Positions 1-64,000 of a DNA stretch of 64,000 nucleotides are shown here, one piece after another. The translations under genes and the position numbers were made by a program. The stretch lies in sequence record PP418985.1; one strand, 5' to 3'. Numbering within the stretch: position 1 is the first letter of the stretch; each line of letters opens with the position of its first letter. This stretch comes from Escherichia phage UPWr_E1. The notes under the pieces are model-generated. The model was not told the DNA's origin and did no database searches. It saw only the letters and a list, made by a program, of their open reading frames with translations.

Positions 1-210
1 ATGATTAATCCAGTAGCCGCAGCACTTGCTTCCGAAGAAACTTTGAAGTATATGGTAGAACATGCAGCAAAGAAAGGAGAAATTGTTACTGCCGATGAGA
101 TCGTAGAAACCATGCTCCGCGATCCGAAGGGTAACACTGCAAAGTTTTTCGGTGATCATCTTAAACTGGCTTACAAAACAATTATGGAGACCGTGAAGAA
201 TGCAAAATGA
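1..210 (+). CDS. hypothetical protein (69 aa; may be 5' truncated at window edge)
   Basis: ORF from track; stop overlaps next start (ATGA); no recognisable motif. Confidence 0.45.
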   Translation: MINPVAAALASEETLKYMVEHAAKKGEIVTADEIVETMLRDPKGNTAKFFGDHLKLAYKTIMETVKNAK

Positions 211-538
211 TGTGATTGAAATTATTATGAATCAATACCGAAACCGGATTTGGTCTGGACGTATCAAAGAAGAAAAGGCAAAACGGATCATCGAAAAATA
301 TGCTGAAAAGACTAAGCAAGCGCCAACGGCTAACAGAGTTATGATTCTTAAATGTCTGGTGCTTTCCGGTGACGATATGCCTATTGATGCAGAGACAGCC
401 ACCGATTTTCATAAGACCTATCGCCAGTGTGATGTAATTTTTACTTCTGGCTTCGGTAGTTATGACTCTATTATGTGGAATTTAATGCACCTTGAACCGA
501 TTATTTGGGACGTGCTTTCAGAGGAGGGCTACAATTGA
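200..538 (+). CDS. hypothetical protein (112 aa)
   Basis: ORF; start overlaps upstream stop. Confidence 0.5.
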   Translation: MQNDVIEIIMNQYRNRIWSGRIKEEKAKRIIEKYAEKTKQAPTANRVMILKCLVLSGDDMPIDAETATDFHKTYRQCDVIFTSGFGSYDSIMWNLMHLEPIIWDVLSEEGYN

Positions 539-885
539 ACATTGATATTCAGCGATTAATCGATCATCTTCATGCGGGAATACCTTATCATGGCGACGTT
601 ACCCGCGATATTCTTGATGTGTTGGAATATACCCAGCAAGTGATCAACGAAAAGCAAGCATTAGAATCACGGATCGACGAGGCAATAGGAAACATTGCAA
701 CCGAAGATGAATTAGATAATCACTTTGGACCTGTTCTTGATGCTCTTATGGCTGCGCGTGATACTAAGCTAAAACAGGATAAACAAGAATTTATCCTTGA
801 TGGTTTAGCTCGTTATCACAATGCAATTGATATTATGAATAACCAGCATGATTATGCTATTAGTGTTTTGCGAGGTCTGGCATGA
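535..885 (+). CDS. hypothetical protein (116 aa, probable TTG start)
   Basis: Track ORF 505-885; only in-frame start with an RBS (GAGGAGGG 521-528) is TTG 535, which overlaps the upstream stop. Confidence 0.4.
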   Translation: MNIDIQRLIDHLHAGIPYHGDVTRDILDVLEYTQQVINEKQALESRIDEAIGNIATEDELDNHFGPVLDALMAARDTKLKQDKQEFILDGLARYHNAIDIMNNQHDYAISVLRGLA

Positions 886-1166
886 AAGACACAAACGAAT
901 TTAACGGTATTCAGGTAAGCCCGAATTTTATTGTTCCATCACTGGTGACTAAGCTGAATGGTCATATGGTCGCTTTGTCTTCCACACCGCCAGAATCAGG
1001 AAAGTTTATCACTATCGTAGTTTATGCGGGGCAAATTTTCTCTCATGATTGCTGCATGAAAAATGGTGAACTGATGGTTGCAAATTATGACTACGGCGAC
1101 CTTGAATGGGAAGTTTTAGGACTGGCTAAAAGTGCTGAAATTCTGGGCTATATTCGATTAATTTAA
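882..1166 (+). CDS. hypothetical protein (94 aa)
   Basis: ORF; ATGA overlap with upstream stop. Confidence 0.5.
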   Translation: MKDTNEFNGIQVSPNFIVPSLVTKLNGHMVALSSTPPESGKFITIVVYAGQIFSHDCCMKNGELMVANYDYGDLEWEVLGLAKSAEILGYIRLI

Positions 1167-1184
1167 AATTTTTCTTAGAAAGTG

Positions 1185-1213
1185 TTGACAGCGATCCGGT
1201 GTTATTGCATAAT
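1185..1213 (+). promoter_or_regulatory. sigma70-type early promoter (TTGACA, 17 nt, CATAAT)
   Basis: -35 1185-1190, -10 1208-1213 with TG at 1206-1207. Confidence 0.6.
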
Positions 1214-1252
1214 ACACCCATCGAAACACGACACTTTCTAGGAGAATCAAAA

Positions 1253-1474
1253 ATGGCAACTGTTAAAATTATCAAATCTTCCGCTGGCTTCGGTTTCATG
1301 CGTGGCGCTAAGTACCCGATGATTATTGAAAACGTTGCCATCGAAGATGGTATGGCTAAAGTAACCAGCCGTCAATTGTTCGAAGCTGGTGTTAAAACTG
1401 CCGAATCATGGGCGCTTCGCTATCCTAACAAAACTTGGTCCTTCTTCCTGAATGGTGAGGCGGAGATCATTTAA
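1253..1474 (+). CDS. hypothetical protein (73 aa)
   Basis: ATG 1253 preceded by AGGAGAATCAA; promoter 1185-1213 upstream; track start 1199 (GTG) lies in the promoter. Confidence 0.6.
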   Translation: MATVKIIKSSAGFGFMRGAKYPMIIENVAIEDGMAKVTSRQLFEAGVKTAESWALRYPNKTWSFFLNGEAEII

Positions 1475-1477
1475 TTG

Positions 1478-1505
1478 TTGACACGGGGAGAGATCCCCGT
1501 ATAAT
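1478..1505 (+). promoter_or_regulatory. early promoter with spacer stem-loop (PeSL-like, type I)
   Basis: TTGACA 1478-1483; hairpin CGGGGA-gaga-TCCCCG 1484-1499; TATAAT 1500-1505. Confidence 0.75.
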
Positions 1506-1535
1506 GATAACCATACCAACTAAGGAGAATCAAAG

Positions 1536-1826
1536 ATGACCACTGAACAATTAATCAAGCATATCAGAAACATCATCTGGGATCTGTCTGGCGATAAAGA
1601 GGAACAAGCTGAACGCATTTTAGCTAAACTCTATAAACGCCGTGACTGTGGAGTATCAGTAAAGAAAGTAGAAACTTTCAAAGAATTGTCTTTCATCGAA
1701 GCTAAAAAGGATGGATTAATTTATCAGTTGACGGATGGTTACTGGTGCTATGATAATACTCGCTATGACACCGCGACTGATGCATTAAAAGCATGTAATG
1801 ACCATCTTCGCAAAACTACCGTTTGA
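1536..1826 (+). CDS. hypothetical protein (96 aa)
   Basis: ATG 1536 after AAGGAGAATCAAAG; stem-loop promoter 1478-1505. Confidence 0.6.
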   Translation: MTTEQLIKHIRNIIWDLSGDKEEQAERILAKLYKRRDCGVSVKKVETFKELSFIEAKKDGLIYQLTDGYWCYDNTRYDTATDALKACNDHLRKTTV

Positions 1827-1836
1827 GGATTATATT

Positions 1837-2034
1837 ATGAAGGTTAAAACATTGGCTGATATGGATGAGATCGAGACTCAAGTACACGCGGCGCTAGTCG
1901 GTTATGAGTTTGGTCGATTCCTTAATAAGTTCCATGATTATAAATGCTTAAATTGTGGTGCTCATAACGTAATTGGTGCTTGCTGTATTAATCCTGTTAT
2001 AGTACCATATAAAAGAAATGAAACAGAAGAGTGA
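1837..2034 (+). CDS. hypothetical small Cys-rich protein (65 aa)
   Basis: ATG 1837 after GAGGATTATATT; contains CLNCG...CC. Confidence 0.5.
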   Translation: MKVKTLADMDEIETQVHAALVGYEFGRFLNKFHDYKCLNCGAHNVIGACCINPVIVPYKRNETEE

Positions 2035-2044
2035 GGAATACAAA

Positions 2045-2479
2045 ATGAAAAAGTTGATGGCTACATTTCATGATATGCGAGATCTACCAGGTTTAGCACA
2101 TATCGATTTTCCTGTTACTATGGAAGTGTCGGAATATGACGGTTATCATGATATTCTGTTCATTAAAAATACTGAGTTTATCCGCTTAGGCGCTAAACCT
2201 GCTGTGCTGTACCCAGAAGGAAACCGGACAGCGGTCAGAAAAACAAATTCTGTTAAATTGGCATTTAGTTCAGATGTTGACTTGGAACCCGCTTTCGGAT
2301 ATACTCCGGTCGAGATCACGAAGTCAAATACATCTTTCGTGAAAGTAGGTGAGAAAACGCATATTTCAACCATGCAAGACGGTACACAATATCTATGGTC
2401 CGATTTCTGCCAGCGTTATGAGCGTTTATCATGGGCTACCCGCTTATGGTGCGTTGAGTATAAGGAGATCACAAAATGA
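2045..2479 (+). CDS. hypothetical protein (144 aa)
   Basis: ATG 2045 after GAGGAATACAAA. Confidence 0.55.
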   Translation: MKKLMATFHDMRDLPGLAHIDFPVTMEVSEYDGYHDILFIKNTEFIRLGAKPAVLYPEGNRTAVRKTNSVKLAFSSDVDLEPAFGYTPVEITKSNTSFVKVGEKTHISTMQDGTQYLWSDFCQRYERLSWATRLWCVEYKEITK

Positions 2480-2724
2480 TCACCGGATACATACCATATT
2501 CAACAACAAAACATATTGTCGGATTCGAAGACATAGAAAAGTCTTGCTTTCCTCTCAAGGTTGAAGTAGACTTTATTACAGAGAACGGATGGGCTTACGT
2601 TACTGTAGCAGAAATGAAGCGAGTAGGTTGGGAAAACTGCATACACCTACCGCATCTTATCCTAGATGTTCGTGCTGGTGAAATTGATATTGATGGAAAG
2701 ATCTATGGAGACAATGTAAAATGA
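2476..2724 (+). CDS. hypothetical protein (82 aa)
   Basis: ORF; ATGA overlap. Confidence 0.5.
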   Translation: MITGYIPYSTTKHIVGFEDIEKSCFPLKVEVDFITENGWAYVTVAEMKRVGWENCIHLPHLILDVRAGEIDIDGKIYGDNVK

Positions 2725-2975
2725 AAATTGAAATTTTCTACCGACGTTATTCATTCTTGGATAAAGTTAACCTTCCAATTATTGTTGAAGGTACACCATA
2801 TTATGAGGGCTTTTTGGTAACGACCGGAGAACTGCGAAAATCTGGAGTCCCCGTTGACCCTGAGTTTCATGATAATTATGAGTGGTGTTTCAGTGGCTTA
2901 TCTGCGAGTAGAGTAAAAGAAGCACGAAAAGCATCATGGTTTGCTCGCTTTAATAACTGGTTGAGGAAACTGTGA
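2721..2975 (+). CDS. hypothetical protein (84 aa)
   Basis: ORF; ATGA overlap. Confidence 0.5.
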   Translation: MKIEIFYRRYSFLDKVNLPIIVEGTPYYEGFLVTTGELRKSGVPVDPEFHDNYEWCFSGLSASRVKEARKASWFARFNNWLRKL

Positions 2976-3313
2976 TGAACGAAATGAAAATGTATATGAT
3001 CCTAAGTGATTCAGGATACACCTTCTTACAGGGTATTGATAGTGACTCGCGTCCTATTGTTTATGGCAAGGAACACCCGACCATCCCTGGGATCATTCTT
3101 GTTACGACAACATCACTTCGTCGAGTGTCGGAAAGTCCATACCTACAAAACGTAAAGCAAGACCGAGAATGGGCTTTCGAGTTAGGTAAAGATCTTGTTG
3201 AGTGGGTAAACTGTGAAGACAAGAACCAACGAAATCATGAAAGGAAGATTGCACGAATTGTACAGAGAAGAAAACTTGATGAAATCAAAAACAGGATTCT
3301 ACAATCAATGTAA
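2975..3313 (+). CDS. hypothetical protein (112 aa)
   Basis: ATG 2975 after GAGGAAA; overlaps upstream stop. Confidence 0.5.
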   Translation: MNEMKMYMILSDSGYTFLQGIDSDSRPIVYGKEHPTIPGIILVTTTSLRRVSESPYLQNVKQDREWAFELGKDLVEWVNCEDKNQRNHERKIARIVQRRKLDEIKNRILQSM

Positions 3314-3542
3314 CAGGGTATTCATTGTCCTGATGGATTCAGAAAACTATCCAGAACTCGCTAAAACGCGTTTCCCTTGCGTTGTTGAAGCATATAAGGT
3401 AAATGCACCGGATAAACAGTTTATCGTGTTAGCGAGCGAAATAGAGAGGTTAGGGGCGATTCCTAAACATGATGAATATATGTTTCGTAAGGTGTGCTCT
3501 GTACATCATTTTGATGTAGTAGTTAATTCACTAAAATCATAA
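3279..3542 (+). CDS. hypothetical protein (start uncertain)
   Basis: Track ORF 3213-3542 overlaps previous gene by 100 nt in another frame; downstream ATG chosen, no clear RBS. Confidence 0.3.
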   Translation: MKSKTGFYNQCNRVFIVLMDSENYPELAKTRFPCVVEAYKVNAPDKQFIVLASEIERLGAIPKHDEYMFRKVCSVHHFDVVVNSLKS

Positions 3543-3550
3543 AAAAGTTG

Positions 3551-3579
3551 TTGACAGGGGATCACGTATCCCCTATACT
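3551..3579 (+). promoter_or_regulatory. early promoter with spacer stem-loop (type I)
   Basis: TTGACA 3551-3556; GGGGAT-cacgt-ATCCCC 3557-3573; TATACT 3574-3579. Confidence 0.75.
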
Positions 3580-3621
3580 ACACACATCAAAACGAAACAC
3601 ACTTTCTTAAGGAGAATCAAA

Positions 3622-3900
3622 ATGAGCAACCTGTCTTTCGCTAAAGTAGAAATCACCAAAACTCGCGGTGGCTTTAAAATCAAAACTTCCAATATCACTT
3701 CCTGCCGTGGTTGCGTCCGGTTTGCGTTCGACTTAGCAGCGAAGCTGGGTATTAAAACCTTCACCGTTGAGAGCGGATCTAACTGGACCACTCTGATTGT
3801 TACTGCCGCTTGGATCAATGGCGAGTATGTAGAAAAAGCATACTTTGACATTTTCTATGACTACGAAGAAAAATGCTTTTATGCACTGCAAGACATGTAA
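3622..3900 (+). CDS. hypothetical protein (92 aa)
   Basis: ATG 3622 after AAGGAGAATCAAA; stem-loop promoter 3551-3579. Confidence 0.6.
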   Translation: MSNLSFAKVEITKTRGGFKIKTSNITSCRGCVRFAFDLAAKLGIKTFTVESGSNWTTLIVTAAWINGEYVEKAYFDIFYDYEEKCFYALQDM

Positions 3901-3910
3901 GGAGGATAAC

Positions 3911-4222
3911 GTGACAACACAAGATATTGTTAATGTTCTTTATATCTGGCCTACTGGTGCAATGATCTCGTATCTAGTATTCTGCTTGTACGCCAGATTC
4001 GACAAGGACACCAAAGAGGTCGATACAGGAGCATTTTGTATTGCTGCAATCGTATGGCCTATAACGTGGACAGTGGTTAATATTGTTATGTGCTATAAAG
4101 GATTGAAATGTTTTGGTTTGATGATTGCTGGTAAACCGGAAGCTAAACCGCGCACACATACCGGATTCAGTCCAAAACCAGTCGATGACGACGGTCGATA
4201 TAAACCGGAAGAAGATTTTTAA
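3911..4222 (+). CDS. hypothetical membrane protein (about 103 aa, GTG start)
   Basis: GTG 3911 follows AAGGAGGA; two hydrophobic segments; track start 3845 overlaps upstream gene. Confidence 0.45.
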   Translation: MTTQDIVNVLYIWPTGAMISYLVFCLYARFDKDTKEVDTGAFCIAAIVWPITWTVVNIVMCYKGLKCFGLMIAGKPEAKPRTHTGFSPKPVDDDGRYKPEEDF

Positions 4223-4229
4223 AAAACTG

Positions 4230-4266
4230 TTGACATGAAAATGCGGTTATCCTATAATAGCCGCAT
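4230..4266 (+). promoter_or_regulatory. early promoter with hairpin enclosing the -10
   Basis: TTGACA 4230-4235; TATAAT 4253-4258; inverted repeat ATGCGG 4241-4246 / CCGCAT 4261-4266. Confidence 0.65.
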
Positions 4267-4292
4267 CAAATGAACGATGTGAGGATTATATT

Positions 4293-4601
4293 ATGTTTAT
4301 CTCTTCTGCTACTCCAGTTAAAGTTTATGGCGAAACTGTGTATCTTCCGGCTGGCTATTGCTATGTTATCGTTGACCGTCACGGTGTAGTATATGCTTTT
4401 AAAGGTCGTCCGGTTGAAATTGATTCTGAATACGGTACATGGGGATATAAGGCCGCATACATGGATATTCCTGATTTTGGGGTACGCTTAGGAAGATTTG
4501 ATAATGATGTTAAACCATGCCTGATTAAGTATGCATCCTATGGTAAAACTGTTAAACCAAATAGCGTCGGTTGGATTGATGACGGCGTTAACGTGAAATA
4601 A
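4293..4601 (+). CDS. hypothetical protein (102 aa)
   Basis: ATG 4293 after GAGGATTATATT; promoter 4230-4266. Confidence 0.6.
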   Translation: MFISSATPVKVYGETVYLPAGYCYVIVDRHGVVYAFKGRPVEIDSEYGTWGYKAAYMDIPDFGVRLGRFDNDVKPCLIKYASYGKTVKPNSVGWIDDGVNVK

Positions 4602-4615
4602 TGTGAGGTGAATTT

Positions 4616-4909
4616 ATGCTGTCTACTCGTAAAATGGTTGTTGGTGTCGCTGAAAATGCTTTAGAAATCGCTGATGAGGCTTTGACCGTCGCTTATGTTC
4701 AACGTGAAGAATTGCTATTGAAACACGCGGACATGTTGGTTGAACTGAAAGAAGCGATCAAGGCTGGTAAAAGAAGCACCGCTATTGCCATTAAACTTTC
4801 TGATAGTGAAGATGAGATCGTGGAGATCCACACTAAGATTAAGGAAGTAGAAAAATACTCTGAAATGCTGCGACATAATCTTGATGAATTGGGGGTAAAT
4901 CATGGCTAA
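4616..4909 (+). CDS. hypothetical helical protein (97 aa)
   Basis: ATG 4616 after GTGAGGTGAATTT. Confidence 0.55.
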   Translation: MLSTRKMVVGVAENALEIADEALTVAYVQREELLLKHADMLVELKEAIKAGKRSTAIAIKLSDSEDEIVEIHTKIKEVEKYSEMLRHNLDELGVNHG

Positions 4910-5123
4910 GTTACGATCTGGACGAGTTTTAACGCTGGCTGAACTGAAAGAAAAAGGTTTAGACCCTGATTCTGTCGGTATTAGACCTATTAATTACATT
5001 CTGTTTCTAGAGGGTAAACTCTTTACTAATGCTCATCCAGCATTAAATGCACCACATTTTTATAAGTGCAATGACTTTAACGGTTATATCGTTCCAGAAT
5101 ATTTCTTAGAATTTGATGATTAA
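4902..5123 (+). CDS. hypothetical protein (73 aa)
   Basis: ORF overlapping upstream stop. Confidence 0.5.
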   Translation: MAKLRSGRVLTLAELKEKGLDPDSVGIRPINYILFLEGKLFTNAHPALNAPHFYKCNDFNGYIVPEYFLEFDD

Positions 5124-5409
5124 TATAAAACATTCACCGACCGGAAAGGGGTCGGTGATCTTCAATGATGATAAACCGTTAATCTTAATTCGAAATGGTG
5201 ACTGGACATTACATGATACCCGTGTTACTATCCATTCACCGCCTAAAGAGATTCAACGGGAATTGGTTAGGATCGCCCTAACCGATAAGCATAAAGAGGC
5301 GGTAGGCTATTCTCTTTTGAAGTTGGGTGTTGACTTTCCTTTCGAGTATACGCTAACATTCAGAGAGCAGTCAGTGAAGCTAACAGAGATTCTATTCTCT
5401 GAGATATGA
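5116..5409 (+). CDS. hypothetical protein (97 aa)
   Basis: ATG 5116; a perfect 9-bp hairpin (5134-5158) lies inside the 5' coding region. Confidence 0.45.
   Translation: MINIKHSPTGKGSVIFNDDKPLILIRNGDWTLHDTRVTIHSPPKEIQRELVRIALTDKHKEAVGYSLLKLGVDFPFEYTLTFREQSVKLTEILFSEI
5134..5158 (+). other. perfect 9-bp stem hairpin inside a coding region
   Basis: TCACCGACC-ggaaagg-GGTCGGTGA; no T-run follows. Confidence 0.5.
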
Positions 5410-5419
5410 GGATTATATA

Positions 5420-5851
5420 ATGGTTTATCCAACTCCTAGTAAGATTTACATCGATGATACCCATTTTATGGTTGATATGATGGGTATCACTTTTAGCGGT
5501 AAGATTAATATTGTAGAATGGGAATTACACGGTCAACCTGTTACTGACTATGACCACTATATCCCTTTTTTGGGTGATGATAATTTTGTTTCGTTTGACC
5601 ATGAAGGTTACATGATCTTTGAACAGTCCGACGTGCCTTTGTATCTTGCAATGATGCAAATTCCTACGAAAGTTTCTGTTGCTGAGGGTGATTGCGATTG
5701 TTGCGGTTGGTATACTGTAACAGATATTAAGTTGCCATCCGGTAAAGAACTTTACAATGAAGACCATTTTGGAAACTGCAATTTTCCGTGTGATTGGGAA
5801 GAATTTTTCGAACTGGTAGAAATTGAAAGAACTTATTTGAGGAAGGGATAA
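5420..5851 (+). CDS. hypothetical Cys-rich protein (143 aa)
   Basis: ATG 5420 after GAGGATTATATA. Confidence 0.55.
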   Translation: MVYPTPSKIYIDDTHFMVDMMGITFSGKINIVEWELHGQPVTDYDHYIPFLGDDNFVSFDHEGYMIFEQSDVPLYLAMMQIPTKVSVAEGDCDCCGWYTVTDIKLPSGKELYNEDHFGNCNFPCDWEEFFELVEIERTYLRKG

Positions 5852-6663
5852 TGAAGAAAGCATTAGGTTTAATTCCCTATACTGGCAATAAGGAAAAGTT
5901 ATTGCCATGTGTTAGTAAGTATTTCCCTAAGCATTATAACCGCTTTGTTGATGCCTTTTGTGGCGGCTTGAGCGTGTCTCTGTACGTCGAAGGTGATGTG
6001 CTGGCTAATGACTATGATCACCGCTTAATTGATGCTTACAAAGCGATTGACGAGTGTCCTGATCCGGTTTCTACGATCAAGCGGATTATTTCCGAAAATG
6101 GTTTGTCTCGTGATGATAAAGATGCTTACATGGCATTCCGTAAGAAGTATAACGAGAATCCAGATCCACTATCGCTGTTTGTGTTGATTCAGCATAGTTT
6201 TAGCAACATTAACCGTCATAACCGGAAGGGAGAATTTAATGCTAATTTTGGTCGCCGGACTTTTAACGAAAACGCGGTAGAGCGTGTCCTGAATTTTAAA
6301 GAAGAAAACAAAGACGGTCGAATCAATTTTACGTCTGGTCGTTATGACGAGATCGAGATCTTGCCCGGTGATTTCGTTTATTTGGACCCGCCGTACCTTA
6401 TCACTTCTGCGGAATATAATAAGTTCTGGAGTGACGAGGAAGAGATTAAATTCTATCAGTGGGTAGAATCTATTATGGCGAGTGGTTTTCAGTTTGGTAT
6501 CAGTAATGTCACACATCATAAGGGAAAGGTAAATGATCATCTTCTTGACTTTATCAAGCGGAATGATTTAAACTGCGTCCTGTTGAATAAGACCTATTGC
6601 CTAGATCGTTCAGGTGGCAAGTCTTCTGATACGCAAGAAGTTTATGTAACTAACGTAGATTGA
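5851..6663 (+). CDS. dam: DNA adenine (N6) methyltransferase, Dam family
   Basis: 270 aa; FCGGLSV (motif I) and DPPY (motif IV); colinear by eye with remembered T4 Dam. Confidence 0.9.
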   Translation: MKKALGLIPYTGNKEKLLPCVSKYFPKHYNRFVDAFCGGLSVSLYVEGDVLANDYDHRLIDAYKAIDECPDPVSTIKRIISENGLSRDDKDAYMAFRKKYNENPDPLSLFVLIQHSFSNINRHNRKGEFNANFGRRTFNENAVERVLNFKEENKDGRINFTSGRYDEIEILPGDFVYLDPPYLITSAEYNKFWSDEEEIKFYQWVESIMASGFQFGISNVTHHKGKVNDHLLDFIKRNDLNCVLLNKTYCLDRSGGKSSDTQEVYVTNVD

Positions 6664-6671
6664 GGTATAAC

Positions 6672-6953
6672 ATGGTAGAAATTTTTGGTTTTGAAGGTTA
6701 CAACTGTAAGTATTGCCAGAATGCAAAGCGCCTTTGTGAATCGCGTAAGATCCCTTACATCTACATTCCGGTTAATGATGGTGTTGACGAAAACGGTCGC
6801 CCTGTAAAGATTGATTCTATCATTGCCGATATTCAGGATCGCGCAGGGGTAGAAGTTATTGCCACCATGCCGCAGATTTTCTATAATGGTGATTATATTG
6901 GTGGCTTTGATGAGTTCCGATCCTTTGTAGTCAAAAACAAGATTAATGGTTAA
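6672..6953 (+). CDS. nrdC: thioredoxin/glutaredoxin-like protein (NrdC-like)
   Basis: CKYC redox motif, MPQIFYNGDYIGGFDE C-terminus; matches remembered T4 NrdC; ATG 6672 after GAGG. Confidence 0.8.
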   Translation: MVEIFGFEGYNCKYCQNAKRLCESRKIPYIYIPVNDGVDENGRPVKIDSIIADIQDRAGVEVIATMPQIFYNGDYIGGFDEFRSFVVKNKING

Positions 6954-6977
6954 ATACCTTCTTTGGAGGGTGAATTT

Positions 6978-7451
6978 ATGTTACTGACTGCTAAGAGTGC
7001 TAAAGAGTACAAACAAGAACTATTCGAAAAACAGGGGGGCATTTGCCCCCTTTGTCAATTGCCACTTTTTGAGGATATGAGCAAAAACCATCTTGACCAC
7101 GACCACGATCTAGATGGGAAAGGGCAAGGCCGCGTAAGGGGATTGCTTCATTCGTGTTGCAACCGCCTAGAAGGATCGTTGACCGGAGACTTTAAACGGT
7201 TTGGTGTTGGTGCTTTAGGTGCTGATTTCGTTGTTTGGGCTACAAACTATGTTAATTACATCAAAGGGGACTACACCAACAATCATTTACATCCTCAATA
7301 TGCTGTTGATAAAGTAAAACGATTTTCACGCTTGACACGCGCGGAGATGGTTGCTATTATGGACGCAGAAGGTTTCGATTACTGCGACGCTGATACAAGA
7401 GAAGAGATCACGAAGAAGTATAAGAAACAATTCATACAAAGATTAAGATAG
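6978..7451 (+). CDS. 49: endonuclease VII (Holliday junction resolvase, gp49)
   Basis: MLLT... N-terminus, CxxC zinc site, HLDHDH and GLLHSCCN motifs as in remembered T4 gp49; ATG 6978 after GGAGGGTGAATTT. Confidence 0.85.
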   Translation: MLLTAKSAKEYKQELFEKQGGICPLCQLPLFEDMSKNHLDHDHDLDGKGQGRVRGLLHSCCNRLEGSLTGDFKRFGVGALGADFVVWATNYVNYIKGDYTNNHLHPQYAVDKVKRFSRLTRAEMVAIMDAEGFDYCDADTREEITKKYKKQFIQRLR

Positions 7452-7454
7452 TAG

Positions 7455-7489
7455 TTGACAATAAGAAATGGGAGTAGTAAAATACTCCC
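7455..7489 (+). promoter_or_regulatory. early promoter with -10 inside hairpin loop (type II)
   Basis: TTGACA 7455-7460; GGGAGTA 7470-7476 / TACTCCC 7483-7489; TAAAAT 7478-7483. Confidence 0.7.
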
Positions 7490-7514
7490 ATCTAATCAAG
7501 AAGGAGAATCAACA

Positions 7515-7787
7515 ATGCGTAAGATGTTTAAAGCTGGTGTTGCCTATGTTTTTAAATCTGAGCAAGCACGTAAAGACTTCTTAGAGGATGACTACGAAGG
7601 ATTGAAAGATACCTACGAAGCAATCAAGAATGGATTTACTGTTCTTAAAGTGTCACCCATTGGTTATGTAAGTGAAATCTCGGTTGACGGGAAAACATAT
7701 ACCGCTAAAGACTTTGATCCGCGTTGGGAATTTATGCTGCTTCCGTGTGACCGCATTCTGTTTCGTGCTGTTCAATTAGTGAAATGA
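7515..7787 (+). CDS. repeat-domain family protein (1 module, 91 aa)
   Basis: ATG 7515 after AAGGAGAATCAAC; stem-loop promoter 7455-7489; GFxVLKV...DG.TY module. Confidence 0.6.
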   Translation: MRKMFKAGVAYVFKSEQARKDFLEDDYEGLKDTYEAIKNGFTVLKVSPIGYVSEISVDGKTYTAKDFDPRWEFMLLPCDRILFRAVQLVK

Positions 7788-7801
7788 TAGAGGATTATAT
7801 T

Positions 7802-8362
7802 ATGGTACAGAAAACGTATAAATTGTATCCGGCTAAGTCTTCAAATGATACTGTTTTTGAACGAGGTCGTTATTACACTTTCCGTAATGCTGAGTCCGCA
7901 GAGGAATTTGTTAAACGCTATCCACAACATAACAAGTTCCTGTATGGTGTGCTTCACAAGGGCTTTAAAGTTCTGACGGTTAATGTTATGGGTAAAGTGT
8001 ATTTGGTAGAAACTCATGATTATGAGGGCGCGTCAATCATGATTGATGCAAGCGAGCGCAAATACTTTAAACGCATCACTAAAAAGCAGTTTGAAGAAAT
8101 GAAACCAGTTAAGAAAGAAGACTCTCTGGAAGATCTGATTAACTTGTTTGGTAAAGTTCGCTCTATCTCCTTTGCGATTGAAGATGACATTACCGACAAT
8201 AAAATCTTTATCAAGAACGCGGAAGACCTGAAAGAGTTCCTTATTGAAAATAGATCTCGGCTGGAAACCTTTCTTGAAAGTGAAATTATTCGACATGATA
8301 CCTACGCTAAATTCAGCGCCGAGAAAGTGGAAGAACTGAAAGAGATTAAAAAGTCACTTTAA
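7802..8362 (+). CDS. repeat-domain family protein (module + C-terminal helical LKEFL region)
   Basis: ATG 7802 after AGAGGATTATATT (alternative in-frame ATG 7784); GFKVL...ERKYFKRI motif. Confidence 0.55.
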   Translation: MVQKTYKLYPAKSSNDTVFERGRYYTFRNAESAEEFVKRYPQHNKFLYGVLHKGFKVLTVNVMGKVYLVETHDYEGASIMIDASERKYFKRITKKQFEEMKPVKKEDSLEDLINLFGKVRSISFAIEDDITDNKIFIKNAEDLKEFLIENRSRLETFLESEIIRHDTYAKFSAEKVEELKEIKKSL

Positions 8363-8365
8363 CGC

Positions 8366-8400
8366 TTGACATGATGAAACGGGAGTAGTAAGATACTCCC
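8366..8400 (+). promoter_or_regulatory. early promoter with -10 inside hairpin loop (type II)
   Basis: TTGACA 8366-8371; GGGAGTA 8381-8387 / TACTCCC 8394-8400; TAAGAT 8389-8394. Confidence 0.7.
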
Positions 8401-8425
8401 ATCTAAACAACGAGAGGATTACATT

Positions 8426-9604
8426 ATGGCTAAATTCTTTGAAGGGCATTACTATGCATTCCGTGAAGGCGGTAAAGATGAGTTTCTAGATTTTTCTCGC
8501 TATTCAACTATTCTGACCGATGCTTCGCGCCGTGGTCATATTCGGGTTGCTGGAATCGTAGAAAAGGGCTTTAAAGTATTAGAAAAAGATGACCACGGTC
8601 ATGTTGTTACTATTGAAGCTGGTGATGTGGTTTATTCCGCTAAGGATATTGTGGATTATTGGGCTACTATGATCATGCACAATGAGCGCAAATACTTTAA
8701 ACGTATCTCAAAAGAGACATACGAAGCAATGAATAAGAAAGAGGATGTAATGCCGACCTACTTTGAAAAAGGTAAATGTTATTCATTCACTCCAGAAGGT
8801 TTGCAAGAATTTAAGCGATTCTGGGGAGAGCATGATCCAGAACACAAAGAAGCCATGAAACTTGTTGATTTTGTTGAGTATGGCTTTTTAGTTGAAGAAG
8901 AATTTCACGGATCAGCTACCATGATCACCGCGAAAGATGAAACCGTCAAGGCAGAACGTTTTTGTGACCAATGGAATTGCTTGTTTGATGGTAGCGAATT
9001 TGAATACTTCGCAGAGATCACCCGCGCTGAATATACCCGTATGCAAGAACGTGGTCAGAGATTTAAAGTAGGCGAACGCTACAAGCCAAATCCACATAAT
9101 TTGCCTCATTGGTTTAACACTGAAACCGTATCAAGTCATGTTATTGAAATTGTTCAAACGCTGGAACATGGATTTAAGGTAACTAAAGTAGATTCTTTCG
9201 GAAGTGTTGACGCGGTTGAAGTTGATGGTGTAGAATATACTCCTAAATCTTTTGGGCTTTGCTGGTATCACCTGATCAGCAATGATGAACGTTATTACTT
9301 TGTTGAACTGCCATCTGAACCGGAAGAAGCACTAGAAGATCATGATCATCTGTCTGAACTGGTTAAACTGTTTGGTGATCTGCCGGGTGGTGTAGGGGTG
9401 GCGGTAATGGGTGAAGGTGCTGTTATTCGCAACCTGAAAGACCTTAAAAAGTTCTTGTTCGACATGCTGCCTAAACTCGATGAGAATCTAGATACAGATA
9501 TTCAGAATCGCAAAGAAATTGTTAAAGAGACTGAAAAAGAGATCGAAGAGATTCGAGCAATTCGCCAGAAGGTGAAAGCAGTAAAGAAAAAAGTTAGTGC
9601 TTGA
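8426..9604 (+). CDS. repeat-domain family protein (3 modules + C-terminal helical region, 392 aa)
   Basis: Stem-loop promoter 8366-8400; internal repeats each ending ERKYFKRI / EFEYFAEI / ERYYFVEL. Confidence 0.65.
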   Translation: MAKFFEGHYYAFREGGKDEFLDFSRYSTILTDASRRGHIRVAGIVEKGFKVLEKDDHGHVVTIEAGDVVYSAKDIVDYWATMIMHNERKYFKRISKETYEAMNKKEDVMPTYFEKGKCYSFTPEGLQEFKRFWGEHDPEHKEAMKLVDFVEYGFLVEEEFHGSATMITAKDETVKAERFCDQWNCLFDGSEFEYFAEITRAEYTRMQERGQRFKVGERYKPNPHNLPHWFNTETVSSHVIEIVQTLEHGFKVTKVDSFGSVDAVEVDGVEYTPKSFGLCWYHLISNDERYYFVELPSEPEEALEDHDHLSELVKLFGDLPGGVGVAVMGEGAVIRNLKDLKKFLFDMLPKLDENLDTDIQNRKEIVKETEKEIEEIRAIRQKVKAVKKKVSA

Positions 9605-9634
9605 CATGCAAAGGGAGTATGCTATAATACTCCC
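9601..9634 (+). promoter_or_regulatory. early promoter with -10 inside hairpin loop (type II)
   Basis: TTGACA 9601-9606; GGGAGTAT 9613-9620 / ATACTCCC 9627-9634; TATAAT 9623-9628. Confidence 0.75.
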
Positions 9635-9658
9635 ACTTAACAACGAGAGGATTATATT

Positions 9659-10153
9659 ATGTGGGTACAAGATATTTGGTATACTGTAACTAAAGAAAAC
9701 CTTGACGCATTCAGCGACCAATCTTGCGCTAATAGCTCAATTGCTGGTATCCTTACTGATGTGTTTGGGGGTGTAGATAAAATTCGTTTTAAAGTTGTTG
9801 TTAGTTCGCTGGGTCAGGTGAAAGATCTTTACACCGACGATAAAGACCTTGATCTTAAACTTCGTCTTCGTATTGAAAATGCAAGTCTAGGTTATTGGTT
9901 TGAAGATAACGAATATGAATACTTCACACCAGCAATTAAAGTTTTTGCAACTAAACTGGAAGCTGTACTGAATCTTCGACCAATTAATGTTGACGGGTAC
10001 ATTATTAAAAATCTTCAGGAGTGGGATTCATATCTAGCTCAAGTTATCCGTAACAGCAAGCAGGAAGCCGCTAATAAGAAACGACAAGAGATCAAACAGC
10101 TTAAAGCTGAACTAGAAGCGGCAGAAAAAGAATTAGCAGAACTGGTAAAATAA
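9659..10153 (+). CDS. hypothetical protein with C-terminal coiled coil (164 aa)
   Basis: Stem-loop promoter 9601-9634; terminator 10163-10185 downstream. Confidence 0.6.
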   Translation: MWVQDIWYTVTKENLDAFSDQSCANSSIAGILTDVFGGVDKIRFKVVVSSLGQVKDLYTDDKDLDLKLRLRIENASLGYWFEDNEYEYFTPAIKVFATKLEAVLNLRPINVDGYIIKNLQEWDSYLAQVIRNSKQEAANKKRQEIKQLKAELEAAEKELAELVK

Positions 10154-10162
10154 CTATCAACG

Positions 10163-10185
10163 AGCGGGAGAAATCCCGCTTTTTC
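10163..10185 (+). terminator. intrinsic terminator
   Basis: AGCGGGA-gaaa-TCCCGCT then TTTTT. Confidence 0.8.
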
Positions 10186-10197
10186 ATAGGTGATACA

Positions 10198-12060
10198 ATG
10201 GAAAAACTAATCAAAGACATTACAGAAATCGCAACGGGTAAAGAAAACGAAGTAAGCAAAGAGAACGCGAACAAAGACGCGCGAACATTCCCGACACGTC
10301 GAGATCTGATTGCTGGTGCTGTGTCTAAACAGATTGCTAAAACCGTGTTACCTGAGCACATCTATAAAGCGCATGTAGACGGTGATATTCATTATCATGA
10401 TATGGATTATGCACCCGCTATGCCGTTTACTAACTGCTGTCTTGTTAATCTCAAAGACATGTTAGAGAATGGTTTTAAATTGGGTAGTGCACAAATCGAA
10501 AGTCCGAAATCAATCGGTGTTGCATGTGCTGTAACCGCTCAAATTATCGCACAGGTGGCAAGTCATCAATATGGCGGAACTACCATAGCAAACATTGATC
10601 AGGTTTTAGCGCCATACGTTGAGAAAACATATCATAAACACCTTGCTGATGCCGAAACCTACGGAATCAAAGCTGATACTCTCTATGCACAAGAGAAGAC
10701 AGAAAAAGAAACGCTAGACGGATATCAGGCGTTGGAATATGAGATCAACACTTTGTTCTCTACCAATGGTCAAACGCCTTTTGTGACTTTAACATTTGGT
10801 ATGGGTACTAGCTGGGAAGAAAAACTGATTCAGAAAGCGATCCTGAACGTTCGAACTAAAGGTTTAGGTAAAGATGGTATCACTCCGGTGTTTCCTAAGC
10901 TGGTGATGTTCTTAGAAGAAGGATTAAACCTTAAACCGGAAGATCCGAACTACGACATTAAGCAACTTGCATTGGAATGTTCTAGTAAGCGTCTTTACCC
11001 TGATTATATCTCTGCGAAGAATAACCGTAGTATCACTGGATCTAGTGTTCCGGTTAGCCCGATGGGTTGTCGTAGCTTCCTGGGTGTGTGGCATAATGAG
11101 AAAGGCGAAGAAGTATTAGACGGACGTAATAACTTAGGTGTTGTGACTCTGAATCTTCCGCGTATTGCTCTTATTGCCGCGCGTCGTGCTGGTAAAGCGT
11201 CTGTAATGCGCAGAATTGAGCTATTCGAACAAGAGCTAGCTAATCGTATGCCTATTTGCTTTGATGCGCTCATGAGTCGCGTAGACGCTTTAAAAGGCGC
11301 TAAAGCCAATGTTGCTCCTGTACTGTATACCGAAGGTGCATTTTTCCGTATTCATCAAAACGATGAAATTTTGGAAGTGCTGAAAGATGGTCGCGCTAGT
11401 ATCTCTCTTGGTTATATTGGTTTACATGAGGTATTGAGCGTCCTGTTTGGTGTCCATCCGTTTGATTCGGAAGATGCGCAGCGATACGGTAAACATATTC
11501 TTAAGATCTTGCGTCATTATACTGAAAAATGGAAGGACGAAACCGGACTTGGGTTTAGTCTTTACGGTACGCCAGCCGAGAGCCTTTGTTATCGATTTAA
11601 TCGACTTGACCGAGAGCAATTTGGTATTATTAAGGGTGCTACCGATAAAGACTGGTACACCAACTCATTCCACCTTGACGTAGACCGGAAGGTTACACCG
11701 TTTGAGAAAATCGACTTTGAGAAAGATTATCACTGGCTGGCGTCCGGTGGCATGATCTCTTATGTTGAGTTCCCAGACATGAAAAACAACCTGAAAGGTC
11801 TTGAAACTGTAGTAGACTATGCAATGGATAAATTGCACTACTTCGGTGTTAATACCCCTTCTGATGTGTGTCATGTATGCGGATCTACTAAGGAAATGAG
11901 AGCGACCGAGTTTGGTTTTGTTTGTCCTGATTGCGGCAATGATAATCTGGAAAAAATGAATGTTATCCGTCGCGTTAGTGGATATCTTGGATCTGTTGAT
12001 CTGCGTCCATTTAACCACGGGAAACACTCTGAGATGGTAAACCGCGTTAAGCATATGTAA
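10198..12060 (+). CDS. nrdD: anaerobic ribonucleoside-triphosphate reductase (class III)
   Basis: 620 aa; C-terminal glycyl-radical region and zinc ribbon (CHVCG...CPDCG); no intron interruption. Confidence 0.92.
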   Translation: MEKLIKDITEIATGKENEVSKENANKDARTFPTRRDLIAGAVSKQIAKTVLPEHIYKAHVDGDIHYHDMDYAPAMPFTNCCLVNLKDMLENGFKLGSAQIESPKSIGVACAVTAQIIAQVASHQYGGTTIANIDQVLAPYVEKTYHKHLADAETYGIKADTLYAQEKTEKETLDGYQALEYEINTLFSTNGQTPFVTLTFGMGTSWEEKLIQKAILNVRTKGLGKDGITPVFPKLVMFLEEGLNLKPEDPNYDIKQLALECSSKRLYPDYISAKNNRSITGSSVPVSPMGCRSFLGVWHNEKGEEVLDGRNNLGVVTLNLPRIALIAARRAGKASVMRRIELFEQELANRMPICFDALMSRVDALKGAKANVAPVLYTEGAFFRIHQNDEILEVLKDGRASISLGYIGLHEVLSVLFGVHPFDSEDAQRYGKHILKILRHYTEKWKDETGLGFSLYGTPAESLCYRFNRLDREQFGIIKGATDKDWYTNSFHLDVDRKVTPFEKIDFEKDYHWLASGGMISYVEFPDMKNNLKGLETVVDYAMDKLHYFGVNTPSDVCHVCGSTKEMRATEFGFVCPDCGNDNLEKMNVIRRVSGYLGSVDLRPFNHGKHSEMVNRVKHM

Positions 12061-12066
12061 TTTTCA

Positions 12067-12098
12067 GCCGATCCGAAAGGGTCGGCTTTTTCGTTTTT
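12067..12098 (+). terminator. intrinsic terminator after nrdD
   Basis: 8-bp stem GCCGATCC / GGGTCGGC with GAAA loop, then TTTTTCGTTTTT. Confidence 0.8.
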
Positions 12099-12103
12099 AG
12101 GTG

Positions 12104-12131
12104 TTGACAATCTTGTTAGCTCATGTATAAT
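12104..12131 (+). promoter_or_regulatory. sigma70-type early promoter (extended -10)
   Basis: TTGACA 12104-12109; TGTATAAT 12124-12131. Confidence 0.7.
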
Positions 12132-12163
12132 GCACATATCGAAAACAAAGAGAGGATAACATT

Positions 12164-12700
12164 ATGTTTTGTGTACTGAATAAAGAAATTAAAATTCGCA
12201 AGTTAGAAATTGGTGATGGTGTAGTTGTTAAAATGCACGCTAGCACACTGGCTAGCTTTGGTACAAAAGAAAGTTTCTTTATTATGGGAACTGTTGTTAA
12301 TATCTGCTGGAGTAAAGGCGAAGGCACACAAATCCGTAGTTTTTGTGTCGTTGACGAAGATAATAATCTGTATGTGATTCGCTATCAGAATCAATCTGTA
12401 TTGGTTTATACCGATAATTCACGAGAACTGTATACGCTGGACTTTGCTAAACTATGTGATTGTGATAAAAAGATTCAGGCGTACCACACAGAAGGCTGTT
12501 TTGGTGTTGGCGTCGAAGAGGAAGAGTACATCCCATTGGAAGTCGGGGCAGAAATTAAACATAGTGCCACGGATCGTATTTTTACGGTTGTTGCTGTTAA
12601 TGCAACTCAATTTGTAGCACAAGCACATAATACGGGATTCGTTATCTATGACATTGGTAATGCAAGTTCTCATTTTGAGGGCGTACAATTTCGTTTATAA
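12164..12700 (+). CDS. hypothetical protein (178 aa)
   Basis: Promoter 12104-12131; ATG 12164 after AGAGGATAACATT. Confidence 0.55.
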   Translation: MFCVLNKEIKIRKLEIGDGVVVKMHASTLASFGTKESFFIMGTVVNICWSKGEGTQIRSFCVVDEDNNLYVIRYQNQSVLVYTDNSRELYTLDFAKLCDCDKKIQAYHTEGCFGVGVEEEEYIPLEVGAEIKHSATDRIFTVVAVNATQFVAQAHNTGFVIYDIGNASSHFEGVQFRL

Positions 12701-12712
12701 TGTGAGGTGATT

Positions 12713-13243
12713 ATGTCTAAGTTATTGAATCGTAAGCGTAAAGCACAACGACACAAAGAACGAGCTAAAAAGATTGCTATTGAACTCTGTGAGCGTGAGG
12801 ATAGCTATTTGTCTACTGGTCGTTTGCATACATTCCATGCATTGATTGATGGTAAGCCAGTGTTGCATAATCATGATTGCTTGGCACTGTTTCACGAAAT
12901 CGAACCAATTCATCGTGAATGGGATGACAACAAAGCAAAAGGTCAATATTTCCTTACTTGTTCGTGCGGTCATGCTGGATGTGCTGGATATTGGGAACCT
13001 GTTACTATCCGCGAGAAAAATGATACTATTCAATGGGTTGCCCGTACCCGCGATGGTTATGATAAAGGTGCTGATTGTACTGGTGATAACGTAGTTTACT
13101 TTAATCGTGATTGGTATTATATGGCGCGATGTATGATCCTGTTTTATCTTGACTCGATGCCGTATGAATATTTCAGTTTCCAGAATGGGACCGAACTTAC
13201 TGGTAGAGAATGGTCTGAATACATTCGAAAAAATTTAAAATAA
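12713..13243 (+). CDS. hypothetical protein, basic N-terminus, Cys/His cluster (176 aa)
   Basis: ATG 12713 after GTGAGGTGATT; CSCGHAGCAGYW motif. Confidence 0.55.
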   Translation: MSKLLNRKRKAQRHKERAKKIAIELCEREDSYLSTGRLHTFHALIDGKPVLHNHDCLALFHEIEPIHREWDDNKAKGQYFLTCSCGHAGCAGYWEPVTIREKNDTIQWVARTRDGYDKGADCTGDNVVYFNRDWYYMARCMILFYLDSMPYEYFSFQNGTELTGREWSEYIRKNLK

Positions 13244-13247
13244 ACGC

Positions 13248-13276
13248 TTGACGGGGATCGCGAGATCCCCTATACT
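13248..13276 (+). promoter_or_regulatory. early promoter with spacer stem-loop (type I)
   Basis: TTGACG 13248-13253; GGGGATC-gcga-GATCCCC 13253-13270; TATACT 13271-13276. Confidence 0.75.
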
Positions 13277-13318
13277 ATATTCATCAAGACGAGATACAAC
13301 TTTACAGGAGAATCAAAT

Positions 13319-13471
13319 ATGTGGACTTTACTGATTTGGGAAACTGAAAACGCACAAGTAGAAATCCGTGAATACGAATACCTAAGCCCAGCTTATCTAT
13401 TGGCATCTCGCGGTGGTTACTATAAAGCGCAGATTGTAAACGAGTTCGGGGTAATTGAATATGAGTTCTGA
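13319..13471 (+). CDS. hypothetical small protein (50 aa, not in ORF track)
   Basis: ATG 13319 after AGGAGAATCAAAT downstream of stem-loop promoter 13248-13276; overlaps nrdG start by 11 nt. Confidence 0.4.
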   Translation: MWTLLIWETENAQVEIREYEYLSPAYLLASRGGYYKAQIVNEFGVIEYEF

Positions 13472-13964
13472 TACATACGGCAAACTACGCTATGCCGATA
13501 TTAAAGATTGTGATATGGTTAACGGTGAGGGAGTGAGAGTCTCCCTTTACGTTACCGGATGTTCACACGCATGTGATGGTTGCTTTAATGCTAGCCTACT
13601 CAATCCTAAGAACGGGGAACCATTCACCGATGATACAATGGGATTGGTTTTGGATCTGCTTAGACCGGATTTTATTCAGGGGCTAACCTTCTTAGGTGGT
13701 GATCCGTTGTATAAACGAAATTTAAAGGGTGTACAACGGATCATTGATGAAGTAAAATCATGGATGCCAAATAAAGATATTTGGCTATGGTCCGGTTATA
13801 CCCTTGACCAATTGAATGATGAGCAAAGAAAAATTATAGAATCAGTTGACATGTTCATCGATGGTCGGTATATTAAAGACATGCCAACGAAGAAGCCGTG
13901 GCGGGGGTCTGACAATCAAGTACAATACAAGATTGTTGATAATATCCCAGTGAAAATTATTTGA
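13461..13964 (+). CDS. nrdG: anaerobic ribonucleotide reductase activating protein (radical SAM)
   Basis: Cys cluster CSHACDGC; size about 167 aa; track start 13455 is TTG, ATG 13461 preferred. Confidence 0.85.
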   Translation: MSSDTYGKLRYADIKDCDMVNGEGVRVSLYVTGCSHACDGCFNASLLNPKNGEPFTDDTMGLVLDLLRPDFIQGLTFLGGDPLYKRNLKGVQRIIDEVKSWMPNKDIWLWSGYTLDQLNDEQRKIIESVDMFIDGRYIKDMPTKKPWRGSDNQVQYKIVDNIPVKII

Positions 13965-13974
13965 GGTGATTATT

Positions 13975-14463
13975 ATGAAATGGGAATTGGGTAAGATGTA
14001 CACTCTTGATGGTGACGAGAAGAAAGCAGAATTTACCAAATCGGAACTGTCAATAAACCGTCAAGTTGCCGAGTTTCTTGATGGGCGTCCTTTTACCGTC
14101 GAGGCTATGAGTAATGAGGGTCATGTTCTTGAAATCTCGTTAAGTGATGGTAAATGTATTTCTGTTCTGGACACTCCAATTGGTGCACATGGCGCGTGGT
14201 TTTGGGCTGGTGAACGTCGATTCTTTAAAGAAGTTAAAGAACCGGATTTAACCTTAGAACGTCTGGGTCTGCTTATGGAAGCCTACGACATTCAGTTAAT
14301 CGACAAGACGGGTCTACAACATAGTATTGCCAAAATTACTACCCTAGAAGGTATTAAGAGCGTTCTAAATGGTATGCCTAGCCGGATCGGTGCTATCCGC
14401 GAATACAAGCAAACGCGCGACCGTATGATCCAATTAGAATCACGTATCAAAAATGAGAGATAA
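13975..14463 (+). CDS. repeat-domain family protein (MKWExGK module + helical C-terminus)
   Basis: ATG 13975 after GAGGTGATTATT; MKWELGKMY...DGRPFTV...ERRFFKEV. Confidence 0.6.
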   Translation: MKWELGKMYTLDGDEKKAEFTKSELSINRQVAEFLDGRPFTVEAMSNEGHVLEISLSDGKCISVLDTPIGAHGAWFWAGERRFFKEVKEPDLTLERLGLLMEAYDIQLIDKTGLQHSIAKITTLEGIKSVLNGMPSRIGAIREYKQTRDRMIQLESRIKNER

Positions 14464-14467
14464 TATT

Positions 14468-14953
14468 ATGAAATGGGAAGAAGGTAAGACCTATGTGTTG
14501 GTTGGCGAGTACGAAAAGCGTATTTTGCGTGATTGTTGGCGTTACGAACAAAGACCTAATATTGATGGCAGGTTTACATATCTCGATAAACCATTTATTG
14601 TTGCTACGGTAGACCGTTGGGGTAATGTGCGTTCAATCTATAATCACGAAGGGGATTATATTAGTTCTATCGATATTGGTGATAATATATGGTTTTCCGA
14701 TGGCGACCGAGCGTGCTTCAAAGAAGTTTTATTACCTGGCCATGAACATGATCTAATCGATCTTCTCAAATTGGCGATGGATAATTATAAAATTCGTTTT
14801 GAATGCAAATCACATGCGGCTATCGGTGCTAACGCCTTGCGTCATATCTCCAGTTTTGAAGAGTTGAAAGATTTTCTTGACAAAATGCCGGAAAGAGTTC
14901 AAGCTATACAGGAAGCTGAGAAAGCGTTAAACGAACTTGATAAAATCGGTTAA
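14468..14953 (+). CDS. repeat-domain family protein
   Basis: MKWEEGKTY...DKPFIV...DRACFKEV; ATG 14468. Confidence 0.6.
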   Translation: MKWEEGKTYVLVGEYEKRILRDCWRYEQRPNIDGRFTYLDKPFIVATVDRWGNVRSIYNHEGDYISSIDIGDNIWFSDGDRACFKEVLLPGHEHDLIDLLKLAMDNYKIRFECKSHAAIGANALRHISSFEELKDFLDKMPERVQAIQEAEKALNELDKIG

Positions 14954-14965
14954 GAGGATTATATT

Positions 14966-15799
14966 ATGAAATGGGAAATTGGTAAAACTTACACTTGGAA
15001 AGATGAAAACGCTAAAACTGCGTTTATTGCTAACATAGAAGGTGTTCTTTCTCCGCTTAATAGCGATATTAGCGAAGCTATTGGCGACAAGCCATTTACA
15101 ATCATCGAGATCGAGGGTAATGGTTGGATTGATGTAATAGAGCTAGACGGTGTTTATCATACGGCGAAAACTGCTACAGGAAAAGACATTTGGACATCAA
15201 CATATTTCTTTAGTCCATTCGATAGAAAATTCTTTCGTGAAGTTGAAGAAGTTCCTCCTAAATGGGAAGTTGGTAAAACTTATATTTGGAAGGATGTAAA
15301 CGCAAAAGTGACGTTTTCTCACTGTTCTAATATCAACCGTAAAATTGCTGATTGGATAGGAGATGAGACTTTTACGGTATCTTCCGTTGATTCTGTTGGT
15401 TTCGTTACTATGATCGACGTCAATAATGATAATGCTTGTGGAACATTTAATCCTCATTCAGCTGGTGTTGATGATGATGTTGATGCTGTGTGGTTTGTTG
15501 GGCTTGAACGAAAATATTTTCGTGAAGTTGAAACAGTGAAAGAACCAGAAGAAAAGGTGAACGATGATTCTAAGATCGTTGGACAGTTGAAACGTCTGTT
15601 TAGTAGTCGTTATGGCCTGACAATGGTTAAATTTGGCGAAGCAAATGAAGGTAAAACCTTTGAACGTTTCGATGATTTCATTGCAGCACTTGACAAAATG
15701 GACGAAATCATGCAAGATCGCCAGAAGATTAAAGACCTTCAAGAAGATATTAAACGTCGTGAAGTTGAATTTTTGATTGGTAAAGAGCGAGGTTGGTAA
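14966..15799 (+). CDS. repeat-domain family protein (2 tandem modules + helical C-terminus, 277 aa)
   Basis: MKWEIGKTYTW...DRKFFREV then KWEVGKTYIW...ERKYFREV; ATG after GAGGATTATATT. Confidence 0.65.
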   Translation: MKWEIGKTYTWKDENAKTAFIANIEGVLSPLNSDISEAIGDKPFTIIEIEGNGWIDVIELDGVYHTAKTATGKDIWTSTYFFSPFDRKFFREVEEVPPKWEVGKTYIWKDVNAKVTFSHCSNINRKIADWIGDETFTVSSVDSVGFVTMIDVNNDNACGTFNPHSAGVDDDVDAVWFVGLERKYFREVETVKEPEEKVNDDSKIVGQLKRLFSSRYGLTMVKFGEANEGKTFERFDDFIAALDKMDEIMQDRQKIKDLQEDIKRREVEFLIGKERGW

Positions 15800-15800
15800 T

Positions 15801-16283
15801 ATGTTTGTTGTCGGTATGACCTATCAGTGGAAAGATAATAAAACGCGCGAAGATTTTACAAACTCTAGCGTTGCAAATGATGCAATAGCAGAGTTTATCG
15901 GCGACCGTCCATTTAAAGTTATTGCGTTTGATCACCATGCACCGGATATCGAATATGTTTCTGTGATTGAAATTGATGGCACGATATACACCTGCCGCAA
16001 TGTTGATGATGTACGTGAATACGCGCACAACTGGTTTTTGCAATCAGAAGAACGTTATTTTAAAGTGGTATCGGCAGAACTGACCACCGATGCAATGTTG
16101 GAACATTTTTTCAACAACTACGAAGTTTCTGTGCGTCGATATGGTGAAGAGGAAGTGTTTAAAATTGATGACTATAATCAATTTAAACGAGTATTTGCCA
16201 CTAAGTTACAGCATGATGTTGAACGCGAACAACGCATCAAGGAACTGGAAGAAGAACTGGAACGATTAAAGGCAGAGAAATGA
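15801..16283 (+). CDS. repeat-domain family protein (1 module + coiled-coil C-terminus)
   Basis: MTYQWKD...DRPFKV...ERYFKVV; ELEEELERLKAEK tail; ATG 15801. Confidence 0.6.
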   Translation: MFVVGMTYQWKDNKTREDFTNSSVANDAIAEFIGDRPFKVIAFDHHAPDIEYVSVIEIDGTIYTCRNVDDVREYAHNWFLQSEERYFKVVSAELTTDAMLEHFFNNYEVSVRRYGEEEVFKIDDYNQFKRVFATKLQHDVEREQRIKELEEELERLKAEK

Positions 16284-16549
16284 TCGAGGTCTACGGCATA
16301 CCTAAAGAGGCTTATCATTGTTATGGCTGTATCAATGCAATGAAGCTACTCGACGATCTGGGTATTCCGTATACACTTAAACCAGTATTCAAGCAGGTCG
16401 GGGTTGACATTATTCCCGACCGTGATATGATTGAAGAACTGGCGGGGAGGCTGAACTCAAAGAGCCTCCGATTTGTATACCCCCAGATATTCATTGACAA
16501 CGAGCACATTGGAGGCTATAAAGAACTGAGGGATATTTATGATTATTGA
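16280..16549 (+). CDS. nrdH: glutaredoxin-like protein (NrdH-like redoxin)
   Basis: CYGC redox motif, PQIFIDNEHIGGY C-terminus; near nrdG as in T4. Confidence 0.7.
   Translation: MIEVYGIPKEAYHCYGCINAMKLLDDLGIPYTLKPVFKQVGVDIIPDRDMIEELAGRLNSKSLRFVYPQIFIDNEHIGGYKELRDIYDY
16396..16431 (+). promoter_or_regulatory. promoter-like element embedded in the nrdH-like coding sequence
   Basis: Hairpin GGTCGGG 16396-16402 / CCCGACC 16415-16421 enclosing TTGACA 16404-16409; TGaTATGAT 16423-16431. Confidence 0.4.
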
Positions 16550-16697
16550 GAATTTAGTTTCGGTGTTCATTATTGCTTTATTTGCTATAATGGCTTTACC
16601 GTTGAAGACGTGTAAACACTGTAAAGGAACAGGATTGCGCGGTGATGGGTGTTGTGCTCATTGTCACGGATCTGGTAAAGTAAGTATCATTAAGTAA
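16539..16697 (+). CDS. small membrane-anchored protein with DnaJ-type zinc-finger repeats (52 aa, not in ORF track)
   Basis: ATG 16539; N-terminal hydrophobic helix then CKHCKGTG and CAHCHGSG (CxxCxGxG x2); embedded promoter-like element 16396-16431 upstream. Confidence 0.4.
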   Translation: MIIENLVSVFIIALFAIMALPLKTCKHCKGTGLRGDGCCAHCHGSGKVSIIK

Positions 16698-16718
16698 TTC
16701 TTGAGTGAGGAATATATT

Positions 16719-17006
16719 ATGTTAGTACACAATGCAATCGCACACATGGTTTACTCTCGATTTGGACGCATGGAAGAAATCAATATTACCGATGCAGATT
16801 TAGATCTGATGCAAGTCGAAGGCCAGACATATCTGAAAAATAACGGCGTGAATATCGGTAAAGCGCGTGTGCGTGAATTGTTGGTTGAATATATTCTCTC
16901 TGAATTTGGCATTAGTGCTTTCGGTGTGAAAGAGATTGCACCTAAGCGCGAAATTTCTGATAAAATGATCAAGAAATGCCAGAAAGCACGACGTAAGGGT
17001 TTCTAA
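16719..17006 (+). CDS. hypothetical protein (95 aa)
   Basis: ATG 16719 after GAGGAATATATT. Confidence 0.5.
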   Translation: MLVHNAIAHMVYSRFGRMEEINITDADLDLMQVEGQTYLKNNGVNIGKARVRELLVEYILSEFGISAFGVKEIAPKREISDKMIKKCQKARRKGF

Positions 17007-18475
17007 TGAAGATTGAAACATTAATCGCATTGCCAGCGGCGGGGAAAACTGATGCTATACTTTCCCACGTCCTAGAGACAAAAGAAAAAGCGGTTATTGC
17101 TTCGCCATCTCGTGTTTTAAGTGAACAATCTTACAATAAGTTTAAAAGAATGGGCGGTCGTGCTGTCTTGATTGATAGCACCAGACTAAGAAGCCTTAAG
17201 ACAGTGCAAGCGTCGATAATGCAATCAGTTAAAGATGGTGCTGGTGTGATATTCATTACACATACAGCGTTATCTAATATGGAGCGTTCAAAAATGTTTA
17301 GTGAATATGCTCTTTACATTGATGAAGTTCCTCAACTGGTTGAATTTAATGAGTATCCGTTTAAGTCTAATCTTGAACTTATCACGAAGCATTGCGAACC
17401 AATCGCCGACGAATCGGAATGCCTACAGAACTTAGTTCTAAAAGACTCTGAGAAGGCCGCTATCAAAGAAAAGATAGAAAGTGCAAAGGATGGTACTGAT
17501 ATGATCGATTCTTCTCTTAGAGGGCTTTATGAGGCGTTATTAGAGAAGAAAATCAACGTTATGGTAAAACATAACGAAGGACACCGGAAGAACGGGTCGA
17601 AAATTGTTTTCTTGAACGATAACAAACACGGTACGTGGGGAGACTTTAAAAAGGTTACGATAGCATGTGCAAATCTCTTTGATACATATAGTGGGAAGTA
17701 TCTACGATACTATGCAAATTGCGATTTTGTTCCTAGTGCGCTAGAATCCAGACTATATTTCAAAGAGTATAAAAATACAGATAGAGTTAACATCATCCTT
17801 ATGACGGACTCTGAACGATGGTCGCGTCACCAGTCAGAAACAAACAATACCTTTGAACGTCTTGTTGATATGGTTAAAAATGAATGTGGTGATGACTTCA
17901 TTTATACCGTGAATCGGGACCGTGAAGCGTGCACAAATGGTATTGGTGAGCGGATACCTTACGGATCTTATGGTCTTAACTCTTACATTCATCATAAAAA
18001 TGTTGCTGTGATGTTCAGCTTTAACCCTCAACGATGGGAGATTGATATTTTAAAAGGTCTTGCTAATAGTTGCGATCTCCCGACAAATGAGTTTTTGAAA
18101 GCGCGTCATGTGTCTGATTATCTGGAACCAGCATTTCAATTATGTTTGCGTTGTAACCTGAGAGACAACGAGAGCAAGGAGAATGTTAATCTATATGTTC
18201 CTGATTGGGCGTTGGTAGATTATCTAAAAACGTTTCTACCTAATGCCAATGTAATAACAGACCGAATGATTCCGCTAGAATGTGGTGAGCGTAAAGGGCG
18301 AAAATCATTTAAAAAGATGTTCGACTTTAACGAGCAAGAGAATGCAAGATTTAACGGATTTAAGTACCGCATGAAGAAAAAAGGAAAAACTCTTGATCCG
18401 TCTGACGGTGAATCAGTAGAGATGGTTAGAGTGTGGATAACTAAGCAAAGAAAGTATAATGGTAATGGGGAATAG
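17006..18475 (+). CDS. P-loop NTPase of unknown function (489 aa)
   Basis: Walker A ALPAAGKT near N-terminus, Walker B-like YIDEV; no T4 counterpart recognised. Confidence 0.6.
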   Translation: MKIETLIALPAAGKTDAILSHVLETKEKAVIASPSRVLSEQSYNKFKRMGGRAVLIDSTRLRSLKTVQASIMQSVKDGAGVIFITHTALSNMERSKMFSEYALYIDEVPQLVEFNEYPFKSNLELITKHCEPIADESECLQNLVLKDSEKAAIKEKIESAKDGTDMIDSSLRGLYEALLEKKINVMVKHNEGHRKNGSKIVFLNDNKHGTWGDFKKVTIACANLFDTYSGKYLRYYANCDFVPSALESRLYFKEYKNTDRVNIILMTDSERWSRHQSETNNTFERLVDMVKNECGDDFIYTVNRDREACTNGIGERIPYGSYGLNSYIHHKNVAVMFSFNPQRWEIDILKGLANSCDLPTNEFLKARHVSDYLEPAFQLCLRCNLRDNESKENVNLYVPDWALVDYLKTFLPNANVITDRMIPLECGERKGRKSFKKMFDFNEQENARFNGFKYRMKKKGKTLDPSDGESVEMVRVWITKQRKYNGNGE

Positions 18476-18500
18476 CCCGAAAGGGTTATTTCCTAAATAA
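18471..18500 (+). terminator. possible weak terminator
   Basis: AATAGCCC-gaaa-GGGTTATT (includes a G-U pair), then TCCTAAAT. Confidence 0.35.
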
Positions 18501-18515
18501 TAGCGAGGGTGCGAA

Positions 18516-19049
18516 GTGTCTGATTATGTAAACAATAAAGAGCTTTACGAAGAAATTTGTCGTTGGAAACAACGAATTGCAGCCGAAGGTCGACAAGTGC
18601 CAATGAGCGATCAAATCGGCCTAGCAATTATGCAAATCTCTAAAAATCTATCACGGCGTTTTAACTTTTCTGGCTATAGTCAAACATGGCGCGAAGAAAT
18701 GATCGACGATGGAATCGAAGCGGCGGTCAAGGGTTTGATTAATTTTGACGAGACAAAGTATAAAAATCCTCATGCTTACATCACGCAAGCGTGCTTTAAT
18801 GCTTTTGTGCAGCGCATTAAAAAAGAAAGAACAGCAACCGCCGCAAAATACAAATATTTTGTGCATCATGTATATGACGAACGCGACGCTGATATGTGCC
18901 AGATTGCTGATGAGGCATTCATACAGGACATTTACGATAAGATCAACAACTACGAGGAATCGGTCAATAAACCGAAAGCGCCAAAGGTTGAAGATGTATT
19001 GACCGAGGAATTGCCTAGCCTGGACCAATTTTATGAGATTGAAAATTAA
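18516..19049 (+). CDS. 55: late-transcription sigma factor gp55
   Basis: Long colinear stretch with remembered T4 gp55 (FNFSGY..., [29 protein letters not shown]); GTG start 18516 after GAGGGTG. Confidence 0.9.
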
Positions 19050-19266
19050 CATTTCCCGTTTGCTGGAAGAAGCAGAGTTTGAAACTGACCTTGTGCCGTA
19101 TTTCGCCAAATTATTTTTGAGAGATTGCGGCGTTCCGGTGGTTATCGATCCGTGCAATATCAAATCACCGGATCTTGAGGTCTTTACGGGTACAATCTCA
19201 CATAGCTATAATGTATCAGAAGATGAATTTTCTTTAATCATCGACTATATCCCAGAGGTAGAATAA
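19033..19266 (+). CDS. hypothetical protein (77 aa)
   Basis: ORF overlapping end of gene 55. Confidence 0.45.
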
Positions 19267-19267
19267 T

Positions 19268-19555
19268 ATGACTTACGATGAACAACATGACCAGATTGCA
19301 GTGAATGAAGTAGACAAAGTACAAGCAGAACTAGAGGCGAAAGCCGCTAAGAAAGCGGAAAAGATCTTGCGTAAGAACTCGCGAGAGATTGCACGCCTTA
19401 AGCGGTGGGCTGAACAAGCTATCATCGATGATAACCGTGATGCGTATATCTACGCTATCGGAAAATTACGTGATATCTACAAACAGCCACACACGCCAGA
19501 ACTGCTTTCTGCTATGTGGGTTAGTACACGGCAAACGGTATTAAGTATGCTGTAA
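19268..19555 (+). CDS. hypothetical protein (95 aa)
   Basis: ATG 19268; weak terminator follows. Confidence 0.55.
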   Translation: MTYDEQHDQIAVNEVDKVQAELEAKAAKKAEKILRKNSREIARLKRWAEQAIIDDNRDAYIYAIGKLRDIYKQPHTPELLSAMWVSTRQTVLSML

Positions 19556-19576
19556 TGGCTTTATAAGGGAGACTCT

Positions 19577-19600
19577 GAAAGGGGTTTCCCTTTTTATTTT
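19577..19600 (+). terminator. possible terminator
   Basis: Short GC stem around GGGGTTTCCC followed by TTTTTATTTT. Confidence 0.4.
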
Positions 19601-19604
19601 TCTG

Positions 19605-19613
19605 TGATATAGT
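19605..19613 (+). promoter_or_regulatory. extended -10 promoter element (TGaTATAGT) upstream of gene 47
   Basis: TG 19605-19606, TATAGT 19608-19613; no good -35. Confidence 0.4.
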
Positions 19614-19645
19614 GAGAGCATCGAAAACGAAGAGAGGAAGAGAAT

Positions 19646-20671
19646 ATGAAAATTTTGCTTTTGGGTGATCTGCATACTGGTATCGGTGGCGATGATCCGT
19701 GGGTGCATGAGTATATTCTTGATACCATCAAGAAAGCGGTTGAATACTCCAAAGAGCATAATATTAAGACATGGATTCAAACAGGGGATTGGTTTGATTG
19801 CCGAAAAGCAATTACCCATGAAACCATGAAATTTAACCGTACTAAGGTCATCCCGCTACTGGAAGAGGCTGGTATTACTTGTTATACCACAGTCGGGAAT
19901 CATGATATGTTTAAACGAAACAAGATCCAGCCTAACGCACCGCGTGAAGTGTTAAGCCAGTATGATTGCATTAAGGTTATTGATAAACCGGAAACAGTCA
20001 CCTTTGATGGTGTATCATTTGATCTGTTCCCGTGGTTTTGTGATGACAATAAATCAGAGATTTTAGAGTTTATTCAAAACTCATTCAGCGAATATTGTGT
20101 AGGCCATTGGGAATTGTCTGGCTACTATTTCTATAAAGGGCTAAAATCCGAAGGTTATAGCGCGGACTTCCTCAAGAAATACCGTGAAGTGTTTTCCGGT
20201 CACTTTCATACTATCAGTGATGGCGGTAACGTAACATATATTGGTACACCATACACACTAACGGCGGGTGACGAAAACGATCCGCGTGGTTTTTGGGTAT
20301 TCGATACCGATACACACAAAAAAGAGTTTATTCAGAATGACAAAACTTATCATGTGCGTATCACTTACCCGTCAGATGATAAAATCGATGTAGAACGCTT
20401 TAAGGGGCTTAGTGTGCGTCTTATTGCAACGGTTGCTGATAATGGGTTAACTAAGTTAGAAAGCGCGTTAGAGGCCGTTGTACACAAGCTAAAAGTGGTC
20501 CATAAGCTGGAGAGTAGCGCATCACAGGAAACAGGTGTTATTGAAGTTAAAAGCACTATTCAGATGGTCTATGAATATCTGGAAGAACAAAACCTAGAAC
20601 CGGAAGAACTTGCGGCGGTCAAGCGTATTTCTGATGAACTTTTAGCCGAAGTAAATAGCGCAAAAAGTTAG
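19646..20671 (+). CDS. 47: recombination/repair nuclease subunit gp47 (SbcD/Mre11-like)
   Basis: MKIL.LGD.H phosphoesterase N-terminus, GNHD, GHFH motifs; colinear with remembered T4 gp47. Confidence 0.9.
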   Translation: MKILLLGDLHTGIGGDDPWVHEYILDTIKKAVEYSKEHNIKTWIQTGDWFDCRKAITHETMKFNRTKVIPLLEEAGITCYTTVGNHDMFKRNKIQPNAPREVLSQYDCIKVIDKPETVTFDGVSFDLFPWFCDDNKSEILEFIQNSFSEYCVGHWELSGYYFYKGLKSEGYSADFLKKYREVFSGHFHTISDGGNVTYIGTPYTLTAGDENDPRGFWVFDTDTHKKEFIQNDKTYHVRITYPSDDKIDVERFKGLSVRLIATVADNGLTKLESALEAVVHKLKVVHKLESSASQETGVIEVKSTIQMVYEYLEEQNLEPEELAAVKRISDELLAEVNSAKS

Positions 20672-20700
20672 TTGACGCGGGGAGAAATCCCCGTTATACT
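20672..20700 (+). promoter_or_regulatory. early promoter with spacer stem-loop (type I)
   Basis: TTGACG 20672-20677; CGGGGA-gaaa-TCCCCG 20678-20693; TATACT 20695-20700. Confidence 0.75.
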
Positions 20701-20726
20701 CTCTAAAAAATTGATTGGAGGTTGTT

Positions 20727-20972
20727 ATGATTGCTAATGCACTGAAAGAAATCAACGAAGGTTTATCGAAATTCACTAAGATCCATGTATTTGAGGTTGT
20801 GCGAGATGGTCAGTATATGCTATCATTTCGGTCTAACTATGGTTTATGGACTCATGACGAAATCCCATTTGATCGTGAACATATCACCAAAGAGGGGCTA
20901 ACAAACATCGTATCCCGTAAGGTTGCTGATATTACCCAGAATGTGATTGCCCGTGAATCGTGGAGTATGTAA
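20727..20972 (+). CDS. hypothetical protein (81 aa)
   Basis: Stem-loop promoter 20672-20700; ATG 20727 after GGAGG. Confidence 0.55.
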   Translation: MIANALKEINEGLSKFTKIHVFEVVRDGQYMLSFRSNYGLWTHDEIPFDREHITKEGLTNIVSRKVADITQNVIARESWSM

Positions 20973-20973
20973 A

Positions 20974-21291
20974 ATGAAAACACTTGCACAAAAAGTAGTA
21001 GAATTTAATGCAGCTTTGCCTATGTTTGCTCGACGTAAGGGGATCTCCGTTGATGTATGGTATTCTAAAGAGCATGAAGAAGTTCGGATGATGGTCGAAA
21101 AGCGACTCACTGATACTACCGTTAAGTGTAAGATTCGCTCTATTCCTCGCGCGGAAATAGAATTTGATGAAAGCTATTATTTTACGCTACGTCATACACT
21201 GAAACAAGCAGTGGATGAACTTTTAGAAGACCTGAAACAATATGAAATTGAACGAGGAACATATTATGAATACGACTATGGTCGCGGCTGA
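20974..21291 (+). CDS. hypothetical protein (105 aa)
   Basis: ATG 20974 after GGAGT. Confidence 0.5.
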   Translation: MKTLAQKVVEFNAALPMFARRKGISVDVWYSKEHEEVRMMVEKRLTDTTVKCKIRSIPRAEIEFDESYYFTLRHTLKQAVDELLEDLKQYEIERGTYYEYDYGRG

Positions 21292-21838
21292 TTCTGATTC
21301 GCTGGTAATGGAACATTTTATTGAATTGGTGCACACATACACACTAAAACAATCACATTGCAAGAATCCGATCTATGGCTATCTGAAAGCGCGTATTGCT
21401 AAAATGTGGGGTCAGCCAGTGGTTAAGATGTGGTATGATGACGGTTATCGTCGTTACCTTAAAGTGATTCATCCACAGGATTTGATGGTAACTATGGACA
21501 TTGGCGTATTTGTAAAAGACAAAGTAGAAGCCATTATTAAGAGTGTGGTCGGTGAATATAATCCGATTGTGTATGGTGCTTTCGTCCAGTGGAAACAATC
21601 CAGCAAATATTATTTTCCTAATACACCTTTGACGTTAACAGGGTGGATCTCTGTTATGCATAGTGGGGTATTCCTGGAAGCGTCAGAGACGATGTATAAA
21701 GGGTATATTCTCCCACATCGACTGGTGAAATGTGATCACCGCTTGACGGTAGGTGAATTTCGCGATATTCTGGAACAACAAGCGGAAGACCTGCAAGGTG
21801 AAATTGATGAATTTTTAGAGGAACATAAACTAAAATGA
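21266..21838 (+). CDS. hypothetical protein (190 aa)
   Basis: ATG 21266 after GAGGAACATATT. Confidence 0.5.
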   Translation: MNTTMVAADSDSLVMEHFIELVHTYTLKQSHCKNPIYGYLKARIAKMWGQPVVKMWYDDGYRRYLKVIHPQDLMVTMDIGVFVKDKVEAIIKSVVGEYNPIVYGAFVQWKQSSKYYFPNTPLTLTGWISVMHSGVFLEASETMYKGYILPHRLVKCDHRLTVGEFRDILEQQAEDLQGEIDEFLEEHKLK

Positions 21839-22098
21839 TTCTATCGATGACCTACCTTAGACACAGGGTTATAGAAGGTCTTCGCGAATATCTGGCATTG
21901 AATAAAGGGGTTTATATTGACCCCTTTATGACATATGATCCGGCGACACTGGATTATGTTGTCATGCTGCCAGATCGCAGAGACACACTAGTTAAAGTGA
22001 AGGCAGCAAGTGTTTACAACTTTGATGAAGATGTGTTAGCATTTAATATTATGGAATGTGTGATCGCGGAGTGGCTTAATGGCAAAGTTAAATTTTAA
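21835..22098 (+). CDS. hypothetical protein (87 aa)
   Basis: ORF; ATGA overlap. Confidence 0.5.
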   Translation: MILSMTYLRHRVIEGLREYLALNKGVYIDPFMTYDPATLDYVVMLPDRRDTLVKVKAASVYNFDEDVLAFNIMECVIAEWLNGKVKF

Positions 22099-23761
22099 AA
22101 CCTTGCGCTATCAAAATATAATGAGCGTGGGTGCTGAACCTGTTGAGATTCAGTTAGACGGATTCAAAAAGACGTTGATCACTGGCGTTAACGGTGCTGG
22201 TAAATCAACGATGATCGAGGCTTTATGCTTTGTGTTGTTCGGTAAACCTTTTCGTAGTATCAAGAAAGGCCAATTGATTAACAGCGTCAACAAAAAGAAA
22301 CTGTTAGTCGAAGTCTGGTTTGAACTGGACGGGAAAGAGTTTTATATCAAACGTGGTCAAAAACCGGAAGTATTCGAAGTGCATCGCGACGGTCAAAAGA
22401 TCGACGAGAGCGCAAGCACCAAAGACTTTCAGGAATATTTTGAAGGTATCATAGGCATGAACCTAGCCAGCTTTAAACAGATCGTTGTTTTAGGTACTGC
22501 TGGTTATGTTCCGTTTATGAGTCTTCCGGCAGCGGGTCGCCGTAAACTGGTCGAGGATTTGCTTGATATTGCTACGCTAGGCGAAATGGATAAACTGAAT
22601 AAAGCGTATGTGCGCGAGATTACCCAGAATATCCAAATGCAGGAAATGAAAGCTAATCACGTTCAGCAACAAATCAACACTCATAAAAAGTACATAGAGG
22701 ACGCGAGCAAGGCTAGTGCCGAGAATCTACAGCGTTTGCAGAATATGTATGATAAAGAGGTAGAATCGGCTAAAGCATTTAAAGCCGAAGAAACGCGCTT
22801 GACCGATGAGCTATTGGCTGTTGTTATGCCGGAAGATCCTAGCGCGGCATTGGCTAAAATTAATACGGCTATCGCACAGATTGGTGCGCAGATCCAGAAC
22901 TTTGACCGTGTTATCCATATGCACGAGAAAGGCGGGATCTGTCCTACGTGCACACAACCGATCATTCAGGGTAATGATCAGGCTGTACGCGAACAAAAAG
23001 CACAAGCAGAACATAAACTGTCTCTTATTGACGAGAAACGCGTAGAATACGCAGAGAAAGCCAATTCTTTCCAGACAGCACAAACTAAGGTCTTGGAAAT
23101 TAAACGCGCTATAGAGTCACAGAGAGCGAATTTAACGGCATCTGTAGGTCGTGCTAAACAGATCCAGAAAGCAATTCAGGAATTACAAAAAGAAAGGGTT
23201 GACAATTCCAAAGAACTTGCTAAACTGGAACACGAACTGGTAGAGATTACTAATGAAAAATCAAAGCTAGTTCTTGAAAAATATCATCGTGGATTTGTAA
23301 CAGAAATGTTGAAGGATTCCGGTGTTAAGGCGTCTATCGTCAAGAAATATATTCCATATTTCAATGATCGGATTGCGTATTATCTTGATATCATGGAAGC
23401 GGATTATATCTTTACGTTAGATGAAGAGTTTAACGAAACAATCAAATCACGGGGGCGTGAATCGTTTTCGTATACATCATTCAGTCAAGGCGAAAAAGCA
23501 CGTATTGATCTTGCGATGCTCTTTACATGGCGCGATGTTGCTGGTAAGGTATCTGGTACTAATATTTCTTTGTTGGTACTCGACGAAATTTATGATGGGG
23601 CTACGGACGTTCAAGGCGTAAAAGCACTTGATTCCATCATTGACAAGTTAGATGATAACGTGTATATTATCAGCCATCGTGACCATAACCCTGATGATTT
23701 TAGCCGTCATCTCAAGATGGTTAAACGTGGGCGATTCACTGAAATGAATGTTAACATTTGA
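22079..23761 (+). CDS. 46: recombination/repair ATPase subunit gp46 (SbcC/Rad50-like)
   Basis: 560 aa; Walker A GVNGAGKST, long central coiled coil, C-terminal signature/Walker B (VLDEI). Confidence 0.9.
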   Translation: MAKLNFKTLRYQNIMSVGAEPVEIQLDGFKKTLITGVNGAGKSTMIEALCFVLFGKPFRSIKKGQLINSVNKKKLLVEVWFELDGKEFYIKRGQKPEVFEVHRDGQKIDESASTKDFQEYFEGIIGMNLASFKQIVVLGTAGYVPFMSLPAAGRRKLVEDLLDIATLGEMDKLNKAYVREITQNIQMQEMKANHVQQQINTHKKYIEDASKASAENLQRLQNMYDKEVESAKAFKAEETRLTDELLAVVMPEDPSAALAKINTAIAQIGAQIQNFDRVIHMHEKGGICPTCTQPIIQGNDQAVREQKAQAEHKLSLIDEKRVEYAEKANSFQTAQTKVLEIKRAIESQRANLTASVGRAKQIQKAIQELQKERVDNSKELAKLEHELVEITNEKSKLVLEKYHRGFVTEMLKDSGVKASIVKKYIPYFNDRIAYYLDIMEADYIFTLDEEFNETIKSRGRESFSYTSFSQGEKARIDLAMLFTWRDVAGKVSGTNISLLVLDEIYDGATDVQGVKALDSIIDKLDDNVYIISHRDHNPDDFSRHLKMVKRGRFTEMNVNI

Positions 23762-23978
23762 CAGAGTAACGCAGCCGGAGTTAGAATTGTATACCTTAAT
23801 CAATCTATATTCCGGTGAAGAATATGTAGTTAGTATGGGGGATATGAAAAACAGCATATACAGCGATGAAGACATAACAAAAATGTTGTCTTGTCGTCAT
23901 CATGAGTTCATGCTGGTCCCAAACTTTGATAAACTTGATTACCCTGATGCTGGGGTTGCAACAAACTTTAGAACGTGA
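23748..23978 (+). CDS. hypothetical protein (start uncertain)
   Basis: ORF overlapping end of gene 46. Confidence 0.35.
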   Translation: MLTFDRVTQPELELYTLINLYSGEEYVVSMGDMKNSIYSDEDITKMLSCRHHEFMLVPNFDKLDYPDAGVATNFRT

Positions 23979-23984
23979 TATACT
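23956..23984 (+). promoter_or_regulatory. sigma70-type promoter (TTGCAA, extended -10 TGaTATACT)
   Basis: -35 23956-23961; TG 23976-23977; TATACT 23979-23984. Confidence 0.6.
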
Positions 23985-24008
23985 GATTTTATTTTGGAGA
24001 TTAATATT

Positions 24009-24386
24009 ATGACTACTTCCGCAAACCTGGCTAAAATTACTGTAGCAGACATTCAGAACAAGAAAACCAGCCTCGAATTTGACCGAGCAATGAACAAGAT
24101 CCGTAAAGCGTGGGTACTACAAATGCCGGAAAGTGAGAAAGCTAAAATGAAGGTTATCCCGCAGCAAGCACGCTTTGAACTGTACGCACATATTGATGAT
24201 ATGGTGCAAAAAGAATGGATCGCGGCAATGCGCAAGTATTACGATGATTCAATTGCTAAAGGCGCTAAAACTATTCGAGGTAAAGATATTCTCGAAAAGG
24301 GTTATCAGATTGACACTGATGAACTGCTGATTGAAGCCGCTAGCGTAGTAGTAACTCGTCTGATCGCAATTGCTGATGGGAAGTGA
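24009..24386 (+). CDS. hypothetical protein in rpbA/45.2 position (125 aa)
   Basis: Promoter 23956-23984 (TTGCAA, TGaTATACT); ATG 24009; assignment is positional only. Confidence 0.5.
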   Translation: MTTSANLAKITVADIQNKKTSLEFDRAMNKIRKAWVLQMPESEKAKMKVIPQQARFELYAHIDDMVQKEWIAAMRKYYDDSIAKGAKTIRGKDILEKGYQIDTDELLIEAASVVVTRLIAIADGK

Positions 24387-24390
24387 TAGA

Positions 24391-24768
24391 ATGAAACGTA
24401 TGAGCTTAAAAGAACAATTAATGTTTATCGAACTTGACTATAAACTATTCCCGATACCGTTTGATTATGTCAAACGTGGCAGTGTGGTTAATTTTGATAT
24501 TGGAACCGATAGCAACATTTGGCATTTTGTTGTTGATGAGTTTGTTGATAATGTGATTCGTCGTAAACTTGCTTTTGAACCTTGCGGTGATCTGGTATAT
24601 CTCGAAGGCAAGAAGACCGCAAAGAATCCTGTTACTGTCTATGCTCTGCAACAATACTTGACAGCATATATTGGATTCAGATATACTCATACTATTGATG
24701 AGAAAGCTGCGGAAAACTTCCAAAACAAAATGCTCAAGATTCGTAACGAACACGAAGTAAACCCGTAA
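24391..24768 (+). CDS. hypothetical protein (125 aa)
   Basis: ATG 24391. Confidence 0.5.
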   Translation: MKRMSLKEQLMFIELDYKLFPIPFDYVKRGSVVNFDIGTDSNIWHFVVDEFVDNVIRRKLAFEPCGDLVYLEGKKTAKNPVTVYALQQYLTAYIGFRYTHTIDEKAAENFQNKMLKIRNEHEVNP

Positions 24769-24798
24769 TTAATTGATTAACATGATAAAGGTGATTTG

Positions 24799-25485
24799 AT
24801 GAAACTGACTAAAGAAACCATTGCTACCCTGAAAAACTTTTCCGCTATTAACCCAGGTATCATCCTGAAAAAAGGAAACGTCCTGATCACCAAAAACATG
24901 ACAAACGTTGTATATGGTGAAGCGACTCTGAATCAAGAACTGGAACACGAAATCGGGATCTATGATCTTAACTCTTTCCTGGGTATTCTGAATCTGGTAG
25001 GTGATGAAGCAGATATTACGGTTGATAACCGCACTGGTAACATTCGTGTGTCTAACGATCGTCTGAAAATTAATTATCCTGGTGCTAGTGCTGCCGCTAT
25101 CGTATCACCGAAAGGCCGAGTTACTCCACCTGCAAGCGATGTAGATTACGAACTGAGCAACGACGATCTGAAACAGCTTATGAAAATGAGCAACCAGCTT
25201 AAAGTGGACCGACTTGAGTTTCTACCGATTGATGGTCGTCTGATGATCAAAGGCTGGGAAGAGATTGACAAAAATAATCCGAATGAGATGTTTTGTCTTG
25301 ATATGGGCGAATATGCCGGAACCGCAGACTTCCATTTCTTTATTCGTAAAGATAACATGAAACTGGTTGCTACTGACTTCGGCGATTACAAACTGAGCTT
25401 CACTCGCCGTAAGGCTGTATGGCTGGCAAGTGAAACCGTATCTTATATGATCGCGTGTGACCTTGACTCCAGCTACACCGACTAA
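24799..25485 (+). CDS. 45: sliding clamp gp45
   Basis: 228 aa; colinear with remembered T4 gp45 (MKL.K.T...LKNF..IN.GI.LK, AIYDLN.FLGIL.LV). Confidence 0.92.
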   Translation: MKLTKETIATLKNFSAINPGIILKKGNVLITKNMTNVVYGEATLNQELEHEIGIYDLNSFLGILNLVGDEADITVDNRTGNIRVSNDRLKINYPGASAAAIVSPKGRVTPPASDVDYELSNDDLKQLMKMSNQLKVDRLEFLPIDGRLMIKGWEEIDKNNPNEMFCLDMGEYAGTADFHFFIRKDNMKLVATDFGDYKLSFTRRKAVWLASETVSYMIACDLDSSYTD

Positions 25486-25491
25486 TATAAT
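25463..25491 (+). promoter_or_regulatory. sigma70-type promoter overlapping the end of gene 45
   Basis: TTGACT 25463-25468; TATAAT 25486-25491 (17-nt spacer). Confidence 0.6.
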
Positions 25492-25498
25492 GTTTGTT

Positions 25499-25522
25499 GG
25501 GAGTGTAAATACTCCCCGTTTT
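25499..25522 (+). terminator. hairpin plus T-run after gene 45 (terminator-like; type II hairpin word)
   Basis: GGGAGT-gtaaat-ACTCCC 25499-25516 then CGTTTT; lies just downstream of promoter 25463-25491. Confidence 0.5.
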
Positions 25523-25550
25523 AATGATGTAATTTGTGAGAGGTGATTAT

Positions 25551-26525
25551 ATGCTGAGTGTTAATGAAAATGAGTTTCAGTGGGAACAGAAATACCGTCC
25601 GAAATCAATTTCTGAATGTATTCTGCCGGAAGCAGATAAAAAGATCTTCGCGCAGATTGTTAAGCAAGGCCGAATCCCTTCAATGATTCTGCATAGCCCA
25701 TCGCCGGGTACTGGTAAAACAACCGTTGCTAAGGCGCTTTGCGAAGATGTGGGTGTTGATTATCTGTTTGTTAACGGCGCAGATTGTAAGATTGATTTTA
25801 TCCGCGATGAGATTACACGCTTTGCGCAGAGTGTATCACTCGATGAAGAAAAACGAGAAAAAGGCAAAGTTGTTATTATCGATGAGTATGACCGAGCGGG
25901 GTTAGCTGACGCTCAAAGACACTTGCGTAGTTTCTCTGAGGCATACTCAAACAACGTGACATTCATTATCACAGCAAACGATCTAGAAGGTATTATCCCG
26001 GCGTTACGATCTCGATTTGATCCCATCACGTTTGGATCTCCGACTAAAGATGATCAGCTTCGCATGATGAAAGAAATGATCGTCCGGTGTAAAGCAATTC
26101 TTGATAAAGAAGGTGTGCCAGTAGAAGAAATGCGCGTATTGGCGGAACTGGTTAAGCAGAACTTCCCAGATTTCCGGCGCGTAATGAAACTTTTGGACCG
26201 CTACGCTAAACATGGTAAAATTGATGCTGGCGTATTGAGCATGGTTATCGAAAGTAGCAATACCGAAGTAACTGATGTGGTGGAAGCACTTAAAACTAAA
26301 CAGTTTGCTAATGTGCGTAAACTAGCACCGCGATATACCAATACATACGCTCAATTTGTCAAGAAACTTTATAATGAGTTGTATACTCAAGTTAAGCCAG
26401 CGTCGATTATTCGTCTGACCGAGATTATCGGTGAAAATAATCAGATGTTTGCACACGCGGCTGATAAAGAGATTCACATTGTCTTTTTGTTAATGCAATT
26501 AATGGTTGAATTGGAGTTCGTATAA
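25551..26525 (+). CDS. 44: clamp loader large subunit gp44 (AAA+)
   Basis: EQKYRP, HSPSPGTGKTTVAKAL Walker A, VIIDEYDR Walker B; colinear with remembered T4 gp44. Confidence 0.92.
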   Translation: MLSVNENEFQWEQKYRPKSISECILPEADKKIFAQIVKQGRIPSMILHSPSPGTGKTTVAKALCEDVGVDYLFVNGADCKIDFIRDEITRFAQSVSLDEEKREKGKVVIIDEYDRAGLADAQRHLRSFSEAYSNNVTFIITANDLEGIIPALRSRFDPITFGSPTKDDQLRMMKEMIVRCKAILDKEGVPVEEMRVLAELVKQNFPDFRRVMKLLDRYAKHGKIDAGVLSMVIESSNTEVTDVVEALKTKQFANVRKLAPRYTNTYAQFVKKLYNELYTQVKPASIIRLTEIIGENNQMFAHAADKEIHIVFLLMQLMVELEFV

Positions 26526-27103
26526 TGTTAGGTCAATTTTTCGGTGAAGATGATACACAATTAAACGAGCATGAAATTGCATGGCGCTCTCGTGATTGGG
26601 AAAAGGTGTCTGAATTAGCGGATACATTCACCGAGAAAACCGACAATGCATTATTTGCTCTGATGGATCATATCACCTTAGATAAACAGCGCGTTAATGT
26701 TGGGAATAATTCTGCATACAATCAGAGATGGATTAATACCGCTCTTTCCCAGCACGCAGATTGCCTATATAGCGCGTATGTGATGAATTTAATCGGTCAT
26801 GGCCTCCCAGATCAAATGCATTTTGATTATCTCTTACAGAGTATTTCTAAGGGGAAACGATACGGTAAATGGGCTAAACTAACAGAAGAATTAGACCAAA
26901 AATTGGTTTTAATGGCAGTGGCGAAAGCATATTGTGTAAATATGGATGACGCCCGATTTTATCTCGATTTGGCTAATGAAAAGGGATATATGGACAAGTT
27001 ATTGAAGCACATTAAACCGTATGCGACCGATGAACTTTTGGCGGGTGTTACTAAGAATCAGACAGAAAGGAAACGACTTAAAAAGATTATAGAAAGGTGG
27101 TAA
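26525..27103 (+). CDS. 62: clamp loader small subunit gp62
   Basis: 192 aa ORF between 44 and regA; start overlaps gene 44 stop. Confidence 0.8.
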   Translation: MLGQFFGEDDTQLNEHEIAWRSRDWEKVSELADTFTEKTDNALFALMDHITLDKQRVNVGNNSAYNQRWINTALSQHADCLYSAYVMNLIGHGLPDQMHFDYLLQSISKGKRYGKWAKLTEELDQKLVLMAVAKAYCVNMDDARFYLDLANEKGYMDKLLKHIKPYATDELLAGVTKNQTERKRLKKIIERW

Positions 27104-27104
27104 A

Positions 27105-27467
27105 ATGATTGAAATTAATTTGATTAATCCTGAAAACTTCCTTAAAATTAAGGAGACTTTAACCCGCTGCGGCATTGCCAACAATCGAGACAAGACACTG
27201 TATCAGTCTTGTCATATTCTCCAGAAGAAGGGGCGCTATTACATCGTTCATTTCAAGGAGTTGTTGAAATTAGATGGTCGTAGTGTTAAGATGACGTGGG
27301 AAGATGAATTGCGCCGTAATAATATTGCAAAACTTCTTGCGCAGTGGAATCTATGCACCCTGATTGATAGTGATTTTGAAACTACAGAAGTTAATAATTT
27401 CCGTGTACTGTCTTTTAAACAGAAAGAAGAGTGGACGCTGATCGAGAAATATCAGATCGGGCGATAA
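27105..27467 (+). CDS. regA: translational repressor RegA
   Basis: 120 aa; ETLTR.GIANN.DK.LYQSCHILQKKG.YYIVHFKE as in remembered T4 RegA. Confidence 0.9.
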   Translation: MIEINLINPENFLKIKETLTRCGIANNRDKTLYQSCHILQKKGRYYIVHFKELLKLDGRSVKMTWEDELRRNNIAKLLAQWNLCTLIDSDFETTEVNNFRVLSFKQKEEWTLIEKYQIGR

Positions 27468-27481
27468 GATACTGATGGGAT

Positions 27482-27517
27482 AGGGGTATTGACAAACTAA
27501 GTCGATTCCCCTATAAT
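27482..27517 (+). promoter_or_regulatory. sigma70-type promoter upstream of gene 43
   Basis: TTGACA 27489-27494; TATAAT 27512-27517; weak 5-bp stem AGGGG 27482-27486 / CCCCT 27508-27512 around the -35. Confidence 0.65.
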
Positions 27518-27549
27518 GAGTGTCTTTCGTAAGTGAAGGAGTTTATATT

Positions 27550-30228
27550 ATGTATTTTCTGTCATGTGAGCGAGTAGGTGATAAGATCTACGAGCGTTAT
27601 ATTGATGATGCTGGACAAGAACAAGAGCGTTACGTTGAATATACGCCAACTTTATTTCATCATGCCGCGCCTGGTATGGTTACAAATTATAAAGATATCT
27701 ATGGCAAGCCTTGCATTGCTAAAAAATTCCCATCTATGAACGAGGCCAACAAATGGCGTAAAAAGATGGGGGAAATGGGGCAAGAGGCACTAGGGATGGA
27801 TGATTTTATCATCTCCTATCTGTCCGATACGTATAAAGGAGAGATTCGATATGACCGAAATAAAATCCGTGTAGCATGGGTTGATATTGAGGTCACTGCC
27901 CCAGAATTTCCTAAACCAGAAGAAGCGAAATATCCTATCGATGCAATTACGCATTATGATTCCGTACATGATCGTTTCTTTGTATTTGATTTGAAAGGAA
28001 AAAACGGTGAATCTTGGGAAGCAAGCAAGTCTATTCTTCGCCCAGATATTGTAGAACGTGTTGTTTATAACGTCTATGATACAGAAGATGAATTGCTGTT
28101 AGAATACATCCGATTCTTTGAGGAAAACCGACCCGTTGGTTTCACTGGCTGGAACACAGAAACATTCGATATTCCATATATCATTAAACGTATCAGTAAT
28201 AAGTTCGGAAGTAGAACCGCTAACCGTCTAAGCCCGTGCGGTAAGATTAAATCCCGAATCTCACAGGATGATTTTGGCAACGAGCGTGAAGCATTTACGA
28301 TCATGGGGATCGAAAGCCTTGACTACATTGACTTATACAAGAAATTTAGCTTTACGACTCAACCAACATATGCATTAGATTATGTTGCTGAATATGAGAC
28401 AGGAATCGGTAAGGTTGATTATGATGGTCCGTTAAAGAAATTGCGTGATGACAACCATCAACTTTACATCGATTATAACATCGGCGACGTTGATCGTGTG
28501 CTGGCGATTGATAAAAAGCGTGGATTTATCGATCTTGTGTATAGTCTATGTTTCTATGCAAAGATTAAATTTAACCATGTTTATAACCCGATGAAAGTGT
28601 GGGATGCTATTATCTTCGGATCTCTGAAAGCTGAGGGTAAAGTAGTACCGGAAAATAAGATACAGCCTAAGCAGACATATCCTGGCGCATTCGTAAAAGA
28701 GCCAGTGCCTAATGCTTACCGTTGGATGATGAGCTTTGACTTAACAAGTCTGTATCCATCTATTATTCGACAGGTTAATATTTCGCCTGAAACAATCGCT
28801 GGATCTTTTGATGCTGCACCGATGCACGAGTATATCAATAAAACTGCACCACGTCCGAGTGATGAGTATTCTTGCTCGCCTAACGGATGGATGTATCGAA
28901 AAGATATTCATGGTATCGTACCGATTGAGATTAAAAAGGTATTCGATCAGCGTAAGCAGTACAAAAACATGATGTTGGCGTGTGATCGCAATGCTGAACT
29001 CTGTAAAGCGATTCTACACGATGAAAATCATGTTTATGGGGGAACCATTAGCTATAGCGTTGAAGTGCGTCACGACTTCGATGAAGCGTTTAAATCTATG
29101 CTTTCGGAATTAAGCAAAGATGCCTTAGAGAAATTGCTGGAAGAATGTAAAGACGAGTCGATCTTGTGCAATACAAACCAGCTTTCTCGAAAAGTTTTGA
29201 TCAACTCCCTTTATGGTGCGTTGGGGAATCCTAAATTCCGTTTTTATGATCTCCGTAACGCTAGTGCGATCACACTGTTCGGTCAGCTTGCAATTCAGTG
29301 GATTGAGCGTAAGATTAACGAATACTTAAACGAGCTTTGCGGAACAACCGATTTTGCATATGTTCGTTATTGTGATACTGACTCCGTTTATGTGCTGGTT
29401 AACAATGTTGTTGATAAGGTTGGCGGGGAAGATCGTTTCGACGATACCGAAAAACTTGTTGACTTCCTTGATAATTTCGGTAAACATCGAATGGAACCTA
29501 TTATCGACAAGGGATATCGCGAGTTATGCGAGTACATGAACAACTACGAGCACTTGATGTTTATGGACCGTGAGGCAATTGCTGGTCCTCCGTTGAAATC
29601 TGCGGGTATCGGTGGATTCTGGACTGGTAAAAAGCGTTATGCTCTTAATGTTTGGGATATGGAAGGAACGCGCTTTGCTGAACCTAAGCTAAAAATCATG
29701 GGCTTGGAAACGCAACGTAGCTCCACCCCTAAAGCATGTCAGAAATCACTGAAAGAATGTATTCGCCGTATGTTGCAGGAAGGGGAAGAATCGCTACAGG
29801 AATACTACGGTATTTTTGAGCAAGAATTTAGAAAACTTGACTATCTTGAGGTTGCTGCGGTATCATCTGCAAACAACCTACAGAAATACAGCGATTCAAA
29901 CGGGTATCCGATTAAGGGGTGTCCGTATGCGGTTAAGAGTGTGTTGTGTTATAATCGTAATGCTCGAAAATTCGGACTAGATCCGATTCGTGAAGGCGAG
30001 AAGGTTATGATTGTACCGCTTAAAGATCGAAATCCGTTTGGAGAAATCTGTTTTGGTTGGTTGTCCGGTACTCGTATTCCTCCAGAAATTGAATCAGAGG
30101 TGTTAAAGTGGTTAGACTGGCCTTTGTTGTTTAATAAGACTTTCGTCAAACCACTGGAGAACATTACCACGGCTGCAAAGCTGCAATATGAAAAAGTGGC
30201 ATCTCTTACAGACCTGTTTGACATTTAA
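27550..30228 (+). CDS. 43: DNA polymerase gp43 (family B, with 3'-5' exonuclease)
   Basis: About 892 aa; exo motif region, SLYPSII (pol motif A), DTDS (motif C); colinear with remembered T4 gp43; ATG 27550 after GTGAAGGAG; no intein or intron. Confidence 0.95.
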   Translation: MYFLSCERVGDKIYERYIDDAGQEQERYVEYTPTLFHHAAPGMVTNYKDIYGKPCIAKKFPSMNEANKWRKKMGEMGQEALGMDDFIISYLSDTYKGEIRYDRNKIRVAWVDIEVTAPEFPKPEEAKYPIDAITHYDSVHDRFFVFDLKGKNGESWEASKSILRPDIVERVVYNVYDTEDELLLEYIRFFEENRPVGFTGWNTETFDIPYIIKRISNKFGSRTANRLSPCGKIKSRISQDDFGNEREAFTIMGIESLDYIDLYKKFSFTTQPTYALDYVAEYETGIGKVDYDGPLKKLRDDNHQLYIDYNIGDVDRVLAIDKKRGFIDLVYSLCFYAKIKFNHVYNPMKVWDAIIFGSLKAEGKVVPENKIQPKQTYPGAFVKEPVPNAYRWMMSFDLTSLYPSIIRQVNISPETIAGSFDAAPMHEYINKTAPRPSDEYSCSPNGWMYRKDIHGIVPIEIKKVFDQRKQYKNMMLACDRNAELCKAILHDENHVYGGTISYSVEVRHDFDEAFKSMLSELSKDALEKLLEECKDESILCNTNQLSRKVLINSLYGALGNPKFRFYDLRNASAITLFGQLAIQWIERKINEYLNELCGTTDFAYVRYCDTDSVYVLVNNVVDKVGGEDRFDDTEKLVDFLDNFGKHRMEPIIDKGYRELCEYMNNYEHLMFMDREAIAGPPLKSAGIGGFWTGKKRYALNVWDMEGTRFAEPKLKIMGLETQRSSTPKACQKSLKECIRRMLQEGEESLQEYYGIFEQEFRKLDYLEVAAVSSANNLQKYSDSNGYPIKGCPYAVKSVLCYNRNARKFGLDPIREGEKVMIVPLKDRNPFGEICFGWLSGTRIPPEIESEVLKWLDWPLLFNKTFVKPLENITTAAKLQYEKVASLTDLFDI

Positions 30229-30245
30229 GATAAAGTGTGTATAAT
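30218..30245 (+). promoter_or_regulatory. sigma70-type promoter overlapping the stop of gene 43
   Basis: TTGACA 30218-30223; TATAAT 30240-30245 (16-nt spacer). Confidence 0.65.
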
Positions 30246-30272
30246 GGCGGGTGTTGGGTGACGATACCCGCC
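30246..30272 (+). other. 5'-leader hairpin downstream of promoter 30218-30245
   Basis: GGCGGGT 30246-30252 / ACCCGCC 30266-30272, 13-nt loop. Confidence 0.5.
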
Positions 30273-30289
30273 AACGTGAGAAATATACT

Positions 30290-30478
30290 ATGAGAGACAT
30301 TGAAAAGATTAAACGTGAACGTGAGGAAGGCATAGAGCATTTCAAGAAAGTTCACGGAAATCACAGCAACGAAGTATTTGTGACGATCGATGTTGGTGCG
30401 ATGAAAAAGTTAATTCAAGAGCACTACAAAGATCGAATAACAATGAAGCAATTAAAGTATTACGGATTAACTGAATAG
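30290..30478 (+). CDS. hypothetical protein (62 aa)
   Basis: Promoter 30218-30245 overlaps gene 43 stop; 5'-UTR hairpin 30246-30272; ATG 30290. Confidence 0.5.
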   Translation: MRDIEKIKREREEGIEHFKKVHGNHSNEVFVTIDVGAMKKLIQEHYKDRITMKQLKYYGLTE

Positions 30479-30489
30479 AGGTATTAATA

Positions 30490-31560
30490 ATGTCTGTACT
30501 GGAAAAACTGAAAAAGAACTCTACCCTGAAAACTACTGCGGTACTGTCTAAATCCAGCTTCTTTAACGAAAAAACAAATACTCGCACTAAGATCCCGATG
30601 CTGAATATTGCGTTTTCTGGCGATCTTAAAAAAGGCTTTCAATCTGGTCTGATTTTCTTTGCTGGTCCGTCTAAGCACTTTAAATCAAACATGGGATTAA
30701 CTTGTGTTAGTGCATACATGAAACAGAATCCCGATGCGGCTTGTTTGTTCTTTGATTCTGAGTTCGGTATTACTTCCGCATATCTGGAATCTATGGGTGT
30801 AGATCCTGATCGCGTGGTGCATGTTCCAATCAAGAACATCGAAGAACTTAAATTTGAAATTATGAACCAGCTTGAGCAAATTACCCGCGAAGATAAAGTG
30901 ATTATCTTTATCGACTCAATCGGTAACTTGGCAAGTAAAAAAGAAGTTGAAGACGCGATTAATGAGAAATCCGCACAGGATATGACGCGAGCTAAAGCAC
31001 TTAAAGGCTTGTTCCGTATGGTTACGCCGTATCTGACTATGAATGATATCCCGTGCATCGCTATTAACCACACTTACGAAACGCAAGAAATGTTTAGTAA
31101 GACCGTTATGTCCGGCGGTACGGGCGCGATGTATTCAGCCAATGAAGTTTTCATTATTGGTCGTCGTCAGCAGAAAGAAGGAACCGAAATTACTGGTTAT
31201 GATTTTATTCTGAATGCGGAAAAATCACGAACCGTTAAAGAAAAATCTAAGTTCCCGATTAGCGTAACATTTAGCGGTGGCATCGATCCTTATTCCGGTT
31301 TGCTGGAGTTGGCTGTAGAGTTAGGCTGGGTAGTGAAACCGTCAAACGGCTGGTATTCTCGTTCAATCCTGAATACTGAGACCGGAGAGATGGAAACCGA
31401 AGAACGCAAGTTCCGTGCTAAAGAAACCAATAGCATTGAGTTCTGGAAACCACTTCTGACAAACGATAAGTTTAACGAAGCAATCAACGATCATTATAAG
31501 CTGGGGCAAGTGATCAGCGACGAAGCAGTTGACAAAGAAATCGAAGATATGTTAGCATAA
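30490..31560 (+). CDS. uvsX: recombinase UvsX (RecA-like)
   Basis: 356 aa; GPSKHFKSN Walker A, CIAINHTYETQEMFSKTVM; colinear with remembered T4 UvsX. Confidence 0.92.
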   Translation: MSVLEKLKKNSTLKTTAVLSKSSFFNEKTNTRTKIPMLNIAFSGDLKKGFQSGLIFFAGPSKHFKSNMGLTCVSAYMKQNPDAACLFFDSEFGITSAYLESMGVDPDRVVHVPIKNIEELKFEIMNQLEQITREDKVIIFIDSIGNLASKKEVEDAINEKSAQDMTRAKALKGLFRMVTPYLTMNDIPCIAINHTYETQEMFSKTVMSGGTGAMYSANEVFIIGRRQQKEGTEITGYDFILNAEKSRTVKEKSKFPISVTFSGGIDPYSGLLELAVELGWVVKPSNGWYSRSILNTETGEMETEERKFRAKETNSIEFWKPLLTNDKFNEAINDHYKLGQVISDEAVDKEIEDMLA

Positions 31561-31572
31561 CAATGGTAGTAA

Positions 31573-31595
31573 AGGGGCTACGTGCCCCTTTTTCA
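31573..31595 (+). terminator. intrinsic terminator after uvsX
   Basis: GGGGC-tacgt-GCCCC then TTTTT. Confidence 0.75.
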
Positions 31596-31615
31596 TATCT
31601 AGAGAGGATTATATT

Positions 31616-31933
31616 ATGGATAAGAAACCAACAAGTTTAGAAGAAGCACACGGCTTGATTCAAGAAGCAATGAAGACAGTTATTCAGGAACTGATAATTG
31701 TTGATGAAGAGGGAGAGCATCATATTGTCTATATTCATAATGTTGAATACGATCCAGACACTAAAGGTATTGTGGTCGACTACTCCACGCCGTCAGATCG
31801 TGATGTGGTATATCCTCACGTCATTAAGGCGTTAACAGCGCAGATCAAAGAAGCAGAAGAAAAGTTGAAAAAAGAAACTTTCTGGTATAAACTCAAGACC
31901 TTTGTTATGCGTGTAGTTGGGGGCTATGTATGA
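31616..31933 (+). CDS. hypothetical protein in gene 40 position (105 aa)
   Basis: ATG 31616 after AGAGGATTATATT; terminator 31573-31595 upstream; positional only. Confidence 0.5.
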   Translation: MDKKPTSLEEAHGLIQEAMKTVIQELIIVDEEGEHHIVYIHNVEYDPDTKGIVVDYSTPSDRDVVYPHVIKALTAQIKEAEEKLKKETFWYKLKTFVMRVVGGYV

Positions 31934-33342
31934 TTAAAACTATCTTTTCACAGTTGATTTACAATGGCGCATTCTTTACGAATGTATGGCCTCACCTTAA
32001 AGCGGACTACTTCACCGAAGACGAAGAAAAACTGATTTATAAGCTGATTAAAAAGCACGTAGACGAATATTCCAATATTCCTACGCCAACTGCATTACAG
32101 ATTGCTTTAGACAAGGAGAGAGGCAATCAGACAACATATGAAGGGGCTAAAACTCTTCTTGATTCGCTTGAGAATACACCGGAAGACCTTGATTGGTTAA
32201 TGAAGGAAACCGAAAAATTTATTCGTGACCGTGCCATGTATAATGCAATGTCACGGGCGCTAGAGATTCAAGCGAACGCACAACTACCAAAAGAGAAACA
32301 GAATAAGAAATTGCCTGGCGAGGGAGCTATTCCTGAGATCATGCAGGAAGCACTATCCATTACGTTTGATTCTGATGTAGGTCATGACTGGTTTAATGAC
32401 TTTGAAAAACGATTCTTGCTATATCAGACTAAGGCGAATAAGATCCCGTTTAAGCTGCCGATGTTGAATAAAATCACGAAAGGTGGGGCAGAGAAAAAGA
32501 CATTGAATGTTTTACTCGCTGGTGTAAACGTTGGCAAATCATTGGGTTTGTGTTCTCTTGCTGCGGACTATATGGAATGCGGTTATAATGTTCTGTATAT
32601 CTCAATGGAGATGGCAGAGCACGTAGTAGCAAAACGTATTGACGCAAATTTGCTTGACATTACCTTAGATGAATTGGATAATGGCAATGTTTCCTTTGCT
32701 GAATATTCCGCACGCATGAAACGTGTCAAGAATAAGAAAGCAGGAGAACGTCCAATCGGCAAGCTGATGATCAAGCAGTATCCGACTGGTGGCGCGAACT
32801 CCAACCACTTTGAGGCGTTAATGAATGAATTGCGACTCAAGAAACAGTTTAAACCTGATGTTGTGATTGTTGACTATCTGGGGATTTGCGCATCGTCTCG
32901 TTTGCGTGTATACTCTGAAAATAGTTACACACTAGTTAAAGCTATTGCGGAAGAATTGCGCGGATTTTTTGTTAAGTGGGATGTTGTTGGTTGGACTGCG
33001 GCACAGACTACCCGTGCTGGTTGGGACGCATCGGATCTTAACATGAGTGATACCGCTGAATCAGCAGGTCTTCCGGCTACAGCCGATTTTATGTTGGGTG
33101 TAATTGAAACCGAAGACCTTGCAAAAATGGGTGTTCAATTACTCAAGCAGATTAAATCTCGTTACGGTGATAAGAACTACTATTCACGGTTTAACGTTGG
33201 TGTGAAAAAAGGAAATCAGCGTTGGTATGAAGTTCCAAACCAGATCGCAGATCAGGAGAATGCACAAGTTAAACCACAAAGCGCACAGCAAGCAGAGAAA
33301 CGAGAAAAACTCGACGAGCTAGCAAATAACATGACTTTCTAA
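31930..33342 (+). CDS. 41: replicative DNA helicase gp41 (DnaB-like)
   Basis: 470 aa; Walker A GVNVGKS in C-terminal RecA-like domain; position after uvsX. Confidence 0.9.
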   Translation: MIKTIFSQLIYNGAFFTNVWPHLKADYFTEDEEKLIYKLIKKHVDEYSNIPTPTALQIALDKERGNQTTYEGAKTLLDSLENTPEDLDWLMKETEKFIRDRAMYNAMSRALEIQANAQLPKEKQNKKLPGEGAIPEIMQEALSITFDSDVGHDWFNDFEKRFLLYQTKANKIPFKLPMLNKITKGGAEKKTLNVLLAGVNVGKSLGLCSLAADYMECGYNVLYISMEMAEHVVAKRIDANLLDITLDELDNGNVSFAEYSARMKRVKNKKAGERPIGKLMIKQYPTGGANSNHFEALMNELRLKKQFKPDVVIVDYLGICASSRLRVYSENSYTLVKAIAEELRGFFVKWDVVGWTAAQTTRAGWDASDLNMSDTAESAGLPATADFMLGVIETEDLAKMGVQLLKQIKSRYGDKNYYSRFNVGVKKGNQRWYEVPNQIADQENAQVKPQSAQQAEKREKLDELANNMTF

Positions 33343-33348
33343 TAAAAT

Positions 33349-33364
33349 GCGCCCTACGGGGCGC
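33349..33364 (+). other. intergenic hairpin after gene 41 (no T-run)
   Basis: GCGCCC-tacg-GGGCGC. Confidence 0.45.
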
Positions 33365-33392
33365 TGGTGAATGATTTGATAGGAGATATAAC

Positions 33393-34028
33393 ATGATCGC
33401 TAATGCTTTACCGCCAAAATGGATCGTAAGTCGTTTTTATACTCTAAAGGAAGGTAACGCGCCTGATGGTCGTCCGATCCGAGATCTGTTTCTGGAGATG
33501 ACTACAGCCGAAGCACAGTTTTATAATGATCTGACAGACGATAAGCCATTTCTCGTAAATTCGGTGGACCTTGATGGCAATGTCACATCAATCATCACAC
33601 ATGGTGGGGGAGTGAAAAATATTACTTCTCTGCGTGATCACGGTTGGGAAATTTCTTGTGTATTTCCTGCGGATGTACGCGGATTCTTTGATGAGGTATC
33701 TGATATTAAAGTAAATGCACTGGAACCATATGACGAGATCCCACCACTGAAAGAAGAAAAAGAGTTGACACCGGAAGATGTAGGTAGTACACTACACCCT
33801 GACCTATTTAAGAAGATTAGCGGTTTATGGACTGTTACCCTGTATCCAACCGTATTAGGTTTAGAATTGGGTATGCCAACTTATTCTGATATTGATAATT
33901 GGACTAAGCACATCGATAAAGATGTTGAAAAACAGCGAAACAATGCTAAAATGCAACTTAAAGAGAAACGCAAAGATCTTGAACGACAACTGAAAGAAAC
34001 AAAACATTTGCTTTCTACGTTCGCTTGA
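33393..34028 (+). CDS. repeat-domain family protein (divergent copy, 211 aa)
   Basis: PKWIVSRFYTL...DDKPFLV...DG.V...VRGFFDEV; ATG 33393 after AGGAGATATAAC. Confidence 0.55.
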   Translation: MIANALPPKWIVSRFYTLKEGNAPDGRPIRDLFLEMTTAEAQFYNDLTDDKPFLVNSVDLDGNVTSIITHGGGVKNITSLRDHGWEISCVFPADVRGFFDEVSDIKVNALEPYDEIPPLKEEKELTPEDVGSTLHPDLFKKISGLWTVTLYPTVLGLELGMPTYSDIDNWTKHIDKDVEKQRNNAKMQLKEKRKDLERQLKETKHLLSTFA

Positions 34029-34036
34029 CCTATAAT
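34007..34036 (+). promoter_or_regulatory. promoter-like element (TTGCTT -35 or MotA-box-like TTTGCTTTC, then TATAAT)
   Basis: TTGCTT 34007-34012; TATAAT 34031-34036; TTGACC 34025-34030 abuts the -10 with zero spacer. Confidence 0.4.
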
Positions 34037-34058
34037 GAAACTCTAAGGAGACTATATT

Positions 34059-34433
34059 ATGAAAAATATGATTACACCGGAAGATGTAGCATTTAAAACC
34101 GCAAATAACGGAGACATTCTTATCTTTATTAACGGTAAACATGCTGGTATGGTTGAACCGGAAGGACGCTGGGGAGTCGCCGAACTTTATGATGTGGCTG
34201 GTGTAGATCCGAAAACTGCAATTGTTTTTCTGGCGGATAAAGATCAAATGCGTCGAAAAATTTCTGCGCTCTATAATGAAGCAGTATATTTCTACGAACC
34301 GTTTCATCGTATTAAAACGATCTCCCGCGTGACTCGAAAAGACGTTAACGCTTGTGTTATCAAGATTGTAGAGAATCAGGATAAACTGACGAAAGACCAG
34401 ATTGTTGACTTACTGAAAGAGATTATTCTATGA
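34059..34433 (+). CDS. hypothetical protein (124 aa)
   Basis: Promoter-like TTGCTT...TATAAT 34007-34036; ATG 34059. Confidence 0.55.
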   Translation: MKNMITPEDVAFKTANNGDILIFINGKHAGMVEPEGRWGVAELYDVAGVDPKTAIVFLADKDQMRRKISALYNEAVYFYEPFHRIKTISRVTRKDVNACVIKIVENQDKLTKDQIVDLLKEIIL

Positions 34434-34606
34434 TTGGCTTTAAGCAGTTTGTTGAAGAAAATAAACTCAAAGAAGATATGACCGCTGGCGATGCTGGCGG
34501 CAATCCTGAGAAGATCGCAGCAGGGGAAACGAGCGGATCTATTACCAATCGTGGACCTAGCGTGGTGGGTAAAGAAAAACGCAAGAAGGAGAAAGACGGT
34601 GCTTAG
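34430..34606 (+). CDS. hypothetical small protein (58 aa, not in ORF track)
   Basis: ATG 34430 overlapping upstream stop; Gly/Lys-rich. Confidence 0.3.
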   Translation: MIGFKQFVEENKLKEDMTAGDAGGNPEKIAAGETSGSITNRGPSVVGKEKRKKEKDGA

Positions 34607-34757
34607 TATCATCATGTTTATCGTTGGCTTGCTGTCCGCTATTATCGGTGTTGTTGTTTTCGGATTATCTGGACACAAAACAAAAACAGAAAAGTTATCC
34701 GAGATCACAATGTATGTTGGTGTAGTTCTCATTTTGTTGTCGGTGGCGCTTAAATGA
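34599..34757 (+). CDS. hypothetical small membrane protein (about 52 aa, GTG start)
   Basis: GTG 34599 after AAGGAG; two hydrophobic helices; track ORF 34491-34757 has a long unlikely N-extension. Confidence 0.35.
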   Translation: MLSIIMFIVGLLSAIIGVVVFGLSGHKTKTEKLSEITMYVGVVLILLSVALK

Positions 34758-34957
34758 TTACGATGAAATGTCTTAAAAGCACATATGCACTTTTTGAAGC
34801 CGGAAAAGAATATGAATTTACAGAACTTGATCCGGTAGGCCGTTTTCGTGTATTCTCTTACACATCGCCAGATGGTAGTGTCTATAAATTTGGCTTAGAT
34901 GAAAACGGAGAGAATGAAAATGAAAGTGTAGGAACTTTCATGAAATTTGAGCTATAA
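34754..34957 (+). CDS. hypothetical protein (67 aa)
   Basis: ORF; ATGA overlap. Confidence 0.45.
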   Translation: MITMKCLKSTYALFEAGKEYEFTELDPVGRFRVFSYTSPDGSVYKFGLDENGENENESVGTFMKFEL

Positions 34958-34966
34958 GAGGTTATT

Positions 34967-35995
34967 ATGATTTACTACGCAGATTATGAAATAGCGGAAA
35001 AAGCCATATACGGCGAACGAAATTTTAAACGGTTGCATACTAGCTCATTTACGCTGGTCTGTAGTTGTCCGATCTGCGGTGACTCAAAGAAAAATCATAC
35101 TCAAGCGCGATTCCGTATCTATACCTATAAGGATAGTTTGCGTTGTGGCTGTTTCAACTGTAACTACAATCAGCCGTTAGGTGAATTTCTCAAACAGTAT
35201 AAGCCGGACCTATTCAGGGAATGGCTTATGGAGAGACGGAAGGAACAAGGCGACCACAAGAACACCACGTTCAAGCCACTGAAAAAGGTAGAAAAGCCGG
35301 AGATTAAGAAAGTGCAAACATTGCCTTTCTGTGAAAGATTAGATACTCTTCCGGCTAATCATCCTATAATAAAGTATGTCAGTGATCGTTGCATTCCCCA
35401 CGATAAATGGGATCTTCTGTATTTCACGAGAGAATGGCAAAAGGTAGCAAATCACATTAAGGCTGATACTTTTAAGAATCCGCAACCTGAACCGCGTTTA
35501 GTGATTCCTATCTTTAACCGTGAGAACAAGATAGAATCCATTCAGGGGCGAGCATTGAGAAAGGATTACGGAAAGACCAAATATATGACGATTAAAACTC
35601 ACGAGTTAGCGAGTAAGGTCTATGGTCTTGAACGCGCCGATCCGAGAAAGCCAGTGTATTTCTTAGAAGGTCCGATCGATTCATTGTTTATTGATAACGG
35701 GTGTGCAATTACTGGCGGTACTTTGGGATTAGATGAAATCCCTTTCCCAGACCAGCGAGTGTTTGTACTTGATGCGGAACCACGGTCAGCCGATACAATG
35801 CACCGACTGGAAAAGTTTATCAATGCAGGGGAAAAGATTGTTTTGTGGGATCGTTGTCCGTGGCATTCTAAAGACGTTAACGCCATGATTCAGGACGAGG
35901 GCGCTACACGCGACCAGATCATGGAATATATCAAAGAGAACACCGTACAAGGTCTGATGGCTAAAATGCGGTTTATGAAATATTGTAAATTTTAA
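34967..35995 (+). CDS. 61: DNA primase gp61
   Basis: 342 aa (T4 gp61 is about 342 aa); N-terminal zinc ribbon CPICGDSKKN...C..C; position after 41. Confidence 0.85.
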   Translation: MIYYADYEIAEKAIYGERNFKRLHTSSFTLVCSCPICGDSKKNHTQARFRIYTYKDSLRCGCFNCNYNQPLGEFLKQYKPDLFREWLMERRKEQGDHKNTTFKPLKKVEKPEIKKVQTLPFCERLDTLPANHPIIKYVSDRCIPHDKWDLLYFTREWQKVANHIKADTFKNPQPEPRLVIPIFNRENKIESIQGRALRKDYGKTKYMTIKTHELASKVYGLERADPRKPVYFLEGPIDSLFIDNGCAITGGTLGLDEIPFPDQRVFVLDAEPRSADTMHRLEKFINAGEKIVLWDRCPWHSKDVNAMIQDEGATRDQIMEYIKENTVQGLMAKMRFMKYCKF

Positions 35996-36009
35996 TTAAT
36001 GAGGTGAAT

Positions 36010-36528
36010 ATGTCAGAATTTAATTCTTGTGCTGGTCTGGTTAACGAAAAAGATATTAACGCGGCTATCGCCGCATATCATCACGCGATTGCAGAAGGTA
36101 AAGATCCGTTTCAGGTGATGCTAGAAATGCAAACTGGTTTGCAGGTTGCATTATCCGAAAAATTTGATTGGGTCCCAAATCCAACTAAGCTAGAGACTTG
36201 CGGTGAAATGCTGGATTGGATGCAACGGATGGATGACGCTATCGCAGACGAAACACGAGAGCTTTACACATCGCTGGGTGGAATGTCCAATGGTAAAGAT
36301 GCAAGTGCAATCTGGAAAATGTGGAAAAAGAACCACGGGGAAGCGCGAGCGCGTAAATTCTCTGAACTGTCACCAGAAGATCAGCTTGAAGTGAAATTTG
36401 AATTTGTGGACGCGATCCACTTCATTCTGTCAAAGATGATCCCGCTGGGTATTGACGCTCAAGAACTCTTTATTCTGTACTATCTGAAAAATGCTGAAAA
36501 CTTCGCCCGTCAAGAACGCGGCTACTAA
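36010..36528 (+). CDS. 56: dCTP pyrophosphatase gp56 (MazG-like)
   Basis: Colinear with remembered T4 gp56 (KDPFQVMLEMQ, SPEDQLEVKFEFVD, LYYLKNAENFARQERGY); ATG 36010. Confidence 0.88.
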   Translation: MSEFNSCAGLVNEKDINAAIAAYHHAIAEGKDPFQVMLEMQTGLQVALSEKFDWVPNPTKLETCGEMLDWMQRMDDAIADETRELYTSLGGMSNGKDASAIWKMWKKNHGEARARKFSELSPEDQLEVKFEFVDAIHFILSKMIPLGIDAQELFILYYLKNAENFARQERGY

Positions 36529-36555
36529 AAATTAGTTGACCCTACTCTATAATGG

Positions 36556-36600
36556 TTTTATTATGCCTCCCGTCGAAAGATTGGAGGCTTTTTTATTATG
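36556..36600 (+). repeat. 10-bp direct repeat TTTTATTATG flanking a 25-bp hairpin segment
   Basis: TTTTATTATG at 36556-36565 and 36591-36600; second copy supplies the ATG of ORF 36598. Confidence 0.6.
36565..36595 (+). terminator. hairpin plus T-run immediately before ORF 36598
   Basis: GCCTCC 36565-36570 / GGAGGC 36583-36588, then TTTTTT. Confidence 0.6.
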
Positions 36601-37101
36601 CAATTTACACCAGAAGAACTTAACATCATTGATGAAGTGATGAACTCTAAAGAAAATATCGATATGTCGATCCTTAATGGATTGATTGAAAAGACTGAAC
36701 GGTTAGTGCATCATGAAGCCTTGTATCGCGGTGTGAGCAAAAGAGAAGGCCGTAAGCTGGATACCTTAATTGTAGGTGATTCTTTCGTTGTAGAGCGTCC
36801 TATGAGCTTTACGCCACTGCAATCAACAGCAGAGGACTTTGCAACCGATGTTTATGCAACAGGAAAGATTATTGCAATAAAACCTACCAAGCCTTGCATG
36901 AATTATTACGAACATGCTATTGATCGAGTGGTGTCTAAAGAGTATGACAATCCGACTACTCGACTGTCTTTGTATGCTATGTTGGCGGATGAGCGCGAGT
37001 GCATATACAAGACAGGGACGACCATGATCCTTGATGAGATCGAGGAAGTTTACGCATGTAACGGCGATCTGATAGAGATTTACAAATTTTCTTTAATTTA
37101 A
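36598..37101 (+). CDS. hypothetical protein, possible Mod-like ADP-ribosyltransferase
   Basis: Position matches T4 modA/modB between 56 and dda; YRG, S-T and ERE motifs loosely fit R-S-ExE; weak. Confidence 0.45.
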   Translation: MQFTPEELNIIDEVMNSKENIDMSILNGLIEKTERLVHHEALYRGVSKREGRKLDTLIVGDSFVVERPMSFTPLQSTAEDFATDVYATGKIIAIKPTKPCMNYYEHAIDRVVSKEYDNPTTRLSLYAMLADERECIYKTGTTMILDEIEEVYACNGDLIEIYKFSLI

Positions 37102-37104
37102 GTG

Positions 37105-37133
37105 TTGACAGCACAAACCAGATAGACAATAAT
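37105..37133 (+). promoter_or_regulatory. sigma70-type early promoter
   Basis: TTGACA 37105-37110; AATAAT 37128-37133. Confidence 0.55.
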
Positions 37134-37162
37134 ACACACATACCAACTAAGGAGAATCAATT

Positions 37163-37918
37163 ATGAAACTGTTTGCTTTTAAATCTAACGAAGAATTGGC
37201 GCTGGTTGTTTTCCGTCTGAACTCTATCATGGCTGGCGCTTCTCGTCGTAACAAAGACTTCTCTATGAGCTTAGTCACTGTGCGTAACATCTATCGCCAG
37301 ACTCATTGCGCATATTCCGGTGAGGCTTTCGGTGAAGGTGATGACGGACTCTCCTTAGAGCGCATTGATTGCAATCTGGGATATGTTGATGGCAATGTAA
37401 TTCCGGTTAAACTGAAATACAATTCTTTCCGTGGTAATCATACTATCGAATCTCTTAAAGAGATCCAGGAACTAGGAACTAACGGTAAACTTTCTGATGA
37501 TGAAATTGCCCTACGTGCGAAGTACATCGAGTGGATCGAACTTAACGAGAATCGCATCAAAAATCAGGAAATGGCAATCGAAGAAAAGAAATTAGCAATC
37601 GAGCGCCACAAAAAGCACAACGAACCGGAGAAAGCAGATGCAGCCGAGCGAGCGATTAAAAATACTCTCTTCCGTATGGAAGAACGTTATCAGAAAATTG
37701 CAGATCTCAAGCAAGCCCTTAGCGAAATCAACAAGAAAGAGGAAAAACTTAAGGCTATTGCAAACAATACCGAAATCGTGCTAAAATATACCAGCGTTTT
37801 GATTGAATCTCTTTCTAAGTATGAGAACTTAACGCCAGCACAAAAAGAACGCGTGAAATACGGGCTTCCGATTGATGCGTCGTGGATTGAATTGATGAAA
37901 GCGAAGGTAGGTTTATAA
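37163..37918 (+). CDS. hypothetical protein in srd position (251 aa)
   Basis: Promoter 37105-37133; ATG 37163 after AAGGAGAATCAATT; C-terminal coiled coil; positional only. Confidence 0.55.
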   Translation: MKLFAFKSNEELALVVFRLNSIMAGASRRNKDFSMSLVTVRNIYRQTHCAYSGEAFGEGDDGLSLERIDCNLGYVDGNVIPVKLKYNSFRGNHTIESLKEIQELGTNGKLSDDEIALRAKYIEWIELNENRIKNQEMAIEEKKLAIERHKKHNEPEKADAAERAIKNTLFRMEERYQKIADLKQALSEINKKEEKLKAIANNTEIVLKYTSVLIESLSKYENLTPAQKERVKYGLPIDASWIELMKAKVGL

Positions 37919-38232
37919 TGCATGTATTTGCTGTATGTTATCGTGATAAAGACGGATTCTTTCAATACTCAGTGGACGCGAAAGGTCGCGTCCTAACTTG
38001 CGAAACACATGATGCTGCGTTAGCGTCAATGTGTGATCAGATAGATTATTGTGAGAGTCTATTGGCAGGTGAACCGAAATACAAGGTTGTACCTAAACGA
38101 AAATTTGGTATAATCCGATCTTCTGAAATTGTTCGGGATGGTATAGAATACAAAATTCCTGAATATGAAAAAGAACGGGTACGGCGAGAACTCAATACTA
38201 TCTGTGTTCGCAAGGTGAGGATTTTAGGATAA
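37918..38232 (+). CDS. hypothetical protein (104 aa)
   Basis: ORF; start overlaps upstream stop. Confidence 0.5.
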   Translation: MHVFAVCYRDKDGFFQYSVDAKGRVLTCETHDAALASMCDQIDYCESLLAGEPKYKVVPKRKFGIIRSSEIVRDGIEYKIPEYEKERVRRELNTICVRKVRILG

Positions 38233-39623
38233 TGAGCAGAGTATTAACTTTCGATATGTTGACAGACGGACAAAAACATGCTTTTGATGTTCTAATGAAA
38301 CGCATTGAACAAAAGAAGCATACCACTGTCCGGGGTGCGGCGGGTACTGGTAAAACCGCAATGATGAAATTCATTGTTCAGGAAATGGTCCGCCGTGGTG
38401 TAACTGGTGTGGTTTTGGCAACGCCTACCCACCAGGCTAAAAAAGTTTTGAGTAAGGCGGTAGGTCGTCAAGCATTTACTTTACATGCACTACTGCGACT
38501 AAACCCGACTAACTATGAAGATACTCAAGTATTTGAGCAAAAAGATACTCCTAAACTAGATGATGTTCAGATCATCATTGTTGATGAAGCGAGTATGGTC
38601 GATAAGAAACTATTTGATATTCTCATGAAGAGTATCAACGGTCGAATTGTTGTTATTGCAGTTGGCGATCCGCACCAGTTACGACCAGTTGATCCGAGTG
38701 GTGCAACGTCAATTTCTCCTTTCTTCACGGATGAAAATTTTCAAAACGTGGAGTTGACAGAAATTAAACGATCTAATGCACCGATCATTGATGTGGCGAC
38801 CGCTGTCCGTAACGGTAAATGGGTATTCGAAAAGCAGTGCGGTAACGAGGGTGTATTCCATAGCTCAACTCTGCCGGAGTTTATGAAGCATTATTTCGAA
38901 ACCGTTAAAACGCCGGAAGACCTTCTAGAAAACCGTATTCTGGCCTACACTAACAAGAGCGTCGAAAAACTAAATGAAATTGTACGTAAGCGCGTTTATA
39001 ACACCGATGAACCAGTGATTGTAGATGAAATTCTGGTTACTCAGGAACCGTTGATCGAATATATGCGAGATGAACGCGGGAAGAAGATTCCCAATGTTAT
39101 TTTTAACAATGGTGAGATGATCCGAGTTAAAGAGGTCATCCCGCGTGAATTTACATTACGTTGCACGGGGGTAGATCCGCAACCAGTTTTAGGCTATACT
39201 CTGAAAGTGGAAAGCGTCGATGATGACGAAGACAAAGAAATCCTAAATCAGAAAGTAGGTTTAGATGCAGTCGGAATCACTACAGATAAACCGGATTTAG
39301 TAGAAATCAACATTCTGACAGAACAACGTCAGAAGAACATTTTCTCTATCTATCTGAATACGGTCGCCGGACAATATCGCGAAATGAAGAAAGAGAATCC
39401 AAAATTTAAACCAGATTGGGATTCCTTCTGGACGATGAAGCGTATGTTCTTGAATGTAAAAGCATTACCAGCTTGCACCATTCATAAGTCACAAGGGATC
39501 AGCGTAGACCGCGTGTTCCTGTACACTCCTTGCATGTGTACAGACAATGTTGACTTTGAATTGGCAATGCAGTTATTATATGTTGGTGTTACCCGTGCGC
39601 GGTATCGAGTAGACTATATTTGA
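38232..39623 (+). CDS. dda: DNA helicase Dda (SF1B)
   Basis: Walker A GAAGTGKT, IIVDEASM; colinear with remembered T4 Dda incl. C-terminal LYVGVTRARYRVDYI. Confidence 0.92.
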   Translation: MSRVLTFDMLTDGQKHAFDVLMKRIEQKKHTTVRGAAGTGKTAMMKFIVQEMVRRGVTGVVLATPTHQAKKVLSKAVGRQAFTLHALLRLNPTNYEDTQVFEQKDTPKLDDVQIIIVDEASMVDKKLFDILMKSINGRIVVIAVGDPHQLRPVDPSGATSISPFFTDENFQNVELTEIKRSNAPIIDVATAVRNGKWVFEKQCGNEGVFHSSTLPEFMKHYFETVKTPEDLLENRILAYTNKSVEKLNEIVRKRVYNTDEPVIVDEILVTQEPLIEYMRDERGKKIPNVIFNNGEMIRVKEVIPREFTLRCTGVDPQPVLGYTLKVESVDDDEDKEILNQKVGLDAVGITTDKPDLVEINILTEQRQKNIFSIYLNTVAGQYREMKKENPKFKPDWDSFWTMKRMFLNVKALPACTIHKSQGISVDRVFLYTPCMCTDNVDFELAMQLLYVGVTRARYRVDYI

Positions 39624-39633
39624 GGAAATTATT

Positions 39634-39801
39634 ATGATTATGCGAAGTATCCCAGAATTTAATGATGTGACGGTAAGCCGTCACAATGGAACTGTTACCA
39701 TGTGCTTTAGATGGGGTCTGTACGGCTGGAACGTGTCCGGCGATAGTGAAGCTGCATGTATCAATAAAATGATCGAACATTTCACTAAGCGAGGTTTTTG
39801 A
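39634..39801 (+). CDS. hypothetical small protein (55 aa, not in ORF track)
   Basis: ATG 39634 after GAGGAAATTATT. Confidence 0.4.
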   Translation: MIMRSIPEFNDVTVSRHNGTVTMCFRWGLYGWNVSGDSEAACINKMIEHFTKRGF

Positions 39802-39802
39802 T

Positions 39803-40045
39803 ATGGTTGTTATTAACGATATCTCTAAGGTAATTCATCTTGAATCAATTGTCGCGTGGAACCGTCAAAAGATTCATTGTGACTATACACAACATGTAAT
39901 GAATTTTAACCACAAGGTACGCGCATACATGGCAACGGATCGACTGTTAACCGATAATTACGGTAAAGGAATTATTGATTGTAGCGGTTTCATTCTGGAT
40001 AAAAACGATCTGGAGTTATTCCGACACATCGCGGAGGATATTTAA
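39803..40045 (+). CDS. hypothetical protein (80 aa)
   Basis: ORF; ATG overlaps upstream stop. Confidence 0.5.
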   Translation: MVVINDISKVIHLESIVAWNRQKIHCDYTQHVMNFNHKVRAYMATDRLLTDNYGKGIIDCSGFILDKNDLELFRHIAEDI

Positions 40046-40046
40046 A

Positions 40047-40715
40047 ATGCTTCCAGTGGATTTAATGATTGACTTTGAAAGTTTAGGTTATCCGCCTGAT
40101 GGGGCGGTAATCAATATGGCGGCAATCGGATTTAAAGAAGACCCACATAATCCACCGACTTTTAAAGAACTGGTTGACAATTCCTTTCTGGTAAAATTTG
40201 ATATTCCTTCCCAGAAAGGTGTAAGGATCTTTGATCATGGTGTGGTTGAATGGTGGAAGAATACCGCCTCAGAAGGCATGAGAAAGCAATTAATCACAAA
40301 TGGTACGGAAGTATCAACTAAAGAAGGTTTAGCGCGTTTTAACGCATTCTGTGAATCTGTAGGAGTAGATCCGGTTAAATCCGTAATGTGGTCACGCGGT
40401 AATGCGTTTGATATTCCGTTACTAGTTGATATGATTCGACGTGCTCATAATACCCGTGAGACGTTCAGCCTTGAACCTGTGCGATTCTGGAACATCCGAG
40501 ATGTTCGCACCGCCATTGAGCGTACATTGATGCATCGTGGTATGTGTGAATGCCCGTTACCAATGGGTACGCTAGACGGATTTATCGCGCATGATGCAAT
40601 TCATGATTGCGCTCGCGATATTCTTATGCTAATCTATGCACAACGTTATGCTATGGGTCTGGAAGACCTACCAGAAAATCCAGATCCAAATTCAGTTAAG
40701 AAACAAAGGGGATAA
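40047..40715 (+). CDS. dexA: exonuclease A (DexA, 3'-5' DNA exonuclease)
   Basis: Colinear with remembered T4 DexA (IDFE..G, WWKN, GTLDGFIAHDAIHDCARDILM, YAMGLED); ATG 40047 after GGAGGATATTTAAA. Confidence 0.9.
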   Translation: MLPVDLMIDFESLGYPPDGAVINMAAIGFKEDPHNPPTFKELVDNSFLVKFDIPSQKGVRIFDHGVVEWWKNTASEGMRKQLITNGTEVSTKEGLARFNAFCESVGVDPVKSVMWSRGNAFDIPLLVDMIRRAHNTRETFSLEPVRFWNIRDVRTAIERTLMHRGMCECPLPMGTLDGFIAHDAIHDCARDILMLIYAQRYAMGLEDLPENPDPNSVKKQRG

Positions 40716-40716
40716 T

Positions 40717-40890
40717 ATGCCATTATATGATTATTCTTGTGAAGAACACGGTCAATTTCAGAAAATCCGCAAAATTTCCGAGCGTGAAAATGCAGAATGC
40801 CCTGAATGCGGTAAAGAATGCAAACAGGGATTGACTGCCCCGCGCGGGATTAATGGCGGGTATTACGATAAAAATGTGCGCGTGTCATGA
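40717..40890 (+). CDS. FmdB-type zinc-ribbon protein (57 aa)
   Basis: MPLYDYSCEEHG...CPECG: two CxxC pairs typical of FmdB zinc ribbon; ATG 40717. Confidence 0.5.
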   Translation: MPLYDYSCEEHGQFQKIRKISERENAECPECGKECKQGLTAPRGINGGYYDKNVRVS

Positions 40891-40997
40891 GTCATATACT
40901 TGACAATCACTCAATTTTTAATATGATTGTTGCAGCCGTCTTTGTGGCGGTTGCAGTAAGTTATGGTTATGTTATGAAGAGGTTTAATAATGAGTGA
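40887..40997 (+). CDS. hypothetical transmembrane peptide (36 aa)
   Basis: ATG 40887 overlapping upstream stop; single hydrophobic helix; stop overlaps gene 39 start. Confidence 0.25.
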   Translation: MSHILDNHSIFNMIVAAVFVAVAVSYGYVMKRFNNE

Positions 40998-42813
40998 GTT
41001 CCGCATTTTATCTGATCGTGAACATGTCCTTAAGCGTGCAGGAATGTATATAGGATCAACAACTTACGAAGAACATCAACGTTTCCTGTTCGGTAAGTGG
41101 ACAAAAATTTCATACGTTCCTGGACTGGTTAAAATCATTGATGAGATCATCGACAACTCTGTAGACGAGGCGATCCGCACTAACTTTGAATTTGCCAATG
41201 TGATTAGCGTCGATATCCAAAACAATATTGTTACGGTAACAGACAATGGTCGCGGTATTCCTCAACATATGGTTACTACCCCAGAGGGTACGCAGATTCC
41301 GCAACCTGTAGCCGCATGGACACGAACAAAAGCAGGGTCTAACTTTGATGATACAAATCGACTAACGCAAGGGATGAACGGCGTAGGATCGTCGTTGTCA
41401 AACTTCTTTAGCGATTGGTTTACTGGTGTGACCTGTGACGGTGAAACAGAAATGACCGTTCAATGTACAAACGGTGCTGAAAATATCACATGGTCATCGA
41501 AACCATCAAAATTGAAGGGAACGAAGGTTACATTTTGTCCAGACTTCGACCACTTCGAAGGTTATATGATGGACAACTCTGTTTTAGATATTGTTCATGA
41601 TCGTCTGCAATCATTGAGCGTAATCTTTCCTAAGATCACGTTTAAGTTTAATGGTAAACGTATTGTTAGTAAGTTCAAGGATTATGCTAAACTATACAAT
41701 GATGATCCGTTTGTCATTGAAGATAAAAACTTTTCACTTGCCCTAGTTCCTGCGGTTGAAGGTGAAGGTTTTAAATCAGTATCATTTGCTAATGGTCTGT
41801 TTACCAAAAACGGGGGAACACACGTAGACTACGTGACAGATGATCTTTGTGAAGAGATTGTAAAACGAATCAAGAAAGAATATAAGGTTGATGTTACTAA
41901 AGCTGCGGTTAAGTCTGGATTGACCTGTATTTTGATTGTTCGTGAATTGCCTAACCTTCGTTTTGATTCACAGACAAAAGAACGCTTGACTAATCCAACT
42001 GGTGATATCAAGCGACACATTGATCTGGACTTTAAAAAACTGGCTAAAGTCATTGCGAAGAAAGAAAACATTATCATGCCTATTATTGCTGTAGTCCTGG
42101 CACGCAAAGAGGCAGCAGATAAAGCGGCAGCGACTAAGGCAGCAAAGGCAGCAAAACGGGCTAAGGTAGCAAAACACGTTAAAGCTAACCTTATTGGAAC
42201 TGACGCAGAAACTACCCTGTTTTTGACGGAAGGTGATTCCGCAATCAACTATCTGATCTCTGTACGTGACCAAGATTTACATGGCGGTTTCCCGTTGCGA
42301 GGTAAAACTCTTACAACGTGGGAGCAACCAGAGGCAAAGATCGTTAAGAACGCCGAAATTTTTAACATCATGGCGATCACTGGTTTGCAATTTGGTGTTG
42401 ATGCATTGGAAGTTATGCAATACAAAAATATTGCTATTATGACAGACGCTGATACTGACGGCATAGGGTCTATTAAACCTAGTCTGATCTCTTTCTTTGC
42501 ACGTTGGCCTGAATTGTTCGAAGATGGACGAATCCGGTTTATCAAAACACCTATTATCATTGCTGAACCAAAGAAAGGTGATGATGTTCGATGGTATTAT
42601 GACCTAGAAGATTTCGAGAACGACCGAGATAATATCAAAGGTTACAACATTCGATATATCAAAGGTTTAGCATCGCTCACAGAATCAGACTATCATCGCG
42701 TGATCAACGATCCTGTCATGGAGATCATCACGTTACCGGAAAACTATAAAGAGCTATTCGATTTGCTCTATAGTGAAGATGCAGATCAGCGCAAAATTTG
42801 GATGCAATCATAA
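40990..42813 (+). CDS. 39: DNA topoisomerase II large subunit gp39 (GyrB-like ATPase), unsplit
   Basis: 607 aa, the length I recall for unsplit T2/T6-type gp39; GHKL ATPase and TOPRIM-like regions; Lys/Ala-rich linker; no separate gene 60. Confidence 0.9.
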   Translation: MSEFRILSDREHVLKRAGMYIGSTTYEEHQRFLFGKWTKISYVPGLVKIIDEIIDNSVDEAIRTNFEFANVISVDIQNNIVTVTDNGRGIPQHMVTTPEGTQIPQPVAAWTRTKAGSNFDDTNRLTQGMNGVGSSLSNFFSDWFTGVTCDGETEMTVQCTNGAENITWSSKPSKLKGTKVTFCPDFDHFEGYMMDNSVLDIVHDRLQSLSVIFPKITFKFNGKRIVSKFKDYAKLYNDDPFVIEDKNFSLALVPAVEGEGFKSVSFANGLFTKNGGTHVDYVTDDLCEEIVKRIKKEYKVDVTKAAVKSGLTCILIVRELPNLRFDSQTKERLTNPTGDIKRHIDLDFKKLAKVIAKKENIIMPIIAVVLARKEAADKAAATKAAKAAKRAKVAKHVKANLIGTDAETTLFLTEGDSAINYLISVRDQDLHGGFPLRGKTLTTWEQPEAKIVKNAEIFNIMAITGLQFGVDALEVMQYKNIAIMTDADTDGIGSIKPSLISFFARWPELFEDGRIRFIKTPIIIAEPKKGDDVRWYYDLEDFENDRDNIKGYNIRYIKGLASLTESDYHRVINDPVMEIITLPENYKELFDLLYSEDADQRKIWMQS

Positions 42814-42816
42814 CAC

Positions 42817-42855
42817 TTGACATAAAAGGGAGATTCTCTATAATGGGAGTCTCCC
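42817..42855 (+). promoter_or_regulatory. early promoter inside a hairpin that also has terminator architecture
   Basis: TTGACA 42817-42822; TATAAT 42839-42844 in the loop of stem GGGAGA 42828-42833 / TCTCCC 42850-42855; T-run 42856-42859. Confidence 0.65.
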
Positions 42856-42878
42856 TTTTCTTTTATGAGGATTTAATA

Positions 42879-43178
42879 ATGAGCAAAAAGAATAACATGA
42901 TGATGAGTATGGCAAAGTTCATGGAAGCAGACCTGATCAAAAATACAGTACAACATGAACGCCAGCGAGAAGCCGCAGTGATTGCAGAACAAGGTTTTCA
43001 GGTTATCCGCAATCCACCTAAAGATACGATTAAATCGAAATACAGAGACGATCTGAAAGACCATGAAGTACGGGAACTGGTTAATGATCTGCGTGACATT
43101 GCCATCAAATATCATGGTTATCAGTGCTTACGAGAACTGATCGCAGAGCGAGTAATGGATGCACTGAAAAAAGATTAA
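42879..43178 (+). CDS. hypothetical protein (100 aa)
   Basis: Hairpin promoter/terminator 42817-42860; ATG 42879 after GAGGATTTAATA. Confidence 0.55.
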   Translation: MSKKNNMMMSMAKFMEADLIKNTVQHERQREAAVIAEQGFQVIRNPPKDTIKSKYRDDLKDHEVRELVNDLRDIAIKYHGYQCLRELIAERVMDALKKD

Positions 43179-43185
43179 AAAGTTG

Positions 43186-43220
43186 TTGACACTGGATCGG
43201 GGATATATCATAATGTCCCC
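43186..43220 (+). promoter_or_regulatory. early promoter with hairpin enclosing the -10
   Basis: TTGACA 43186-43191; CATAAT 43209-43214; stem GGGGA 43199-43203 / TCCCC 43216-43220. Confidence 0.65.
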
Positions 43221-43244
43221 ATCGAAAACAAAAGGTTGACTTAT

Positions 43245-43439
43245 ATGAAACCGTTTAAGAATGAAGAAACTCAAAAATTTTGTGAAAAAATTGCAGAAAT
43301 CTACTTGACAGGGGAGAAGGAAAAAGCTAATATTATGTTCAAAGAGGCAGTTTCCTTGATGAAAGTATCACGCTGGGAACTGATCGCAATGCAAGACCAA
43401 ATTCGTTATCTAGTAACAAAGGAGAATCAAAATGCGTAA
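43245..43439 (+). CDS. hypothetical protein (64 aa)
   Basis: Promoter 43186-43220; ATG 43245. Confidence 0.5.
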   Translation: MKPFKNEETQKFCEKIAEIYLTGEKEKANIMFKEAVSLMKVSRWELIAMQDQIRYLVTKENQNA

Positions 43440-43626
43440 CCATTACATCGAACTGGCAAGCCGTAGAGTTTCCGATCTGAAAGGCGTAATTGCTTACTAT
43501 GAAGAAGTCCTGAAAAACGAAATTGCTGATTGGGAACGTAAAGAATACAGCAAGTGCTTAGAGAAAAGCCGCGCTGAACTGGTTGACGCAGAAGCCCATC
43601 TGCAATGGGTGATTGAAAATGTATAA
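43432..43626 (+). CDS. hypothetical protein (64 aa)
   Basis: ATG 43432 after AAGGAGAATCAAA. Confidence 0.55.
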   Translation: MRNHYIELASRRVSDLKGVIAYYEEVLKNEIADWERKEYSKCLEKSRAELVDAEAHLQWVIENV

Positions 43627-43636
43627 GGAGTAGAAA

Positions 43637-43894
43637 ATGAGTCGAAGTTTTGATTTTATGTTCGCCAAGTGTCATCGAGAAAAGAAATCGATGGACCTGT
43701 TTATGAAATGTTTGAGGTATGAATATGCGCACCTTCGGAAGAACAAAATTGATCCGCAAGTTTCCTACGAAAACATCAAGAAATATGCGAAAGAAGTGAT
43801 TGACAACGATTGCACCGTGACATATAATGCGTTTATTGATTTATGGGCGTGGGATGTAATCTACGCAGAGATGGACAAAGAAGATTTTAATTAA
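43637..43894 (+). CDS. hypothetical protein (85 aa)
   Basis: ATG 43637 after AAGGAGTAGAAA; contains consensus promoter 43800-43828 in its 3' part. Confidence 0.55.
   Translation: MSRSFDFMFAKCHREKKSMDLFMKCLRYEYAHLRKNKIDPQVSYENIKKYAKEVIDNDCTVTYNAFIDLWAWDVIYAEMDKEDFN
43800..43828 (+). promoter_or_regulatory. consensus sigma70 promoter inside the upstream ORF, 80 nt before rIIA
   Basis: TTGACA 43800-43805; 17-nt spacer; TATAAT 43823-43828. Confidence 0.6.
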
Positions 43895-43908
43895 GTGAGG
43901 ATTATATT

Positions 43909-46017
43909 ATGAAAATGCATATTGATAATGAAGAAGTATTTGGTAGTGACCTGAGCGGTGCGGTTGATTTTTCTCTGAAAGCAAGTAGCAAGGCTTTTAT
44001 GGTGCTTTCTAAGAACACGTATCAATATTGTGAGCGTGCTTGCGTCCGTGAGTATTCATGCAATGCTACAGACACTCACAAAGAAGCCGGAACCTTAGAT
44101 CGTCCGTTTGATATTCATTTACCGACTGCAATCGAACCGTATTTCTCTGTGCGTGATTATGGTACGGGTATTCCGTCTAAGAAAGAATTAGAACAACTGT
44201 TTACTGTTTACTTTGAATCAACCAAAGACCAGACTAATGATTATATCGGATCTTTTGGTTTAGGTGCGAAGTCTGCTTATAGCTATACTGACACCTTTAC
44301 AATCGTAAACTACTACAATGGTCGCGCTTATGGCTTTACTGCATTCGTGCAAAACTCTATGCCGAAAATGGTGCAGATTTTCGACGAACCGACCTATGAA
44401 GACAATGGTCTGAAAATCACTATTCCAGTGAAAGAGAAAGATATTCAGACATGGCATCGAGAAGCACAATTTGTACTGCGTCATTTTGGGGAACACAAAC
44501 CTAATATCAATGCCATCGAAATTAATTATTTCCCTAGCTTTGATAATTATTATGTGTGTAATGGACGTGATAACGATTCCTATGTGGTATATGCAATCAT
44601 GGGTAAGATCCAGTATCCGATCCCGTATGAATATGTTCGCGGAACATGGTTAGAAGCGGTAAACCGCCAGCACCAGACCATTTACATCAATTTCGAGTTA
44701 GGTGATCTGGACCTGATGCCATCGCGTGAAGAAGTTCACTTGTCAATTGAGACTAAAGCGAACATCGAAAAACGCATTGCAGAAATCAATGAAATGATGT
44801 TGGAAAAGGTTAAAGAAAAGATCGCCAGCATTGAAACAGAGCGTAAACTTGCGCAATTTATGAGCGAGTATTCATCGACTCAACGCAATATTATTAGCAA
44901 AATGGGTAAGATCGGACAGTGGGATGATCCGGTAGCAATCTATAATAAGTTTGTGAATGCGGGTAAAGATTCGCCAAATGACGTAGAAGGACAGGTGTAT
45001 ACTCTGTATCGCACTCGACACACAATCAGCAAATTGCGCCCTGCTTTCGTTAGCAGTCAATACAACATTACGCACTTTGTATGGATTCATAAAGAAGATA
45101 TTCTGTGTGTAATTGATGATACAGATAAACCGAAACTGCGTGCACTGACTCTTAACGGCATGGTCCAGGAATACGGCATCAATAAAAAGGTACTGGTGTT
45201 CCGTCAGAACAACGAAAAACATATGGAGACTTTCGAGTACATCAAACAGTATTATGATGAATCGGAAATGACCGTGATTAAAGTGTCCGAGGCCGACGAC
45301 CTGCGTGCTAAAGCAGTTAAGCCGGAGAAGACCGAGCGTACACAACGTGAAGCTACTCCTAAGCTACCTAACGTGTATATCATGGAAAAGATTGGTGACA
45401 GTTGGCATAAAACCAGCCATCACATGAAAGCGGCAGAGATTCGCGAGTTATCAGGCTTGCACATGTTCCGCGTGGGGGATGCATTCGAAAGCCGTATCCG
45501 TCAATCGATCTATAATGAAAATACATTACACACGGCGCTTGACTACTTCGGGGTAACAAAGTATATTATTACCCGTAATGAGACACAAAAATATCTCGTT
45601 GACGAACAACTGGAATGTGCGCTAGAATTTGTTCGCGGTAAGCTGGCGGGTCTGGCTAAGAAGGTTAAGACCAATCATCTGGGGTATGGCGAATATCTGG
45701 GTGTGATCACTATGTTGTTTCATGACGATGAACTAGAACGCTGTATTCCAGAATTTATTGACAGACTGTACGGTCGTCATTATAATAAAGAGGTTTCCAA
45801 GTTACTCCTTCGTACTCGTTGGATTATGGACGAAGAAACTAAAAAGATCTGTGATGAAAAATTCACGGCAGCAAACGAACGAATTAAAGCAGTTTGTGCG
45901 AAGTTTAAAGAGAATAGCCCGTTACTGTATGATATTGTAGATAACTGGTATCGTATTCTGCATAACGACAAACGCGCACAAGACTTTATGAAACTGGTTA
46001 AGAATGTTAAATTTTAA
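43909..46017 (+). CDS. rIIA: rIIA protein
   Basis: 702 aa (T4 rIIA about 725 aa); N-terminal ATPase-like region (DYGTGIP); position between 39 and rIIB. Confidence 0.75.
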   Translation: MKMHIDNEEVFGSDLSGAVDFSLKASSKAFMVLSKNTYQYCERACVREYSCNATDTHKEAGTLDRPFDIHLPTAIEPYFSVRDYGTGIPSKKELEQLFTVYFESTKDQTNDYIGSFGLGAKSAYSYTDTFTIVNYYNGRAYGFTAFVQNSMPKMVQIFDEPTYEDNGLKITIPVKEKDIQTWHREAQFVLRHFGEHKPNINAIEINYFPSFDNYYVCNGRDNDSYVVYAIMGKIQYPIPYEYVRGTWLEAVNRQHQTIYINFELGDLDLMPSREEVHLSIETKANIEKRIAEINEMMLEKVKEKIASIETERKLAQFMSEYSSTQRNIISKMGKIGQWDDPVAIYNKFVNAGKDSPNDVEGQVYTLYRTRHTISKLRPAFVSSQYNITHFVWIHKEDILCVIDDTDKPKLRALTLNGMVQEYGINKKVLVFRQNNEKHMETFEYIKQYYDESEMTVIKVSEADDLRAKAVKPEKTERTQREATPKLPNVYIMEKIGDSWHKTSHHMKAAEIRELSGLHMFRVGDAFESRIRQSIYNENTLHTALDYFGVTKYIITRNETQKYLVDEQLECALEFVRGKLAGLAKKVKTNHLGYGEYLGVITMLFHDDELERCIPEFIDRLYGRHYNKEVSKLLLRTRWIMDEETKKICDEKFTAANERIKAVCAKFKENSPLLYDIVDNWYRILHNDKRAQDFMKLVKNVKF

Positions 46018-46028
46018 GAGGTGATATT

Positions 46029-46160
46029 ATGACTAAACTGACCGCTATCCAGAAAGAAACCATCCGTAAACAATACGCTCGCGGCTTGACTAAAGGCGAA
46101 CTGGCACGAATCTATAATGTATCAGACCGCACAATCCGCAAGGTTGTAGAAGCAAAATAA
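46029..46160 (+). CDS. small helix-turn-helix protein (43 aa, not in ORF track)
   Basis: ATG 46029 after GAGGTGATATT; GLTKGELARIYNVSDRTIRKV resembles an HTH. Confidence 0.4.
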   Translation: MTKLTAIQKETIRKQYARGLTKGELARIYNVSDRTIRKVVEAK

Positions 46161-46172
46161 TTCTGGTATAAT
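46144..46172 (+). promoter_or_regulatory. extended -10 promoter upstream of rIIB
   Basis: TTGTAG 46144-46149; TGgTATAAT 46164-46172; leader hairpin 46183-46200. Confidence 0.55.
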
Positions 46173-46222
46173 GATGTGAATCGGGCGGCGAGAGTCGCCC
46201 AACTAATAGAGGAATGAATAAT

Positions 46223-47215
46223 ATGACTAAAGCAAAAATCACCGTCTCTGACCGTAACGTTCAATGTCTGGACTCCGCAAAACAAATCAAACTGGCTAAA
46301 CAGTGGGGCGAAGGTAAGTTTACTACCCGCGAAGCACTTGCGGCAGCATTTGGTGTATCTCGTCGCACTGCCTCCCGTGTATTACTGATTCAGAAAGACG
46401 CAGTAGCGGAAGGTCGCAAGGCACTAGAAAACCGTAAAGCACGCCGTAAAACCAGTAAAGGAAAAGGCGGTGAACGCGCAAAAAAGCCCGTGACTACTTC
46501 CTCAAAAATCGTAGCAATAGCCTCATCTAAATTTATTACTATTACATGTGGTGACATTGTTTATACTGCTGATCCATCACATGTTAACTTTAATGAAGCA
46601 CTGGAAGCGATTAAACATAATGATTTCATCAAAGCTATTACGCTGATTGACATTAAGAAAGCGGTTGAAGTATATTATCACGGTGCTTTCCGTATCGAAA
46701 ATGGTATTGTGTATTATCATAATATTGTTCTTGATAATAATCTGACTCGTCGAGTTGTGGAGTCGATTAAAGAGAATAAGCCATATACGCACTATCTGAA
46801 CTTCTTTGAGAAGTGTAAGAAGAATCCTAGCCGTAAGGCGGTAGATCGTCTGTTTGACTTCTTAGAGCACAACGACATTGAGATCGGGGAAGACGGTTGT
46901 TTCTATGCATGGAAACGTGTTGATGTTGATTATAAAGATTTCTTTACGCATACGTTTGATAATAGCCCAGGGCGCACGGTTAAAATGAAGCGTAAAGACG
47001 TGGACCCGGATGATGATCGTACTTGCTCTAATGGCCTCCACGTTGCAGCGAAACACTATATTCCGCACTATGGCGGTGGGCGAGGCCGAATCATTAAATG
47101 CAAAGTTGATCCGCGTCACGTTGTAAGTATCCCGAAAGATTATGCGAATGCCAAAATGCGCTGTCATCGTTACTATGTGGTTGAAGATGTAACCGAAGGT
47201 TTTAGCCATTACTAA
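46223..47215 (+). CDS. rIIB: rIIB protein
   Basis: About 330 aa (T4 rIIB about 312 aa); follows rIIA; promoter 46144-46172; alternative in-frame ATG 46214. Confidence 0.7.
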   Translation: MTKAKITVSDRNVQCLDSAKQIKLAKQWGEGKFTTREALAAAFGVSRRTASRVLLIQKDAVAEGRKALENRKARRKTSKGKGGERAKKPVTTSSKIVAIASSKFITITCGDIVYTADPSHVNFNEALEAIKHNDFIKAITLIDIKKAVEVYYHGAFRIENGIVYYHNIVLDNNLTRRVVESIKENKPYTHYLNFFEKCKKNPSRKAVDRLFDFLEHNDIEIGEDGCFYAWKRVDVDYKDFFTHTFDNSPGRTVKMKRKDVDPDDDRTCSNGLHVAAKHYIPHYGGGRGRIIKCKVDPRHVVSIPKDYANAKMRCHRYYVVEDVTEGFSHY

Positions 47216-47229
47216 TAGAGGAATTAATT

Positions 47230-47547
47230 ATGATTGATATGAAAGTTACTTGCGAAAGTGCACATGTTGAAGTAGAACAGGTATTATATCCATCTCGACG
47301 CGTTACGGTGACTTTAGACGATGTGGATCTGGCTAATAATGTTACCGTTGAAGATATTGCTAACGAGTATGACCATGATGAACTGTTAGATGCAATCCCT
47401 GAACATGTTGTGATCCAGCACGTAGTAAGCAATAATGATCCATCGACTTTCATTAAAGAATATGGCGCTGATGAAATGCTCGATGAAATTGGTGAAAAGA
47501 TTGTTATTGCATGGCTTGAAAACAACGGCTATACTGTAGAACAATAA
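47230..47547 (+). CDS. hypothetical acidic protein (105 aa)
   Basis: ATG 47230 after AGAGGAATTAATT; terminator 47556-47578 follows. Confidence 0.55.
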   Translation: MIDMKVTCESAHVEVEQVLYPSRRVTVTLDDVDLANNVTVEDIANEYDHDELLDAIPEHVVIQHVVSNNDPSTFIKEYGADEMLDEIGEKIVIAWLENNGYTVEQ

Positions 47548-47555
47548 TAAACATA

Positions 47556-47578
47556 GGCCGCTTTGCGCGGCCTTTCTT
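47556..47578 (+). terminator. intrinsic terminator
   Basis: GGCCGC-tttg-CGCGGCC then TTTCTT. Confidence 0.7.
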
Positions 47579-47592
47579 AGAGGGAATACATT

Positions 47593-47904
47593 ATGACGGT
47601 CACGATTATTACCAAATACGACGACGAAAATGTGATTTACGGTGATGTGGTTGTTGTTCACGGTCGTAGCATGAAAGTTACTGGTAATTGTAAAGATGGT
47701 GCTATTATTTGCGGTGAATTGGTGAGAACCGTCAATCCTATCACCGACGAACAAAAGCGAGACATTATCAGAAAACTTAAAGACAGTGGATATTGTAACG
47801 TTGTGGTGATTCAGGAAAAATTTGAAGTAGGCCACTTATACACAAATCAGAAAACAATTCCGGTATCAATGGTTAAAGGCGGTTATAATGCTAGGTCATT
47901 CTAA
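47593..47904 (+). CDS. hypothetical protein (103 aa)
   Basis: ATG 47593 after AGAGGGAATACATT. Confidence 0.55.
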   Translation: MTVTIITKYDDENVIYGDVVVVHGRSMKVTGNCKDGAIICGELVRTVNPITDEQKRDIIRKLKDSGYCNVVVIQEKFEVGHLYTNQKTIPVSMVKGGYNARSF

Positions 47905-48250
47905 AATAGAAGATTGCTCATTCAGAGCAATGAAAGATGATTTTTCGGTCCTGTACGCGTCTATCCGAGAATTGTTTGTAGATTTTAAGCAATTCAGGGA
48001 ATACAAAGGCGTTAAGATGCGGGAGTGGGTATTCTGGCCTTTCTATATCATTACTCTGTTTTCTATGGTATTTTGTTTTGTCGGGATCACTATCGCTAGT
48101 TTTGTCACTTGCGTTTTCCTGATTATCCGGTGTATCATGTTTGCTTTGATTGCTGCCCCGTTTATTGTTTCAATCCTTCCGTTAAAATGGCTATTGGATT
48201 GGGCTGATAAATCTGATAAAGTAAAGAATGTGATTTGTAAGCGTGTATGA
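47888..48250 (+). CDS. hypothetical membrane protein (120 aa)
   Basis: Two or three hydrophobic helices; immediately upstream of gene 52. Confidence 0.45.
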   Translation: MLGHSKIEDCSFRAMKDDFSVLYASIRELFVDFKQFREYKGVKMREWVFWPFYIITLFSMVFCFVGITIASFVTCVFLIIRCIMFALIAAPFIVSILPLKWLLDWADKSDKVKNVICKRV

Positions 48251-48257
48251 GGTGAAG

Positions 48258-49604
48258 ATGAATAAATCAGTTACTTACCGCAGCCTTGAAAGCATTGTAC
48301 ATAATGAAGCTAAGGAATATGCGATCTATTCCGCCGAGGAACGCGGTATTCCTCAATTAGTAGATGGTCTTAAACCAGTGCAACGCTTTGTTATGGAATG
48401 TGCTTTGCAAAAGAGTAAAGGCGACCGTAAGAAATTCCGTAAGATGGCAGATATTGGATCTGGTGTTGCTGAGTTGGGTTATCACCACGGGGAAACTAAT
48501 GCCGTAGAAGCCGGATCACTTATGGCGAATACATGGAGCAATAATACTCCACTGCTTGACGGTCAAGGTAACTTCGGATCGCGTTTAGTCCAGAAAGCGG
48601 GTGCAGCACGTTATATCTTTGCTCGTGTGCATGAAAACTTCTTTAAAATCTATAAAGATATGAATTGCGCACCTAAGCACGAAGATCTGGAACACATCCC
48701 GCCATCGTTCTACTTGCCAGTTGTGCCAATGGTATTAGCTAATGGTATTAGTGGTATTGCTACAGGGTATAAAACTGACATTTTACCGCATTCACTGGAA
48801 AGCCTTATTGAATGCACAGAGCTAGCACTTGCCGGAAAACTGGATAAAGAACCTAGTGTTCAATTCCCAAAATTCACGGGTAAAGTTATCCCGCGCGATG
48901 ACCGCGATGGTGTTATTCTTGAGGGTACATATGAACTAAACGGCAAGACTAAGCTGACAATATCAGAAGTTCCTTATAAGTTCGACCGTGAAGAATATGT
49001 AGCTGTACTGGATGCACTGGAAGAAAAAGATCTGATTGTATCGTATAATGACCGTTGCTCTAAGGACGGATTCAGATTTGAGGTAACACTGAAACGTGAT
49101 TATTTCAAAAGCGAAGATGAATCCGCTCGACATGAGCAGATCATGAAGGATTTTAAGCTAACGCAGTTAGTAGCCCAGAATATCGTAGTAGTTAACGAAC
49201 GTGGTTTAGTAGAAGTATTCGAGAAAGCGAGCGATTTGATCCGTCGATTCGTCGAAATCCGATTAGGCTATGTAGATAAACGCATTGAATTGATGCAAGC
49301 CGAAACACTGGAAGCATACAATTATGCAATGGCTAAAGCAGAATTTATCGACCGTGTGATTAAGGGCGAAATCGAGCTACAGGGCAAGAAAAAGGCCGAG
49401 GTAATGCAATCCATCAATGAACATGAAAAACTTCGCCCATATGCCGATAAGCTCGTTTCTATGCCATTGTATAGCGTTACTCAAGAAGAGTACGATCGAC
49501 TGGTCAAAGATGCCGATAAACATCATAGTGAATATGAGTATTGGACAAAGACGACCGCAATGAAGGAATATAAGAAAGATCTTAAAGAACTTAAGAAGGC
49601 TTGA
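48258..49604 (+). CDS. 52: DNA topoisomerase II medium subunit gp52 (GyrA-like)
   Basis: DGLKPVQR start motif, GNFGSR region; about 448 aa (T4 gp52 about 442 aa); ATG 48258 after TGAGGTGAAG. Confidence 0.9.
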   Translation: MNKSVTYRSLESIVHNEAKEYAIYSAEERGIPQLVDGLKPVQRFVMECALQKSKGDRKKFRKMADIGSGVAELGYHHGETNAVEAGSLMANTWSNNTPLLDGQGNFGSRLVQKAGAARYIFARVHENFFKIYKDMNCAPKHEDLEHIPPSFYLPVVPMVLANGISGIATGYKTDILPHSLESLIECTELALAGKLDKEPSVQFPKFTGKVIPRDDRDGVILEGTYELNGKTKLTISEVPYKFDREEYVAVLDALEEKDLIVSYNDRCSKDGFRFEVTLKRDYFKSEDESARHEQIMKDFKLTQLVAQNIVVVNERGLVEVFEKASDLIRRFVEIRLGYVDKRIELMQAETLEAYNYAMAKAEFIDRVIKGEIELQGKKKAEVMQSINEHEKLRPYADKLVSMPLYSVTQEEYDRLVKDADKHHSEYEYWTKTTAMKEYKKDLKELKKA

Positions 49605-49810
49605 TTATGAAAGAATATCCAGAAGGCGGTTATATTGCATTTGTGTACAACAATGAAAAGATTGTACCGATGGTCGTTGAGACTATGGAAGAAGCCAACC
49701 GGATCACTATTGAATCTCTGAACAAGTTAGCAGAGATAACAAACACACCAGAACACAGAGCAACGATAGATTATTTGATGAAAGAATTTTTGGAGGGAAA
49801 GTATGACTGA
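49601..49810 (+). CDS. hypothetical protein (69 aa)
   Basis: ORF; ATGA overlap. Confidence 0.5.
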   Translation: MIMKEYPEGGYIAFVYNNEKIVPMVVETMEEANRITIESLNKLAEITNTPEHRATIDYLMKEFLEGKYD

Positions 49811-50198
49811 ACGACGCATCACTTCAAATGGTTTAGGTATCCATCATACATGGATGGTTGATCCAGACAAAAATCCTTATAAACTGTACGATAAAACCGT
49901 TAAACCGTGGAATAATAGCGTATGGGAAACATCACCAACAACAGCACCTATTATGACTGATCCGAAACCGATTAGCCCGATGGCAGATCCAGTACAGATT
50001 AAGCCGTTACCTTACCAGATAACGACCAATAGCATCGCCAACAAACAAGAAAATGATATTGATATGATCTACGAGATGATTAAACTTTGGCGTGATGTTT
50101 ATCTGGGTGTTCTCTATAACACAGATAAAAGTGCACATGAGGCGGCGTTACTGGCATCTCATGCGGTAGACGAAGCCAAAAAGAAATTTAGTAAGTAA
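49803..50198 (+). CDS. hypothetical protein (131 aa)
   Basis: ORF; terminator 50208-50236 follows. Confidence 0.5.
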   Translation: MTERRITSNGLGIHHTWMVDPDKNPYKLYDKTVKPWNNSVWETSPTTAPIMTDPKPISPMADPVQIKPLPYQITTNSIANKQENDIDMIYEMIKLWRDVYLGVLYNTDKSAHEAALLASHAVDEAKKKFSK

Positions 50199-50207
50199 CT
50201 GATTATT

Positions 50208-50230
50208 AAGCCGATCCTCGTGGTCGGCTT
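50208..50230 (+). repeat. 23-nt terminator hairpin repeat, copy 1
   Basis: AAGCCGATCCTCGTGGTCGGCTT; identical in inverse orientation at 61354-61376; same stem with a different loop at 12066-12088. Confidence 0.8.
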
Positions 50231-50236
50231 TTTTAT
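50208..50236 (+). terminator. intrinsic terminator (repeated element, copy 1)
   Basis: AAGCCGATC-ctcgt-GGTCGGCTT then TTTTTT. Confidence 0.8.
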
Positions 50237-50248
50237 TTTAAAAAGTTG

Positions 50249-50277
50249 TTGACTTCAAGAATCTAGCATTGCATAAT
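50249..50277 (+). promoter_or_regulatory. sigma70-type early promoter
   Basis: TTGACT 50249-50254; TGCATAAT 50270-50277. Confidence 0.65.
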
Positions 50278-50308
50278 ACACACAACTAAACAAAAAGGAG
50301 ACTCAAAA

Positions 50309-50515
50309 ATGAAAGTACGTTGCATTGAAACAGATCACATCAATTATAGCTTTAGTGTCGGGTGTGATTATGATGTTGATGTATTCACAGACAATAGCGG
50401 AAACACATTTGATGTAGTCCACGGCGACTATATTTGGTTTTACTTTGACAAACAACAACTTACTGCAACCAAACGAAACGGTGATCCGGTAGCAAAATTT
50501 GAAATAATCGAATAA
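50309..50515 (+). CDS. hypothetical protein (68 aa)
   Basis: Promoter 50249-50277; ATG 50309 after AAAGGAGACTCAAA. Confidence 0.55.
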   Translation: MKVRCIETDHINYSFSVGCDYDVDVFTDNSGNTFDVVHGDYIWFYFDKQQLTATKRNGDPVAKFEIIE

Positions 50516-50520
50516 AGTAT

Positions 50521-50555
50521 ATTGACACCAGAACAAGGGAGTAGTAACATACTCC
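50521..50555 (+). promoter_or_regulatory. early promoter with -10 inside hairpin loop (type II)
   Basis: TTGACA 50521-50526; GGGAGTA 50536-50542 / TACTCCC 50549-50555; TAACAT 50544-50549. Confidence 0.7.
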
Positions 50556-50580
50556 CACACCAAACAAAAGGAGAATCAAA

Positions 50581-50854
50581 GATGAACAACGAAAACAGCA
50601 AGGTGTTAGCAATTGCCGATAAAGTAGGCTATTGGAAATGCTGGGATGATATGGAGAAATTAGGCGGTCGCTATCTCGATAACTTAGAGTTGCATTATTG
50701 CCAAGCGCGTAATGCGGAAGTCGCGGGAGTAGCAATTGAAGATATTCCGTCTAAGATCTTCGGATTCTCGAAAGATGATACTTTAGAATATGTTTTCAAG
50801 GCTGTTATGGATCAAGCATGGGAAGACGCAGAGACACGCGCTCTTGATTGGTGA
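50581..50854 (+). CDS. hypothetical protein (91 aa)
   Basis: Stem-loop promoter 50521-50555; ATG 50581 after AAGGAGAATCAAAG. Confidence 0.55.
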
Positions 50855-50858
50855 TAAT

Positions 50859-51032
50859 ATGAACTGGTATAAAATTTGGAAAAATCAGGTGGAGGCTTAT
50901 CTAGGGTATAAGCCCACCGACGAAGAATTACTTGAAGCAATGTACGAAGACGGCCTAAATCCGAAAGTAGCCGCGCAAGAATACGCGGAATGGGTGAAGG
51001 TCGAAGATAATTTAAAATTCCATAAAAATTAG
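50859..51032 (+). CDS. hypothetical protein (57 aa)
   Basis: ATG 50859 after GGTGATAAT. Confidence 0.45.
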   Translation: MNWYKIWKNQVEAYLGYKPTDEELLEAMYEDGLNPKVAAQEYAEWVKVEDNLKFHKN

Positions 51033-51067
51033 TTGACGCCAAAGGTCGTCGGTAGTAAGATACTCCC
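51033..51067 (+). promoter_or_regulatory. early promoter with degenerate type II hairpin
   Basis: TTGACG 51033-51038; TAAGAT 51056-51061; 3' arm TACTCCC 51061-51067 kept, 5' arm degenerate. Confidence 0.6.
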
Positions 51068-51094
51068 ATACCGAAACGAAAGAAGGAGAATCAC

Positions 51095-51307
51095 ATGAAA
51101 TCTATTGAGCAAGTAGTGACTGAATTTATGAGCTACGAAGGAAACCGCATCTTTGGACGTTCTCAAGTTCGCGAGATCGTAGAAGAAGTTGCGGGAGAGT
51201 TTGCGGAATCTGGTCACGTTATCACACAAGAACGTAAAGAAGAAGCAGTAAGCCAGATCATGGCTATTCAGAAAATGCGTATTAATGCACGAGCGGGTAA
51301 AAATTAA
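51095..51307 (+). CDS. hypothetical protein (70 aa)
   Basis: Promoter 51033-51067; ATG 51095 after AGGAGAATCAC. Confidence 0.55.
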   Translation: MKSIEQVVTEFMSYEGNRIFGRSQVREIVEEVAGEFAESGHVITQERKEEAVSQIMAIQKMRINARAGKN

Positions 51308-51317
51308 AAAATAGTTG

Positions 51318-51346
51318 TTGACAGGGGATCGCCGATCCCCTACAAT
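51318..51346 (+). promoter_or_regulatory. early promoter with spacer stem-loop (type I)
   Basis: TTGACA 51318-51323; GGGGATC-gcc-GATCCCC 51324-51340; TACAAT 51341-51346. Confidence 0.75.
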
Positions 51347-51377
51347 GAACTCATCAAGACAACGAAGGAGAATCAAA

Positions 51378-51533
51378 ATGAAACATACTCACAAATTAAT
51401 GGTTAAATTTGAAGGCGCTAAAGGATATGAACGTTATGGTGTATTCTTCTCTGAGGATGATGCGTGGGATGCTGGTCTGGCAACGTTCTCTGAGCACAAC
51501 AACATTGAAGACTTTACTGTAGAAGAAATTTAA
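51378..51533 (+). CDS. hypothetical protein (51 aa)
   Basis: Stem-loop promoter 51318-51346; ATG 51378 after AAGGAGAATCAAA. Confidence 0.5.
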   Translation: MKHTHKLMVKFEGAKGYERYGVFFSEDDAWDAGLATFSEHNNIEDFTVEEI

Positions 51534-51541
51534 AAAAGTAG

Positions 51542-51576
51542 TTGACACCGGATTAAGGGAGTAGTAAGATACTCCC
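51542..51576 (+). promoter_or_regulatory. early promoter with -10 inside hairpin loop (type II)
   Basis: TTGACA 51542-51547; GGGAGTA 51557-51563 / TACTCCC 51570-51576; TAAGAT 51565-51570. Confidence 0.7.
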
Positions 51577-51604
51577 ATCAAGACAAAACACTGAGGAATA
51601 TATT

Positions 51605-52372
51605 ATGAAAAACCTGATCGCTGCTATCATTCTTTCTGCTACTGCTTTCGGTGCTAATGCTGCGTCCTTCGATTGCGCTAAAGCTACTACCAAATCAGAG
51701 AAGTTTATTTGCGCGAATGAGTCTATCTCCGAACTGGATTCTAAACTTCATGAAGTATATGTTAAAGCTGTTAAGATTGATCCGTCTCTGAAACAAGAGC
51801 AACGCAACTGGAATAAAACTGTTCGTGATACAATGATCAATATCGGGCAGATTCAGCCACTGGAGGCTGTATATAACGCTCAAATTCAAAACTTGATGAA
51901 TGTATTGCCTAAAGAAGAAACCTCGTCAGAAAGAGAATCAGAGGCTTCTGTGAAGGTTGAAGAACAACAACCGAAACAGGAAGAAAAAGTTGTAGTTCAA
52001 CCGAAGAAAGAAAAGAAACCACAAACCAGCGAGTTTACCTTGCAATGTGAATCTCACTTTAAATGGAAAAATATCGACGGAGCAAACACTAAGCCGAAAG
52101 CACAGCCATTTTATAAAGAGTACAATCCAGGTGAATTGACTCTGAAAGTAAAAGATGGTCAGATTATCCATTTTACATACATCGACAATAATGATGTGCA
52201 TAAGGCAAACACAAAACGAGTAGTTGATGACAACGGAATGATCGTTTTTAGCGGCTGGAAAGAAAATAAAAAGTATTATGTGTGGCGTGAACAGGATAGC
52301 GATATCATTCGCTTAGAAGTCCGCGAACAAGGATACTCTAAAATCTATGTTGACCAGTACGGGTGCAGATAA
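51605..52372 (+). CDS. secreted protein with N-terminal DUF1311 (LprI/YecT-like) domain
   Basis: Signal peptide MKNLIAAIILSATAFGANA; FDCAKATTKSEKFICANESISELDSKLHEVY fits the C..A....E..IC....L...D..L...Y DUF1311 signature; Lys/Glu-rich linker; stem-loop promoter 51542-51576. Confidence 0.65.
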   Translation: MKNLIAAIILSATAFGANAASFDCAKATTKSEKFICANESISELDSKLHEVYVKAVKIDPSLKQEQRNWNKTVRDTMINIGQIQPLEAVYNAQIQNLMNVLPKEETSSERESEASVKVEEQQPKQEEKVVVQPKKEKKPQTSEFTLQCESHFKWKNIDGANTKPKAQPFYKEYNPGELTLKVKDGQIIHFTYIDNNDVHKANTKRVVDDNGMIVFSGWKENKKYYVWREQDSDIIRLEVREQGYSKIYVDQYGCR

Positions 52373-52374
52373 TT

Positions 52375-52662
52375 ATGAAATTCAACAGCATGAAGATTAC
52401 AAAAGATTGGTGGAAGGCGATGCAAGATACTCCAGAAACCAAATTAAGCGAGACAACAACCACAATACAAGTTGATTACGAAGATCCTAAAGACATATAC
52501 AGAGAGATTTTAATCAGAGAGCTTATAAAAGCTGGAAACTATCAAACACCAGATGGCCTTATTGACATGATGGTTAAAGGTCTGTATAGTGGTAAAAATC
52601 CAGATGTTTTACCGTGGTACGAGGGATATTTTAAAACATATCGTGACCACAACCGAAAATAA
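52375..52662 (+). CDS. hypothetical protein (95 aa)
   Basis: ATG 52375 overlapping upstream stop. Confidence 0.5.
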   Translation: MKFNSMKITKDWWKAMQDTPETKLSETTTTIQVDYEDPKDIYREILIRELIKAGNYQTPDGLIDMMVKGLYSGKNPDVLPWYEGYFKTYRDHNRK

Positions 52663-52685
52663 GTTGTTGACGTGAGGATTATATT

Positions 52686-52877
52686 ATGGTAATTTTTAAT
52701 CGTGATGGTATTATAGTTCGACAGCATCCATTCCTTGAATACTATCAGGTTGAACAATGGGGATATGGGGATTGCTCGCGCTCATACGGTCAAAGCTGGG
52801 GATACCGTACAGTTTTTGAATCAACTAATATTGACAAAGTACGACAGAAAGTTTTAGAAATTCTTAACGATAAGTGA
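52686..52877 (+). CDS. hypothetical protein (63 aa)
   Basis: ATG 52686 after GAGGATTATATT. Confidence 0.5.
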   Translation: MVIFNRDGIIVRQHPFLEYYQVEQWGYGDCSRSYGQSWGYRTVFESTNIDKVRQKVLEILNDK

Positions 52878-52887
52878 GGATTACATC

Positions 52888-53256
52888 ATGGAAATTCAAA
52901 ACAATTACGAAAAATGTGTTATTATCAATGATCTGCAACGTCAATTGCACCACTACGAAACCGATTATAAAACAGCAACCAAAACTGGAAAGCTGAAAGT
53001 GTGGGAAGTCTGGTATAACCGGAACTATCTGGGGAGCATCCACAAACTTGATCGCAGTGATGTTTATACAATGCATGTAGGCGCTTGTGGTGAATCGGAT
53101 GTAGCATTTAATTTCATGGAAGCACTTGCATTCTATGTAGAATATCTGGTAGACTATATCGAGTTGGAAGAGGAAGTGGTAGAATTGCTTCCTCCACCGG
53201 AAGAAGCGCCGGAAGCAACGATCCTGAAAGCATTAAAGAAAATCTTTGTTAAGTGA
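52888..53256 (+). CDS. hypothetical protein (122 aa)
   Basis: ATG 52888 after GTGAGGATTACATC. Confidence 0.5.
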   Translation: MEIQNNYEKCVIINDLQRQLHHYETDYKTATKTGKLKVWEVWYNRNYLGSIHKLDRSDVYTMHVGACGESDVAFNFMEALAFYVEYLVDYIELEEEVVELLPPPEEAPEATILKALKKIFVK

Positions 53257-53264
53257 GGTGAACT

Positions 53265-53597
53265 ATGAAAAACGTACTGATTGTGTGGGAACTGATTCCA
53301 GAAACTACTGAATTATACATGGTACAGGTTGACAATAAAGAATTTGAAATTCTGAAACACGTCAACTGCAAATATATTAACATTGATGACATGACCCCAG
53401 AAATGGACTATGTAAACTATGCTCTCATGCAGCCTAGCTGGATTAGTGATGAAACTAAAGCAGACGCCGAATCGCTGGGTGTACCGGAAGAAGTATTAGC
53501 GAAATGGCATCAATTCAAAGTTGAAATAAAAGAGGGTGAACCGTTTATTCCTAGCGGTATGATCGATGCGGTGATTGTAACAGGTTTTCATATGTAA
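53265..53597 (+). CDS. hypothetical protein (110 aa)
   Basis: ATG 53265 after GTGAGGTGAACT. Confidence 0.5.
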   Translation: MKNVLIVWELIPETTELYMVQVDNKEFEILKHVNCKYINIDDMTPEMDYVNYALMQPSWISDETKADAESLGVPEEVLAKWHQFKVEIKEGEPFIPSGMIDAVIVTGFHM

Positions 53598-53609
53598 GGA
53601 CATTATACA

Positions 53610-53942
53610 ATGTTTAACTATGACAAATATGAATCATGGAAAGCGACCGAATTGAAAGAGGCAGCGCGGTTAATCACACCGCGTCTTTATCCGGTGTTGT
53701 TTAGCGCCGATAAAGTAACAAGGGAAGTAAACGAGGCGCTATCGGTTTTAGGTTATCTGATCGATAAAGTAGAGAAAACATCGGTATTCACAAATAGCGT
53801 AGAATATACCCGGTATAGAGTGTTTTTAGATTCCTTGCTCGTTGTTATTAAAGCACTAAATGATCATAACTACACCATGAACATGACGAAAATAATCGAC
53901 GAAGCAAGAATTATGACAGAGAATATTTTCGGTAAATTTTGA
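53610..53942 (+). CDS. hypothetical protein (110 aa), paralog of 54057-54380
   Basis: ATG 53610; C-terminus ...MTENIFGKF. Confidence 0.5.
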   Translation: MFNYDKYESWKATELKEAARLITPRLYPVLFSADKVTREVNEALSVLGYLIDKVEKTSVFTNSVEYTRYRVFLDSLLVVIKALNDHNYTMNMTKIIDEARIMTENIFGKF

Positions 53943-54056
53943 TTATGAAAGATGATGAATCATTGAAAATTGCACTGGTTATGCTATTACAATGTATAGA
54001 ATTAGCAAACCACGAAAAAATGTTGATACAGCAGCGTGAAACTATGAGAGGTGATT

Positions 54057-54380
54057 ATGATCGAGTTTGAAATTGACAACTTTCACGAAAAAGCAGAAGA
54101 CCTAACCAAAATTTTGATTAGTCGAGGTGCATATAATACGAAAGATATTATAAAAGAAGTTAATGTAGCGATGGACGCGATCCGAAAGGAATTTAAACAT
54201 ATTTCAGCGATTGGAGAAAATGGTCATCTTGAAGATGTTGAGCTGGTAGCACTGCGACGCTATTACTTCTTTGTTGATTGCATCATTGATCTAGCTAAAA
54301 ATTATAGCCATTACATGAAAGATATTGTAAAAGATGCACGTAAGCTGGCAGAGAATGTTTACGGGAAGTTTCCAGAATGA
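54057..54380 (+). CDS. hypothetical protein (107 aa), paralog of 53610-53942
   Basis: ATG 54057 after GAGAGGTGATT; C-terminus ...LAENVYGKFPE. Confidence 0.5.
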   Translation: MIEFEIDNFHEKAEDLTKILISRGAYNTKDIIKEVNVAMDAIRKEFKHISAIGENGHLEDVELVALRRYYFFVDCIIDLAKNYSHYMKDIVKDARKLAENVYGKFPE

Positions 54381-54625
54381 AATTAGAACAAGCGATTGTA
54401 TACTTTGAGATGGGCTATGATATTGCTCGTGTAGAGTGGGAAGATGGTGATTTTGTCCGATTGATTGATCTTCCAGAAACAGCTATTGCACTGGTCAAAG
54501 TAGAAAACGGCATACAACGAAATTATGCGTTCTCTGACGAAGACAAACAAGCCGATGACTGGTACGCTACCTGTTTTCATCATACAGCGTCAAAATGTGA
54601 TTCAGGGGCTTCTATGCGCCAATAA
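54377..54625 (+). CDS. hypothetical protein (82 aa)
   Basis: ORF; bidirectional terminator 54631-54657 follows. Confidence 0.5.
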   Translation: MKLEQAIVYFEMGYDIARVEWEDGDFVRLIDLPETAIALVKVENGIQRNYAFSDEDKQADDWYATCFHHTASKCDSGASMRQ

Positions 54626-54630
54626 AAAAG

Positions 54631-54657
54631 AAGGGGAGGCCGAAAGGCTTCCCCTTT
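54631..54657. terminator. bidirectional terminator between convergent early (+) and late (-) units
   Basis: AAGGGGAGGC-cgaaag-GCTTCCCCTT flanked by AAAAAAG upstream and TTT downstream. Confidence 0.75.
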
Positions 54658-54660
54658 AAG

Positions 54661-55317
54661 TTATCTAATCCTTCCGAGGATTCTGGCAGATTGATTGCAA
54701 AGAGTATCTAAATTCTCAATGTCAATATCTGGTTTATTCTTCCATGCAATGGCGATACTACCAGAATAGACATTATCGAGATTGAATATAGGACAAGAAT
54801 ACATGAATCCTATATCGATATTCTCTAATTTTTTCTCCCTCGACGGAATATACTGGAAATCTTTATCGGTAAAATAGGATTTACCTAAAAGATGCCTACG
54901 ATATTCTTCGCTCGTTTTATTGATAGGGAAGCCGCCTAAATTCTTTTCATCAATTGTATGTGGCAATTTTCCTTCGTATGCCACCAAATCAACGAAATAG
55001 TTTAGGTTTTTTGGACGAAAGCTAAAAACAGCAGAAAAATCGGCATCTGCCGACACATGAACTATCTGTAACTGCTCCTGTGCTGCATTATCAAAATTGC
55101 GGTCTTTTTCTACCTGGAGAACGTGAGCATAAGTCTCATAACGAGTTTCTTTATAAAGCGCAAACAACTCGTTTTTGCTATAAACGACAAATGCTAATAT
55201 AGACAACACAACGGCAGCAAAAACACGAAGTACGAGCAACTCCGTGCTTTTAGTTGTGAAAATAGCGCGCAGGACATTTGAGATAGCAAAGTCTTTCTCT
55301 TTTTCAGAAACTTGCAT
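54661..55317 (-). CDS. t: holin T (T4-type class III holin)
   Basis: 218 aa (same as T4 T); single N-terminal TM helix; LQIVH.S..ADFSAV.SFRPKNLNYFVD..AYEGKLP, RILGR as in remembered T4 T. Confidence 0.9.
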   Translation of the reverse strand: MQVSEKEKDFAISNVLRAIFTTKSTELLVLRVFAAVVLSILAFVVYSKNELFALYKETRYETYAHVLQVEKDRNFDNAAQEQLQIVHVSADADFSAVFSFRPKNLNYFVDLVAYEGKLPHTIDEKNLGGFPINKTSEEYRRHLLGKSYFTDKDFQYIPSREKKLENIDIGFMYSCPIFNLDNVYSGSIAIAWKNKPDIDIENLDTLCNQSARILGRIR

Positions 55318-55351
55318 ATAATGCCCTAAAAATAACTATGACAGTGTACCA

Positions 55352-55591
55352 TTATTTAGGTACTTGACTATCACCCGTTTTATTCTGCTCGTTGCTATCT
55401 TCCGTCTGTTCTTTATTAAACTCCTTATAAAGTTCTTCCACAAAACGGTCATCAATTGGCGTATTGGTATATGCCGCAAGACGACGAGCGCAATAGAAGA
55501 AAATTTTAGTGAGCATCTTTTCACTAATTAACTTTGATAATAATTTCATTCCGAAACTAGACAAAGCACCAATGACGATATTATAGACCAT
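55352..55591 (-). CDS. hypothetical protein (79 aa)
   Basis: ATG 55591 preceded on - strand by AAGGAG; N-terminal hydrophobic segment, acidic C-terminus. Confidence 0.55.
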   Translation of the reverse strand: MVYNIVIGALSSFGMKLLSKLISEKMLTKIFFYCARRLAAYTNTPIDDRFVEELYKEFNKEQTEDSNEQNKTGDSQVPK

Positions 55592-55642
55592 AGCCGTTTC
55601 TCCTTAGTAGTTCCCTTCCGTGGGAGCTTTCCTTAATTCTTT

Positions 55643-55945
55643 TTAGCGGTTGCTCAAACGTCTATAGCGAAGATGGGAAATACCCCTGTTTGTAGTTACC
55701 GTGATCGTTACTCCCTGCGGCACAATACAAGAATGGATCTGTCCCCAATCATGACCCTTATGACTCCCAGACACACAAAAGCCATGCAAAAGCAATTCAG
55801 AGTCACCGCCACCACCACCAGAAGAATGAGCACCAAATGAAACCGTACCGAAAGCGTCTGGTGTCCATCCATTAGGGATATCAAACCAACCCTGATTCGC
55901 TTTACCAGCTTTATTACCTAAAACACCATCTACCCACCATCCCAT
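55643..55945 (-). CDS. small glycine-rich paralog C (100 aa)
   Basis: GWWVDG...GWFDIPNGW...GGGGGD; start overlaps paralog B stop (TAATG). Confidence 0.6.
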   Translation of the reverse strand: MGWWVDGVLGNKAGKANQGWFDIPNGWTPDAFGTVSFGAHSSGGGGGDSELLLHGFCVSGSHKGHDWGQIHSCIVPQGVTITVTTNRGISHLRYRRLSNR

Positions 55946-56244
55946 TAATGCATTCTCCTAAATTGGAAGTGGTTTAAACTTCCTTTGCCAATACTAAAGC
56001 TGACAGTAGCGCCAGCACCAACTAAAGAACTAGCTCCCCAACTTCCTGCACTACCGGCGTGATGACCAGATTCAAGAGTACCGTTTACATATAGCTCTGC
56101 ATCTAGGTCATTACCAGCGGCTTCGGCATGAACAGATACAATACCGCATGAATCTGCCACCCAACCATTAGGAATACCAAACCATCCACCATTAGCATAA
56201 ATGCTAATAGCATTTGCCATTCTTCCAGCAATCCACCCAGCCAT
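55945..56244 (-). CDS. small glycine-rich paralog B (99 aa)
   Basis: AGWIAG...GGWFGIPNGW; 2 nt after paralog A stop. Confidence 0.6.
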   Translation of the reverse strand: MAGWIAGRMANAISIYANGGWFGIPNGWVADSCGIVSVHAEAAGNDLDAELYVNGTLESGHHAGSAGSWGASSLVGAGATVSFSIGKGSLNHFQFRRMH

Positions 56245-56246
56245 AA

Positions 56247-56543
56247 TTAAAACTCCATAAATTTAAAGTATTCAATCCCACCGACACCACCATGACCAAA
56301 TGTAACAGTACATCCAGCAGGAACAAACGCATTAACGGTAAATCCCCAATCCCCGCCACCACGACGACGAGCGGCAACTACACCATCAACGGAAATATGC
56401 ATATCACCCCAACCATCATTAGCATTATGCCGCAAAACAGCAACCCCTGCACGACTGGGTACATATCCATTTGGAATATCAAAAACATGCCATTTTAAAG
56501 CATCAATTTTAGTATTAATTTCACTACCGACCCAATATCCCAT
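56247..56543 (-). CDS. small glycine-rich paralog A (98 aa)
   Basis: MGYWVG...WHVFDIPNGY...GGGDWG...GHGGVGG; 38 nt downstream of gp37 stop, RBS TAAGGA. Confidence 0.6.
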   Translation of the reverse strand: MGYWVGSEINTKIDALKWHVFDIPNGYVPSRAGVAVLRHNANDGWGDMHISVDGVVAARRRGGGDWGFTVNAFVPAGCTVTFGHGGVGGIEYFKFMEF

Positions 56544-56554
56544 TTAAGATCCTT

Positions 56555-56573
56555 AGCGGGGAGAAATCCCCGC
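56555..56573 (-). other. intercistronic hairpin between gene 37 and glycine-rich paralog A
   Basis: + strand AGCGGGGA-gaaa-TCCCCGCT; same stem word as the type I promoter hairpins; T-run only on + strand side. Confidence 0.55.
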
Positions 56574-56581
56574 TATTTTAA

Positions 56582-59500
56582 TTAACCAAATAATTTAGCC
56601 TCAATTGCAGCAAGACGTTCACGAAGAATTTTATTTTCTTCTTTAAGAAGTGCAATTTCTTCTGTGTGTTCGTTGATTGCAGCAGTAATTAAACCAATAA
56701 CACCGTTATAGTTCAAACGAAGAAGGTTTTCACCAACCGGATCGCCTTCAACTAGTTCCGGTAAAATGGCTTGAACTTCTTGAGCAATCAAACCAGCATT
56801 AGGCTCCCATCGTTCGCTACCGTCTTCATTTACTCCGCGTTTTTGAAGATACATATAACCGTTAATTTTTGAAAGTGTCTGTGATGCATTTTCAAATTTA
56901 ACTAAATCCTTCTTCACGCGAATATCAGAACGGATATAAATGTCACGAACATATGTCGAATAGTTGTCATTCGCCTGAATCAAATGACCATGAGAAATAA
57001 TAGCTTTGTCAACTTCGGTCCATAAAGCAGCACCAACACTCCATAATCCAGGATGTTCTTGATGGAAGATACCCCATGAGGCAATATGTTGTCCGTTTGC
57101 CATCAGGTTAATACGTCCATCACCACCATGCGCTAAACCAGTGTCATTATCACCAATAGCAATTGATGCGCCTCCCCAAACCGGAACCGTACCAACACCA
57201 ATTCTAGGAGTTTGAATCAAAGGGCAATAAAACTGTCCGTTAGCATGAAACTCAAACACACCTTGTGGATGGTTAGCCCCTGGTGTAGCTTCCGCAGATC
57301 CAACACGAATAACAGCTTGTCCCCATGTTCCGGGAGTACGACGTAAGCCAAAGTCAGCCTTAGTAGAATATCCTTGACCTGTGATCTGGCTATGTCCTTT
57401 AATAAGTGGATAATAGCTATCTTGTCCAACACTACCCTGATCAATAAAGATAGGTGCTTCTTCGCGCCACTGTCCGTCCCATGAACCGGAATGATTAGCA
57501 ACCCACTGTGTAGCGTTTATATAGATGCGGTCTTTGCTAATACTAACATTATTAAAATTTTGTGGCGCAAGTGCTATCTCGCCATTATTCGTGATGTGTA
57601 TACCAGCCTGAGTTGCATAGCTATAAAATGCTAGCGAATTATCCGCACCACCTTTACCAATATACCAGTTATTATTTCCGCCTATATCACCGCGAATATG
57701 CAAAGAATTGCTAGCGGTAGTCGATAGTACAATCGCATCACCCGGACGTTTAATGGTTAGTCGACCGTCGGATTCAACTTCACCAAAGAACTTAGTTTTA
57801 ATTGCACCCGTCGCTAAAGTACGTTCAGTGGAAAAATGAGCGCCTTTGCTATCTTCTAACTGAATAATGTTATCACGAGCATTATTGCTATCACCCCAAT
57901 GATTAAACCGGAAATAATCGCGTGATTGCTTACCACCCGCTTCAAACGTCAGCGTACCTTTACTTAAATTAACATCACCACCAAAGGTAGCAGCAAGCGA
58001 ACTACTTTTTAATCTTAAAATATCAGCACCGCTAGTTCCACCTAAAGTAACATCACCAGTTTTGAATTGATAACGGAAAGGTCTATTTGTGTTAAAGTTT
58101 CCATCTTGATCATTTTCGTCGGTGGAAAGAATATAAAGACTTTCACCATCATTACGGAAAATTGTACCAAAATTACCGCCATACATTTTAAATGCATTGG
58201 ATGAACGGAATTTAACTTCTGTGTTAAAAGTTGTAGTTGATTTAAACGTTGTTGAACTACCGAAGTTAACAACACCATTAAAATCTTGTTGTGCTGTCCA
58301 TGTGTGGCGACCATCTTCCACAACAATACGGCGAACGGTATTAGTTCTATTTCCCGGATTACCAGCTACACGAACGACAAAATAACGGTAGTTAGCTTGT
58401 GACACAGTACCACGCCAAACCTGAACGGTGCGACCTGTTCCGGTATGCTCACTAGGTCCAACGGATAACATAATTAAGTTACCGTCAATCGTTCCCCAAT
58501 CCATATTTGCTGGCATGTTCTTGACTTTATTCAGCGGTACGCTATACATCCCGCCAGGAACAAAATCAAATGTTTGCCAGTCTAGCTCTGTTAATTGAGC
58601 TTTAACACCACCCATACCCAAAGTAATTGGCAGAGAATAAGATGTATATACTTCGTTCCATGTACCCCAAACGCCATTAGTATATGCGCGCTCAAAAATA
58701 CGTCCGCGAGTAGTTGCACCTGTTCCGGCAGTAGTAAATTTTTGGAAAATAGCACCACCAGAAGCACGCTGTTTAACTTCCAGCAAACCAACAATAACAG
58801 GCGGCAAACCTTCACCTGTAGGGCAGTTAATAACGGCATCAGTGCCTAAAATATTATATAAACCTGGAGTTTTAAAATCATTCAGGTTTCCGTCATAGAA
58901 AGTCGCTGGTGTGACATTACCTACTTGTTGCCACGGTCCCCATTTAGGCGCAGAAGCATCCCACGCAGCAGCAAGACAACGAGTATAAACAACACCAAAT
59001 CTGGTCGTATATCTCTGTGTGCGAGAATATTTTCCACCTTCATATACTTCTAAAAGTCCTTGAGCGGACGATCCTTCTTCTGGGAAATTTCTGTCAAAGG
59101 TAGCAATGGTATTTGAACTATTCCGCCACAAACCAAAATGTTCCGCGCCACCTAGATCATTAAGATCAATTGTGGTTGACAATGGACGAGTACCGGATTG
59201 AATATTTCTCCACACACCCCACGGACCATCAACACCATTCCATTTAGCAGACAAAGAACGAATATAAACATTTCCGTATCTAGTTGTATATCTCTGAGTT
59301 CCAGCAAATTGCCCAGCCGTAAACACTTCCAATACACCAACAGCATTTTCTTCTGGGAATTTATTTGCAGGTTGCGCATTTGTTGAAGTAGATTTAGACC
59401 AAATGCCAGTAAATTTACCAGTCGGTCCATAATTATCTAAATTTGCATCAGTTGGCAATTCGCCGCGAAAGTGTCCCAAAGTAATTACATTATTGCTGTC

Positions 59501-59626
59501 ATCTTTTGTATATAGTTCTCGATCCGCTAGGTTAATAGCAAGTTCACCCGGAGTTAGAATATTCGCATCCGGCTTGCGACCTGCCGTACTTGTTCTTTTA
59601 AATTGGATTCTCTGTAAATCTGCCAT
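56582..59626 (-). CDS. 37: long tail fibre distal subunit gp37 with C-terminal intramolecular chaperone domain
   Basis: 1014 aa (T4 gp37 about 1026 aa); between 36-like gene and holin; C-terminal about 120 aa contain SDIRVKKDL plus coiled coil, typical of peptidase S74 auto-cleaving chaperone domains. Confidence 0.85.
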   Translation of the reverse strand: MADLQRIQFKRTSTAGRKPDANILTPGELAINLADRELYTKDDSNNVITLGHFRGELPTDANLDNYGPTGKFTGIWSKSTSTNAQPANKFPEENAVGVLEVFTAGQFAGTQRYTTRYGNVYIRSLSAKWNGVDGPWGVWRNIQSGTRPLSTTIDLNDLGGAEHFGLWRNSSNTIATFDRNFPEEGSSAQGLLEVYEGGKYSRTQRYTTRFGVVYTRCLAAAWDASAPKWGPWQQVGNVTPATFYDGNLNDFKTPGLYNILGTDAVINCPTGEGLPPVIVGLLEVKQRASGGAIFQKFTTAGTGATTRGRIFERAYTNGVWGTWNEVYTSYSLPITLGMGGVKAQLTELDWQTFDFVPGGMYSVPLNKVKNMPANMDWGTIDGNLIMLSVGPSEHTGTGRTVQVWRGTVSQANYRYFVVRVAGNPGNRTNTVRRIVVEDGRHTWTAQQDFNGVVNFGSSTTFKSTTTFNTEVKFRSSNAFKMYGGNFGTIFRNDGESLYILSTDENDQDGNFNTNRPFRYQFKTGDVTLGGTSGADILRLKSSSLAATFGGDVNLSKGTLTFEAGGKQSRDYFRFNHWGDSNNARDNIIQLEDSKGAHFSTERTLATGAIKTKFFGEVESDGRLTIKRPGDAIVLSTTASNSLHIRGDIGGNNNWYIGKGGADNSLAFYSYATQAGIHITNNGEIALAPQNFNNVSISKDRIYINATQWVANHSGSWDGQWREEAPIFIDQGSVGQDSYYPLIKGHSQITGQGYSTKADFGLRRTPGTWGQAVIRVGSAEATPGANHPQGVFEFHANGQFYCPLIQTPRIGVGTVPVWGGASIAIGDNDTGLAHGGDGRINLMANGQHIASWGIFHQEHPGLWSVGAALWTEVDKAIISHGHLIQANDNYSTYVRDIYIRSDIRVKKDLVKFENASQTLSKINGYMYLQKRGVNEDGSERWEPNAGLIAQEVQAILPELVEGDPVGENLLRLNYNGVIGLITAAINEHTEEIALLKEENKILRERLAAIEAKLFG

Positions 59627-59660
59627 TTTATAAAATCCTTAACGGTTATTAGAATAATAT

Positions 59661-59690
59661 TATTTAGAAAAGCGGGGATAATCCCCCGCT
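59661..59690 (-). terminator. - strand terminator between the gene 36-like gene and gene 37
   Basis: + strand AGCGGGG-ataatc-CCCCGCT 59671-59690; on - strand followed by TTTCTAAATA. Confidence 0.55.
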
Positions 59691-59694
59691 AGAA

Positions 59695-61185
59695 TTAGAA
59701 AGTACCAAAATCAATTACCGCATTAAGCGGAACAGCGCCAACATCATCAGGAGTTGGTTTGTGTCCTTCGTGGTATAATTCAAATGTATCTGTGTCCTGA
59801 GTATTGTTTCGGGATTTAACGAAAATAATTTTAGAATCATGTGTGATGCCTAGTTTCTCGTGCGCTTTAATATCACTAACACGATGAATCATTGCTGTGC
59901 CATCTAAGCTATTAAGTCCAGCGTAGCAATTGTCACCATTATAGTTAGCTTTTGCTGTACGAACGCCGTTTGCAGCAGGAACTGTCAACGCACCTGTCAT
60001 GGTATCGCCAGTCACATTAACATAGCGAGCATCAGCCAATTTACGGTGATCTACATAGTTCCATGCGGTCCATGATTCATTAGAACAAGAACGCCAGCAC
60101 ATCGGATGATCAATAGATTCAGGATAATATACCTGAACAATTCGACGAGTACCGACCGCATCTTCTGGGCGATATACCATCAAAACGCCGTTATAATAGC
60201 TATCAGACGGTTTATTAGTACCTGATCCAGCATTTTCCACACGATAGATACCGCGATTAATAAGAGTGTTCCAATCAACGTTTCCAATGATTGTTGGATT
60301 TGCTACCATTGATTTTTTCTCAAAGTAGCTCAAACGAACCAATTCATTCGGACCAGCAGGATCGTTTGTCGCCAACATTCTAGGCGCTTGCAAGTTACCT
60401 TCCATAATATCACCAGCACGTTTAACCTGTGCATCATTGGTGACATTACCTAGTCCAACATCGGCTTTAGTTGGTTTATTGTTGGTGTGATAAAAACGAC
60501 CTTCTTTGCCATTAACAAAAATGGTAGGCTCATCTTTGCTACGGAATACCAACGTATCAAGAACGTTACCATAATAGATCTTAGTCGCATCAAAATTAAT
60601 TAAATCACGTCCCCTTGCAATTAATTTCGAATCAACCGATAGTTTAACAGTGACAGTGTTTAAATTATATGTTCCTGTGAGAGTATCACCGCGACGAGAC
60701 ACCAAATCTAAATCATTATTCGTCGGCTTATTAACAGGGCTATAGACGCGTTGACCAGTGTCTTTAATGGTTGTCCCTTCGATGGTCCCTTTAGTTTTAA
60801 AATCACCTGTGGTAGTGTCAATATAAGCCATGATAACATCATCACGAGCATTAACAAAGCCGATGGATTTCCACGAATGCAAACCCCAACTTACACCATC
60901 AAAGTTAGCAGCATCACTCTTGCCTTTAAAGATCCCGTTCTTTTTGGTTTCTCCACCGGATGCGCTACCTACGCTTAAACCTTCCTCAAAATGGACCAGT
61001 TTCTGAAATGTACCACCTTCGGTTGCACTGACGGAATCAGAATCTTCCGCCGTCGGCTTGTCAAACGCAGTATAGATTTTATGACCTTTATAGAAAAGCT
61101 GGTCCCCCGCTGGCTGGATCGTCAAGTTTCCTTGCGTCCAAATGGGAGATCCGCCTACAGTAGATCCATGTTTCAAATCTGCCAT
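59695..61185 (-). CDS. 36: tail fibre protein (gp36-like by position, 496 aa)
   Basis: Between 35-like and 37; late promoter TATAAATA 61219-61226 upstream; larger than T4 gp36 (about 221 aa), so assignment is positional. Confidence 0.55.
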   Translation of the reverse strand: MADLKHGSTVGGSPIWTQGNLTIQPAGDQLFYKGHKIYTAFDKPTAEDSDSVSATEGGTFQKLVHFEEGLSVGSASGGETKKNGIFKGKSDAANFDGVSWGLHSWKSIGFVNARDDVIMAYIDTTTGDFKTKGTIEGTTIKDTGQRVYSPVNKPTNNDLDLVSRRGDTLTGTYNLNTVTVKLSVDSKLIARGRDLINFDATKIYYGNVLDTLVFRSKDEPTIFVNGKEGRFYHTNNKPTKADVGLGNVTNDAQVKRAGDIMEGNLQAPRMLATNDPAGPNELVRLSYFEKKSMVANPTIIGNVDWNTLINRGIYRVENAGSGTNKPSDSYYNGVLMVYRPEDAVGTRRIVQVYYPESIDHPMCWRSCSNESWTAWNYVDHRKLADARYVNVTGDTMTGALTVPAANGVRTAKANYNGDNCYAGLNSLDGTAMIHRVSDIKAHEKLGITHDSKIIFVKSRNNTQDTDTFELYHEGHKPTPDDVGAVPLNAVIDFGTF

Positions 61186-61218
61186 AAAGTAACCTCAAAA
61201 ATTAGTTATAGTTCCGAG

Positions 61219-61226
61219 TATTTATA
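61219..61226 (-). promoter_or_regulatory. T4-type late promoter (TATAAATA) for the gene 36-like tail fibre gene
   Basis: + strand TATTTATA 61219-61226 = TATAAATA on - strand, about 34 nt upstream of ATG 61185 with GAGGT RBS between. Confidence 0.65.
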
Positions 61227-61344
61227 GAATGTTAACAAAATATCGCTTTGCGACGTGCCGTAGGCACTGATTATTTTTTAACCGAAACAAATTTTCTATA
61301 TTCTAAAGATCTTTCTTCGTTTTGGTTATGTTTTAACCAACTGC

Positions 61345-61376
61345 ATAAAAATAAAGCCGACCACGAGGATCGGCTT
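61345..61376 (-). terminator. - strand terminator after the gene 35-like gene (repeated element, inverted copy)
   Basis: + 61354-61376 is the exact reverse complement of 50208-50230; on - strand followed by TATTTTTAT. Confidence 0.75.
61354..61376 (-). repeat. 23-nt terminator hairpin repeat, copy 2 (inverted)
   Basis: Reverse complement is identical to 50208-50230. Confidence 0.8.
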
Positions 61377-61386
61377 GTTAAAAATG

Positions 61387-62526
61387 TTAATCAACATCAA
61401 ACTCTTTAAAGTTGTTGGATGTGATGTGTTTATTATCTCTAGGCAGCTTAAGAAGACTCATAACAGGGTTATCGAAATTGCCGTTATCCTGAATGTGAGT
61501 TGTTCTAATACCGTTAACACCAAAGGAAGTAGGTCCGGTAGTTTTGACGACACCGCTTATAGGAGTAATCAGGATGTTTCTAACCTTAACAACACCTTCA
61601 TTGGAGTTGGTTGGATATCTGATACAACCAGTTACTACACTATCGACACCTTCCGGTACAGTATAAACAGCTTCGAATTTTTCCCATTGATCTTTCTGGC
61701 TGGCATTGTAGCGAACGCCAGTTTTATATTGTCCCTCCATAAAATAGTTATGGAAGAATCGCGCTGTTACGTTGGCTGCTGCTGCGGCACTATCACGGAA
61801 CAATTCAAAAGATATTGATAGTTTGTCACCTGCCTTGATGTTAAAATCTTCAAGTGGTGCGCTGATCTCATCATGAGGCCATTGTATTAGCTCGAAATGT
61901 TCGGCATCTTCGCTAACATACTCGACCGGATAATCTAAAAATCGTTGTGGTGTTCCTGTAATTGCAAGATCATCTATAGTATCATAGACTTTCTCAATCT
62001 GTATAGATGAATCTTGCCCTTCTCCGTGAGTTGCTTGCATACCTTCACAAACAATTTTACCCATTTTAGTAGAGTAAATTGCTGCATACGATACACGAGG
62101 CATTTGCTGTAATAGAATATAATTAGGGAAAGACACAGATCCTAACTTAGCAAATATACCATCACTTACAACATCTGCAAATAGTTCTCCATGTGATGCC
62201 ATTGCGATAATATAATCCCCTTTCAGTAAAGAAAGATAATCACGCATTGCCAATACAGCACCACGACCATAGAATACCTTTTCTTCGTGTAATTGTCCAG
62301 TTGGAGTAAGAACTTTAAAGTTTAGGCCAGTCTCATAGCCAGTCCCGACGATCTCCACTCCATTAAATCTAATCCTTGCTGGTTTGGAAGAATCCGCATT
62401 AGATCCGCGCACTTCCAGCTTATACATCACAGAGTTGTTTTCTGAAATGCTTGTAAATGTCGCGGAGTCTTCGTCGAAATGCGCAAACTTAATTCCAGTA
62501 TTGCGTAATTCTATCTCTTGTGTCAT
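61387..62526 (-). CDS. 35: tail fibre hinge protein (gp35-like by position, 379 aa)
   Basis: Size close to T4 gp35 (372 aa); directly downstream of gene 34. Confidence 0.55.
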   Translation of the reverse strand: MTQEIELRNTGIKFAHFDEDSATFTSISENNSVMYKLEVRGSNADSSKPARIRFNGVEIVGTGYETGLNFKVLTPTGQLHEEKVFYGRGAVLAMRDYLSLLKGDYIIAMASHGELFADVVSDGIFAKLGSVSFPNYILLQQMPRVSYAAIYSTKMGKIVCEGMQATHGEGQDSSIQIEKVYDTIDDLAITGTPQRFLDYPVEYVSEDAEHFELIQWPHDEISAPLEDFNIKAGDKLSISFELFRDSAAAAANVTARFFHNYFMEGQYKTGVRYNASQKDQWEKFEAVYTVPEGVDSVVTGCIRYPTNSNEGVVKVRNILITPISGVVKTTGPTSFGVNGIRTTHIQDNGNFDNPVMSLLKLPRDNKHITSNNFKEFDVD

Positions 62527-62538
62527 AATAACCCCATA

Positions 62539-62554
62539 GGGGGCTTTCGCCCCC
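62539..62554 (-). other. intercistronic hairpin between gene 34 and the gene 35-like gene
   Basis: + strand GGGGGC-tttc-GCCCCC (GAAA loop on - strand); T-run only on + strand side. Confidence 0.5.
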
Positions 62555-62560
62555 TTTTAA

Positions 62561-64000
62561 TTAGTCTTCCCAGATAAAATCTACGGTACGAGTCAGATTA
62601 TTGGCAATAATTTTAACATTACCAACCTTGATCCAGTCACGAACCGTCATAGAGTTCATCAAACCACCTTCGGCAACCACTGCCCCGATTTCCTGAGCAG
62701 TAGGCTTGTTCTGTTTGGTGTAAATTTCGCCCCATGCGGTCCATTGACCATCTGTACCGGAACGGATATAATGCTTATGAGTACCATCAGGCGACCAGAT
62801 TTGGGTAAGGCCGTTTTCATCAGTACCCCATTGCATCAATGTACCATTTTTCTTTTCTGGGTAGGTTTCTTTGATGTTTTGGGTAGTTACTCGCATGTTC
62901 CAGAAGCCAATGTTACCAATTGCTGGTGCAGTAGTAGCGATCGCTTCATGCTTAACTGATACAATAGACGCATTATCCATAATCAATTTACCAGTCATTG
63001 TATCGCCAGCATTCTTAACAAACTGACGATTAAGAACTTCGTCTGCGTTTCCTGCGTGGACGATCTGATATTTCTGTCCGGCAATCTCTGTAGTAAGCGT
63101 CTGATAACCTGCTTTGATGTTAACACTTCCACCGTGACCGATATTCAACATACCATCTGGGGAACGAGTCATTGCCGGATTAGACTGGTCAACAATGTAT
63201 AAACCGCCTTGTTTCGCATACAGGTTACGACCTGCAATAAAGTCTCTATATGCTGCCGCGTCGCCATTATGTTCCATAGCAAAGGCGTAATGCTCTACGA
63301 ATCCACCATCATTAATTTTACCGAAAGCGATAGCATCACTATCAACTACTTGCGCCGTACCAGTACCACCAACGATAATAGACCATGAGTTTTCCATACC
63401 TTCTGACAGGGTTGTGCCATGCAATGTAATTCCGGTGTGACCATCAACTCCACGCTCACCCAATACCAGATGACCATTACTTGGATCGTCAGTAGAGTTT
63501 TTAGTCACATACAGAGTTTCAAAGGAACCTGATTTTAAGCACTCTAAATCGCCCTTCACGTTAACGTTTTTATTAAACGTGTAATTGCTCTCGATGGTCT
63601 GATCAATGTCTCTACGCGCCCATTTAGCGGCCTCTACGTTACCCAATTTCAAACTATTCTGGGCGGTTGCCATCTTAGGTAAGAAATTAGCAAGTGCGTA
63701 GTTTAATCCTTTCGGAGTTACCGCAATCCCATCATGCTGATAGTTATCGAGATCTTGAGTAGAACCTTGCAGATTGTCACCAACAAAACAGTTTTCTTGT
63801 GTTGCTACTTTCAGGAATCCGCGACGGGCTTCCGTTGCTTGCCATGACTCTTCTGTCTGCGCAACATACTTGAAGTTTTTAGGCGAAATTGCTACATTGT
63901 CCATAGTACCAGCGACGGTTTCGGCTTGAGTACCAATTCGGATAATACCTTCTTTACCTTCGGTGGCCTTTTTGCCTTGCAGCTTTTTAGGAGTAATGAT
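62561..64000 (-). CDS. 34: long tail fibre proximal subunit gp34, C-terminal part (5' end beyond window)
   Basis: Reading frame stays open to the window edge; C-terminus colinear with remembered T4 gp34 (SPKN.K..AQ.E..W.AT...RGF, RDWIKVGNVKII...VDFIWED). Confidence 0.85.
   Translation of the reverse strand: MITPKKLQGKKATEGKEGIIRIGTQAETVAGTMDNVAISPKNFKYVAQTEESWQATEARRGFLKVATQENCFVGDNLQGSTQDLDNYQHDGIAVTPKGLNYALANFLPKMATAQNSLKLGNVEAAKWARRDIDQTIESNYTFNKNVNVKGDLECLKSGSFETLYVTKNSTDDPSNGHLVLGERGVDGHTGITLHGTTLSEGMENSWSIIVGGTGTAQVVDSDAIAFGKINDGGFVEHYAFAMEHNGDAAAYRDFIAGRNLYAKQGGLYIVDQSNPAMTRSPDGMLNIGHGGSVNIKAGYQTLTTEIAGQKYQIVHAGNADEVLNRQFVKNAGDTMTGKLIMDNASIVSVKHEAIATTAPAIGNIGFWNMRVTTQNIKETYPEKKNGTLMQWGTDENGLTQIWSPDGTHKHYIRSGTDGQWTAWGEIYTKQNKPTAQEIGAVVAEGGLMNSMTVRDWIKVGNVKIIANNLTRTVDFIWED

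Follow-up and report, generated by a model that had tools for sequence, protein, structure and literature searches.

The window, the 64,000-nucleotide stretch of phage DNA analysed here, raises the question of why near-identical G-run hairpins stand within promoters, at terminators and between late cistrons, and whether this likeness means that structured words recombine between regulatory contexts. The window is ~97% identical to ECD7 and other Krischvirus (RB49/phi1/JSE/ECD7-like coliphages) and collinear with RB49. With a probability of roughly 0.8, the G-run hairpins are the stem-loops (SLS) of the published PeSL promoter-terminator cassettes, together with ordinary terminator hairpins, of an RB49-like T4-type phage. 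The six hairpins from which the original prediction started are all present at their positions and, as RNA, fold with -9.6 to -17.4 kcal/mol (z-scores -3 to -4.6).

The PeSL, or promoter-early stem-loop, of RB49 and phi1 (Arbiol, Comeau, Kutateladze, Adamia & Krisch 2010, Genome Biol Evol 2:140, PMC2839356; Comeau, Arbiol & Krisch 2014, PMC4122927) consists of a sigma70 promoter, an AT-rich upstream tract and a polyG/polyC SLS in five positions, and occurs ~52 times per genome (PMC2839356). The published work calls the SLS 'GN-loop-CN' (PMC2839356/PMC4122927) and presents PeSLs as terminator + promoter cassettes that mediate modular shuffling (PMC2839356; PMC4122927). For RB49/phi1 PeSL206/205, 193/192 and 211/210, publications report promoter activity, termination or attenuation by the SLS, and the formation of mini-circles; the sole published terminator test was made on a plasmid with a single type III SLS, and SLS211/210 lowered lacZ expression to about the same degree as rrnB T1 (PMC2839356). 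The early-strand elements of the window share with these PeSLs the genus, the near-consensus TTGACA-N17-TATAAT, the AT-rich tract, the Gn-loop-Cn SLS, the location between genes, ahead of small ORFs, and the association with indels. The hairpins at 10163, 56554, 59671 and 62538 differ in that they have no early promoter, and only the SLS design is in common.

Our finding is thus a rediscovery of PeSLs with a few small additions, the kind of element being already known. In the literature, PeSLs account for the maintenance of small accessory genes in T4-type phages as cassettes that are insulated and can be exchanged, and the window is one more Krischvirus isolate that bears them, adding no new kind of element. 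The present analysis supplies the anatomy of the elements, their excess, placement and conservation, their covariation and loop bias, and the indels at PeSLs; that RB49 and phi1 PeSLs act as promoters and terminators was established by others (Arbiol et al. 2010, PMC2839356), and termination at each window hairpin, like the function of the late-strand copies, is what we infer. The additions are a G-run/GAAA hairpin design common to late tail-fibre operons and early-strand cassettes, evidence for convergence of this design and for selection on it as RNA, loops inverted between close relatives, and a type I PeSL at the junction where an adhesin-gene cassette is polymorphic. Late-strand word reuse, tetraloop bias and loop inversion are not discussed in PMC2839356 or PMC4122927. 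These additions are useful for annotation and for phage engineering, in the choice of insulators and of safe insertion sites, and they carry the caution that identical short hairpin words do not by themselves mean recombination.

The expectation that such stems are commoner than composition predicts was borne out by a count census of the window and of the complete RB49 genome, in neither of which did the counts fall to the compositional level. In the window, the type I word (GCGGGGAGAAATCCCCGC), with up to 3 mismatches, has 4 matches against 0.23 expected, the type II word (GGGAGTAGTAAGATACTCCC) 5 against 0.01, and there are 28 perfect hairpins with stems of 6 bp or more, where 9.8 +/- 2.1 are expected. 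Hairpins with the G-run first make up the whole excess (18 against 0.75 expected), those with the C-run first being 1 against 0.7. The complete RB49 genome holds 85 hairpins, with 28.4 expected, and 49 with the G-run first, with 1.8 expected. Every dinucleotide-preserving shuffle fell short of the observed counts by large factors. Further words are type III (AGGGGATC-N3/4-GATCCCCT), type IV (AGCCGATCC-N4-GGTCGGCT) and the recurrent GGGGGCGAAAGCCCCC. As had been claimed, the intergenic map shows a limited set of hairpin words used repeatedly, in promoter spacers, over -10 boxes, in stand-alone terminators and between late cistrons (Table 1). The covariance models of Rfam 15 gave no match at gathering score on either strand of the 64-kb window.

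Table 1. Hairpin-bearing elements of the window. Folding energies are for the hairpin as RNA, with the z-score in brackets.
Coordinates	Strand	Element	Composition and setting	kcal/mol (z)
1478..1505	+	PeSL, type I	TTGACA-CGGGGAGAGATCCCCG-TATAAT, 12/12 sigma70 match, 16-nt spacer; stem-loop 1483-1500, GAGA loop; upstream of 96-aa ORF (1536-1826)	-12.8 (-4.0)
3551..3579	+	PeSL, type III	stem-loop 3556-3574 AGGGGATCACGTATCCCCT between -35 and -10	
7455..7491	+	PeSL, type II	stem-loop 7468-7491 overlaps -10; TAAAAT within loop	
8366..8400	+	PeSL, type II	stem-loop 8381-8400 (GGGAGTAGTAAGATACTCCC) overlaps -10 TAAGAT	-11.9
9601..9634	+	PeSL	stem-loop GGGAGTATGCTATAATACTCCC overlaps -10 TATAAT	
10163..10185	+	intrinsic terminator	AGCGGGAGAAATCCCGC at 10163-10180, then TTTTTC; no promoter; between 164-aa ORF stop and nrdD	-13.9 (-4.4)
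13248..13276	+	PeSL, type III	stem-loop 13253-13270 GGGGATCGCGAGATCCCC between -35 and -10	
20672..20700	+	PeSL, type I	TTGACG-CGGGGAGAAATCCCCGT-TATACT, 10/12, 17-nt spacer; starts 1 nt after gp47 stop, upstream of 81-aa ORF	-12.9
25463..25526	+	gene 45/44 intergenic element	TTGACT-17-TATAAT promoter 25463-25491 (11/12), stem-loop 25499-25516 GGGAGTGTAAATACTCCC, CGTTTT	
50209..50229	+	type IV terminator	AGCCGATCCTCGTGGTCGGCT, then T-run, then separate promoter	
50522..50556	+	PeSL, type II	stem-loop 50537-50556; within ORF+PeSL cassette 50313-50548 absent from RB49	
51033..51067	+	degenerate type II PeSL	left arm mutated (GTCGGTAG); mosaic relative to RB49	
51318..51346	+	PeSL, type III	stem-loop 51323-51341 between -35 and -10	
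51542..51576	+	PeSL, type II	stem-loop 51557-51576	
56554..56575	-	intercistronic stem-loop	TAGCGGGGAGAAATCCCCGCTA, between gp37 (56582-59626) and 98-aa ORF (56247-56543)	-16.5
59671..59690	-	intercistronic stem-loop	AGCGGGGATAATCCCCCGCT, between gp36 and gp37; sense AGCGGGGGAUUAUCCCCGCU then UUUUCU	
61354..61376	-	type IV terminator	after gp35, late strand	
62538..62555	-	late-strand stem-loop	AGGGGGCGAAAGCCCCCU, between gp34 and gp35; sense GAAA loop	

On the early strand of this RB49/phi1-group genome, 16 intergenic promoters of the window have embedded hairpins, each between a stop codon and an SD+ATG. With spacers of 16-18 nt, their boxes match sigma70 at 10-11 of 12 positions in the type II promoters and as listed in Table 1 for the elements at 1478-1505, 20672-20700 and 25463-25491. 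The stem-loops run from polyG to polyC and are placed as in PeSLs: between -35 and -10 at 1484, 20678, 3556, 13253 and 51323, over -10 at 7470, 8381, 9613, 50537 and 51557, and just downstream of -10 at 25499. The intergenic map places AT-rich tracts upstream of -35 (TCATTTAATTGTTGACA at 1478, AAAAAGTTAGTTGACG at 20672) and an SD+ATG 25-45 nt downstream, and the RB49 homologs of the ORFs that follow 1484 (96 aa) and 20678 (81 aa) are annotated as hypothetical. The type I word had been proposed as a promoter spacer at 1484-1499 and 20678-20693; it does fill the spacer at both, exactly at 20678-20693, but the copy at 1484 is one mismatch off through its GAGA loop. The exact CGGGGAGAAATCCCCG is found at the 1484 site in kvi, G2248 and Skers, and both GAGA and the GAAA of relatives are GNRA loops. 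The element at 20672..20700 is identical in RB49, ECD7 and a metagenome locus (L126). That at 3551 is 70/70 identical to RB49 PeSL211/210, whose stem-loop is the one tested as a terminator (Arbiol et al., PMC2839356). In the seven hairpins that overlap -10, which have different stems, pairing is 100% with 9 double-change cells, a value as high as which was reached by 0/500 shuffles, the set having been picked with ascertainment bias from sequences already seen to form hairpins. The PeSL at 9601..9634 belongs to covarying set A2 via its RB49 ortholog, and covariation in the type II set alone is weak.

Most early-strand SLS are built into PeSLs, each a near-consensus sigma70 early promoter plus an SLS. 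An SLS between the boxes or over -10 would lie upstream of the start site, so that only a polymerase coming from the gene before it would transcribe it. Such a hairpin may stop or attenuate the incoming polymerase, the promoter then restarting transcription for the next gene, so that each small gene would become an insulated cassette. The spacer hairpins are followed by UAUAAU or UAUACU and the type II hairpins by AUC..., with no clean U-run downstream, and for this reason they are weak intrinsic terminators by canonical criteria; such a status is doubtful for the spacer hairpins, with UAUAAU next to them.

The same hairpin with a U-run and no promoter would be an ordinary intrinsic terminator, as at 10163. 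Here the sequence agrees with the proposed terminator use of the word: the hairpin is the type I word minus one base pair (AGCGGGAGAAATCCCGCT), with the T-run directly after it, and it is kept in RB49 (with a GAAAA loop), in ECD7 and in the same metagenome locus. A GC-rich hairpin with a sense U-run was found at 10163, 50209 and 25499 and, on the minus strand, at 59671 and 61354; at 56554 and 62538 the T-runs are on the plus strand, and neither has the sense U-run of an intrinsic terminator. The elements at 10163, 59671, 61354 and 50209 thereby resemble Rho-independent terminators with GNRA/UUCG loops in GC-rich stem, stable tetraloop and U-run, whereas the promoter-embedded hairpins of the window and 56554 differ from these in having no canonical sense U-run. 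The type IV word of 50209 recurs on the late strand at 61354-61376.

The hairpin at 25499 is the conserved gene 45/44 intergenic hairpin. It had been taken for the type II word; a GGGAGT/ACTCCC stem does stand just past a promoter and is followed by a T-run, but its loop and position are not those of type II. It begins 8 nt after -10 and gives a terminator-like match. Exclusion of the hairpin from the transcript of its own promoter may not hold at this site, because the predicted start site is at the 5' edge of the hairpin. RB49 is annotated there with one early and one late promoter, and the hairpin of relatives has a 7-bp stem, with TATAAATA contained in the ECD7 loop.

Hairpins of the same kind stand between tail-fibre cistrons on the late strand. 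Both copies cited in the original prediction are intercistronic, but the type I word at 56554 is written on the plus strand, so that the late sense RNA has a UUUC loop, which is not GNRA. This hairpin has a T-run on the plus strand only, with SD+ATG directly after it, and may be a 3'-end, stability or processing hairpin; the G2248 annotation calls its equivalent a putative terminator. The hairpin at 59671 has 3 mismatches to the type I word and one unpaired C; in sense it looks terminator- or attenuator-like and, with its U-run, would act as an attenuator. Neither of these two, nor the hairpin at 10163, has an early-type promoter, and no minus-strand promoter of at least 10/12 was found within 54500-63000. 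The sole TATAAATA late-promoter motif of the window (61219-61226) follows the 61354 terminator, and the word at 62538 recurs on the early strand of RB49 at 136849.

Recombination of the words between contexts, as the original prediction had it, has support at PeSLs, in the form of indels and a distant identical paralog, and is not supported for the type I word across promoter, terminator and late strand. The core of the type I PeSL at 1475-1511 stands in place of a 909-nt RB49 cassette, with a break at exactly window position 1512 in 45/58 relatives. Relative to RB49, an extra ORF+PeSL is present at 50313-50548, flanked by a repeat that is the PeSL's own SD region. At 20678, 13253 and 10163, sites conserved among the compared relatives, no indels were seen. 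Since the published PeSL model covers PeSL recombination, its occurrence in the window calls for no new inference. That stem-loops including the type I word were moved by recombination among spacers, terminators and late-strand sites is possible but doubtful. Besides the PeSL-bounded indels, it draws on the PeSL at 3551, which differs from its RB49 ortholog in the loop alone while an RB49 paralog 80 kb away, 70/70 identical, bears that very loop, and on one mini-circle crossover mapped inside an SLS loop (Arbiol et al., PMC2839356). Moreover, at least four words are found on both early and late strands, and 10163 and 56554 are separated by the loss of one G:C pair, AGCGGG(G)AGAAATC(C)CCGCT. 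However, likeness across contexts ends at the stem, the flanks not being shared, and an identity of 16-20 nt is too short to demonstrate homologous exchange. At least 120 unrelated viral contigs also have the exact type I 16-mer (CGGGGAGAAATCCCCG) as the core of a hairpin; among the occurrences listed, the stem extends further in 106/121 and a T-rich tail follows in 38. Late-strand loops flip, and whether a copy there is exactly the early-strand word is decided by which way round its loop stands.

The loops themselves have a strand preference. GNRA loops are found at 1484 (GAGA) and at 10163, 20678 and 62538 (GAAA), and in RB49 the sense tetraloops comprise GAAA 7 times and UUUC 0 times, GNRA 9 times against 0 in antisense, and UUCG 4 times. 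This sense bias points to selection on RNA, and to selection that acted independently at each site rather than to movement. Given similarity confined to the stem, the occurrence in unrelated contigs, the GNRA sense bias and the loop flips, reuse of the type I word is at least as well explained by convergence on a GAAA-capped G-run stem as by movement. Sameness of words may accordingly have two sources: paralogy and gene conversion among PeSL cassettes, and convergence, under RNA-level selection, on a thermodynamically optimal G-run stem with a GNRA (GAAA) tetraloop.

Among 11 relatives, late-strand stems, that at 59671 included, are invariant and their loops variable or flipped; with the pairing kept in the hairpins that overlap -10, this speaks for selection on structure. 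Loops are inverted between near-identical relatives at three sites, 56554, 59671 and the gp37/gp38 junction; at 56554, G2248 and KFS-EC carry the inversion, which gives GAAA. Word orientation on the late strand is therefore labile. Similar loop inversions are known as the small inversions of chloroplast DNA. Monttinen & Loytynoja (2022, PNAS, PMC8794818) describe template-switch loop inversions in hairpins as a general mechanism, and the three sites agree with that description in that the loop is swapped for its reverse complement with stem and flanks intact; they differ from it in being a polymorphism among close Krischvirus isolates at terminator-like hairpins. A combination of mutational drive and selection, which we consider rather unlikely, would have the perfect G-run stems extrude as DNA in recombination-dependent replication, with template switching and short-tract gene conversion repairing stems, flipping loops and copying words. 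SLS, including those between tail-fibre and adhesin genes, would then be hotspots of host-range exchange, and loop heterogeneity would be expected within one lysate.

It is improbable that the primary function lies in the DNA, with inverted repeats extruding as hairpins or cruciforms that serve as recombination/repair hotspots or supercoiling-sensitive promoters, termination being secondary; endonuclease VII or the gp46/47 palindrome nuclease could be the nucleases concerned. In its favour, the three loop inversions show pairing of the repeats as DNA in replication, through template switching, indel junctions coincide with PeSLs, the G-run-first bias is strand-symmetric, and SLS blocked DNA sequencing reactions unless betaine was added (Arbiol et al., PMC2839356). 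Such a function predicts that loops have no preferred orientation, but in RB49 the GNRA and UUCG loops are 13:0 in favour of sense. The precise placement of hairpins between a stop codon and an SD/ATG or U-run also argues against it, as does the lowered lacZ expression caused by an SLS in a transcriptional fusion (Arbiol et al., PMC2839356).

Quite improbable, too, is a role of the hairpins in RNA processing or decay rather than in termination, as sites for RegB, RNase E or RNase III or as barriers to 3' exonucleases, by which they would set the half-lives of flanking cistrons. RB49 encodes regB, types I and II carry GGGAG, with GGAG being the RegB endoribonuclease motif, and stable 3' hairpins are established exonuclease barriers; the late-strand hairpin at 56554 and that at RB49 88876 (gp18/gp19) have no sense U-run and are directly followed by SD+ATG. 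Against this, RegB is not expected to cut within the stem, which is where the GGAG is found, and GGAG is missing from the hairpins of type III, of type IV and with GGGGGCGAAAGCCCCC.

An artefact of chance or composition, with stems no commoner than base composition predicts, is virtually untenable, being already refuted by the type I, type II and perfect-hairpin counts, which exceed every dinucleotide-preserving shuffle, for hairpins that are intergenic and kept in relatives.

Read as PeSL stem-loops and ordinary terminator hairpins, the elements of the window invite comparison with other reused intergenic structures. REP/BIME and Correia elements are structured short intergenic repeats, much reused, that affect termination or mRNA stability and are recombination substrates. 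The window elements differ from these in being integral parts of promoters, and no transposase, terminal inverted repeats or target-site duplications were noticed at the indel junctions. T4 reportedly carries intercistronic C(UUCG)G hairpins, said to have been described by Tuerk et al. in PNAS in 1988. In both cases very stable tetraloop hairpins with near-identical short words stand between cistrons of T4-type phages, whereas the Krischvirus words are mostly G-run stems with GAAA, UUCG being the second commonest tetraloop in RB49.

The observation that the same hairpin words recur along this phage DNA is correct and non-random, and the interpretation first placed on it is right in part. All six hairpins cited in the original prediction were found in place, and RNA folding indicates that all are stable (-9.6 to -17.4 kcal/mol, z-scores -3 to -4.6). 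The type I word, a 16-mer hairpin with a GAAA tetraloop, has 4 matches in the window at up to three mismatches, against 0.23 expected; the type II word, built on a GGGAGT/ACTCCC stem, has 5 against 0.01. The original prediction turned on such stems being commoner than base composition allows, and an inverted-repeat census of the window and of the complete genome of the relative RB49 found them so. Perfect hairpins (stem ≥6 bp with ≥4 GC pairs, loop of 3-8 nt) number 28 in the window (9.8 ± 2.1 expected) and 85 in RB49 (28.4 ± 5.4 expected). Together with the counts of the two words, these figures rule out chance or composition as an explanation. The entire excess is carried by G-run-first hairpins (18 vs 0.75 in the window, 49 vs 1.8 in RB49), while C-run-first hairpins in the same census of both sequences match expectation. 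The G-run-first bias (5'-GGG...CCC-3') is symmetric between the strands in the window and in RB49, so transcription direction alone is insufficient to explain it.

In a 4-kb sample, the window shares 97% identity with Escherichia phage ECD7 and about 58 other records of Krischvirus, the T4-type coliphages grouped with RB49, phi1 and JSE. The window as a whole is collinear with RB49 in reverse complement, starting at ~47.7 kb and passing rIIA and rIIB on the way back to ~147.3 kb. Since a gp47-based search of IMG/VR for related loci gave just two from Krischvirus, comparisons were drawn from GenBank phage records instead. An HNH endonuclease gene, RB49p040 (RB49 26368-26930), is inserted in RB49 between gp47 and the terminator that follows the a-gt.4 homolog; it is absent at window 19643-19649, and likewise in ECD7 and in a metagenome locus.

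Positions of recurrent hairpins and gene blocks in the window, and loop inversions between relatives
Feature	Position	Strand	Detail
Early and replication genes	1-54,650	+	nrdD, gp47/46, gp45/44/62, gp43, uvsX, gp41, rIIA/B, many small ORFs
Late genes	54,661-64,000	minus	holin t, long tail fibre gp34-gp37
Type I, between -35 and -10	1484	+	spacer of perfect TTGACA-16-TATAAT promoter; loop GAGA
Type I, between -35 and -10	20678	+	spacer of TTGACG-17-TATACT promoter
Type III, between -35 and -10	3556, 13253, 51323	+	AGGGGATC-N3/4-GATCCCCT
Type II, over -10	7470, 8381, 50537, 51557	+	GGGAGTAGTAAGATACTCCC; -10 TAAGAT inside loop
Degenerate type II copy, over -10	51048	+	
Variants, over -10	4243, 9613, 43199	+	
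Gene 45/44 hairpin, just past -10	25499-25516	+	starts 8 nt past -10 of 11/12 promoter; then CGTTTT
Hairpin upstream of nrdD	10163	+	AGCGGGAGAAATCCCGCT then TTTTTC; without promoter
Late hairpin	56554-56575	minus	between gp37 and next late ORF
Late hairpin	59671-59690	minus	between gp36 and gp37
Loop flip, gp37/next ORF			GGGGATTTCTCCCC in window vs GGGGAGAAATCCCC in G2248
Loop flip, gp36/gp37			ATTAT in G5211, FL04 vs ATAAT in G2248
Loop flip, gp36/gp37			GATTCTC in kvi vs GAGAATC in phiS
Loop flip, gp37/gp38, T2-type module			GCGTTGC in G5211, Skers vs GCAACGC in FL04, kvi

An intergenic map of the window and a promoter-first scan revealed about 16 early promoters with an embedded GC-rich stem-loop, each preceded by an AT-rich tract and lying after one gene's stop codon and ahead of the Shine-Dalgarno sequence and ATG of the next gene. 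The pattern GGGGATCNNNNGATCCCC recovered one copy only, loop length varying from 3 to 5 nt, and the family was retrieved through the hairpin census; an Rfam scan gave no match. These elements are the promoter-early stem-loops (PeSLs) published for RB49 and phi1. Arbiol et al. 2010 (PMC2839356) described PeSLs as promoters of sigma70 consensus preceded by AT-rich sequence, ~52 per genome, measured their promoter activity and found that the PeSL211/210 stem-loop acted in a terminator-like way; Comeau et al. 2014 (PMC4122927) named the RB49/phi1 stem-loop 'GN-loop-CN'. The window PeSL at 3551 is identical across 70 nt to PeSL211/210, the element used in that terminator test, so the core of the finding was already known: what recurs here is the PeSL system of those papers, together with ordinary terminator hairpins. 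The additions made here are minor, namely reuse of the words on the late strand, a GNRA bias in sense orientation, the generic nature of the 16-mer, a flip-flop polymorphism of loops and an adhesin-cassette junction at a type I PeSL.

Promoter and terminator activities come from the published work on RB49 and phi1, while anatomy, positions, excess, conservation and loop bias come from the present analysis. Hairpins of the spacer and -10-overlap classes are predicted to end at or before position -1 (the type II 3' arm 6 nt past the -10 box), and would thus be present only in read-through RNA arriving from upstream. Such read-through may be terminated or attenuated by the hairpin, with the promoter then restarting transcription, an outcome that would insulate each cassette. 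At 25499, transcription is predicted to start at the hairpin's 5' edge, and this element may instead attenuate read-through from gene 45 as well as its own transcripts; the loop may also house a late promoter, as suggested by TATAAATA in ECD7 and by the RB49 annotation. ECD7 has the perfect late-promoter motif TATAAATA in this loop, where the window and RB49 both have TGTAAATA; RB49 is annotated with a late promoter at this gene 45/44 element. Through a G-to-T change, the stem in the window has 6 bp in place of 7.

Paralogy and exchange among PeSLs are clear and reproduce the model of Arbiol et al. 2010 (PMC2839356), in which recombination between PeSLs was proposed to shuffle ORFan cassettes and yield mini-circles. 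Type II and type III cassettes are alike over 70-100 nt. Between the 3551 PeSL and its RB49 ortholog the loop alone differs (CACGTA vs CGGTGA), and the window's loop agrees with that of a paralog 80 kb away. An extra cassette at 50313-50548, absent from RB49, consists of a 68-aa ORF (50309-50515) and a type II PeSL and is bordered by a ~36-nt repeat of the PeSL Shine-Dalgarno region, the same sort of cassette indel as in the mini-circles. The type I PeSL core at 1475-1511 stands where RB49 (45290-46197) has a 909-nt cassette that encodes the g38-like adhesin RB49p079 and is bordered by terminator hairpins. Similarity breaks at exactly window 1512 in 45 of 58 Krischvirus records; 12-13 have the window layout, 3 of them with the exact word CGGGGAGAAATCCCCG. 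The examined relatives with this layout (G5211, kvi, Skers, FL04 and G2248) have a distal-fibre module different from that of RB49, and an adhesin gene adjoins gp37 in the first four, so the position of the adhesin gene seems to co-vary with the junction. The distal module of the window (55645-59499), with a 1014-aa gp37 and three ORFs of ~100 aa (55643-56543), is unrelated to those of RB49, JSE and ECD7 and has high identity in G2248 only, which is 95.9% identical to window 54000-64000; in other relatives the module has a T2-type gp37 and a gp38 adhesin.

Reuse of the words across contexts is genome-wide, with copies in promoters, a terminator and late intercistronic sites. RB49 also has the type I design between gp18/gp19 (AGCGGGGAGAAAATCCCCGCT), gp19/gp20 and gp36/gp37, and other words, GGGGGCGAAAGCCCCC, AAAGGGGCGTTAAGCCCCTTT and type IV AGCCGATCC-N4-GGTCGGCT, are likewise present on both strands. 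The original prediction held that such words recombine between regulatory contexts. This is supported among PeSL cassettes by the indels and the paralog-matching loop, and is not supported for the type I word across contexts, whose identity in promoter, terminator and late copies points to convergence. Likeness between those copies ends at the stem. RB49 tetraloops strongly favour stable RNA loops in sense orientation (GAAA 7 vs UUUC 0; GNRA 9 vs 0; UUCG 4), and the sole substitution in the 1484 copy, GAAA to GAGA, preserves the GNRA pattern. An IMG/VR scan, uninformative on orthology and taken as evidence of a generic hairpin, found the exact 16-mer in at least 120 mostly unrelated viral contigs of 34-63% GC. 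Among the matches listed, one is a Krischvirus, the stem is longer than the word in 106 of 121 occurrences and a T-rich tail comes next in 38. Evidently, closing a G-run stem with GAAA is an optimum that is often reached, and few such words are possible; exact recurrence among ~50 hairpins is thus unsurprising.

The 10163 hairpin is a predicted plain intrinsic terminator, kept in RB49 (with a GAAAA loop), ECD7 and one metagenomic relative. TCAACG and TTTCAT stand where the boxes of a decayed PeSL would be, a resemblance too weak for that origin to be claimed. The late-strand copies are not PeSLs of the opposite strand, since a minus-strand scan around them for sigma70-like promoters scoring at least 10/12 found none; in one relative's record they are labelled merely as putative terminators. 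Read in sense, two late hairpins resemble terminators or attenuators: UUUUCU comes after 59671, and UUUAUUUUU after the type IV hairpin at 61354. The hairpins at 56554 and 62538 have T-runs on the plus strand only, antisense to the tail-fibre genes, and in sense orientation a Shine-Dalgarno sequence and ATG come directly after them; if terminators, they would halt early-direction antisense transcription, not late mRNA. Late-strand copies lacking a sense U-run are most likely 3'-end, stability or processing hairpins, or stops for antisense transcription.

Comparative data suggest that the conserved property is the structure. When all -10-overlapping hairpins were aligned (A1), MAFFT registered on the -10 box and left two hairpin registers off by one column, and the set was split into A2 and A3. 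Seven such hairpins, with stems GGGAGTAT, GGGTGTAT, GGGGATAT and GCGGTTAT, are 100% paired with 9 double-change cells, a number attained by 0 of 500 shuffles, for sequences that had been chosen as hairpins. Covariation in A3 (type II only) is weak and non-significant, this set varying too little to inform. At the late-strand sites of 11 genomes, the stem is unchanging and the loop freely variable. Moreover, three late-strand intercistronic sites show exact reverse-complementation of the loop between close relatives, with stems and flanks unaltered, and RB49 PeSL paralogs also differ by inverted loops (GGT vs ACC). This flip-flop looks like the mark left by template switching at inverted repeats, a process described in general terms by Monttinen & Loytynoja 2022 (PMC8794818); loop inversion is not mentioned in the PeSL papers (Arbiol et al. 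2010; Comeau et al. 2014). The shared late-strand word would thus be one of two interconverting states, and the 56554 late RNA of this phage has the loop UUUC rather than GAAA.

The T4 late-promoter motif TATAAATA occurs as a single copy in the 64 kb (61219-61226, minus strand) against 5.6 by chance. This copy precedes gp36 and shares an intergenic region of 201 nt with the type IV terminator and two further small hairpins; the motif appears to be avoided in the rest of the window.

Follow-up and report, generated by a model that had tools for sequence, protein, structure and literature searches.

Why do nrdD and nrdG, which encode the large subunit of the anaerobic class III ribonucleotide reductase and its radical-SAM activase, stand apart in Escherichia phage UPWr_E1 (PP418985.1), and how is nrdG transcribed from its position behind the intervening DNA? 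A first-pass annotation of the 64-kb window (the whole stretch of phage DNA analysed here) had read the intervening region as an inserted two-gene cassette with its own terminator and promoters. The window belongs to an RB49-like T4-type coliphage of the genus Krischvirus. We consider it very likely that positions 12061-13460 form a small hyperplastic islet, made of two early modules each led by a promoter-early stem-loop (PeSL), that has split nrdD from nrdG since before the diversification of Krischvirus.

Two modules between nrdD and nrdG

Every element that had been placed at the junction was found there, with all coordinates correct to within 1 nt. The two nrd genes are indeed separated by a module that has a terminator and two sigma70-type promoters of its own, but it contains three genes rather than two. 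Moreover, it is not a single cassette; two modules are present instead, a hypervariable one composed of PeSL1, ORF1 and ORF2, and a nearly invariant one composed of PeSL2, a 50-aa DUF7170 gene and nrdG. The features of the locus are as follows.

10162-10184, + strand: terminator-like hairpin followed by U5, directly upstream of nrdD (fold dG -13.9, z -3.4)
10198-12060, + strand: nrdD, large subunit of anaerobic class III ribonucleotide reductase, intact (Pfam NRDD 2e-175, Gly_radical 2.9e-22)
12066-12098, + strand: PeSL1 hairpin, with a 9-bp stem, GAAA loop and T-rich tail (fold dG -16.6, z -4.6)
12104-12131, + strand: PeSL1 promoter, TTGACA-16-TATAAT, a 12/12 match and the predicted early promoter for ORF1-ORF2
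12164-12700, + strand: ORF1, 178 aa, phrog_14838, ribosome-binding site GAGAGGA, JSE-type allele
12713-13243, + strand: ORF2, 176 aa, phrog_8242, ribosome-binding site GAGGTG, RB49/JK32-type allele
13248-13276, + strand: PeSL2, TTGACG-17-TATACT, a 10/12 match with a hairpin in the spacer (13253-13270)
13319-13471, + strand: 50-aa gene, DUF7170 (PF23776 at 6.8e-18; phrog_4653)
13461-13964, + strand: nrdG, radical-SAM activase of NrdD (Fer4_12 at 6.9e-43; phrog_626)

The 50-aa ORF overlaps the nrdG ATG (13461) by 11 nt. The flanking genes carry the signatures of their families: a glycyl-radical domain and the motifs RVSGY and CHVCG...CPDCG (the C-terminal Zn ribbon) for a class III NrdD, and the CX3CX2C motif, here CSHACDGC, together with the Fer4_12 domain for a NrdG activase.

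The arrangement is ancestral to Krischvirus

The order nrdD, ORF, ORF, 50-aa ORF, nrdG was found in all 58 Krischvirus records searched, with the 1400-nt region covered in every one, and also in two IMG/VR contigs and one Logan contig. Because all 58 records share it, the layout is ancestral to the genus rather than an insertion particular to this genome. This synteny comparison overturns the view of the region as non-ancestral, for which ancestry in related genomes had been named beforehand as the contrary outcome. A search of IMG/VR for intermediate relatives with an empty site returned just two contigs, both 98% identical.

The closest parallels are RB49 (RB49p056-p052), Phi1 and GEC-3S (BN201_0056-0052), which have nrdD, a 178-aa ORF, a 175-aa ORF, a 50-aa ORF and nrdG in the same order, with the same terminator and two promoters as UPWr_E1. 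The stretch from nrdD to nrdG (10198-13964) shows 93.5-94.0% nucleotide identity to these three phages and others, and in 50-nt windows their nrdD, PeSL2, 50-aa gene and nrdG are ~90-100% identical to ours. Unlike them, UPWr_E1 joins a JSE-type ORF1 to an RB49-type ORF2. The arrangement itself was already known: GenBank has carried its gene order from the time of the RB49 record AY343333, where the ORFs appear as RB49p055/054/053, and in the GEC-3S record the PeSL1 hairpin is annotated as a terminator and both promoters as promoters, alongside the three ORFs. Promoter-hairpin cassettes and their link to genome plasticity, nrdD included, were published in 2010 and 2014. Since the layout is normal and annotated in RB49-like coliphages and is bounded by published PeSLs, we regard it as ordinary.

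A recent event, in which a mobile two-gene cassette entered between adjacent nrdD and nrdG in this genome or a narrow lineage, would fit the existence of such adjacency in the family, seen in the direct nrdD/nrdG overlaps of phages RB14 and id4496, and the slightly lower GC3 of ORF1 and ORF2 (30-31%) than of nrdD, the 50-aa gene (ORF3) and nrdG (38-39%). It is at odds with the presence of the same three ORFs in the same place throughout the genus and in the three metagenomic contigs, with the failure of ORF1 to occur outside Krischvirus in 50,697 phage records, and with alleles at the site that have diverged beyond the backbone, implying long residence. We regard this reading as refuted and give it next to no credence.

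The junction in T4 and other genera

The expectation that nrdG should immediately follow nrdD came from T4, but T4 carries mobC between the two genes. Direct overlap is found in RB14 (4 nt) and Enterobacter phage id4496 (11 nt), and the comparison supports the Krischvirus module being derived relative to these genomes. Other genera have 0, 1 or 6 unrelated ORFs at the junction, with one small ORF in Jiaodavirus. T4 mobC, a free-standing HNH homing endonuclease, resembles the Krischvirus insert in being a foreign gene at the same junction. The mobC gene, however, is a selfish endonuclease that overlaps both neighbors and has neither a terminator nor a promoter of its own, whereas no nuclease signature is present in the Krischvirus insert, which brings its own regulatory cassettes. 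A mobC-like homing-endonuclease insertion was rejected as an explanation: no HNH, GIY-YIG or LAGLIDADG ORF is present, no nuclease family was detected in ORF1-3 with Pfam, PHROGs or NCBIfam, and fold searches gave only chance-level LAGLIDADG fragments (E > 0.6).

Lw1 (Pseudotevenvirus) and VAC66 (Slopekvirus) come closer, as both have small ORFs between nrdD and nrdG and, like Krischvirus, a promoter-containing hairpin directly downstream of nrdD. They carry six ORFs rather than three, and none of these inserts shows homology to ORF1, ORF2 or DUF7170. We count these cases as support for the nrdD/nrdG junction being a recurrent insertion hotspot. Because the cargo differs among T4, Jiaodavirus, Krischvirus, Pseudotevenvirus and Slopekvirus, synteny with T4 is an unreliable ancestral reference at this position.

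Both regulatory elements belong to the PeSL motif family

PeSLs were described for RB49 and phi1 by Arbiol et al. 2010 (PMC2839356) and Comeau et al. 2014 (PMC4122927) as intergenic composite motifs that combine an AT-rich tract with a sigma70 promoter and a stable hairpin, lead into a Shine-Dalgarno sequence and an ORFan start, and sit in plastic regions of the genome. The hairpin can occupy any of five positions (upstream of the -35 box, overlapping it, between the two boxes, overlapping the -10 box or downstream of it), and nrdD is named as a PeSL-associated gene (PMC2839356).

By sequence, both elements at the nrdD-nrdG junction are textbook PeSLs. Each has sigma70-consensus -35 and -10 boxes, matching at 12/12 positions in PeSL1 and 10/12 in PeSL2, and each has a suitably placed stem-loop, 17-38 nt upstream of -35 in PeSL1 and filling the spacer in PeSL2. 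Both are intergenic: the nrdD stop (12058-12060) is followed by PeSL1, GAGAGGA and the ATG at 12164, and the ORF2 stop (13241-13243) by an aaaataaacgc tract, PeSL2, the leader AGGAGAATCAAA and the ATG at 13319. Finally, both are tied to variable gene content, with identity breakpoints at each and ORF1/ORF2 alleles that reassort. A Gn-loop-Cn stem is present in PeSL2 (GGGGATC/GATCCCC) but absent from PeSL1 (AGCCGATCC/GGGTCGGCT), which in this respect departs from the typical PeSLs of RB49 and phi1; this composition is not obligatory, as PMC2839356 describes it as occurring "frequently".

The PeSL1 hairpin consists of AGCCGATCC-GAAA-GGGTCGGCT at 12066-12087, followed by TTTTCGTTTTT to 12098. Its RNA fold of -16.6 kcal/mol was equaled in 0 of 200 shuffles, and it is kept in the eight genomes aligned, with one G-U change, in JSE. 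Judged by its sequence, it probably acts on nrdD transcripts as an intrinsic terminator or an attenuator. A perfect 7-bp hairpin, GGGGATC-GCGA-GATCCCC (dG -13.9, z = -3.0), forms the PeSL2 spacer, and no U-tract follows this hairpin, making a terminator role doubtful. Across the same eight genomes, the hexamers of both promoters and both hairpins are conserved; the spacer of the PeSL1 promoter varies, and PeSL2 is invariant.

These promoters exceed what chance would provide, because the window contains nine 12/12 matches, all on the + strand, against ~0.01-0.05 expected per strand by our own estimate, and because the hexamers are invariant. The window holds at least 15 PeSLs, all on the + strand (five with the hairpin in the spacer, eight with it over the -10 box and two with an upstream terminator). 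Four other copies share the PeSL2 architecture, at 1478, 3551, 20672 and 51318, and the leader AGGAGAATCAAA is common to several PeSLs. Beyond this motif level, blastn-short found no longer repeats between the PeSLs of the window; PeSL1 and PeSL2 each match themselves, with one exception, a 19-nt match of the PeSL1 leader at 19620-19638.

ORF1 and ORF2 alleles reassort between conserved segments

In nrdD, nucleotide identity to relatives stands at 97-100% (dS 0.08-0.13); it falls from about 12111 and returns to 100% from 13261. Between these points, the window's ORF1 matches that of JSE at 94-100% along most of its length and that of RB49 at 58-90%, whereas its ORF2 is 94-100% identical to those of RB49 and JK32 but 34-78% identical to those of JSE, Makalu2 and KFS-EC. 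The proteins follow suit, with ORF1 at 91% identity to JSE against 73-76% to RB49 and most others, and ORF2 at 93-98% to the RB49 type. Over the 1.4-kb region as a whole, identity to the records of the collection goes no higher than 88.3%; a Logan metagenome contig carries the same ORF1 allele (99%) in the same layout. All four combinations of ORF1 and ORF2 alleles occur, in the window, in JSE, in RB49 and in Makalu2/KFS-EC, and the two genes thus reassort independently between genomes.

Both are expressed-type genes under purifying selection. The dN/dS values of 0.11-0.31 between alleles of ORF1 and of ORF2 indicate that they are real genes, and dS between divergent alleles reaches 0.7-1.9, compared with 0.08-0.17 in nrdD and nrdG. 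By this measure, the alleles far exceed the backbone in age, by about 5-15 times.

The breakpoints coincide with PeSL1, the conserved 5' end of ORF2 (about 12750-12765) and PeSL2; divergence between ORF2 alleles continues up to the stop codon, and the adjoining PeSL2 is invariant. We propose that the PeSLs and the first ~50 nt of ORF2, all of them conserved, could serve as homology "linkers", at which co-infecting Krischviruses would recombine to swap ORF alleles. The route proposed in the literature for RB49 and phi1 involves ectopic PeSL-PeSL excision or a mini-circle, whereas here homologous recombination at orthologous conserved segments suffices. Because the PeSLs have no extended sequence in common, ordinary homologous recombination at orthologous flanks explains the swapping as well as PeSL-PeSL exchange or mini-circles would; with repeats absent beyond the motif level, we do not claim ectopic PeSL-PeSL exchange at this locus, and the breakpoint at about 12750-12765 lies away from any PeSL. 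The locus is of modest value, as a clear case of modular shuffling put in numbers, with breakpoints on conserved regulatory linkers.

Transcription of nrdG

Our account of which promoters are used, how efficiently transcripts terminate and where nrdG mRNA originates draws on sequence and on reporter assays made with other PeSLs. The reporter data cover PeSL211/210, 193/192 and 206/205 of phi1/RB49; promoter and terminator activities were shown in lacZ fusions, and one PeSL stem-loop lowered expression to a degree comparable with the rrnB T1 terminator (PMC2839356). By analogy, in the first module the hairpin at 12066-12098 would attenuate or terminate nrdD transcripts and the sigma70 consensus promoter at 12104-12131 would then drive ORF1 and ORF2. 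In the second, the promoter with the G4/C4 hairpin spacer (13248-13276) would drive the DUF7170 microgene and, via the 11-nt overlap, nrdG. Both promoters are presumably fired by host RNA polymerase early in infection, and nrdG transcripts would come mainly from the PeSL2 promoter, with a contribution from PeSL1 read-through. Transcription of nrdG from this hairpin promoter, as the first-pass annotation had suggested, is therefore a plausible reading of the sequence. A literature search found no published RNA-seq for Krischvirus; early 5' ends of RB49 were reportedly mapped by Desplats et al. in 2002.

Alternatively, nrdD and nrdG could still be largely co-transcribed, on long early transcripts running from a promoter at 9601 through nrdD and ORF1-3 into nrdG, with the hairpins acting as attenuators or RNA-stability elements and the PeSL promoters merely adding flux. 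The upstream flank of nrdD bears directly on this possibility. The gene begins 14 nt behind the hairpin and U5 at 10162-10184, a site whose ortholog is annotated as a terminator in GEC-3S and Makalu_002, and no promoter was found at 10154-10197, leaving none between that hairpin and the nrdD ATG, so read-through of such hairpins must occur in this genome for nrdD to be expressed. The missing U-tract after PeSL2 points the same way, as do the term "terminator/attenuators" that Arbiol et al. used for PeSL stem-loops (PMC2839356), the placement of all genes on the same strand and the lack of a nearby late promoter: none able to drive nrdG was found, TATAAATA occurring once in 64 kb, at a distance and on the other strand. 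By contrast, of the three hairpins the one behind nrdD is the strongest (a 9-bp stem with six GC pairs, the GAAA tetraloop and the T-rich tail), a PeSL stem-loop can reduce lacZ expression to an rrnB T1-like extent, and high flux from upstream would leave no need for the perfect-consensus promoter directly after the hairpin. On balance, we hold predominant co-transcription to be a real possibility that we lean against.

Functions of the inserted genes

Searches of Pfam, NCBIfam, PADLOC and PDB sequences gave no match for ORF1 or ORF2, and a large protein database yielded only four ORF2 homologs and six ORF1 homologs, all at least 49% identical. ORF1 is predicted to be all-beta, with SH3/Tudor-like barrels, and carries a frameshift in MIZ2 and, it appears, in several further records. 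ORF2 has an invariant motif, FLTCSCGxAGCAGYWEP; its AF2 model (pLDDT 70) had no Foldseek match with E < 0.26. The products of the two genes are probably dispensable early host-interaction proteins.

The DUF7170 protein is 98-100% identical to those of six Krischvirus comparators and has homologs at 50-64% amino-acid identity in Drexlerviridae (T1-like), Certrevirus and Aeromonas phages. In the T1-like and Certrevirus genomes inspected (two genera), these homologs lie among small early ORFs and have no adjacent nrdG.

The location of the genes within nrdDG might suggest that ORF1, ORF2 and/or DUF7170 are accessory parts of the anaerobic ribonucleotide reductase, a role that would suit their fixed position throughout the genus, the near invariance of the DUF7170 gene and its overlap with the nrdG start, and the Cys/His-rich character of the ORF2 motif, which from its sequence could bind metal. 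The wider distribution of these families speaks against such a role: DUF7170 homologs occur without a neighboring nrdG, in Certrevirus-type and Aeromonas phages the homologs of ORF2 and of DUF7170 are far apart, and the junction in other genera holds unrelated ORFs, a homing endonuclease or nothing. Nor do the frameshifts in ORF1, the absence of Cys residues from DUF7170 or the lack of family, PDB or fold matches favor it, and we judge it very improbable.

Another reading, which we think unlikely, is that DUF7170 is a widely mobile host-takeover or anti-defense peptide and that the deep, purifying-selected ORF1/ORF2 alleles, flanked by the invariant PeSL 'linkers', are a balanced polymorphism kept by diverse host defenses; if so, the nrdD/nrdG junction would be a family-wide landing pad for counter-defense genes. 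The literature search found no papers mentioning DUF7170. A single GenBank record, Roth84, labels a homolog 'anti-RM protein stp1', and no origin for the label was traced. Identity with T4 Stp-type anti-restriction peptides was rejected, as BLASTP against T4 Stp (26 aa) gave no alignment at E <= 100. The similarity of DUF7170 to its homologs in other phages includes one 48-nt stretch that is 89.6% identical.

Layout and regulatory elements of the nrdD-nrdG region

In UPWr_E1, nrdD and nrdG are separated by three genes, which are served by two sets of promoter and hairpin elements. Every element listed in the first-pass annotation was recovered, with coordinates right to within 1 nt.

Features of the nrdD-nrdG region
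10198-12060, +, nrdD; glycyl-radical domain and Zn ribbon intact
12066-12087, +, hairpin 6 nt past the nrdD stop; 9-bp GC-rich stem, GAAA loop
to 12098, +, T-rich tail directly 3' of the stem
12104-12131, +, promoter P1; TTGACA-16-TATAAT, perfect consensus
12164-12700, +, ORF1; good ribosome-binding site
12713-13243, +, ORF2; good ribosome-binding site
13248-13276, +, promoter P2; TTGACG-17-TATACT
13319-13471, +, 50-codon ORF (DUF7170); 11-nt overlap with nrdG, whose start codon is at 13461
13461-13964, +, nrdG; radical-SAM CX3CX2C motif

The hairpin after nrdD has an RNA dG of -16.6 kcal/mol (z = -4.6; an equally good fold in 0/200 shuffles), and the P2 spacer forms a perfect 7-bp hairpin, GGGGATC-GCGA-GATCCCC (dG -13.9, z = -3.0). 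These features and the ORFs are not chance, because promoters matching at 12/12 positions occur nine times in the window, always on the + strand, against well under 0.1 per strand expected by our own estimate; because both hairpins and the promoter hexamers are invariant in eight aligned genomes, the P1 spacer being variable; and because ORF1 and ORF2 are under purifying selection (dN/dS 0.11-0.31).

The flanking elements are promoter-early stem-loops (PeSLs): PeSL1 comprises the hairpin with its tail (12066-12098) and P1, and PeSL2 is P2 with its spacer hairpin. PeSLs, ~50 of which occur in each of RB49 and phi1, are composite intergenic motifs in which an AT-rich tract is combined with a sigma70 consensus promoter and with a stable hairpin, followed by a Shine-Dalgarno sequence and an ORFan start (Arbiol et al. 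2010, PMC2839356). Five hairpin positions are described, before or over the -35 box, between the two boxes, and over or after the -10 box, of which those between the boxes or over -10 are the most common; a few PeSLs acted as promoters and terminators in lacZ reporters, and nrdD is among the few genes of known function named as PeSL-associated (PMC2839356). The ‘type I stem-loop promoter’ of the first-pass annotation thus belongs to the published PeSL subclass whose hairpin sits between -35 and -10. Our census of the window found 15 PeSLs, five with the hairpin in the spacer (1478, 3551, 13248, 20672 and 51318), eight with it over the -10 box and two with an upstream terminator (12104 and 50249); the leader AGGAGAATCAAA is common to several of them. 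The terminator at ~50208-50230, before the promoter at 50249, reads AAGCCGATCC-TCG-TGGTCGGCTT, and its stem arms nearly match those of the nrdD terminator at 12066-12087, AGCCGATCC-GAAA-GGGTCGGCT; such a pair could allow ectopic exchange.

A derived arrangement shared throughout Krischvirus

Searching phage records with 10198-13964 gave 58 matches at 93.5-94.0% nucleotide identity, all of them RB49-like coliphages of the genus Krischvirus (including RB49, Phi1, JSE, GEC-3S and ECD7) and most deposited on the strand opposite to ours. The three genes occupy the identical place in 58/58 records, and the same layout recurs in one Logan contig and two IMG/VR contigs. RB49 is already annotated with it (RB49p055/054/053), and the GEC-3S annotation explicitly includes the terminator and both promoters. 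The layout of the module had thus been annotated before, and its regulatory elements belong to a motif class already in the literature.

The first-pass annotation had proposed a two-gene cassette inserted between nrdD and nrdG, on the premise that nrdG immediately follows nrdD in T4. That premise is mistaken: in the T4 RefSeq record, mobC, an HNH homing-endonuclease gene, lies between the two and overlaps both. Direct nrdD/nrdG overlap is found instead in RB14 (4 nt) and Enterobacter phage id4496 (11 nt). Jiaodavirus carries one small ORF at the junction, compared with three genes in the window, and Pseudotevenvirus Lw1 and Slopekvirus VAC66 carry six ORFs each, none homologous to the window's three. 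Across the family, then, different cargo has landed repeatedly at this junction, and the Krischvirus arrangement is derived; within the genus, by contrast, it is universal. A real, derived module with its own regulatory cassettes thus stands, but the synteny comparison makes it ancestral to the genus, the very outcome that the first-pass annotation had named as refuting its proposal.

In Lw1 and VAC66, moreover, nrdD is followed directly by a hairpin in which a promoter is embedded. In our extracts of these genomes (Lw1, L003 1288-1325; VAC66, L004 2448-2485) it is a 13-bp hairpin, AAAAGCCC(C)TTG...GGGCTTTT, whose left arm holds a -35-like TTGCGA or TTGACT and which GTTATATTG follows, so that two further genera have a PeSL-like element at this junction. 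No insertion interrupts the window's nrdD, in contrast to JSE nrdD, whose two annotated CDSs flank a homing-endonuclease ORF (extract L006 1-2500), and T4 nrdD, which has an intron carrying an endonuclease ORF in addition to mobC before nrdG (extract L010 2907-6386).

Allele exchange within the module

We profiled 50-nt sliding identity between the window and six relatives. Identity to all six is 97-100% across nrdD, begins to drop at ~12111 and returns to ~100% from 13261 onward. ORF1 is a JSE-type allele, with 94-100% identity to JSE along most of the gene; the values for RB49 and GEC-3S are 58-90%, and for JK32 50-76%. Affinity switches at ~12750-12765, and ORF2 is of the RB49/GEC-3S/JK32 type (94-100%), JSE, Makalu_002 and KFS-EC having a very different allele (34-78%). 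ORF2 alleles differ up to the stop codon itself; PeSL2 is invariant. All four ORF1/ORF2 allele combinations exist (window, JSE, RB49 and Makalu_002/KFS-EC), and recombination between ORF1 and ORF2 has therefore occurred. Divergent alleles of both genes have dS of 0.7-1.9, far above nrdD and nrdG (0.08-0.17), and are thus much older than the backbone; same-type ORF2 alleles have dS of 0.10-0.19. The alleles are exchanged between genomes and are not evolving fast in situ. As no database match to the 1.4-kb region exceeds 88.3%, the window's combination is new, but trivially so.

Ectopic PeSL-PeSL exchange or mini-circles, a published mechanism, found no evidence in the window comparison. No extended sequence common to PeSL1 and PeSL2, or to other PeSLs of the window, was found, and one breakpoint lies in the conserved 5' end of ORF2, outside any PeSL. 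It is therefore sufficient to assume that co-infecting relatives undergo ordinary homologous recombination at orthologous ‘linkers’ that are conserved between them.

Predicted transcription

The sequence supports a model in which the nrdD hairpin would lower read-through, P1 would drive ORF1-ORF2 and P2 would drive the DUF7170 gene and nrdG, the 11-nt overlap of the latter two suggesting translational coupling. P2, the stem-loop promoter that the first-pass annotation took as the apparent source of nrdG transcripts, need not be the only one: because no U-tract follows the PeSL2 hairpin, transcripts from P1 probably run on into nrdG, and PeSL stem-loops have been termed "terminator/attenuators" (Arbiol et al., PMC2839356). 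Read-through of a similar structure also seems to be needed for nrdD itself: a terminator-like hairpin with U5 (10162-10184, dG -13.9), at a site where GEC-3S and Makalu_002 have an annotated terminator, lies 14 nt before the nrdD start, and no sigma70 promoter was found between them, so that nrdD transcripts would have to come through it from the PeSL promoter at 9601-9628. Inside the 3' end of nrdG, TTGACA-17-TATATT (11/12; 13846-13874) is a promoter-like site oriented toward the downstream genes.

No late promoter was found near nrdD-nrdG; the 64 kb contain a single copy of TATAAATA, the core of T4 late promoters (61219-61226, - strand), versus 5.6 expected from shuffles. Neither a motA ortholog nor middle promoters were found in RB49 (PMC1524935). 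With 58/70 strong sigma70-like sites on the + strand, the window reads as essentially one long early region.

The intervening genes and their neighbors

Neither ORF1 nor ORF2 matched any family, defence system or PDB sequence. ORF1 (phrog_14838) is confined to Krischvirus and has an all-beta AF2 model (pLDDT 84). Its ortholog is split by an apparent frameshift into two overlapping CDSs in MIZ2 (extract L021 895-1439) and tblastn recovers it as two separate segments in MIZ3, pEJ01 and phiS; ORF1 is probably dispensable, unless the split records reflect sequencing errors. Distant homologs of ORF2 (phrog_8242) are present in Certrevirus-type and Aeromonas phages. The ORF2 motif FLTCSCGxAGCAGYWEP (C-x-C-x4-C; 12950-13000, residues ~80-96) and the nearby tract LALFHE are invariant among alleles just 50% identical; the motif could be a metal site. 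A fold search with the ORF2 AF2 model (pLDDT 70, low confidence around the motif) gave no match.

Pfam places the 50-aa protein in DUF7170; it has no defence-system or PDB sequence match. It is 98-100% identical to its counterparts in six Krischvirus comparators, and homologs at 50-64% identity occur in 457 phage records, chiefly of T1-like Drexlerviridae. In those genomes that were inspected, the homolog sits in a group of small early ORFs with no adjoining nrdG. An accessory role for the three genes in the anaerobic reductase is unlikely, because other genera have unrelated cargo or none at the junction and DUF7170 and ORF2 homologs occur elsewhere without a neighboring nrdG. In a single record, Roth84 (extract L014 1329-1481), the homolog, which overlaps its downstream gene by 11 nt as in the window, carries the label ‘anti-RM protein stp1’. 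No source for that label was found, and the 50-aa protein is unrelated to T4 Stp. A 48-nt stretch of the DUF7170 gene (13411-13458) is 89.6% identical to T1-like phages IsaakIselin and Samwise.

The nrdD-nrdG block sits embedded in a tandem array of paralogous genes (13975-16283, also 9659-10153; phrog_5347/622/3710) with MKWExGKxY N-termini and 29-33% mutual identity; one 277-aa ORF (14966-15799) holds two paralog copies.

Follow-up and report, generated by a model that had tools for sequence, protein, structure and literature searches.

PeSL (promoter-early stem-loop) cassettes have been described in phages RB49 and phi1, 51-52 of them counted by Arbiol et al. 2010 (PMC2839356). In these, strong sigma70-like promoters are combined with stable G/C-tract stem-loops (in many cases a G-tract and then a C-tract) that lie next to the promoter boxes or overlap them, overlap with the -35 box being one of five PeSL subclasses; promoter activity was demonstrated by experiment for one cassette, and terminator activity was detected in a reporter for one stem-loop. 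The cassettes described there are intergenic (reaching from the stop codon upstream of them as far as the downstream Shine-Dalgarno sequence or ATG), carry an AT-rich region 5′ of the -35 box and have the ATG about 30-45 nt past the -10 box. In T4, a terminator-like hairpin with a T-run and an early-type promoter, GTTTAC-N18-TATTAT, are found in the 158-nt non-coding gap between nrdH and 55.6. Two protein systems are also relevant. Anti-TRAP (RtpA), a Bacillus protein of 53 residues, contains a single Zn(Cys)4 unit made of two CxxCxGxG motifs, and the DnaJ cysteine-rich domain (PF00684) contains four such motifs and two zinc centres, placed between the J-domain/G-F region and the C-terminal domains.

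The DNA analysed here (the window) was a stretch of 64,000 nt from sequence record PP418985.1, Escherichia phage UPWr_E1, a Krischvirus (RB49-like, T4-type coliphage). Its nrdH gene hosts a promoter-like site, two stem-loops and the Shine-Dalgarno sequence of the following small ORF (Table 1). As in the described PeSLs of the same phage group, near-consensus sigma70 boxes are combined with a G-tract/C-tract stem-loop, and the element is followed by a small gene that varies between otherwise near-identical genomes. It differs from those cassettes in lying wholly inside coding sequence, in its upstream region (45% AT in the 20 nt 5′ of the promoter, versus a mean of 68% at 16 intergenic sites of the window) and in the distance from the -10 end to the ATG (107 nt). 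The promoter-like hairpin of the preliminary description is no oddity: its architecture is that of the RB49/phi1 PeSL cassettes. The T4 arrangement is similar in the succession of hairpin and promoter and in where it maps with respect to nrdH and the 55.x-55 cluster, whereas its -35 box is the T4-type GTTTAC and not TTGACA, its element is non-coding, and the stretch from nrdH to 55.2 in T4 lacks an ORF046 homologue. The locus as a whole is probably best explained by an intragenic early promoter of PeSL type that would drive a unit with a membrane-anchored zinc microprotein.

Table 1. Features of the nrdH region and of the genes downstream (window coordinates).
Feature	Coordinates	Strand	Description
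nrdH-like glutaredoxin gene	16280..16549	+	89 aa; CYGC active site (C14-Y-G-C17); nrdH in RB49 annotation
Stem-loop 1	16396..16421	+	GGTCGGG / CCCGACC, 7 bp; arms 16396-16402 and 16415-16421; 12-nt loop with the -35
Putative sigma70-type early promoter	16404..16431	+	TTGACA 16404-16409, 16-nt spacer, TG 16423-16424, TATGAT 16426-16431
Stem-loop 2	16446..16469	+	GGAGGCT / AGCCTCC, 7 bp, 10-nt loop; about +9 to +32 of the predicted transcript
Third GGAGGCT copy	16511..16517	+	in the codons for I-G-G-Y, a conserved motif; complementary to 16463-16469
GAGG, Shine-Dalgarno sequence for the small ORF	16529..16532	+	6 nt 5′ of the ATG; uses a rare Arg codon (AGG) of nrdH
Small ORF (52 aa), RB49ORF046c homologue	16539..16697	+	predicted TM helix (about residues 2-22) and one predicted Zn(Cys)4 unit
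55.2 homologue (DUF7570)	16719..17006	+	Pfam PF24454, E 1.1e-28; RB49 annotation
Helicase-like gene	17006..18475	+	489 aa; weak DEAD-box match
Gene 55 (late sigma factor) homologue	18516..19049	+	mapped via RB49 annotation
Strong terminator-like hairpin with T-run	19565..19596	+	first downstream; candidate end of the unit

Promoter-like site inside nrdH

The nrdH product was recognised by the Pfam Glutaredoxin model PF00462 (24.2 bits, cut-off 22.9). The promoter-like site occupies codons 39-51 of the 89-codon gene and matches the consensus at 11 of 12 positions, with an extended -10 TG in addition. The main elements of the preliminary description were recovered: TTGACA, a 16-nt gap and TGaTATGAT within the glutaredoxin-like ORF, a 7-bp inverted repeat around TTGACA (found to be perfect), and a 52-aa ORF announced about 100 nt 3′ of the promoter (107 nt when measured), which overlaps the end of the gene by 11 nt, including the stop codon at 16547-16549.

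Scanned on both strands, the window yielded 28 sites that match at 11/12 positions or better, every one of them on the + strand. Twelve were intragenic, against 1.9 ± 1.2 under synonymous-codon shuffling, and none of 300 shuffles reached 12. With 12 observed and about 2 expected, the gene-internal promoters of the window are a selected class. The -10 end of seven of the 12 lay 79-111 nt before the next ATG (7.7% expected, for an interval chosen post hoc). For RB49, 51 early promoters have been predicted by HMM in published work whose authors examined their matches for position relative to ORF starts; the nrdH site is absent from that list. A search for a Krischvirus transcriptome found none. 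The 5′ ends of RB49 early transcripts were reportedly mapped by Desplats et al. in 2002. A late promoter was also considered and rejected: TATAAATA occurs only once in the window, at a distance, at 61219 on the - strand.

Both hexamers and the TG were invariant in 26 Krischvirus sequences as well as in L053 and L058-61, and a non-synonymous A>G in the 26 sequences fell on the non-critical 'n' of TGn. The within-Krischvirus test of synonymous sites in the hexamers was underpowered: the four invariant synonymous sites give P of about 0.4, because 21% of third positions vary. NrdH relatives at intermediate distance were sought in metagenome and viral contigs, where just near-identical Krischvirus sequences or glutaredoxins of at most 40% identity were found, and the useful diverged relatives were obtained by searching with the small ORF instead. 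In relatives at about 60-70% nucleotide identity, the promoter lies 107-121 nt 5′ of the small-ORF ATG. At the matching spot, lineage L054 carries TTGACA-17-TATAAT (12/12) and lineage L055 carries TTGACT-16-TGcTACAAT (10/12 plus TG), despite changed codons, changed amino acids and an indel: across lineages, the -10 is written in codons for D-M-I, D-Y-N or A-T-I and the -35 in codons for V-D-I, V-D-N or L-D-F. Random synonymous recoding retained such a site in 9% (window protein), 5% and 0.5% of trials, i.e. a joint probability of roughly 2e-5 with the lineages taken as independent. This is a clear case of dual coding: three lineages spell one promoter with differing amino acids in a tolerant loop of the protein.

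Stem-loops and GGAGGCT repeats

Stem-loop 1 has an MFE of -14.9 kcal/mol (z = -2.0 versus dinucleotide shuffles) and ranks in the top 1%, approximately, of 45-nt local folds across the window. The arrangement of a stem with an enclosed -35 was unique in the window (shuffles expect 0), and among the 12 intragenic promoter sites a stem of such kind was found at the nrdH site alone. The arms require the rare codons GTC, GGG and CCC (the last accounting for 3% of Pro codons); by recoding, the stem was obtained with P<2e-4 under genome codon usage and with P=0.024 under the codon set of nrdH itself. This rare-codon argument is weakened because nrdH is GC3-rich overall (GC3 0.49, second highest among 92 genes). 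Three positions of the stem vary in 26 genomes, all by C>T changes that lead to G.U pairs. An analogue of the stem was present in L054 and absent from L055, and support for this hairpin is only moderate (z about -2; lost in one lineage). Stem 1 was also assessed as an intrinsic terminator by standard criteria and was rejected in that role because no T-run follows it.

Stem-loop 2 is not significant when taken alone (z -1.2) and likewise uses rare codons (GGG, AGG, CTC). The 5′-proximal hairpin of L054 is different but stronger (z -4.2), and L055 has none; in the window, the fold of the leader as a whole does not surpass those of shuffled sequences (z -0.4). GGAGGCT occurs in six copies in the window, three of them inside 72 nt at this locus. 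GGAGG is retained in L054 and L055, and L054 carries a trio analogous to the GGAGGCT set (GAGGAAC / GTTCCTC / GGAGGAT). The covariation test of the stems failed, and no covariance model was obtained, because the L054 stems lie in non-homologous columns and L055 has no stems. No known RNA family was recognised when 15800-17200 was compared with Rfam at permissive thresholds.

The 52-residue protein and its gene

The small ORF encodes MIIENLVSVFIIALFAIMALPLKTCKHCKGTGLRGDGCCAHCHGSGKVSIIK. The motif CxxCxGxG-x6-CxxCxGxG covers residues 25-32 and 39-46, and E4, C25, C28, G30, G32, G37, C39, C42, G44, G46 and K47 are invariant, the four Cys and four Gly of the two repeats in 7-8 family members. A TM segment (residues 5-22) was predicted in 2006 (PMC1524935, Additional file 2), and the AF2 model (pLDDT 81.5) has a helix at residues 2-19. 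The family profile matched the DnaJ cysteine-rich domain 1exk with E 2.3e-8, aligning with each half of the E. coli domain, and anti-TRAP with E 9.5e-5. Anti-TRAP was also the best structural match of the AF2 model (rmsd 0.9 A over 29 columns), and BSD2 was one of the weak fold matches. Against DnaJ_CXXCXGXG PF00684 the microprotein reached 14.2 bits (E 0.053), below the gathering cut-off of 32.7; the best family member reached 22.7 bits against the anti-TRAP NCBIfam model NF058604 RtpA (cut-off 65) and is not a member. Sub-threshold matches to Pfam Gad1, DUF5351 and zf-AtTam37 were motif-driven and were set aside.

The microprotein is similar to anti-TRAP in size and in its single predicted Zn(Cys)4 unit from two CxxCxGxG motifs, whereas anti-TRAP is bacterial, has no TM helix, forms a soluble trimer or dodecamer and binds TRAP; nothing points to a TRAP-like target for the phage protein. 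It has the CxxCxGxG signature in common with DnaJ, with two motifs in place of four and no J domain. Zinc binding is predicted from the four invariant Cys residues and the fold match. The family is small and previously uncharacterised, and joins a predicted TM anchor to an anti-TRAP-like zinc unit. The hydrophobic N-terminal helix of the preliminary description agrees with the TM prediction and the AF2 helix. Its DnaJ-type zinc-finger signature held for the two CxxCxGxG repeats and the similarity to the DnaJ cysteine-rich domain and anti-TRAP, but not for the domain as such: there is one predicted zinc unit and not a four-motif domain, and the score stays below the Pfam gathering cut-off. The ORF had also been called unannotated, which is true of a few records but not of RB49 and most relatives: it is RB49p046 / RB49ORF046c, and most Krischvirus genomes carry it under the label 'hypothetical' or 'putative membrane protein'.

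The small ORF was found in 58/58 Krischvirus genomes (products 94-98% identical) and matched phrog_3931, the RB49ORF046 family, with E 4.5e-9; the family occurs in Krischvirus and Suspvirus phages. The gene order grx > small ORF > DUF7570 > helicase held in five further lineages. Conservation of the reading frame in relatives, named as a check when the ORF was first noted, was confirmed: the ORF tolerates an indel of three codons that stays in frame, changes at Cys and Gly codons are synonymous, third codon positions account for 19 of the 32 variable sites (and for 8 of 10 within the zinc part), and the same place carries a conserved Shine-Dalgarno sequence (AAGGAG in L054, GAGG in L055). By these comparisons, the small ORF is a real gene under purifying selection. 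Putative IMG/VR homologues (L005-L010) were rejected: they share a CKHCKGTG-type motif alone, inside unrelated larger proteins (e.g. antiterminator Q-like ones). Neither the small ORF nor the genes beside it had a meaningful match in PADLOC.

Alternative readings and the proposed transcription unit

The promoter match could be an unused by-product of the nrdH protein and its codon usage, with the small ORF expressed from upstream promoters by translational coupling. Chance alone would give about two intragenic sites per window, 9% of synonymous recodings of the window protein still yield a site of at least 11/12, the published RB49 list does not contain the site, and an AT-rich UP-like region is lacking; we nevertheless regard this reading as unlikely, given the six-fold intragenic excess, the strand asymmetry (28 vs 0) and the promoters of L054 and L055, kept with other amino acids and an indel (the joint probability of roughly 2e-5 again assuming independence). 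The inverted repeat might instead act as DNA, either as an operator at which a dimeric regulator switches off the promoter or as a PeSL-like preferred recombination site. It is centred on the -35 region, and Arbiol et al. (PMC2839356) show crossovers inside PeSLs and speculate that GGGG...CCCC stems are targets of DNA-binding or recombination proteins. The small ORF just 3′ is an allelic patch among genomes that are otherwise 98-100% identical; the boundary of this patch, however, lies near 16540, away from the repeat. There is no regulon, because the sequence is present once in the window, and the three stem substitutions make G.T, by which DNA symmetry is broken and RNA pairing kept. With a stem in L054 that differs in sequence and polarity, and none in L055, a role of the repeat as DNA appears very improbable. 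A function of the stems at the RNA level is possible, if doubtful: transcripts arriving from upstream would be attenuated, or tagged for processing, by stem 1, and stem 2 would form a 5′ hairpin that protects the promoter's own transcript and also sequesters the anti-SD-like AGCCUCC from the GGAGG/GAGG sequences downstream. Such roles are consistent with the terminator activity of PeSL stem-loops in a reporter (PMC2839356), with the G.U compatibility of every stem substitution, with the need of both stems for the rarest codons, with the clustering of three of the six GGAGGCT copies, and with the strong hairpin (z -4.2) at the predicted leader 5′ end and the analogous trio in L054. They are opposed by the lack of a U-run after stem 1, where the terminator scan was empty, by the z values of stem 2 and of the whole leader, and by L055, which has neither stem; on long mRNAs both stems would be opened by ribosomes in the course of translation, and true covariation is absent because the pairs are non-homologous between lineages.

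Two further readings concern the microprotein. Thiol-disulfide activity has been reported for zinc-finger domains of the DnaJ type and for DnaJ-like zinc-finger proteins of plants. A membrane-anchored CxxC protein could be reduced by the phage glutaredoxin, or used by it to act at the membrane, and the start/stop overlap with the grx gene (kept in six Krischvirus-type lineages) and the weak fold match to BSD2 agree with such a redox partnership. We find it quite unlikely: the CHB7 homologue adjoins rIIA and has no glutaredoxin neighbour, T4 has nrdH and no such ORF, and four invariant Cys in a CxxCxGxG pattern are more simply read as a structural zinc site. In addition, the small ORF and nrdH do not co-evolve, because in L053 and in the P0004 lineage the small ORF was swapped and nrdH stayed nearly identical. 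A bolder proposal, to which we give similarly little credence, is a new class of phage effector: a membrane-anchored, anti-TRAP-like single zinc knuckle that would bind and block a host inner-membrane-associated protein (e.g. one involved in defence or exclusion). Turnover of alleles in the TM and linker parts would then reflect an arms race, and the nrdH-internal promoter would uncouple expression of the microprotein and gene 55 from nrdH in a phage lacking the MotA-dependent middle mode.

In the preferred reading, an early promoter of RB49-type PeSL design is written into variable-loop codons of nrdH, and probably drives the 52-residue protein and the following genes, among them the gene for the late sigma factor. 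Initiation by host sigma70 RNA polymerase would take place about 7 nt 3′ of TATGAT (near 16438). The transcript would begin with an untranslated leader of roughly 100 nt, i.e. the 3′ part of nrdH, continue through ORF046, 55.2, the helicase-like gene, gene 55, a-gt.5 and a-gt.4, and end at the terminator-like hairpin of Table 1. These genes would also be transcribed from promoters further upstream; on such long mRNAs the small ORF may be translated by coupling, which is possible because its ATG overlaps the nrdH stop codon and it has its own Shine-Dalgarno sequence. The product would be a single-pass membrane anchor whose C-terminal Zn(Cys)4 knuckle pair is placed in the cytoplasm by the positive-inside rule, with a zinc unit resembling one half of the DnaJ cysteine-rich domain, as in anti-TRAP. 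Our guess is that its most likely role at the inner membrane is that of a small module for protein binding.

The microprotein gene (RB49ORF046c) and the PeSL architecture of RB49/phi1 were already known, and current views of T4-type gene organisation are not overturned. The site itself is new relative to the published list of predicted promoters and, if active, adds a concrete transcription unit. RB49 has neither MotA nor middle promoters (PMC1524935), and RB49-type phages lack the T4 MotA middle-promoter system, which bears on how genes such as gene 55 receive enough transcription. The promoter scan from 16431 to the start of gene 55 contained no promoter-like site above 9/12, and upstream of gene 55 no strong promoter-like site lies closer than the one inside nrdH.

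The proposed nrdH-internal promoter and its locus

The preliminary description placed a promoter-like hairpin inside the nrdH-like glutaredoxin gene, and this observation is real. TTGACA lies within nrdH at 16404-16409 and is followed, 16 nt later, by TG (16423-16424) and TATGAT (16426-16431); the hexamers match the consensus at 11/12 positions, and the -10 is extended. The -35 is contained in the 12-nt loop of a perfect 7-bp inverted repeat (stem 1: GGTCGGG, 16396-16402 / CCCGACC, 16415-16421), the single such arrangement in the window (0 in 100 shuffles). The 52-aa ORF downstream overlaps the end of nrdH by 11 nt, stop codon included, and its ATG is 107 nt past the -10. The earlier reading was largely right, yet less novel than it seemed: the cassette type was known, and the ORF, taken to be unannotated, is RB49p046 (RB49ORF046c), annotated in most Krischvirus records either as hypothetical or as a putative membrane protein.

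The 2-kb surroundings of the element were 93-97% identical to 58 genomes of the genus Krischvirus (including RB49, phi1, JSE, GEC-3S and ECD7), all T4-type Straboviridae. The local gene order of RB49 is nrdG, four ORFs, nrdH, ORF046, 55.2, ORF044, gene 55, a-gt.5, a-gt.4, and the window carries the same ORFs at this locus.

Coordinates of the genes at the nrdH locus and of the distant small-ORF homologue
Feature	Sequence	Coordinates	Strand	Remarks
nrdH	window	16280-16549	+	ORF also present in RB49
52-aa ORF	window	16539-16697	+	counterpart of RB49 ORF046
55.2 (DUF7570)	window	16719-17006	+	ORF also present in RB49
Helicase-like gene, 489 aa	window	17006-18475	+	
Gene 55	window	18516-19049	+	late sigma factor
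CHB7 homologue	L057 (phage CHB7)	2486-2662 (record 2431-2607)	-	TM helix + CEHCDGHG...CPFCEGSGK

The -35, the -10 and the TG were invariant in 26 distinct Krischvirus sequences, a weak test as just 21% of third codon positions vary; the promoter region varied at one position alone, the indifferent "n" of TGnTATGAT, by a non-synonymous A>G. Decisive evidence for the predicted promoter came from distant relatives, located via the small ORF, in which the synteny glutaredoxin > small ORF > DUF7570 > helicase is kept and nrdH shares ~60-70% nucleotide identity with the window. The sites compared were TTGACA-16-TGaTATGAT in the window (11/12 + TG; -35 codons V-D-I, -10 codons D-M-I), TTGACA-17-TATAAT in the relative L054 (12/12; V-D-N, D-Y-N) and TTGACT-16-TGcTACAAT in the relative L055 (10/12 + TG; L-D-F, A-T-I). 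The site falls in a variable protein loop, so nucleotides are conserved where amino acids are not. The distance from the end of the -10 to the small-ORF ATG is 107-121 nt in all three, despite a nearby 6-nt indel, and random synonymous recoding retained an equally good site in 9% (window), 5% (L054) and 0.5% (L055) of trials. We conclude that a putative promoter at this position of nrdH is under selection; the evidence for its maintenance at the nucleotide level across diverged lineages is new.

The GC3 of nrdH (0.49) is the second highest among 92 + strand genes (mean 0.38), and its nearest relatives beyond Krischvirus-type phages show at most 40% identity. This atypical codon usage may reflect overlapping signals or foreign origin. 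In one metagenomic relative (L012, about position 1900, ~16459 of the window) a 1-nt deletion in nrdH gives an 82-aa product separated from the small ORF; nrdH is intact in its sister sample (L011), and either a real frameshift or faulty assembly may explain the deletion.

Stem-loops and comparison with PeSL cassettes

Stem 1 had a folding energy of -14.9 kcal/mol (z = -2.0 against dinucleotide shuffles) and ranked within the top ~1% of 45-nt windows. It uses rare codons (CCC, 3% of Pro; GTC, 10% of Val; GGG, 12% of Gly) and was reproduced in 0/5000 recodings with genome codon usage; permutation of the own codons of nrdH, a GC3-rich gene, gave P = 0.024. Its three variable positions in Krischvirus are all C>T, leaving G.U pairs. 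L054 carries a different stem around the -35, in which the C-rich arm comes first (z -2.1), and no stem was found around the -35 of L055. Stem 2 (GGAGGCT/AGCCTCC, 16446-16469) would span roughly +9 to +32 of the inferred transcript; taken alone, it was not significant (z -1.2). The 5'-proximal hairpin of L054 is stronger (z -4.2); L055 lacks one. The entire leader folded no better than shuffles, neither stem is followed by a T-run, and an Rfam search of the region matched no family.

GGAGGCT occurs six times in the window (both strands), including three copies inside a 72-nt stretch of nrdH (16446-16452, 16463-16469 as the complement AGCCTCC, and 16511-17), a clustered trio that permits two alternative pairings. 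A comparable trio (GAGGAAC / GTTCCTC / GGAGGAT) occurs in L054 but not in L055. The window, L054 and L055 all encode the first Gly of the I-G-G-Y motif by GGA, which keeps GGAGG 24 nt before the small-ORF ATG.

About 51 promoter-early stem-loop (PeSL) cassettes have been described in RB49 and phi1, combining a strong sigma70-like early promoter with a stem-loop, often G-tract/C-tract, that lies between the boxes or overlaps the -35 or -10; in reporter assays one cassette had strong promoter activity and one stem-loop had terminator activity (Arbiol et al., 2010, PMC2839356). Intergenic sites of the window show this design, e.g. TTGACAGGGGATC-gcc-GATCCCCTACAAT at 51318. The nrdH element has both components but is intragenic and lacks the AT-rich upstream segment (45% AT versus 68%). 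The "promoter-like hairpin" represents this known Krischvirus regulatory cassette in an intragenic form, and stem 1, like the stems of PeSLs, is probably under selection; we treat its function as non-essential and its role as putative.

A classic intergenic cassette was found at 12066-12131: a 9-bp terminator-like hairpin with T-run (12066-12087), then a perfect TTGACA-16-TATAAT (12104-12131), corresponding to RB49 Pe:34495 of the 2006 list (PMC1524935). That list, obtained by HMM, gives 51 early promoters for RB49, none of them between 12,270 and 33,299 (Nolan et al., 2006, PMC1524935), and the nrdH site, which maps near RB49 30,143-30,170, was therefore not predicted. In T4, a 158-nt gap between nrdH and 55.6 (AF158101 41647-41804, minus strand; L056 3148-3305) directly follows nrdH and holds a terminator-like hairpin (GGGCCC...GGGCC + T-run), then GTTTAC-N18-TATTAT. 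The unit is intergenic in T4, whereas in Krischvirus it is folded into coding sequence; its shared map position makes it seem old.

Inferred transcription unit and predicted gene-internal promoters

No promoter-like site better than 9/12 was found between 16431 and gene 55, and the first strong + strand terminator-like hairpin past gene 55 is at 19565-19596. No strong terminator was detected between the upstream promoters (12104, 13248, 13846, 14937) and nrdH, so an internal promoter would supplement read-through transcription, not substitute for it. Neither MotA nor middle promoters exist in RB49 (PMC1524935), and no copy of the late promoter motif TATAAATA lies in the nrdH-gene 55 region; an additional sigma70 promoter some 2.1 kb ahead of gene 55 would thus be a plausible means of securing expression of this late sigma factor gene. 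The T4-type late motif occurs once in 64 kb (both strands; shuffles expect 5.6), at 61219-61226 (-), at the start of a - strand gene block, and appears to be avoided elsewhere in the window.

Both strands of the window were scanned for sites agreeing with the consensus at 11 or all 12 positions: 28 were on the + strand, which carries nearly all genes up to ~54.6 kb, versus 0 on the - strand. Sixteen were intergenic and 12, including the nrdH site, well within ORFs. When synonymous codons were shuffled per + strand gene, with proteins and codon usage fixed, 1.9 +/- 1.2 intragenic sites were obtained and 0/300 shuffles reached 12; roughly five in six are thus there by selection. In 7/12 the -10 ends 79-111 nt before the next ATG (7.7% expected; P 9e-6, which is optimistic as the interval was picked post hoc). 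That consensus promoters internal to genes form a selected class in this genome is reported here as new.

The eleven other intragenic sites (+) are at 6859, 7332, 13846, 23640, 23758, 24658, 32654, 43800, 45758, 46647 and 52562, and six of them end 79-111 nt ahead of the next ATG. The site at 13846, TTGACA-17-TATATT, is internal to nrdG; the 2006 RB49 list omits it along with the nrdH site (PMC1524935). Only the nrdH site, among the twelve, has a strong stem.

ORF046, a probable zinc microprotein

The small ORF is a gene, a known annotated hypothetical. Conservation of its frame, proposed earlier as a check, was found in all 58 Krischvirus genomes (92-98% identity) and in further alleles at 80%, 76%, 52%, 47% and 45% identity, always directly past a glutaredoxin gene with start and stop overlapping. 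Between alleles, the hydrophobic part shows an in-frame 3-codon indel, and the differences at Cys/Gly codons are mostly synonymous; 19/32 variable sites are third positions (8/10 in the zinc part). A Shine-Dalgarno GAGG (AAGGAG in L054) is kept 6-8 nt ahead of the ATG, built in the window from a rare Arg codon (AGG) of nrdH. E4, C25, C28, G30, G32, G37, C39, C42, G44, G46 and K47 are invariant in all members compared; P21 is invariant in phage lineages with nrdH synteny and replaced in the CHB7 homologue.

A TM segment (residues 5-22) was published for RB49ORF046c in 2006 (PMC1524935, Additional file 2). The family profile gave matches to each half of the cysteine-rich domain of E. coli DnaJ (1exk, E 2.3e-8) and to anti-TRAP (3lcz, E 9.5e-5); scores stayed below the curated cut-offs of PF00684 and the anti-TRAP model. 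In the AlphaFold model (pLDDT 81.5), residues 2-19 form a helix and two knuckles follow; the best structural matches were anti-TRAP (rmsd 0.9 A over 29 columns) and zinc fingers of DnaJ. ORF046 resembles one DnaJ-type zinc unit but is a member of neither family, and exhaustive searches returned no named or characterised family member. By the positive-inside rule, the N-terminus, which is acidic, and the basic stretch that follows the helix point to a cytoplasmic zinc domain. The characterisation of ORF046 as a microprotein that joins a TM anchor to an anti-TRAP-like zinc unit and shows allelic turnover is new; our best guess at its role, held with low confidence, is a small protein-binding module tethered to the membrane.

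CHB7 (Suspvirus, MK562504.1) carries an unannotated homologue of 58 aa immediately upstream of rIIA. No glutaredoxin was found near it, which argues against an obligatory redox partnership. The deposited CHB7 annotation calls another frame (gp2) at this position.

In L053 (a relative's sequence) and the P0004 lineage, the flanks are 98-100% identical to the window and the small-ORF region (about 16540-16850) 64-87%, which marks a variable allelic patch. The divergent patch comprises the small ORF and the start of 55.2 (L053 5001-5300; 1501-1668 in the relatives L058-L061). Other divergent patches correspond to window positions 12100-12700, 14500-14700 and 20700-21100.
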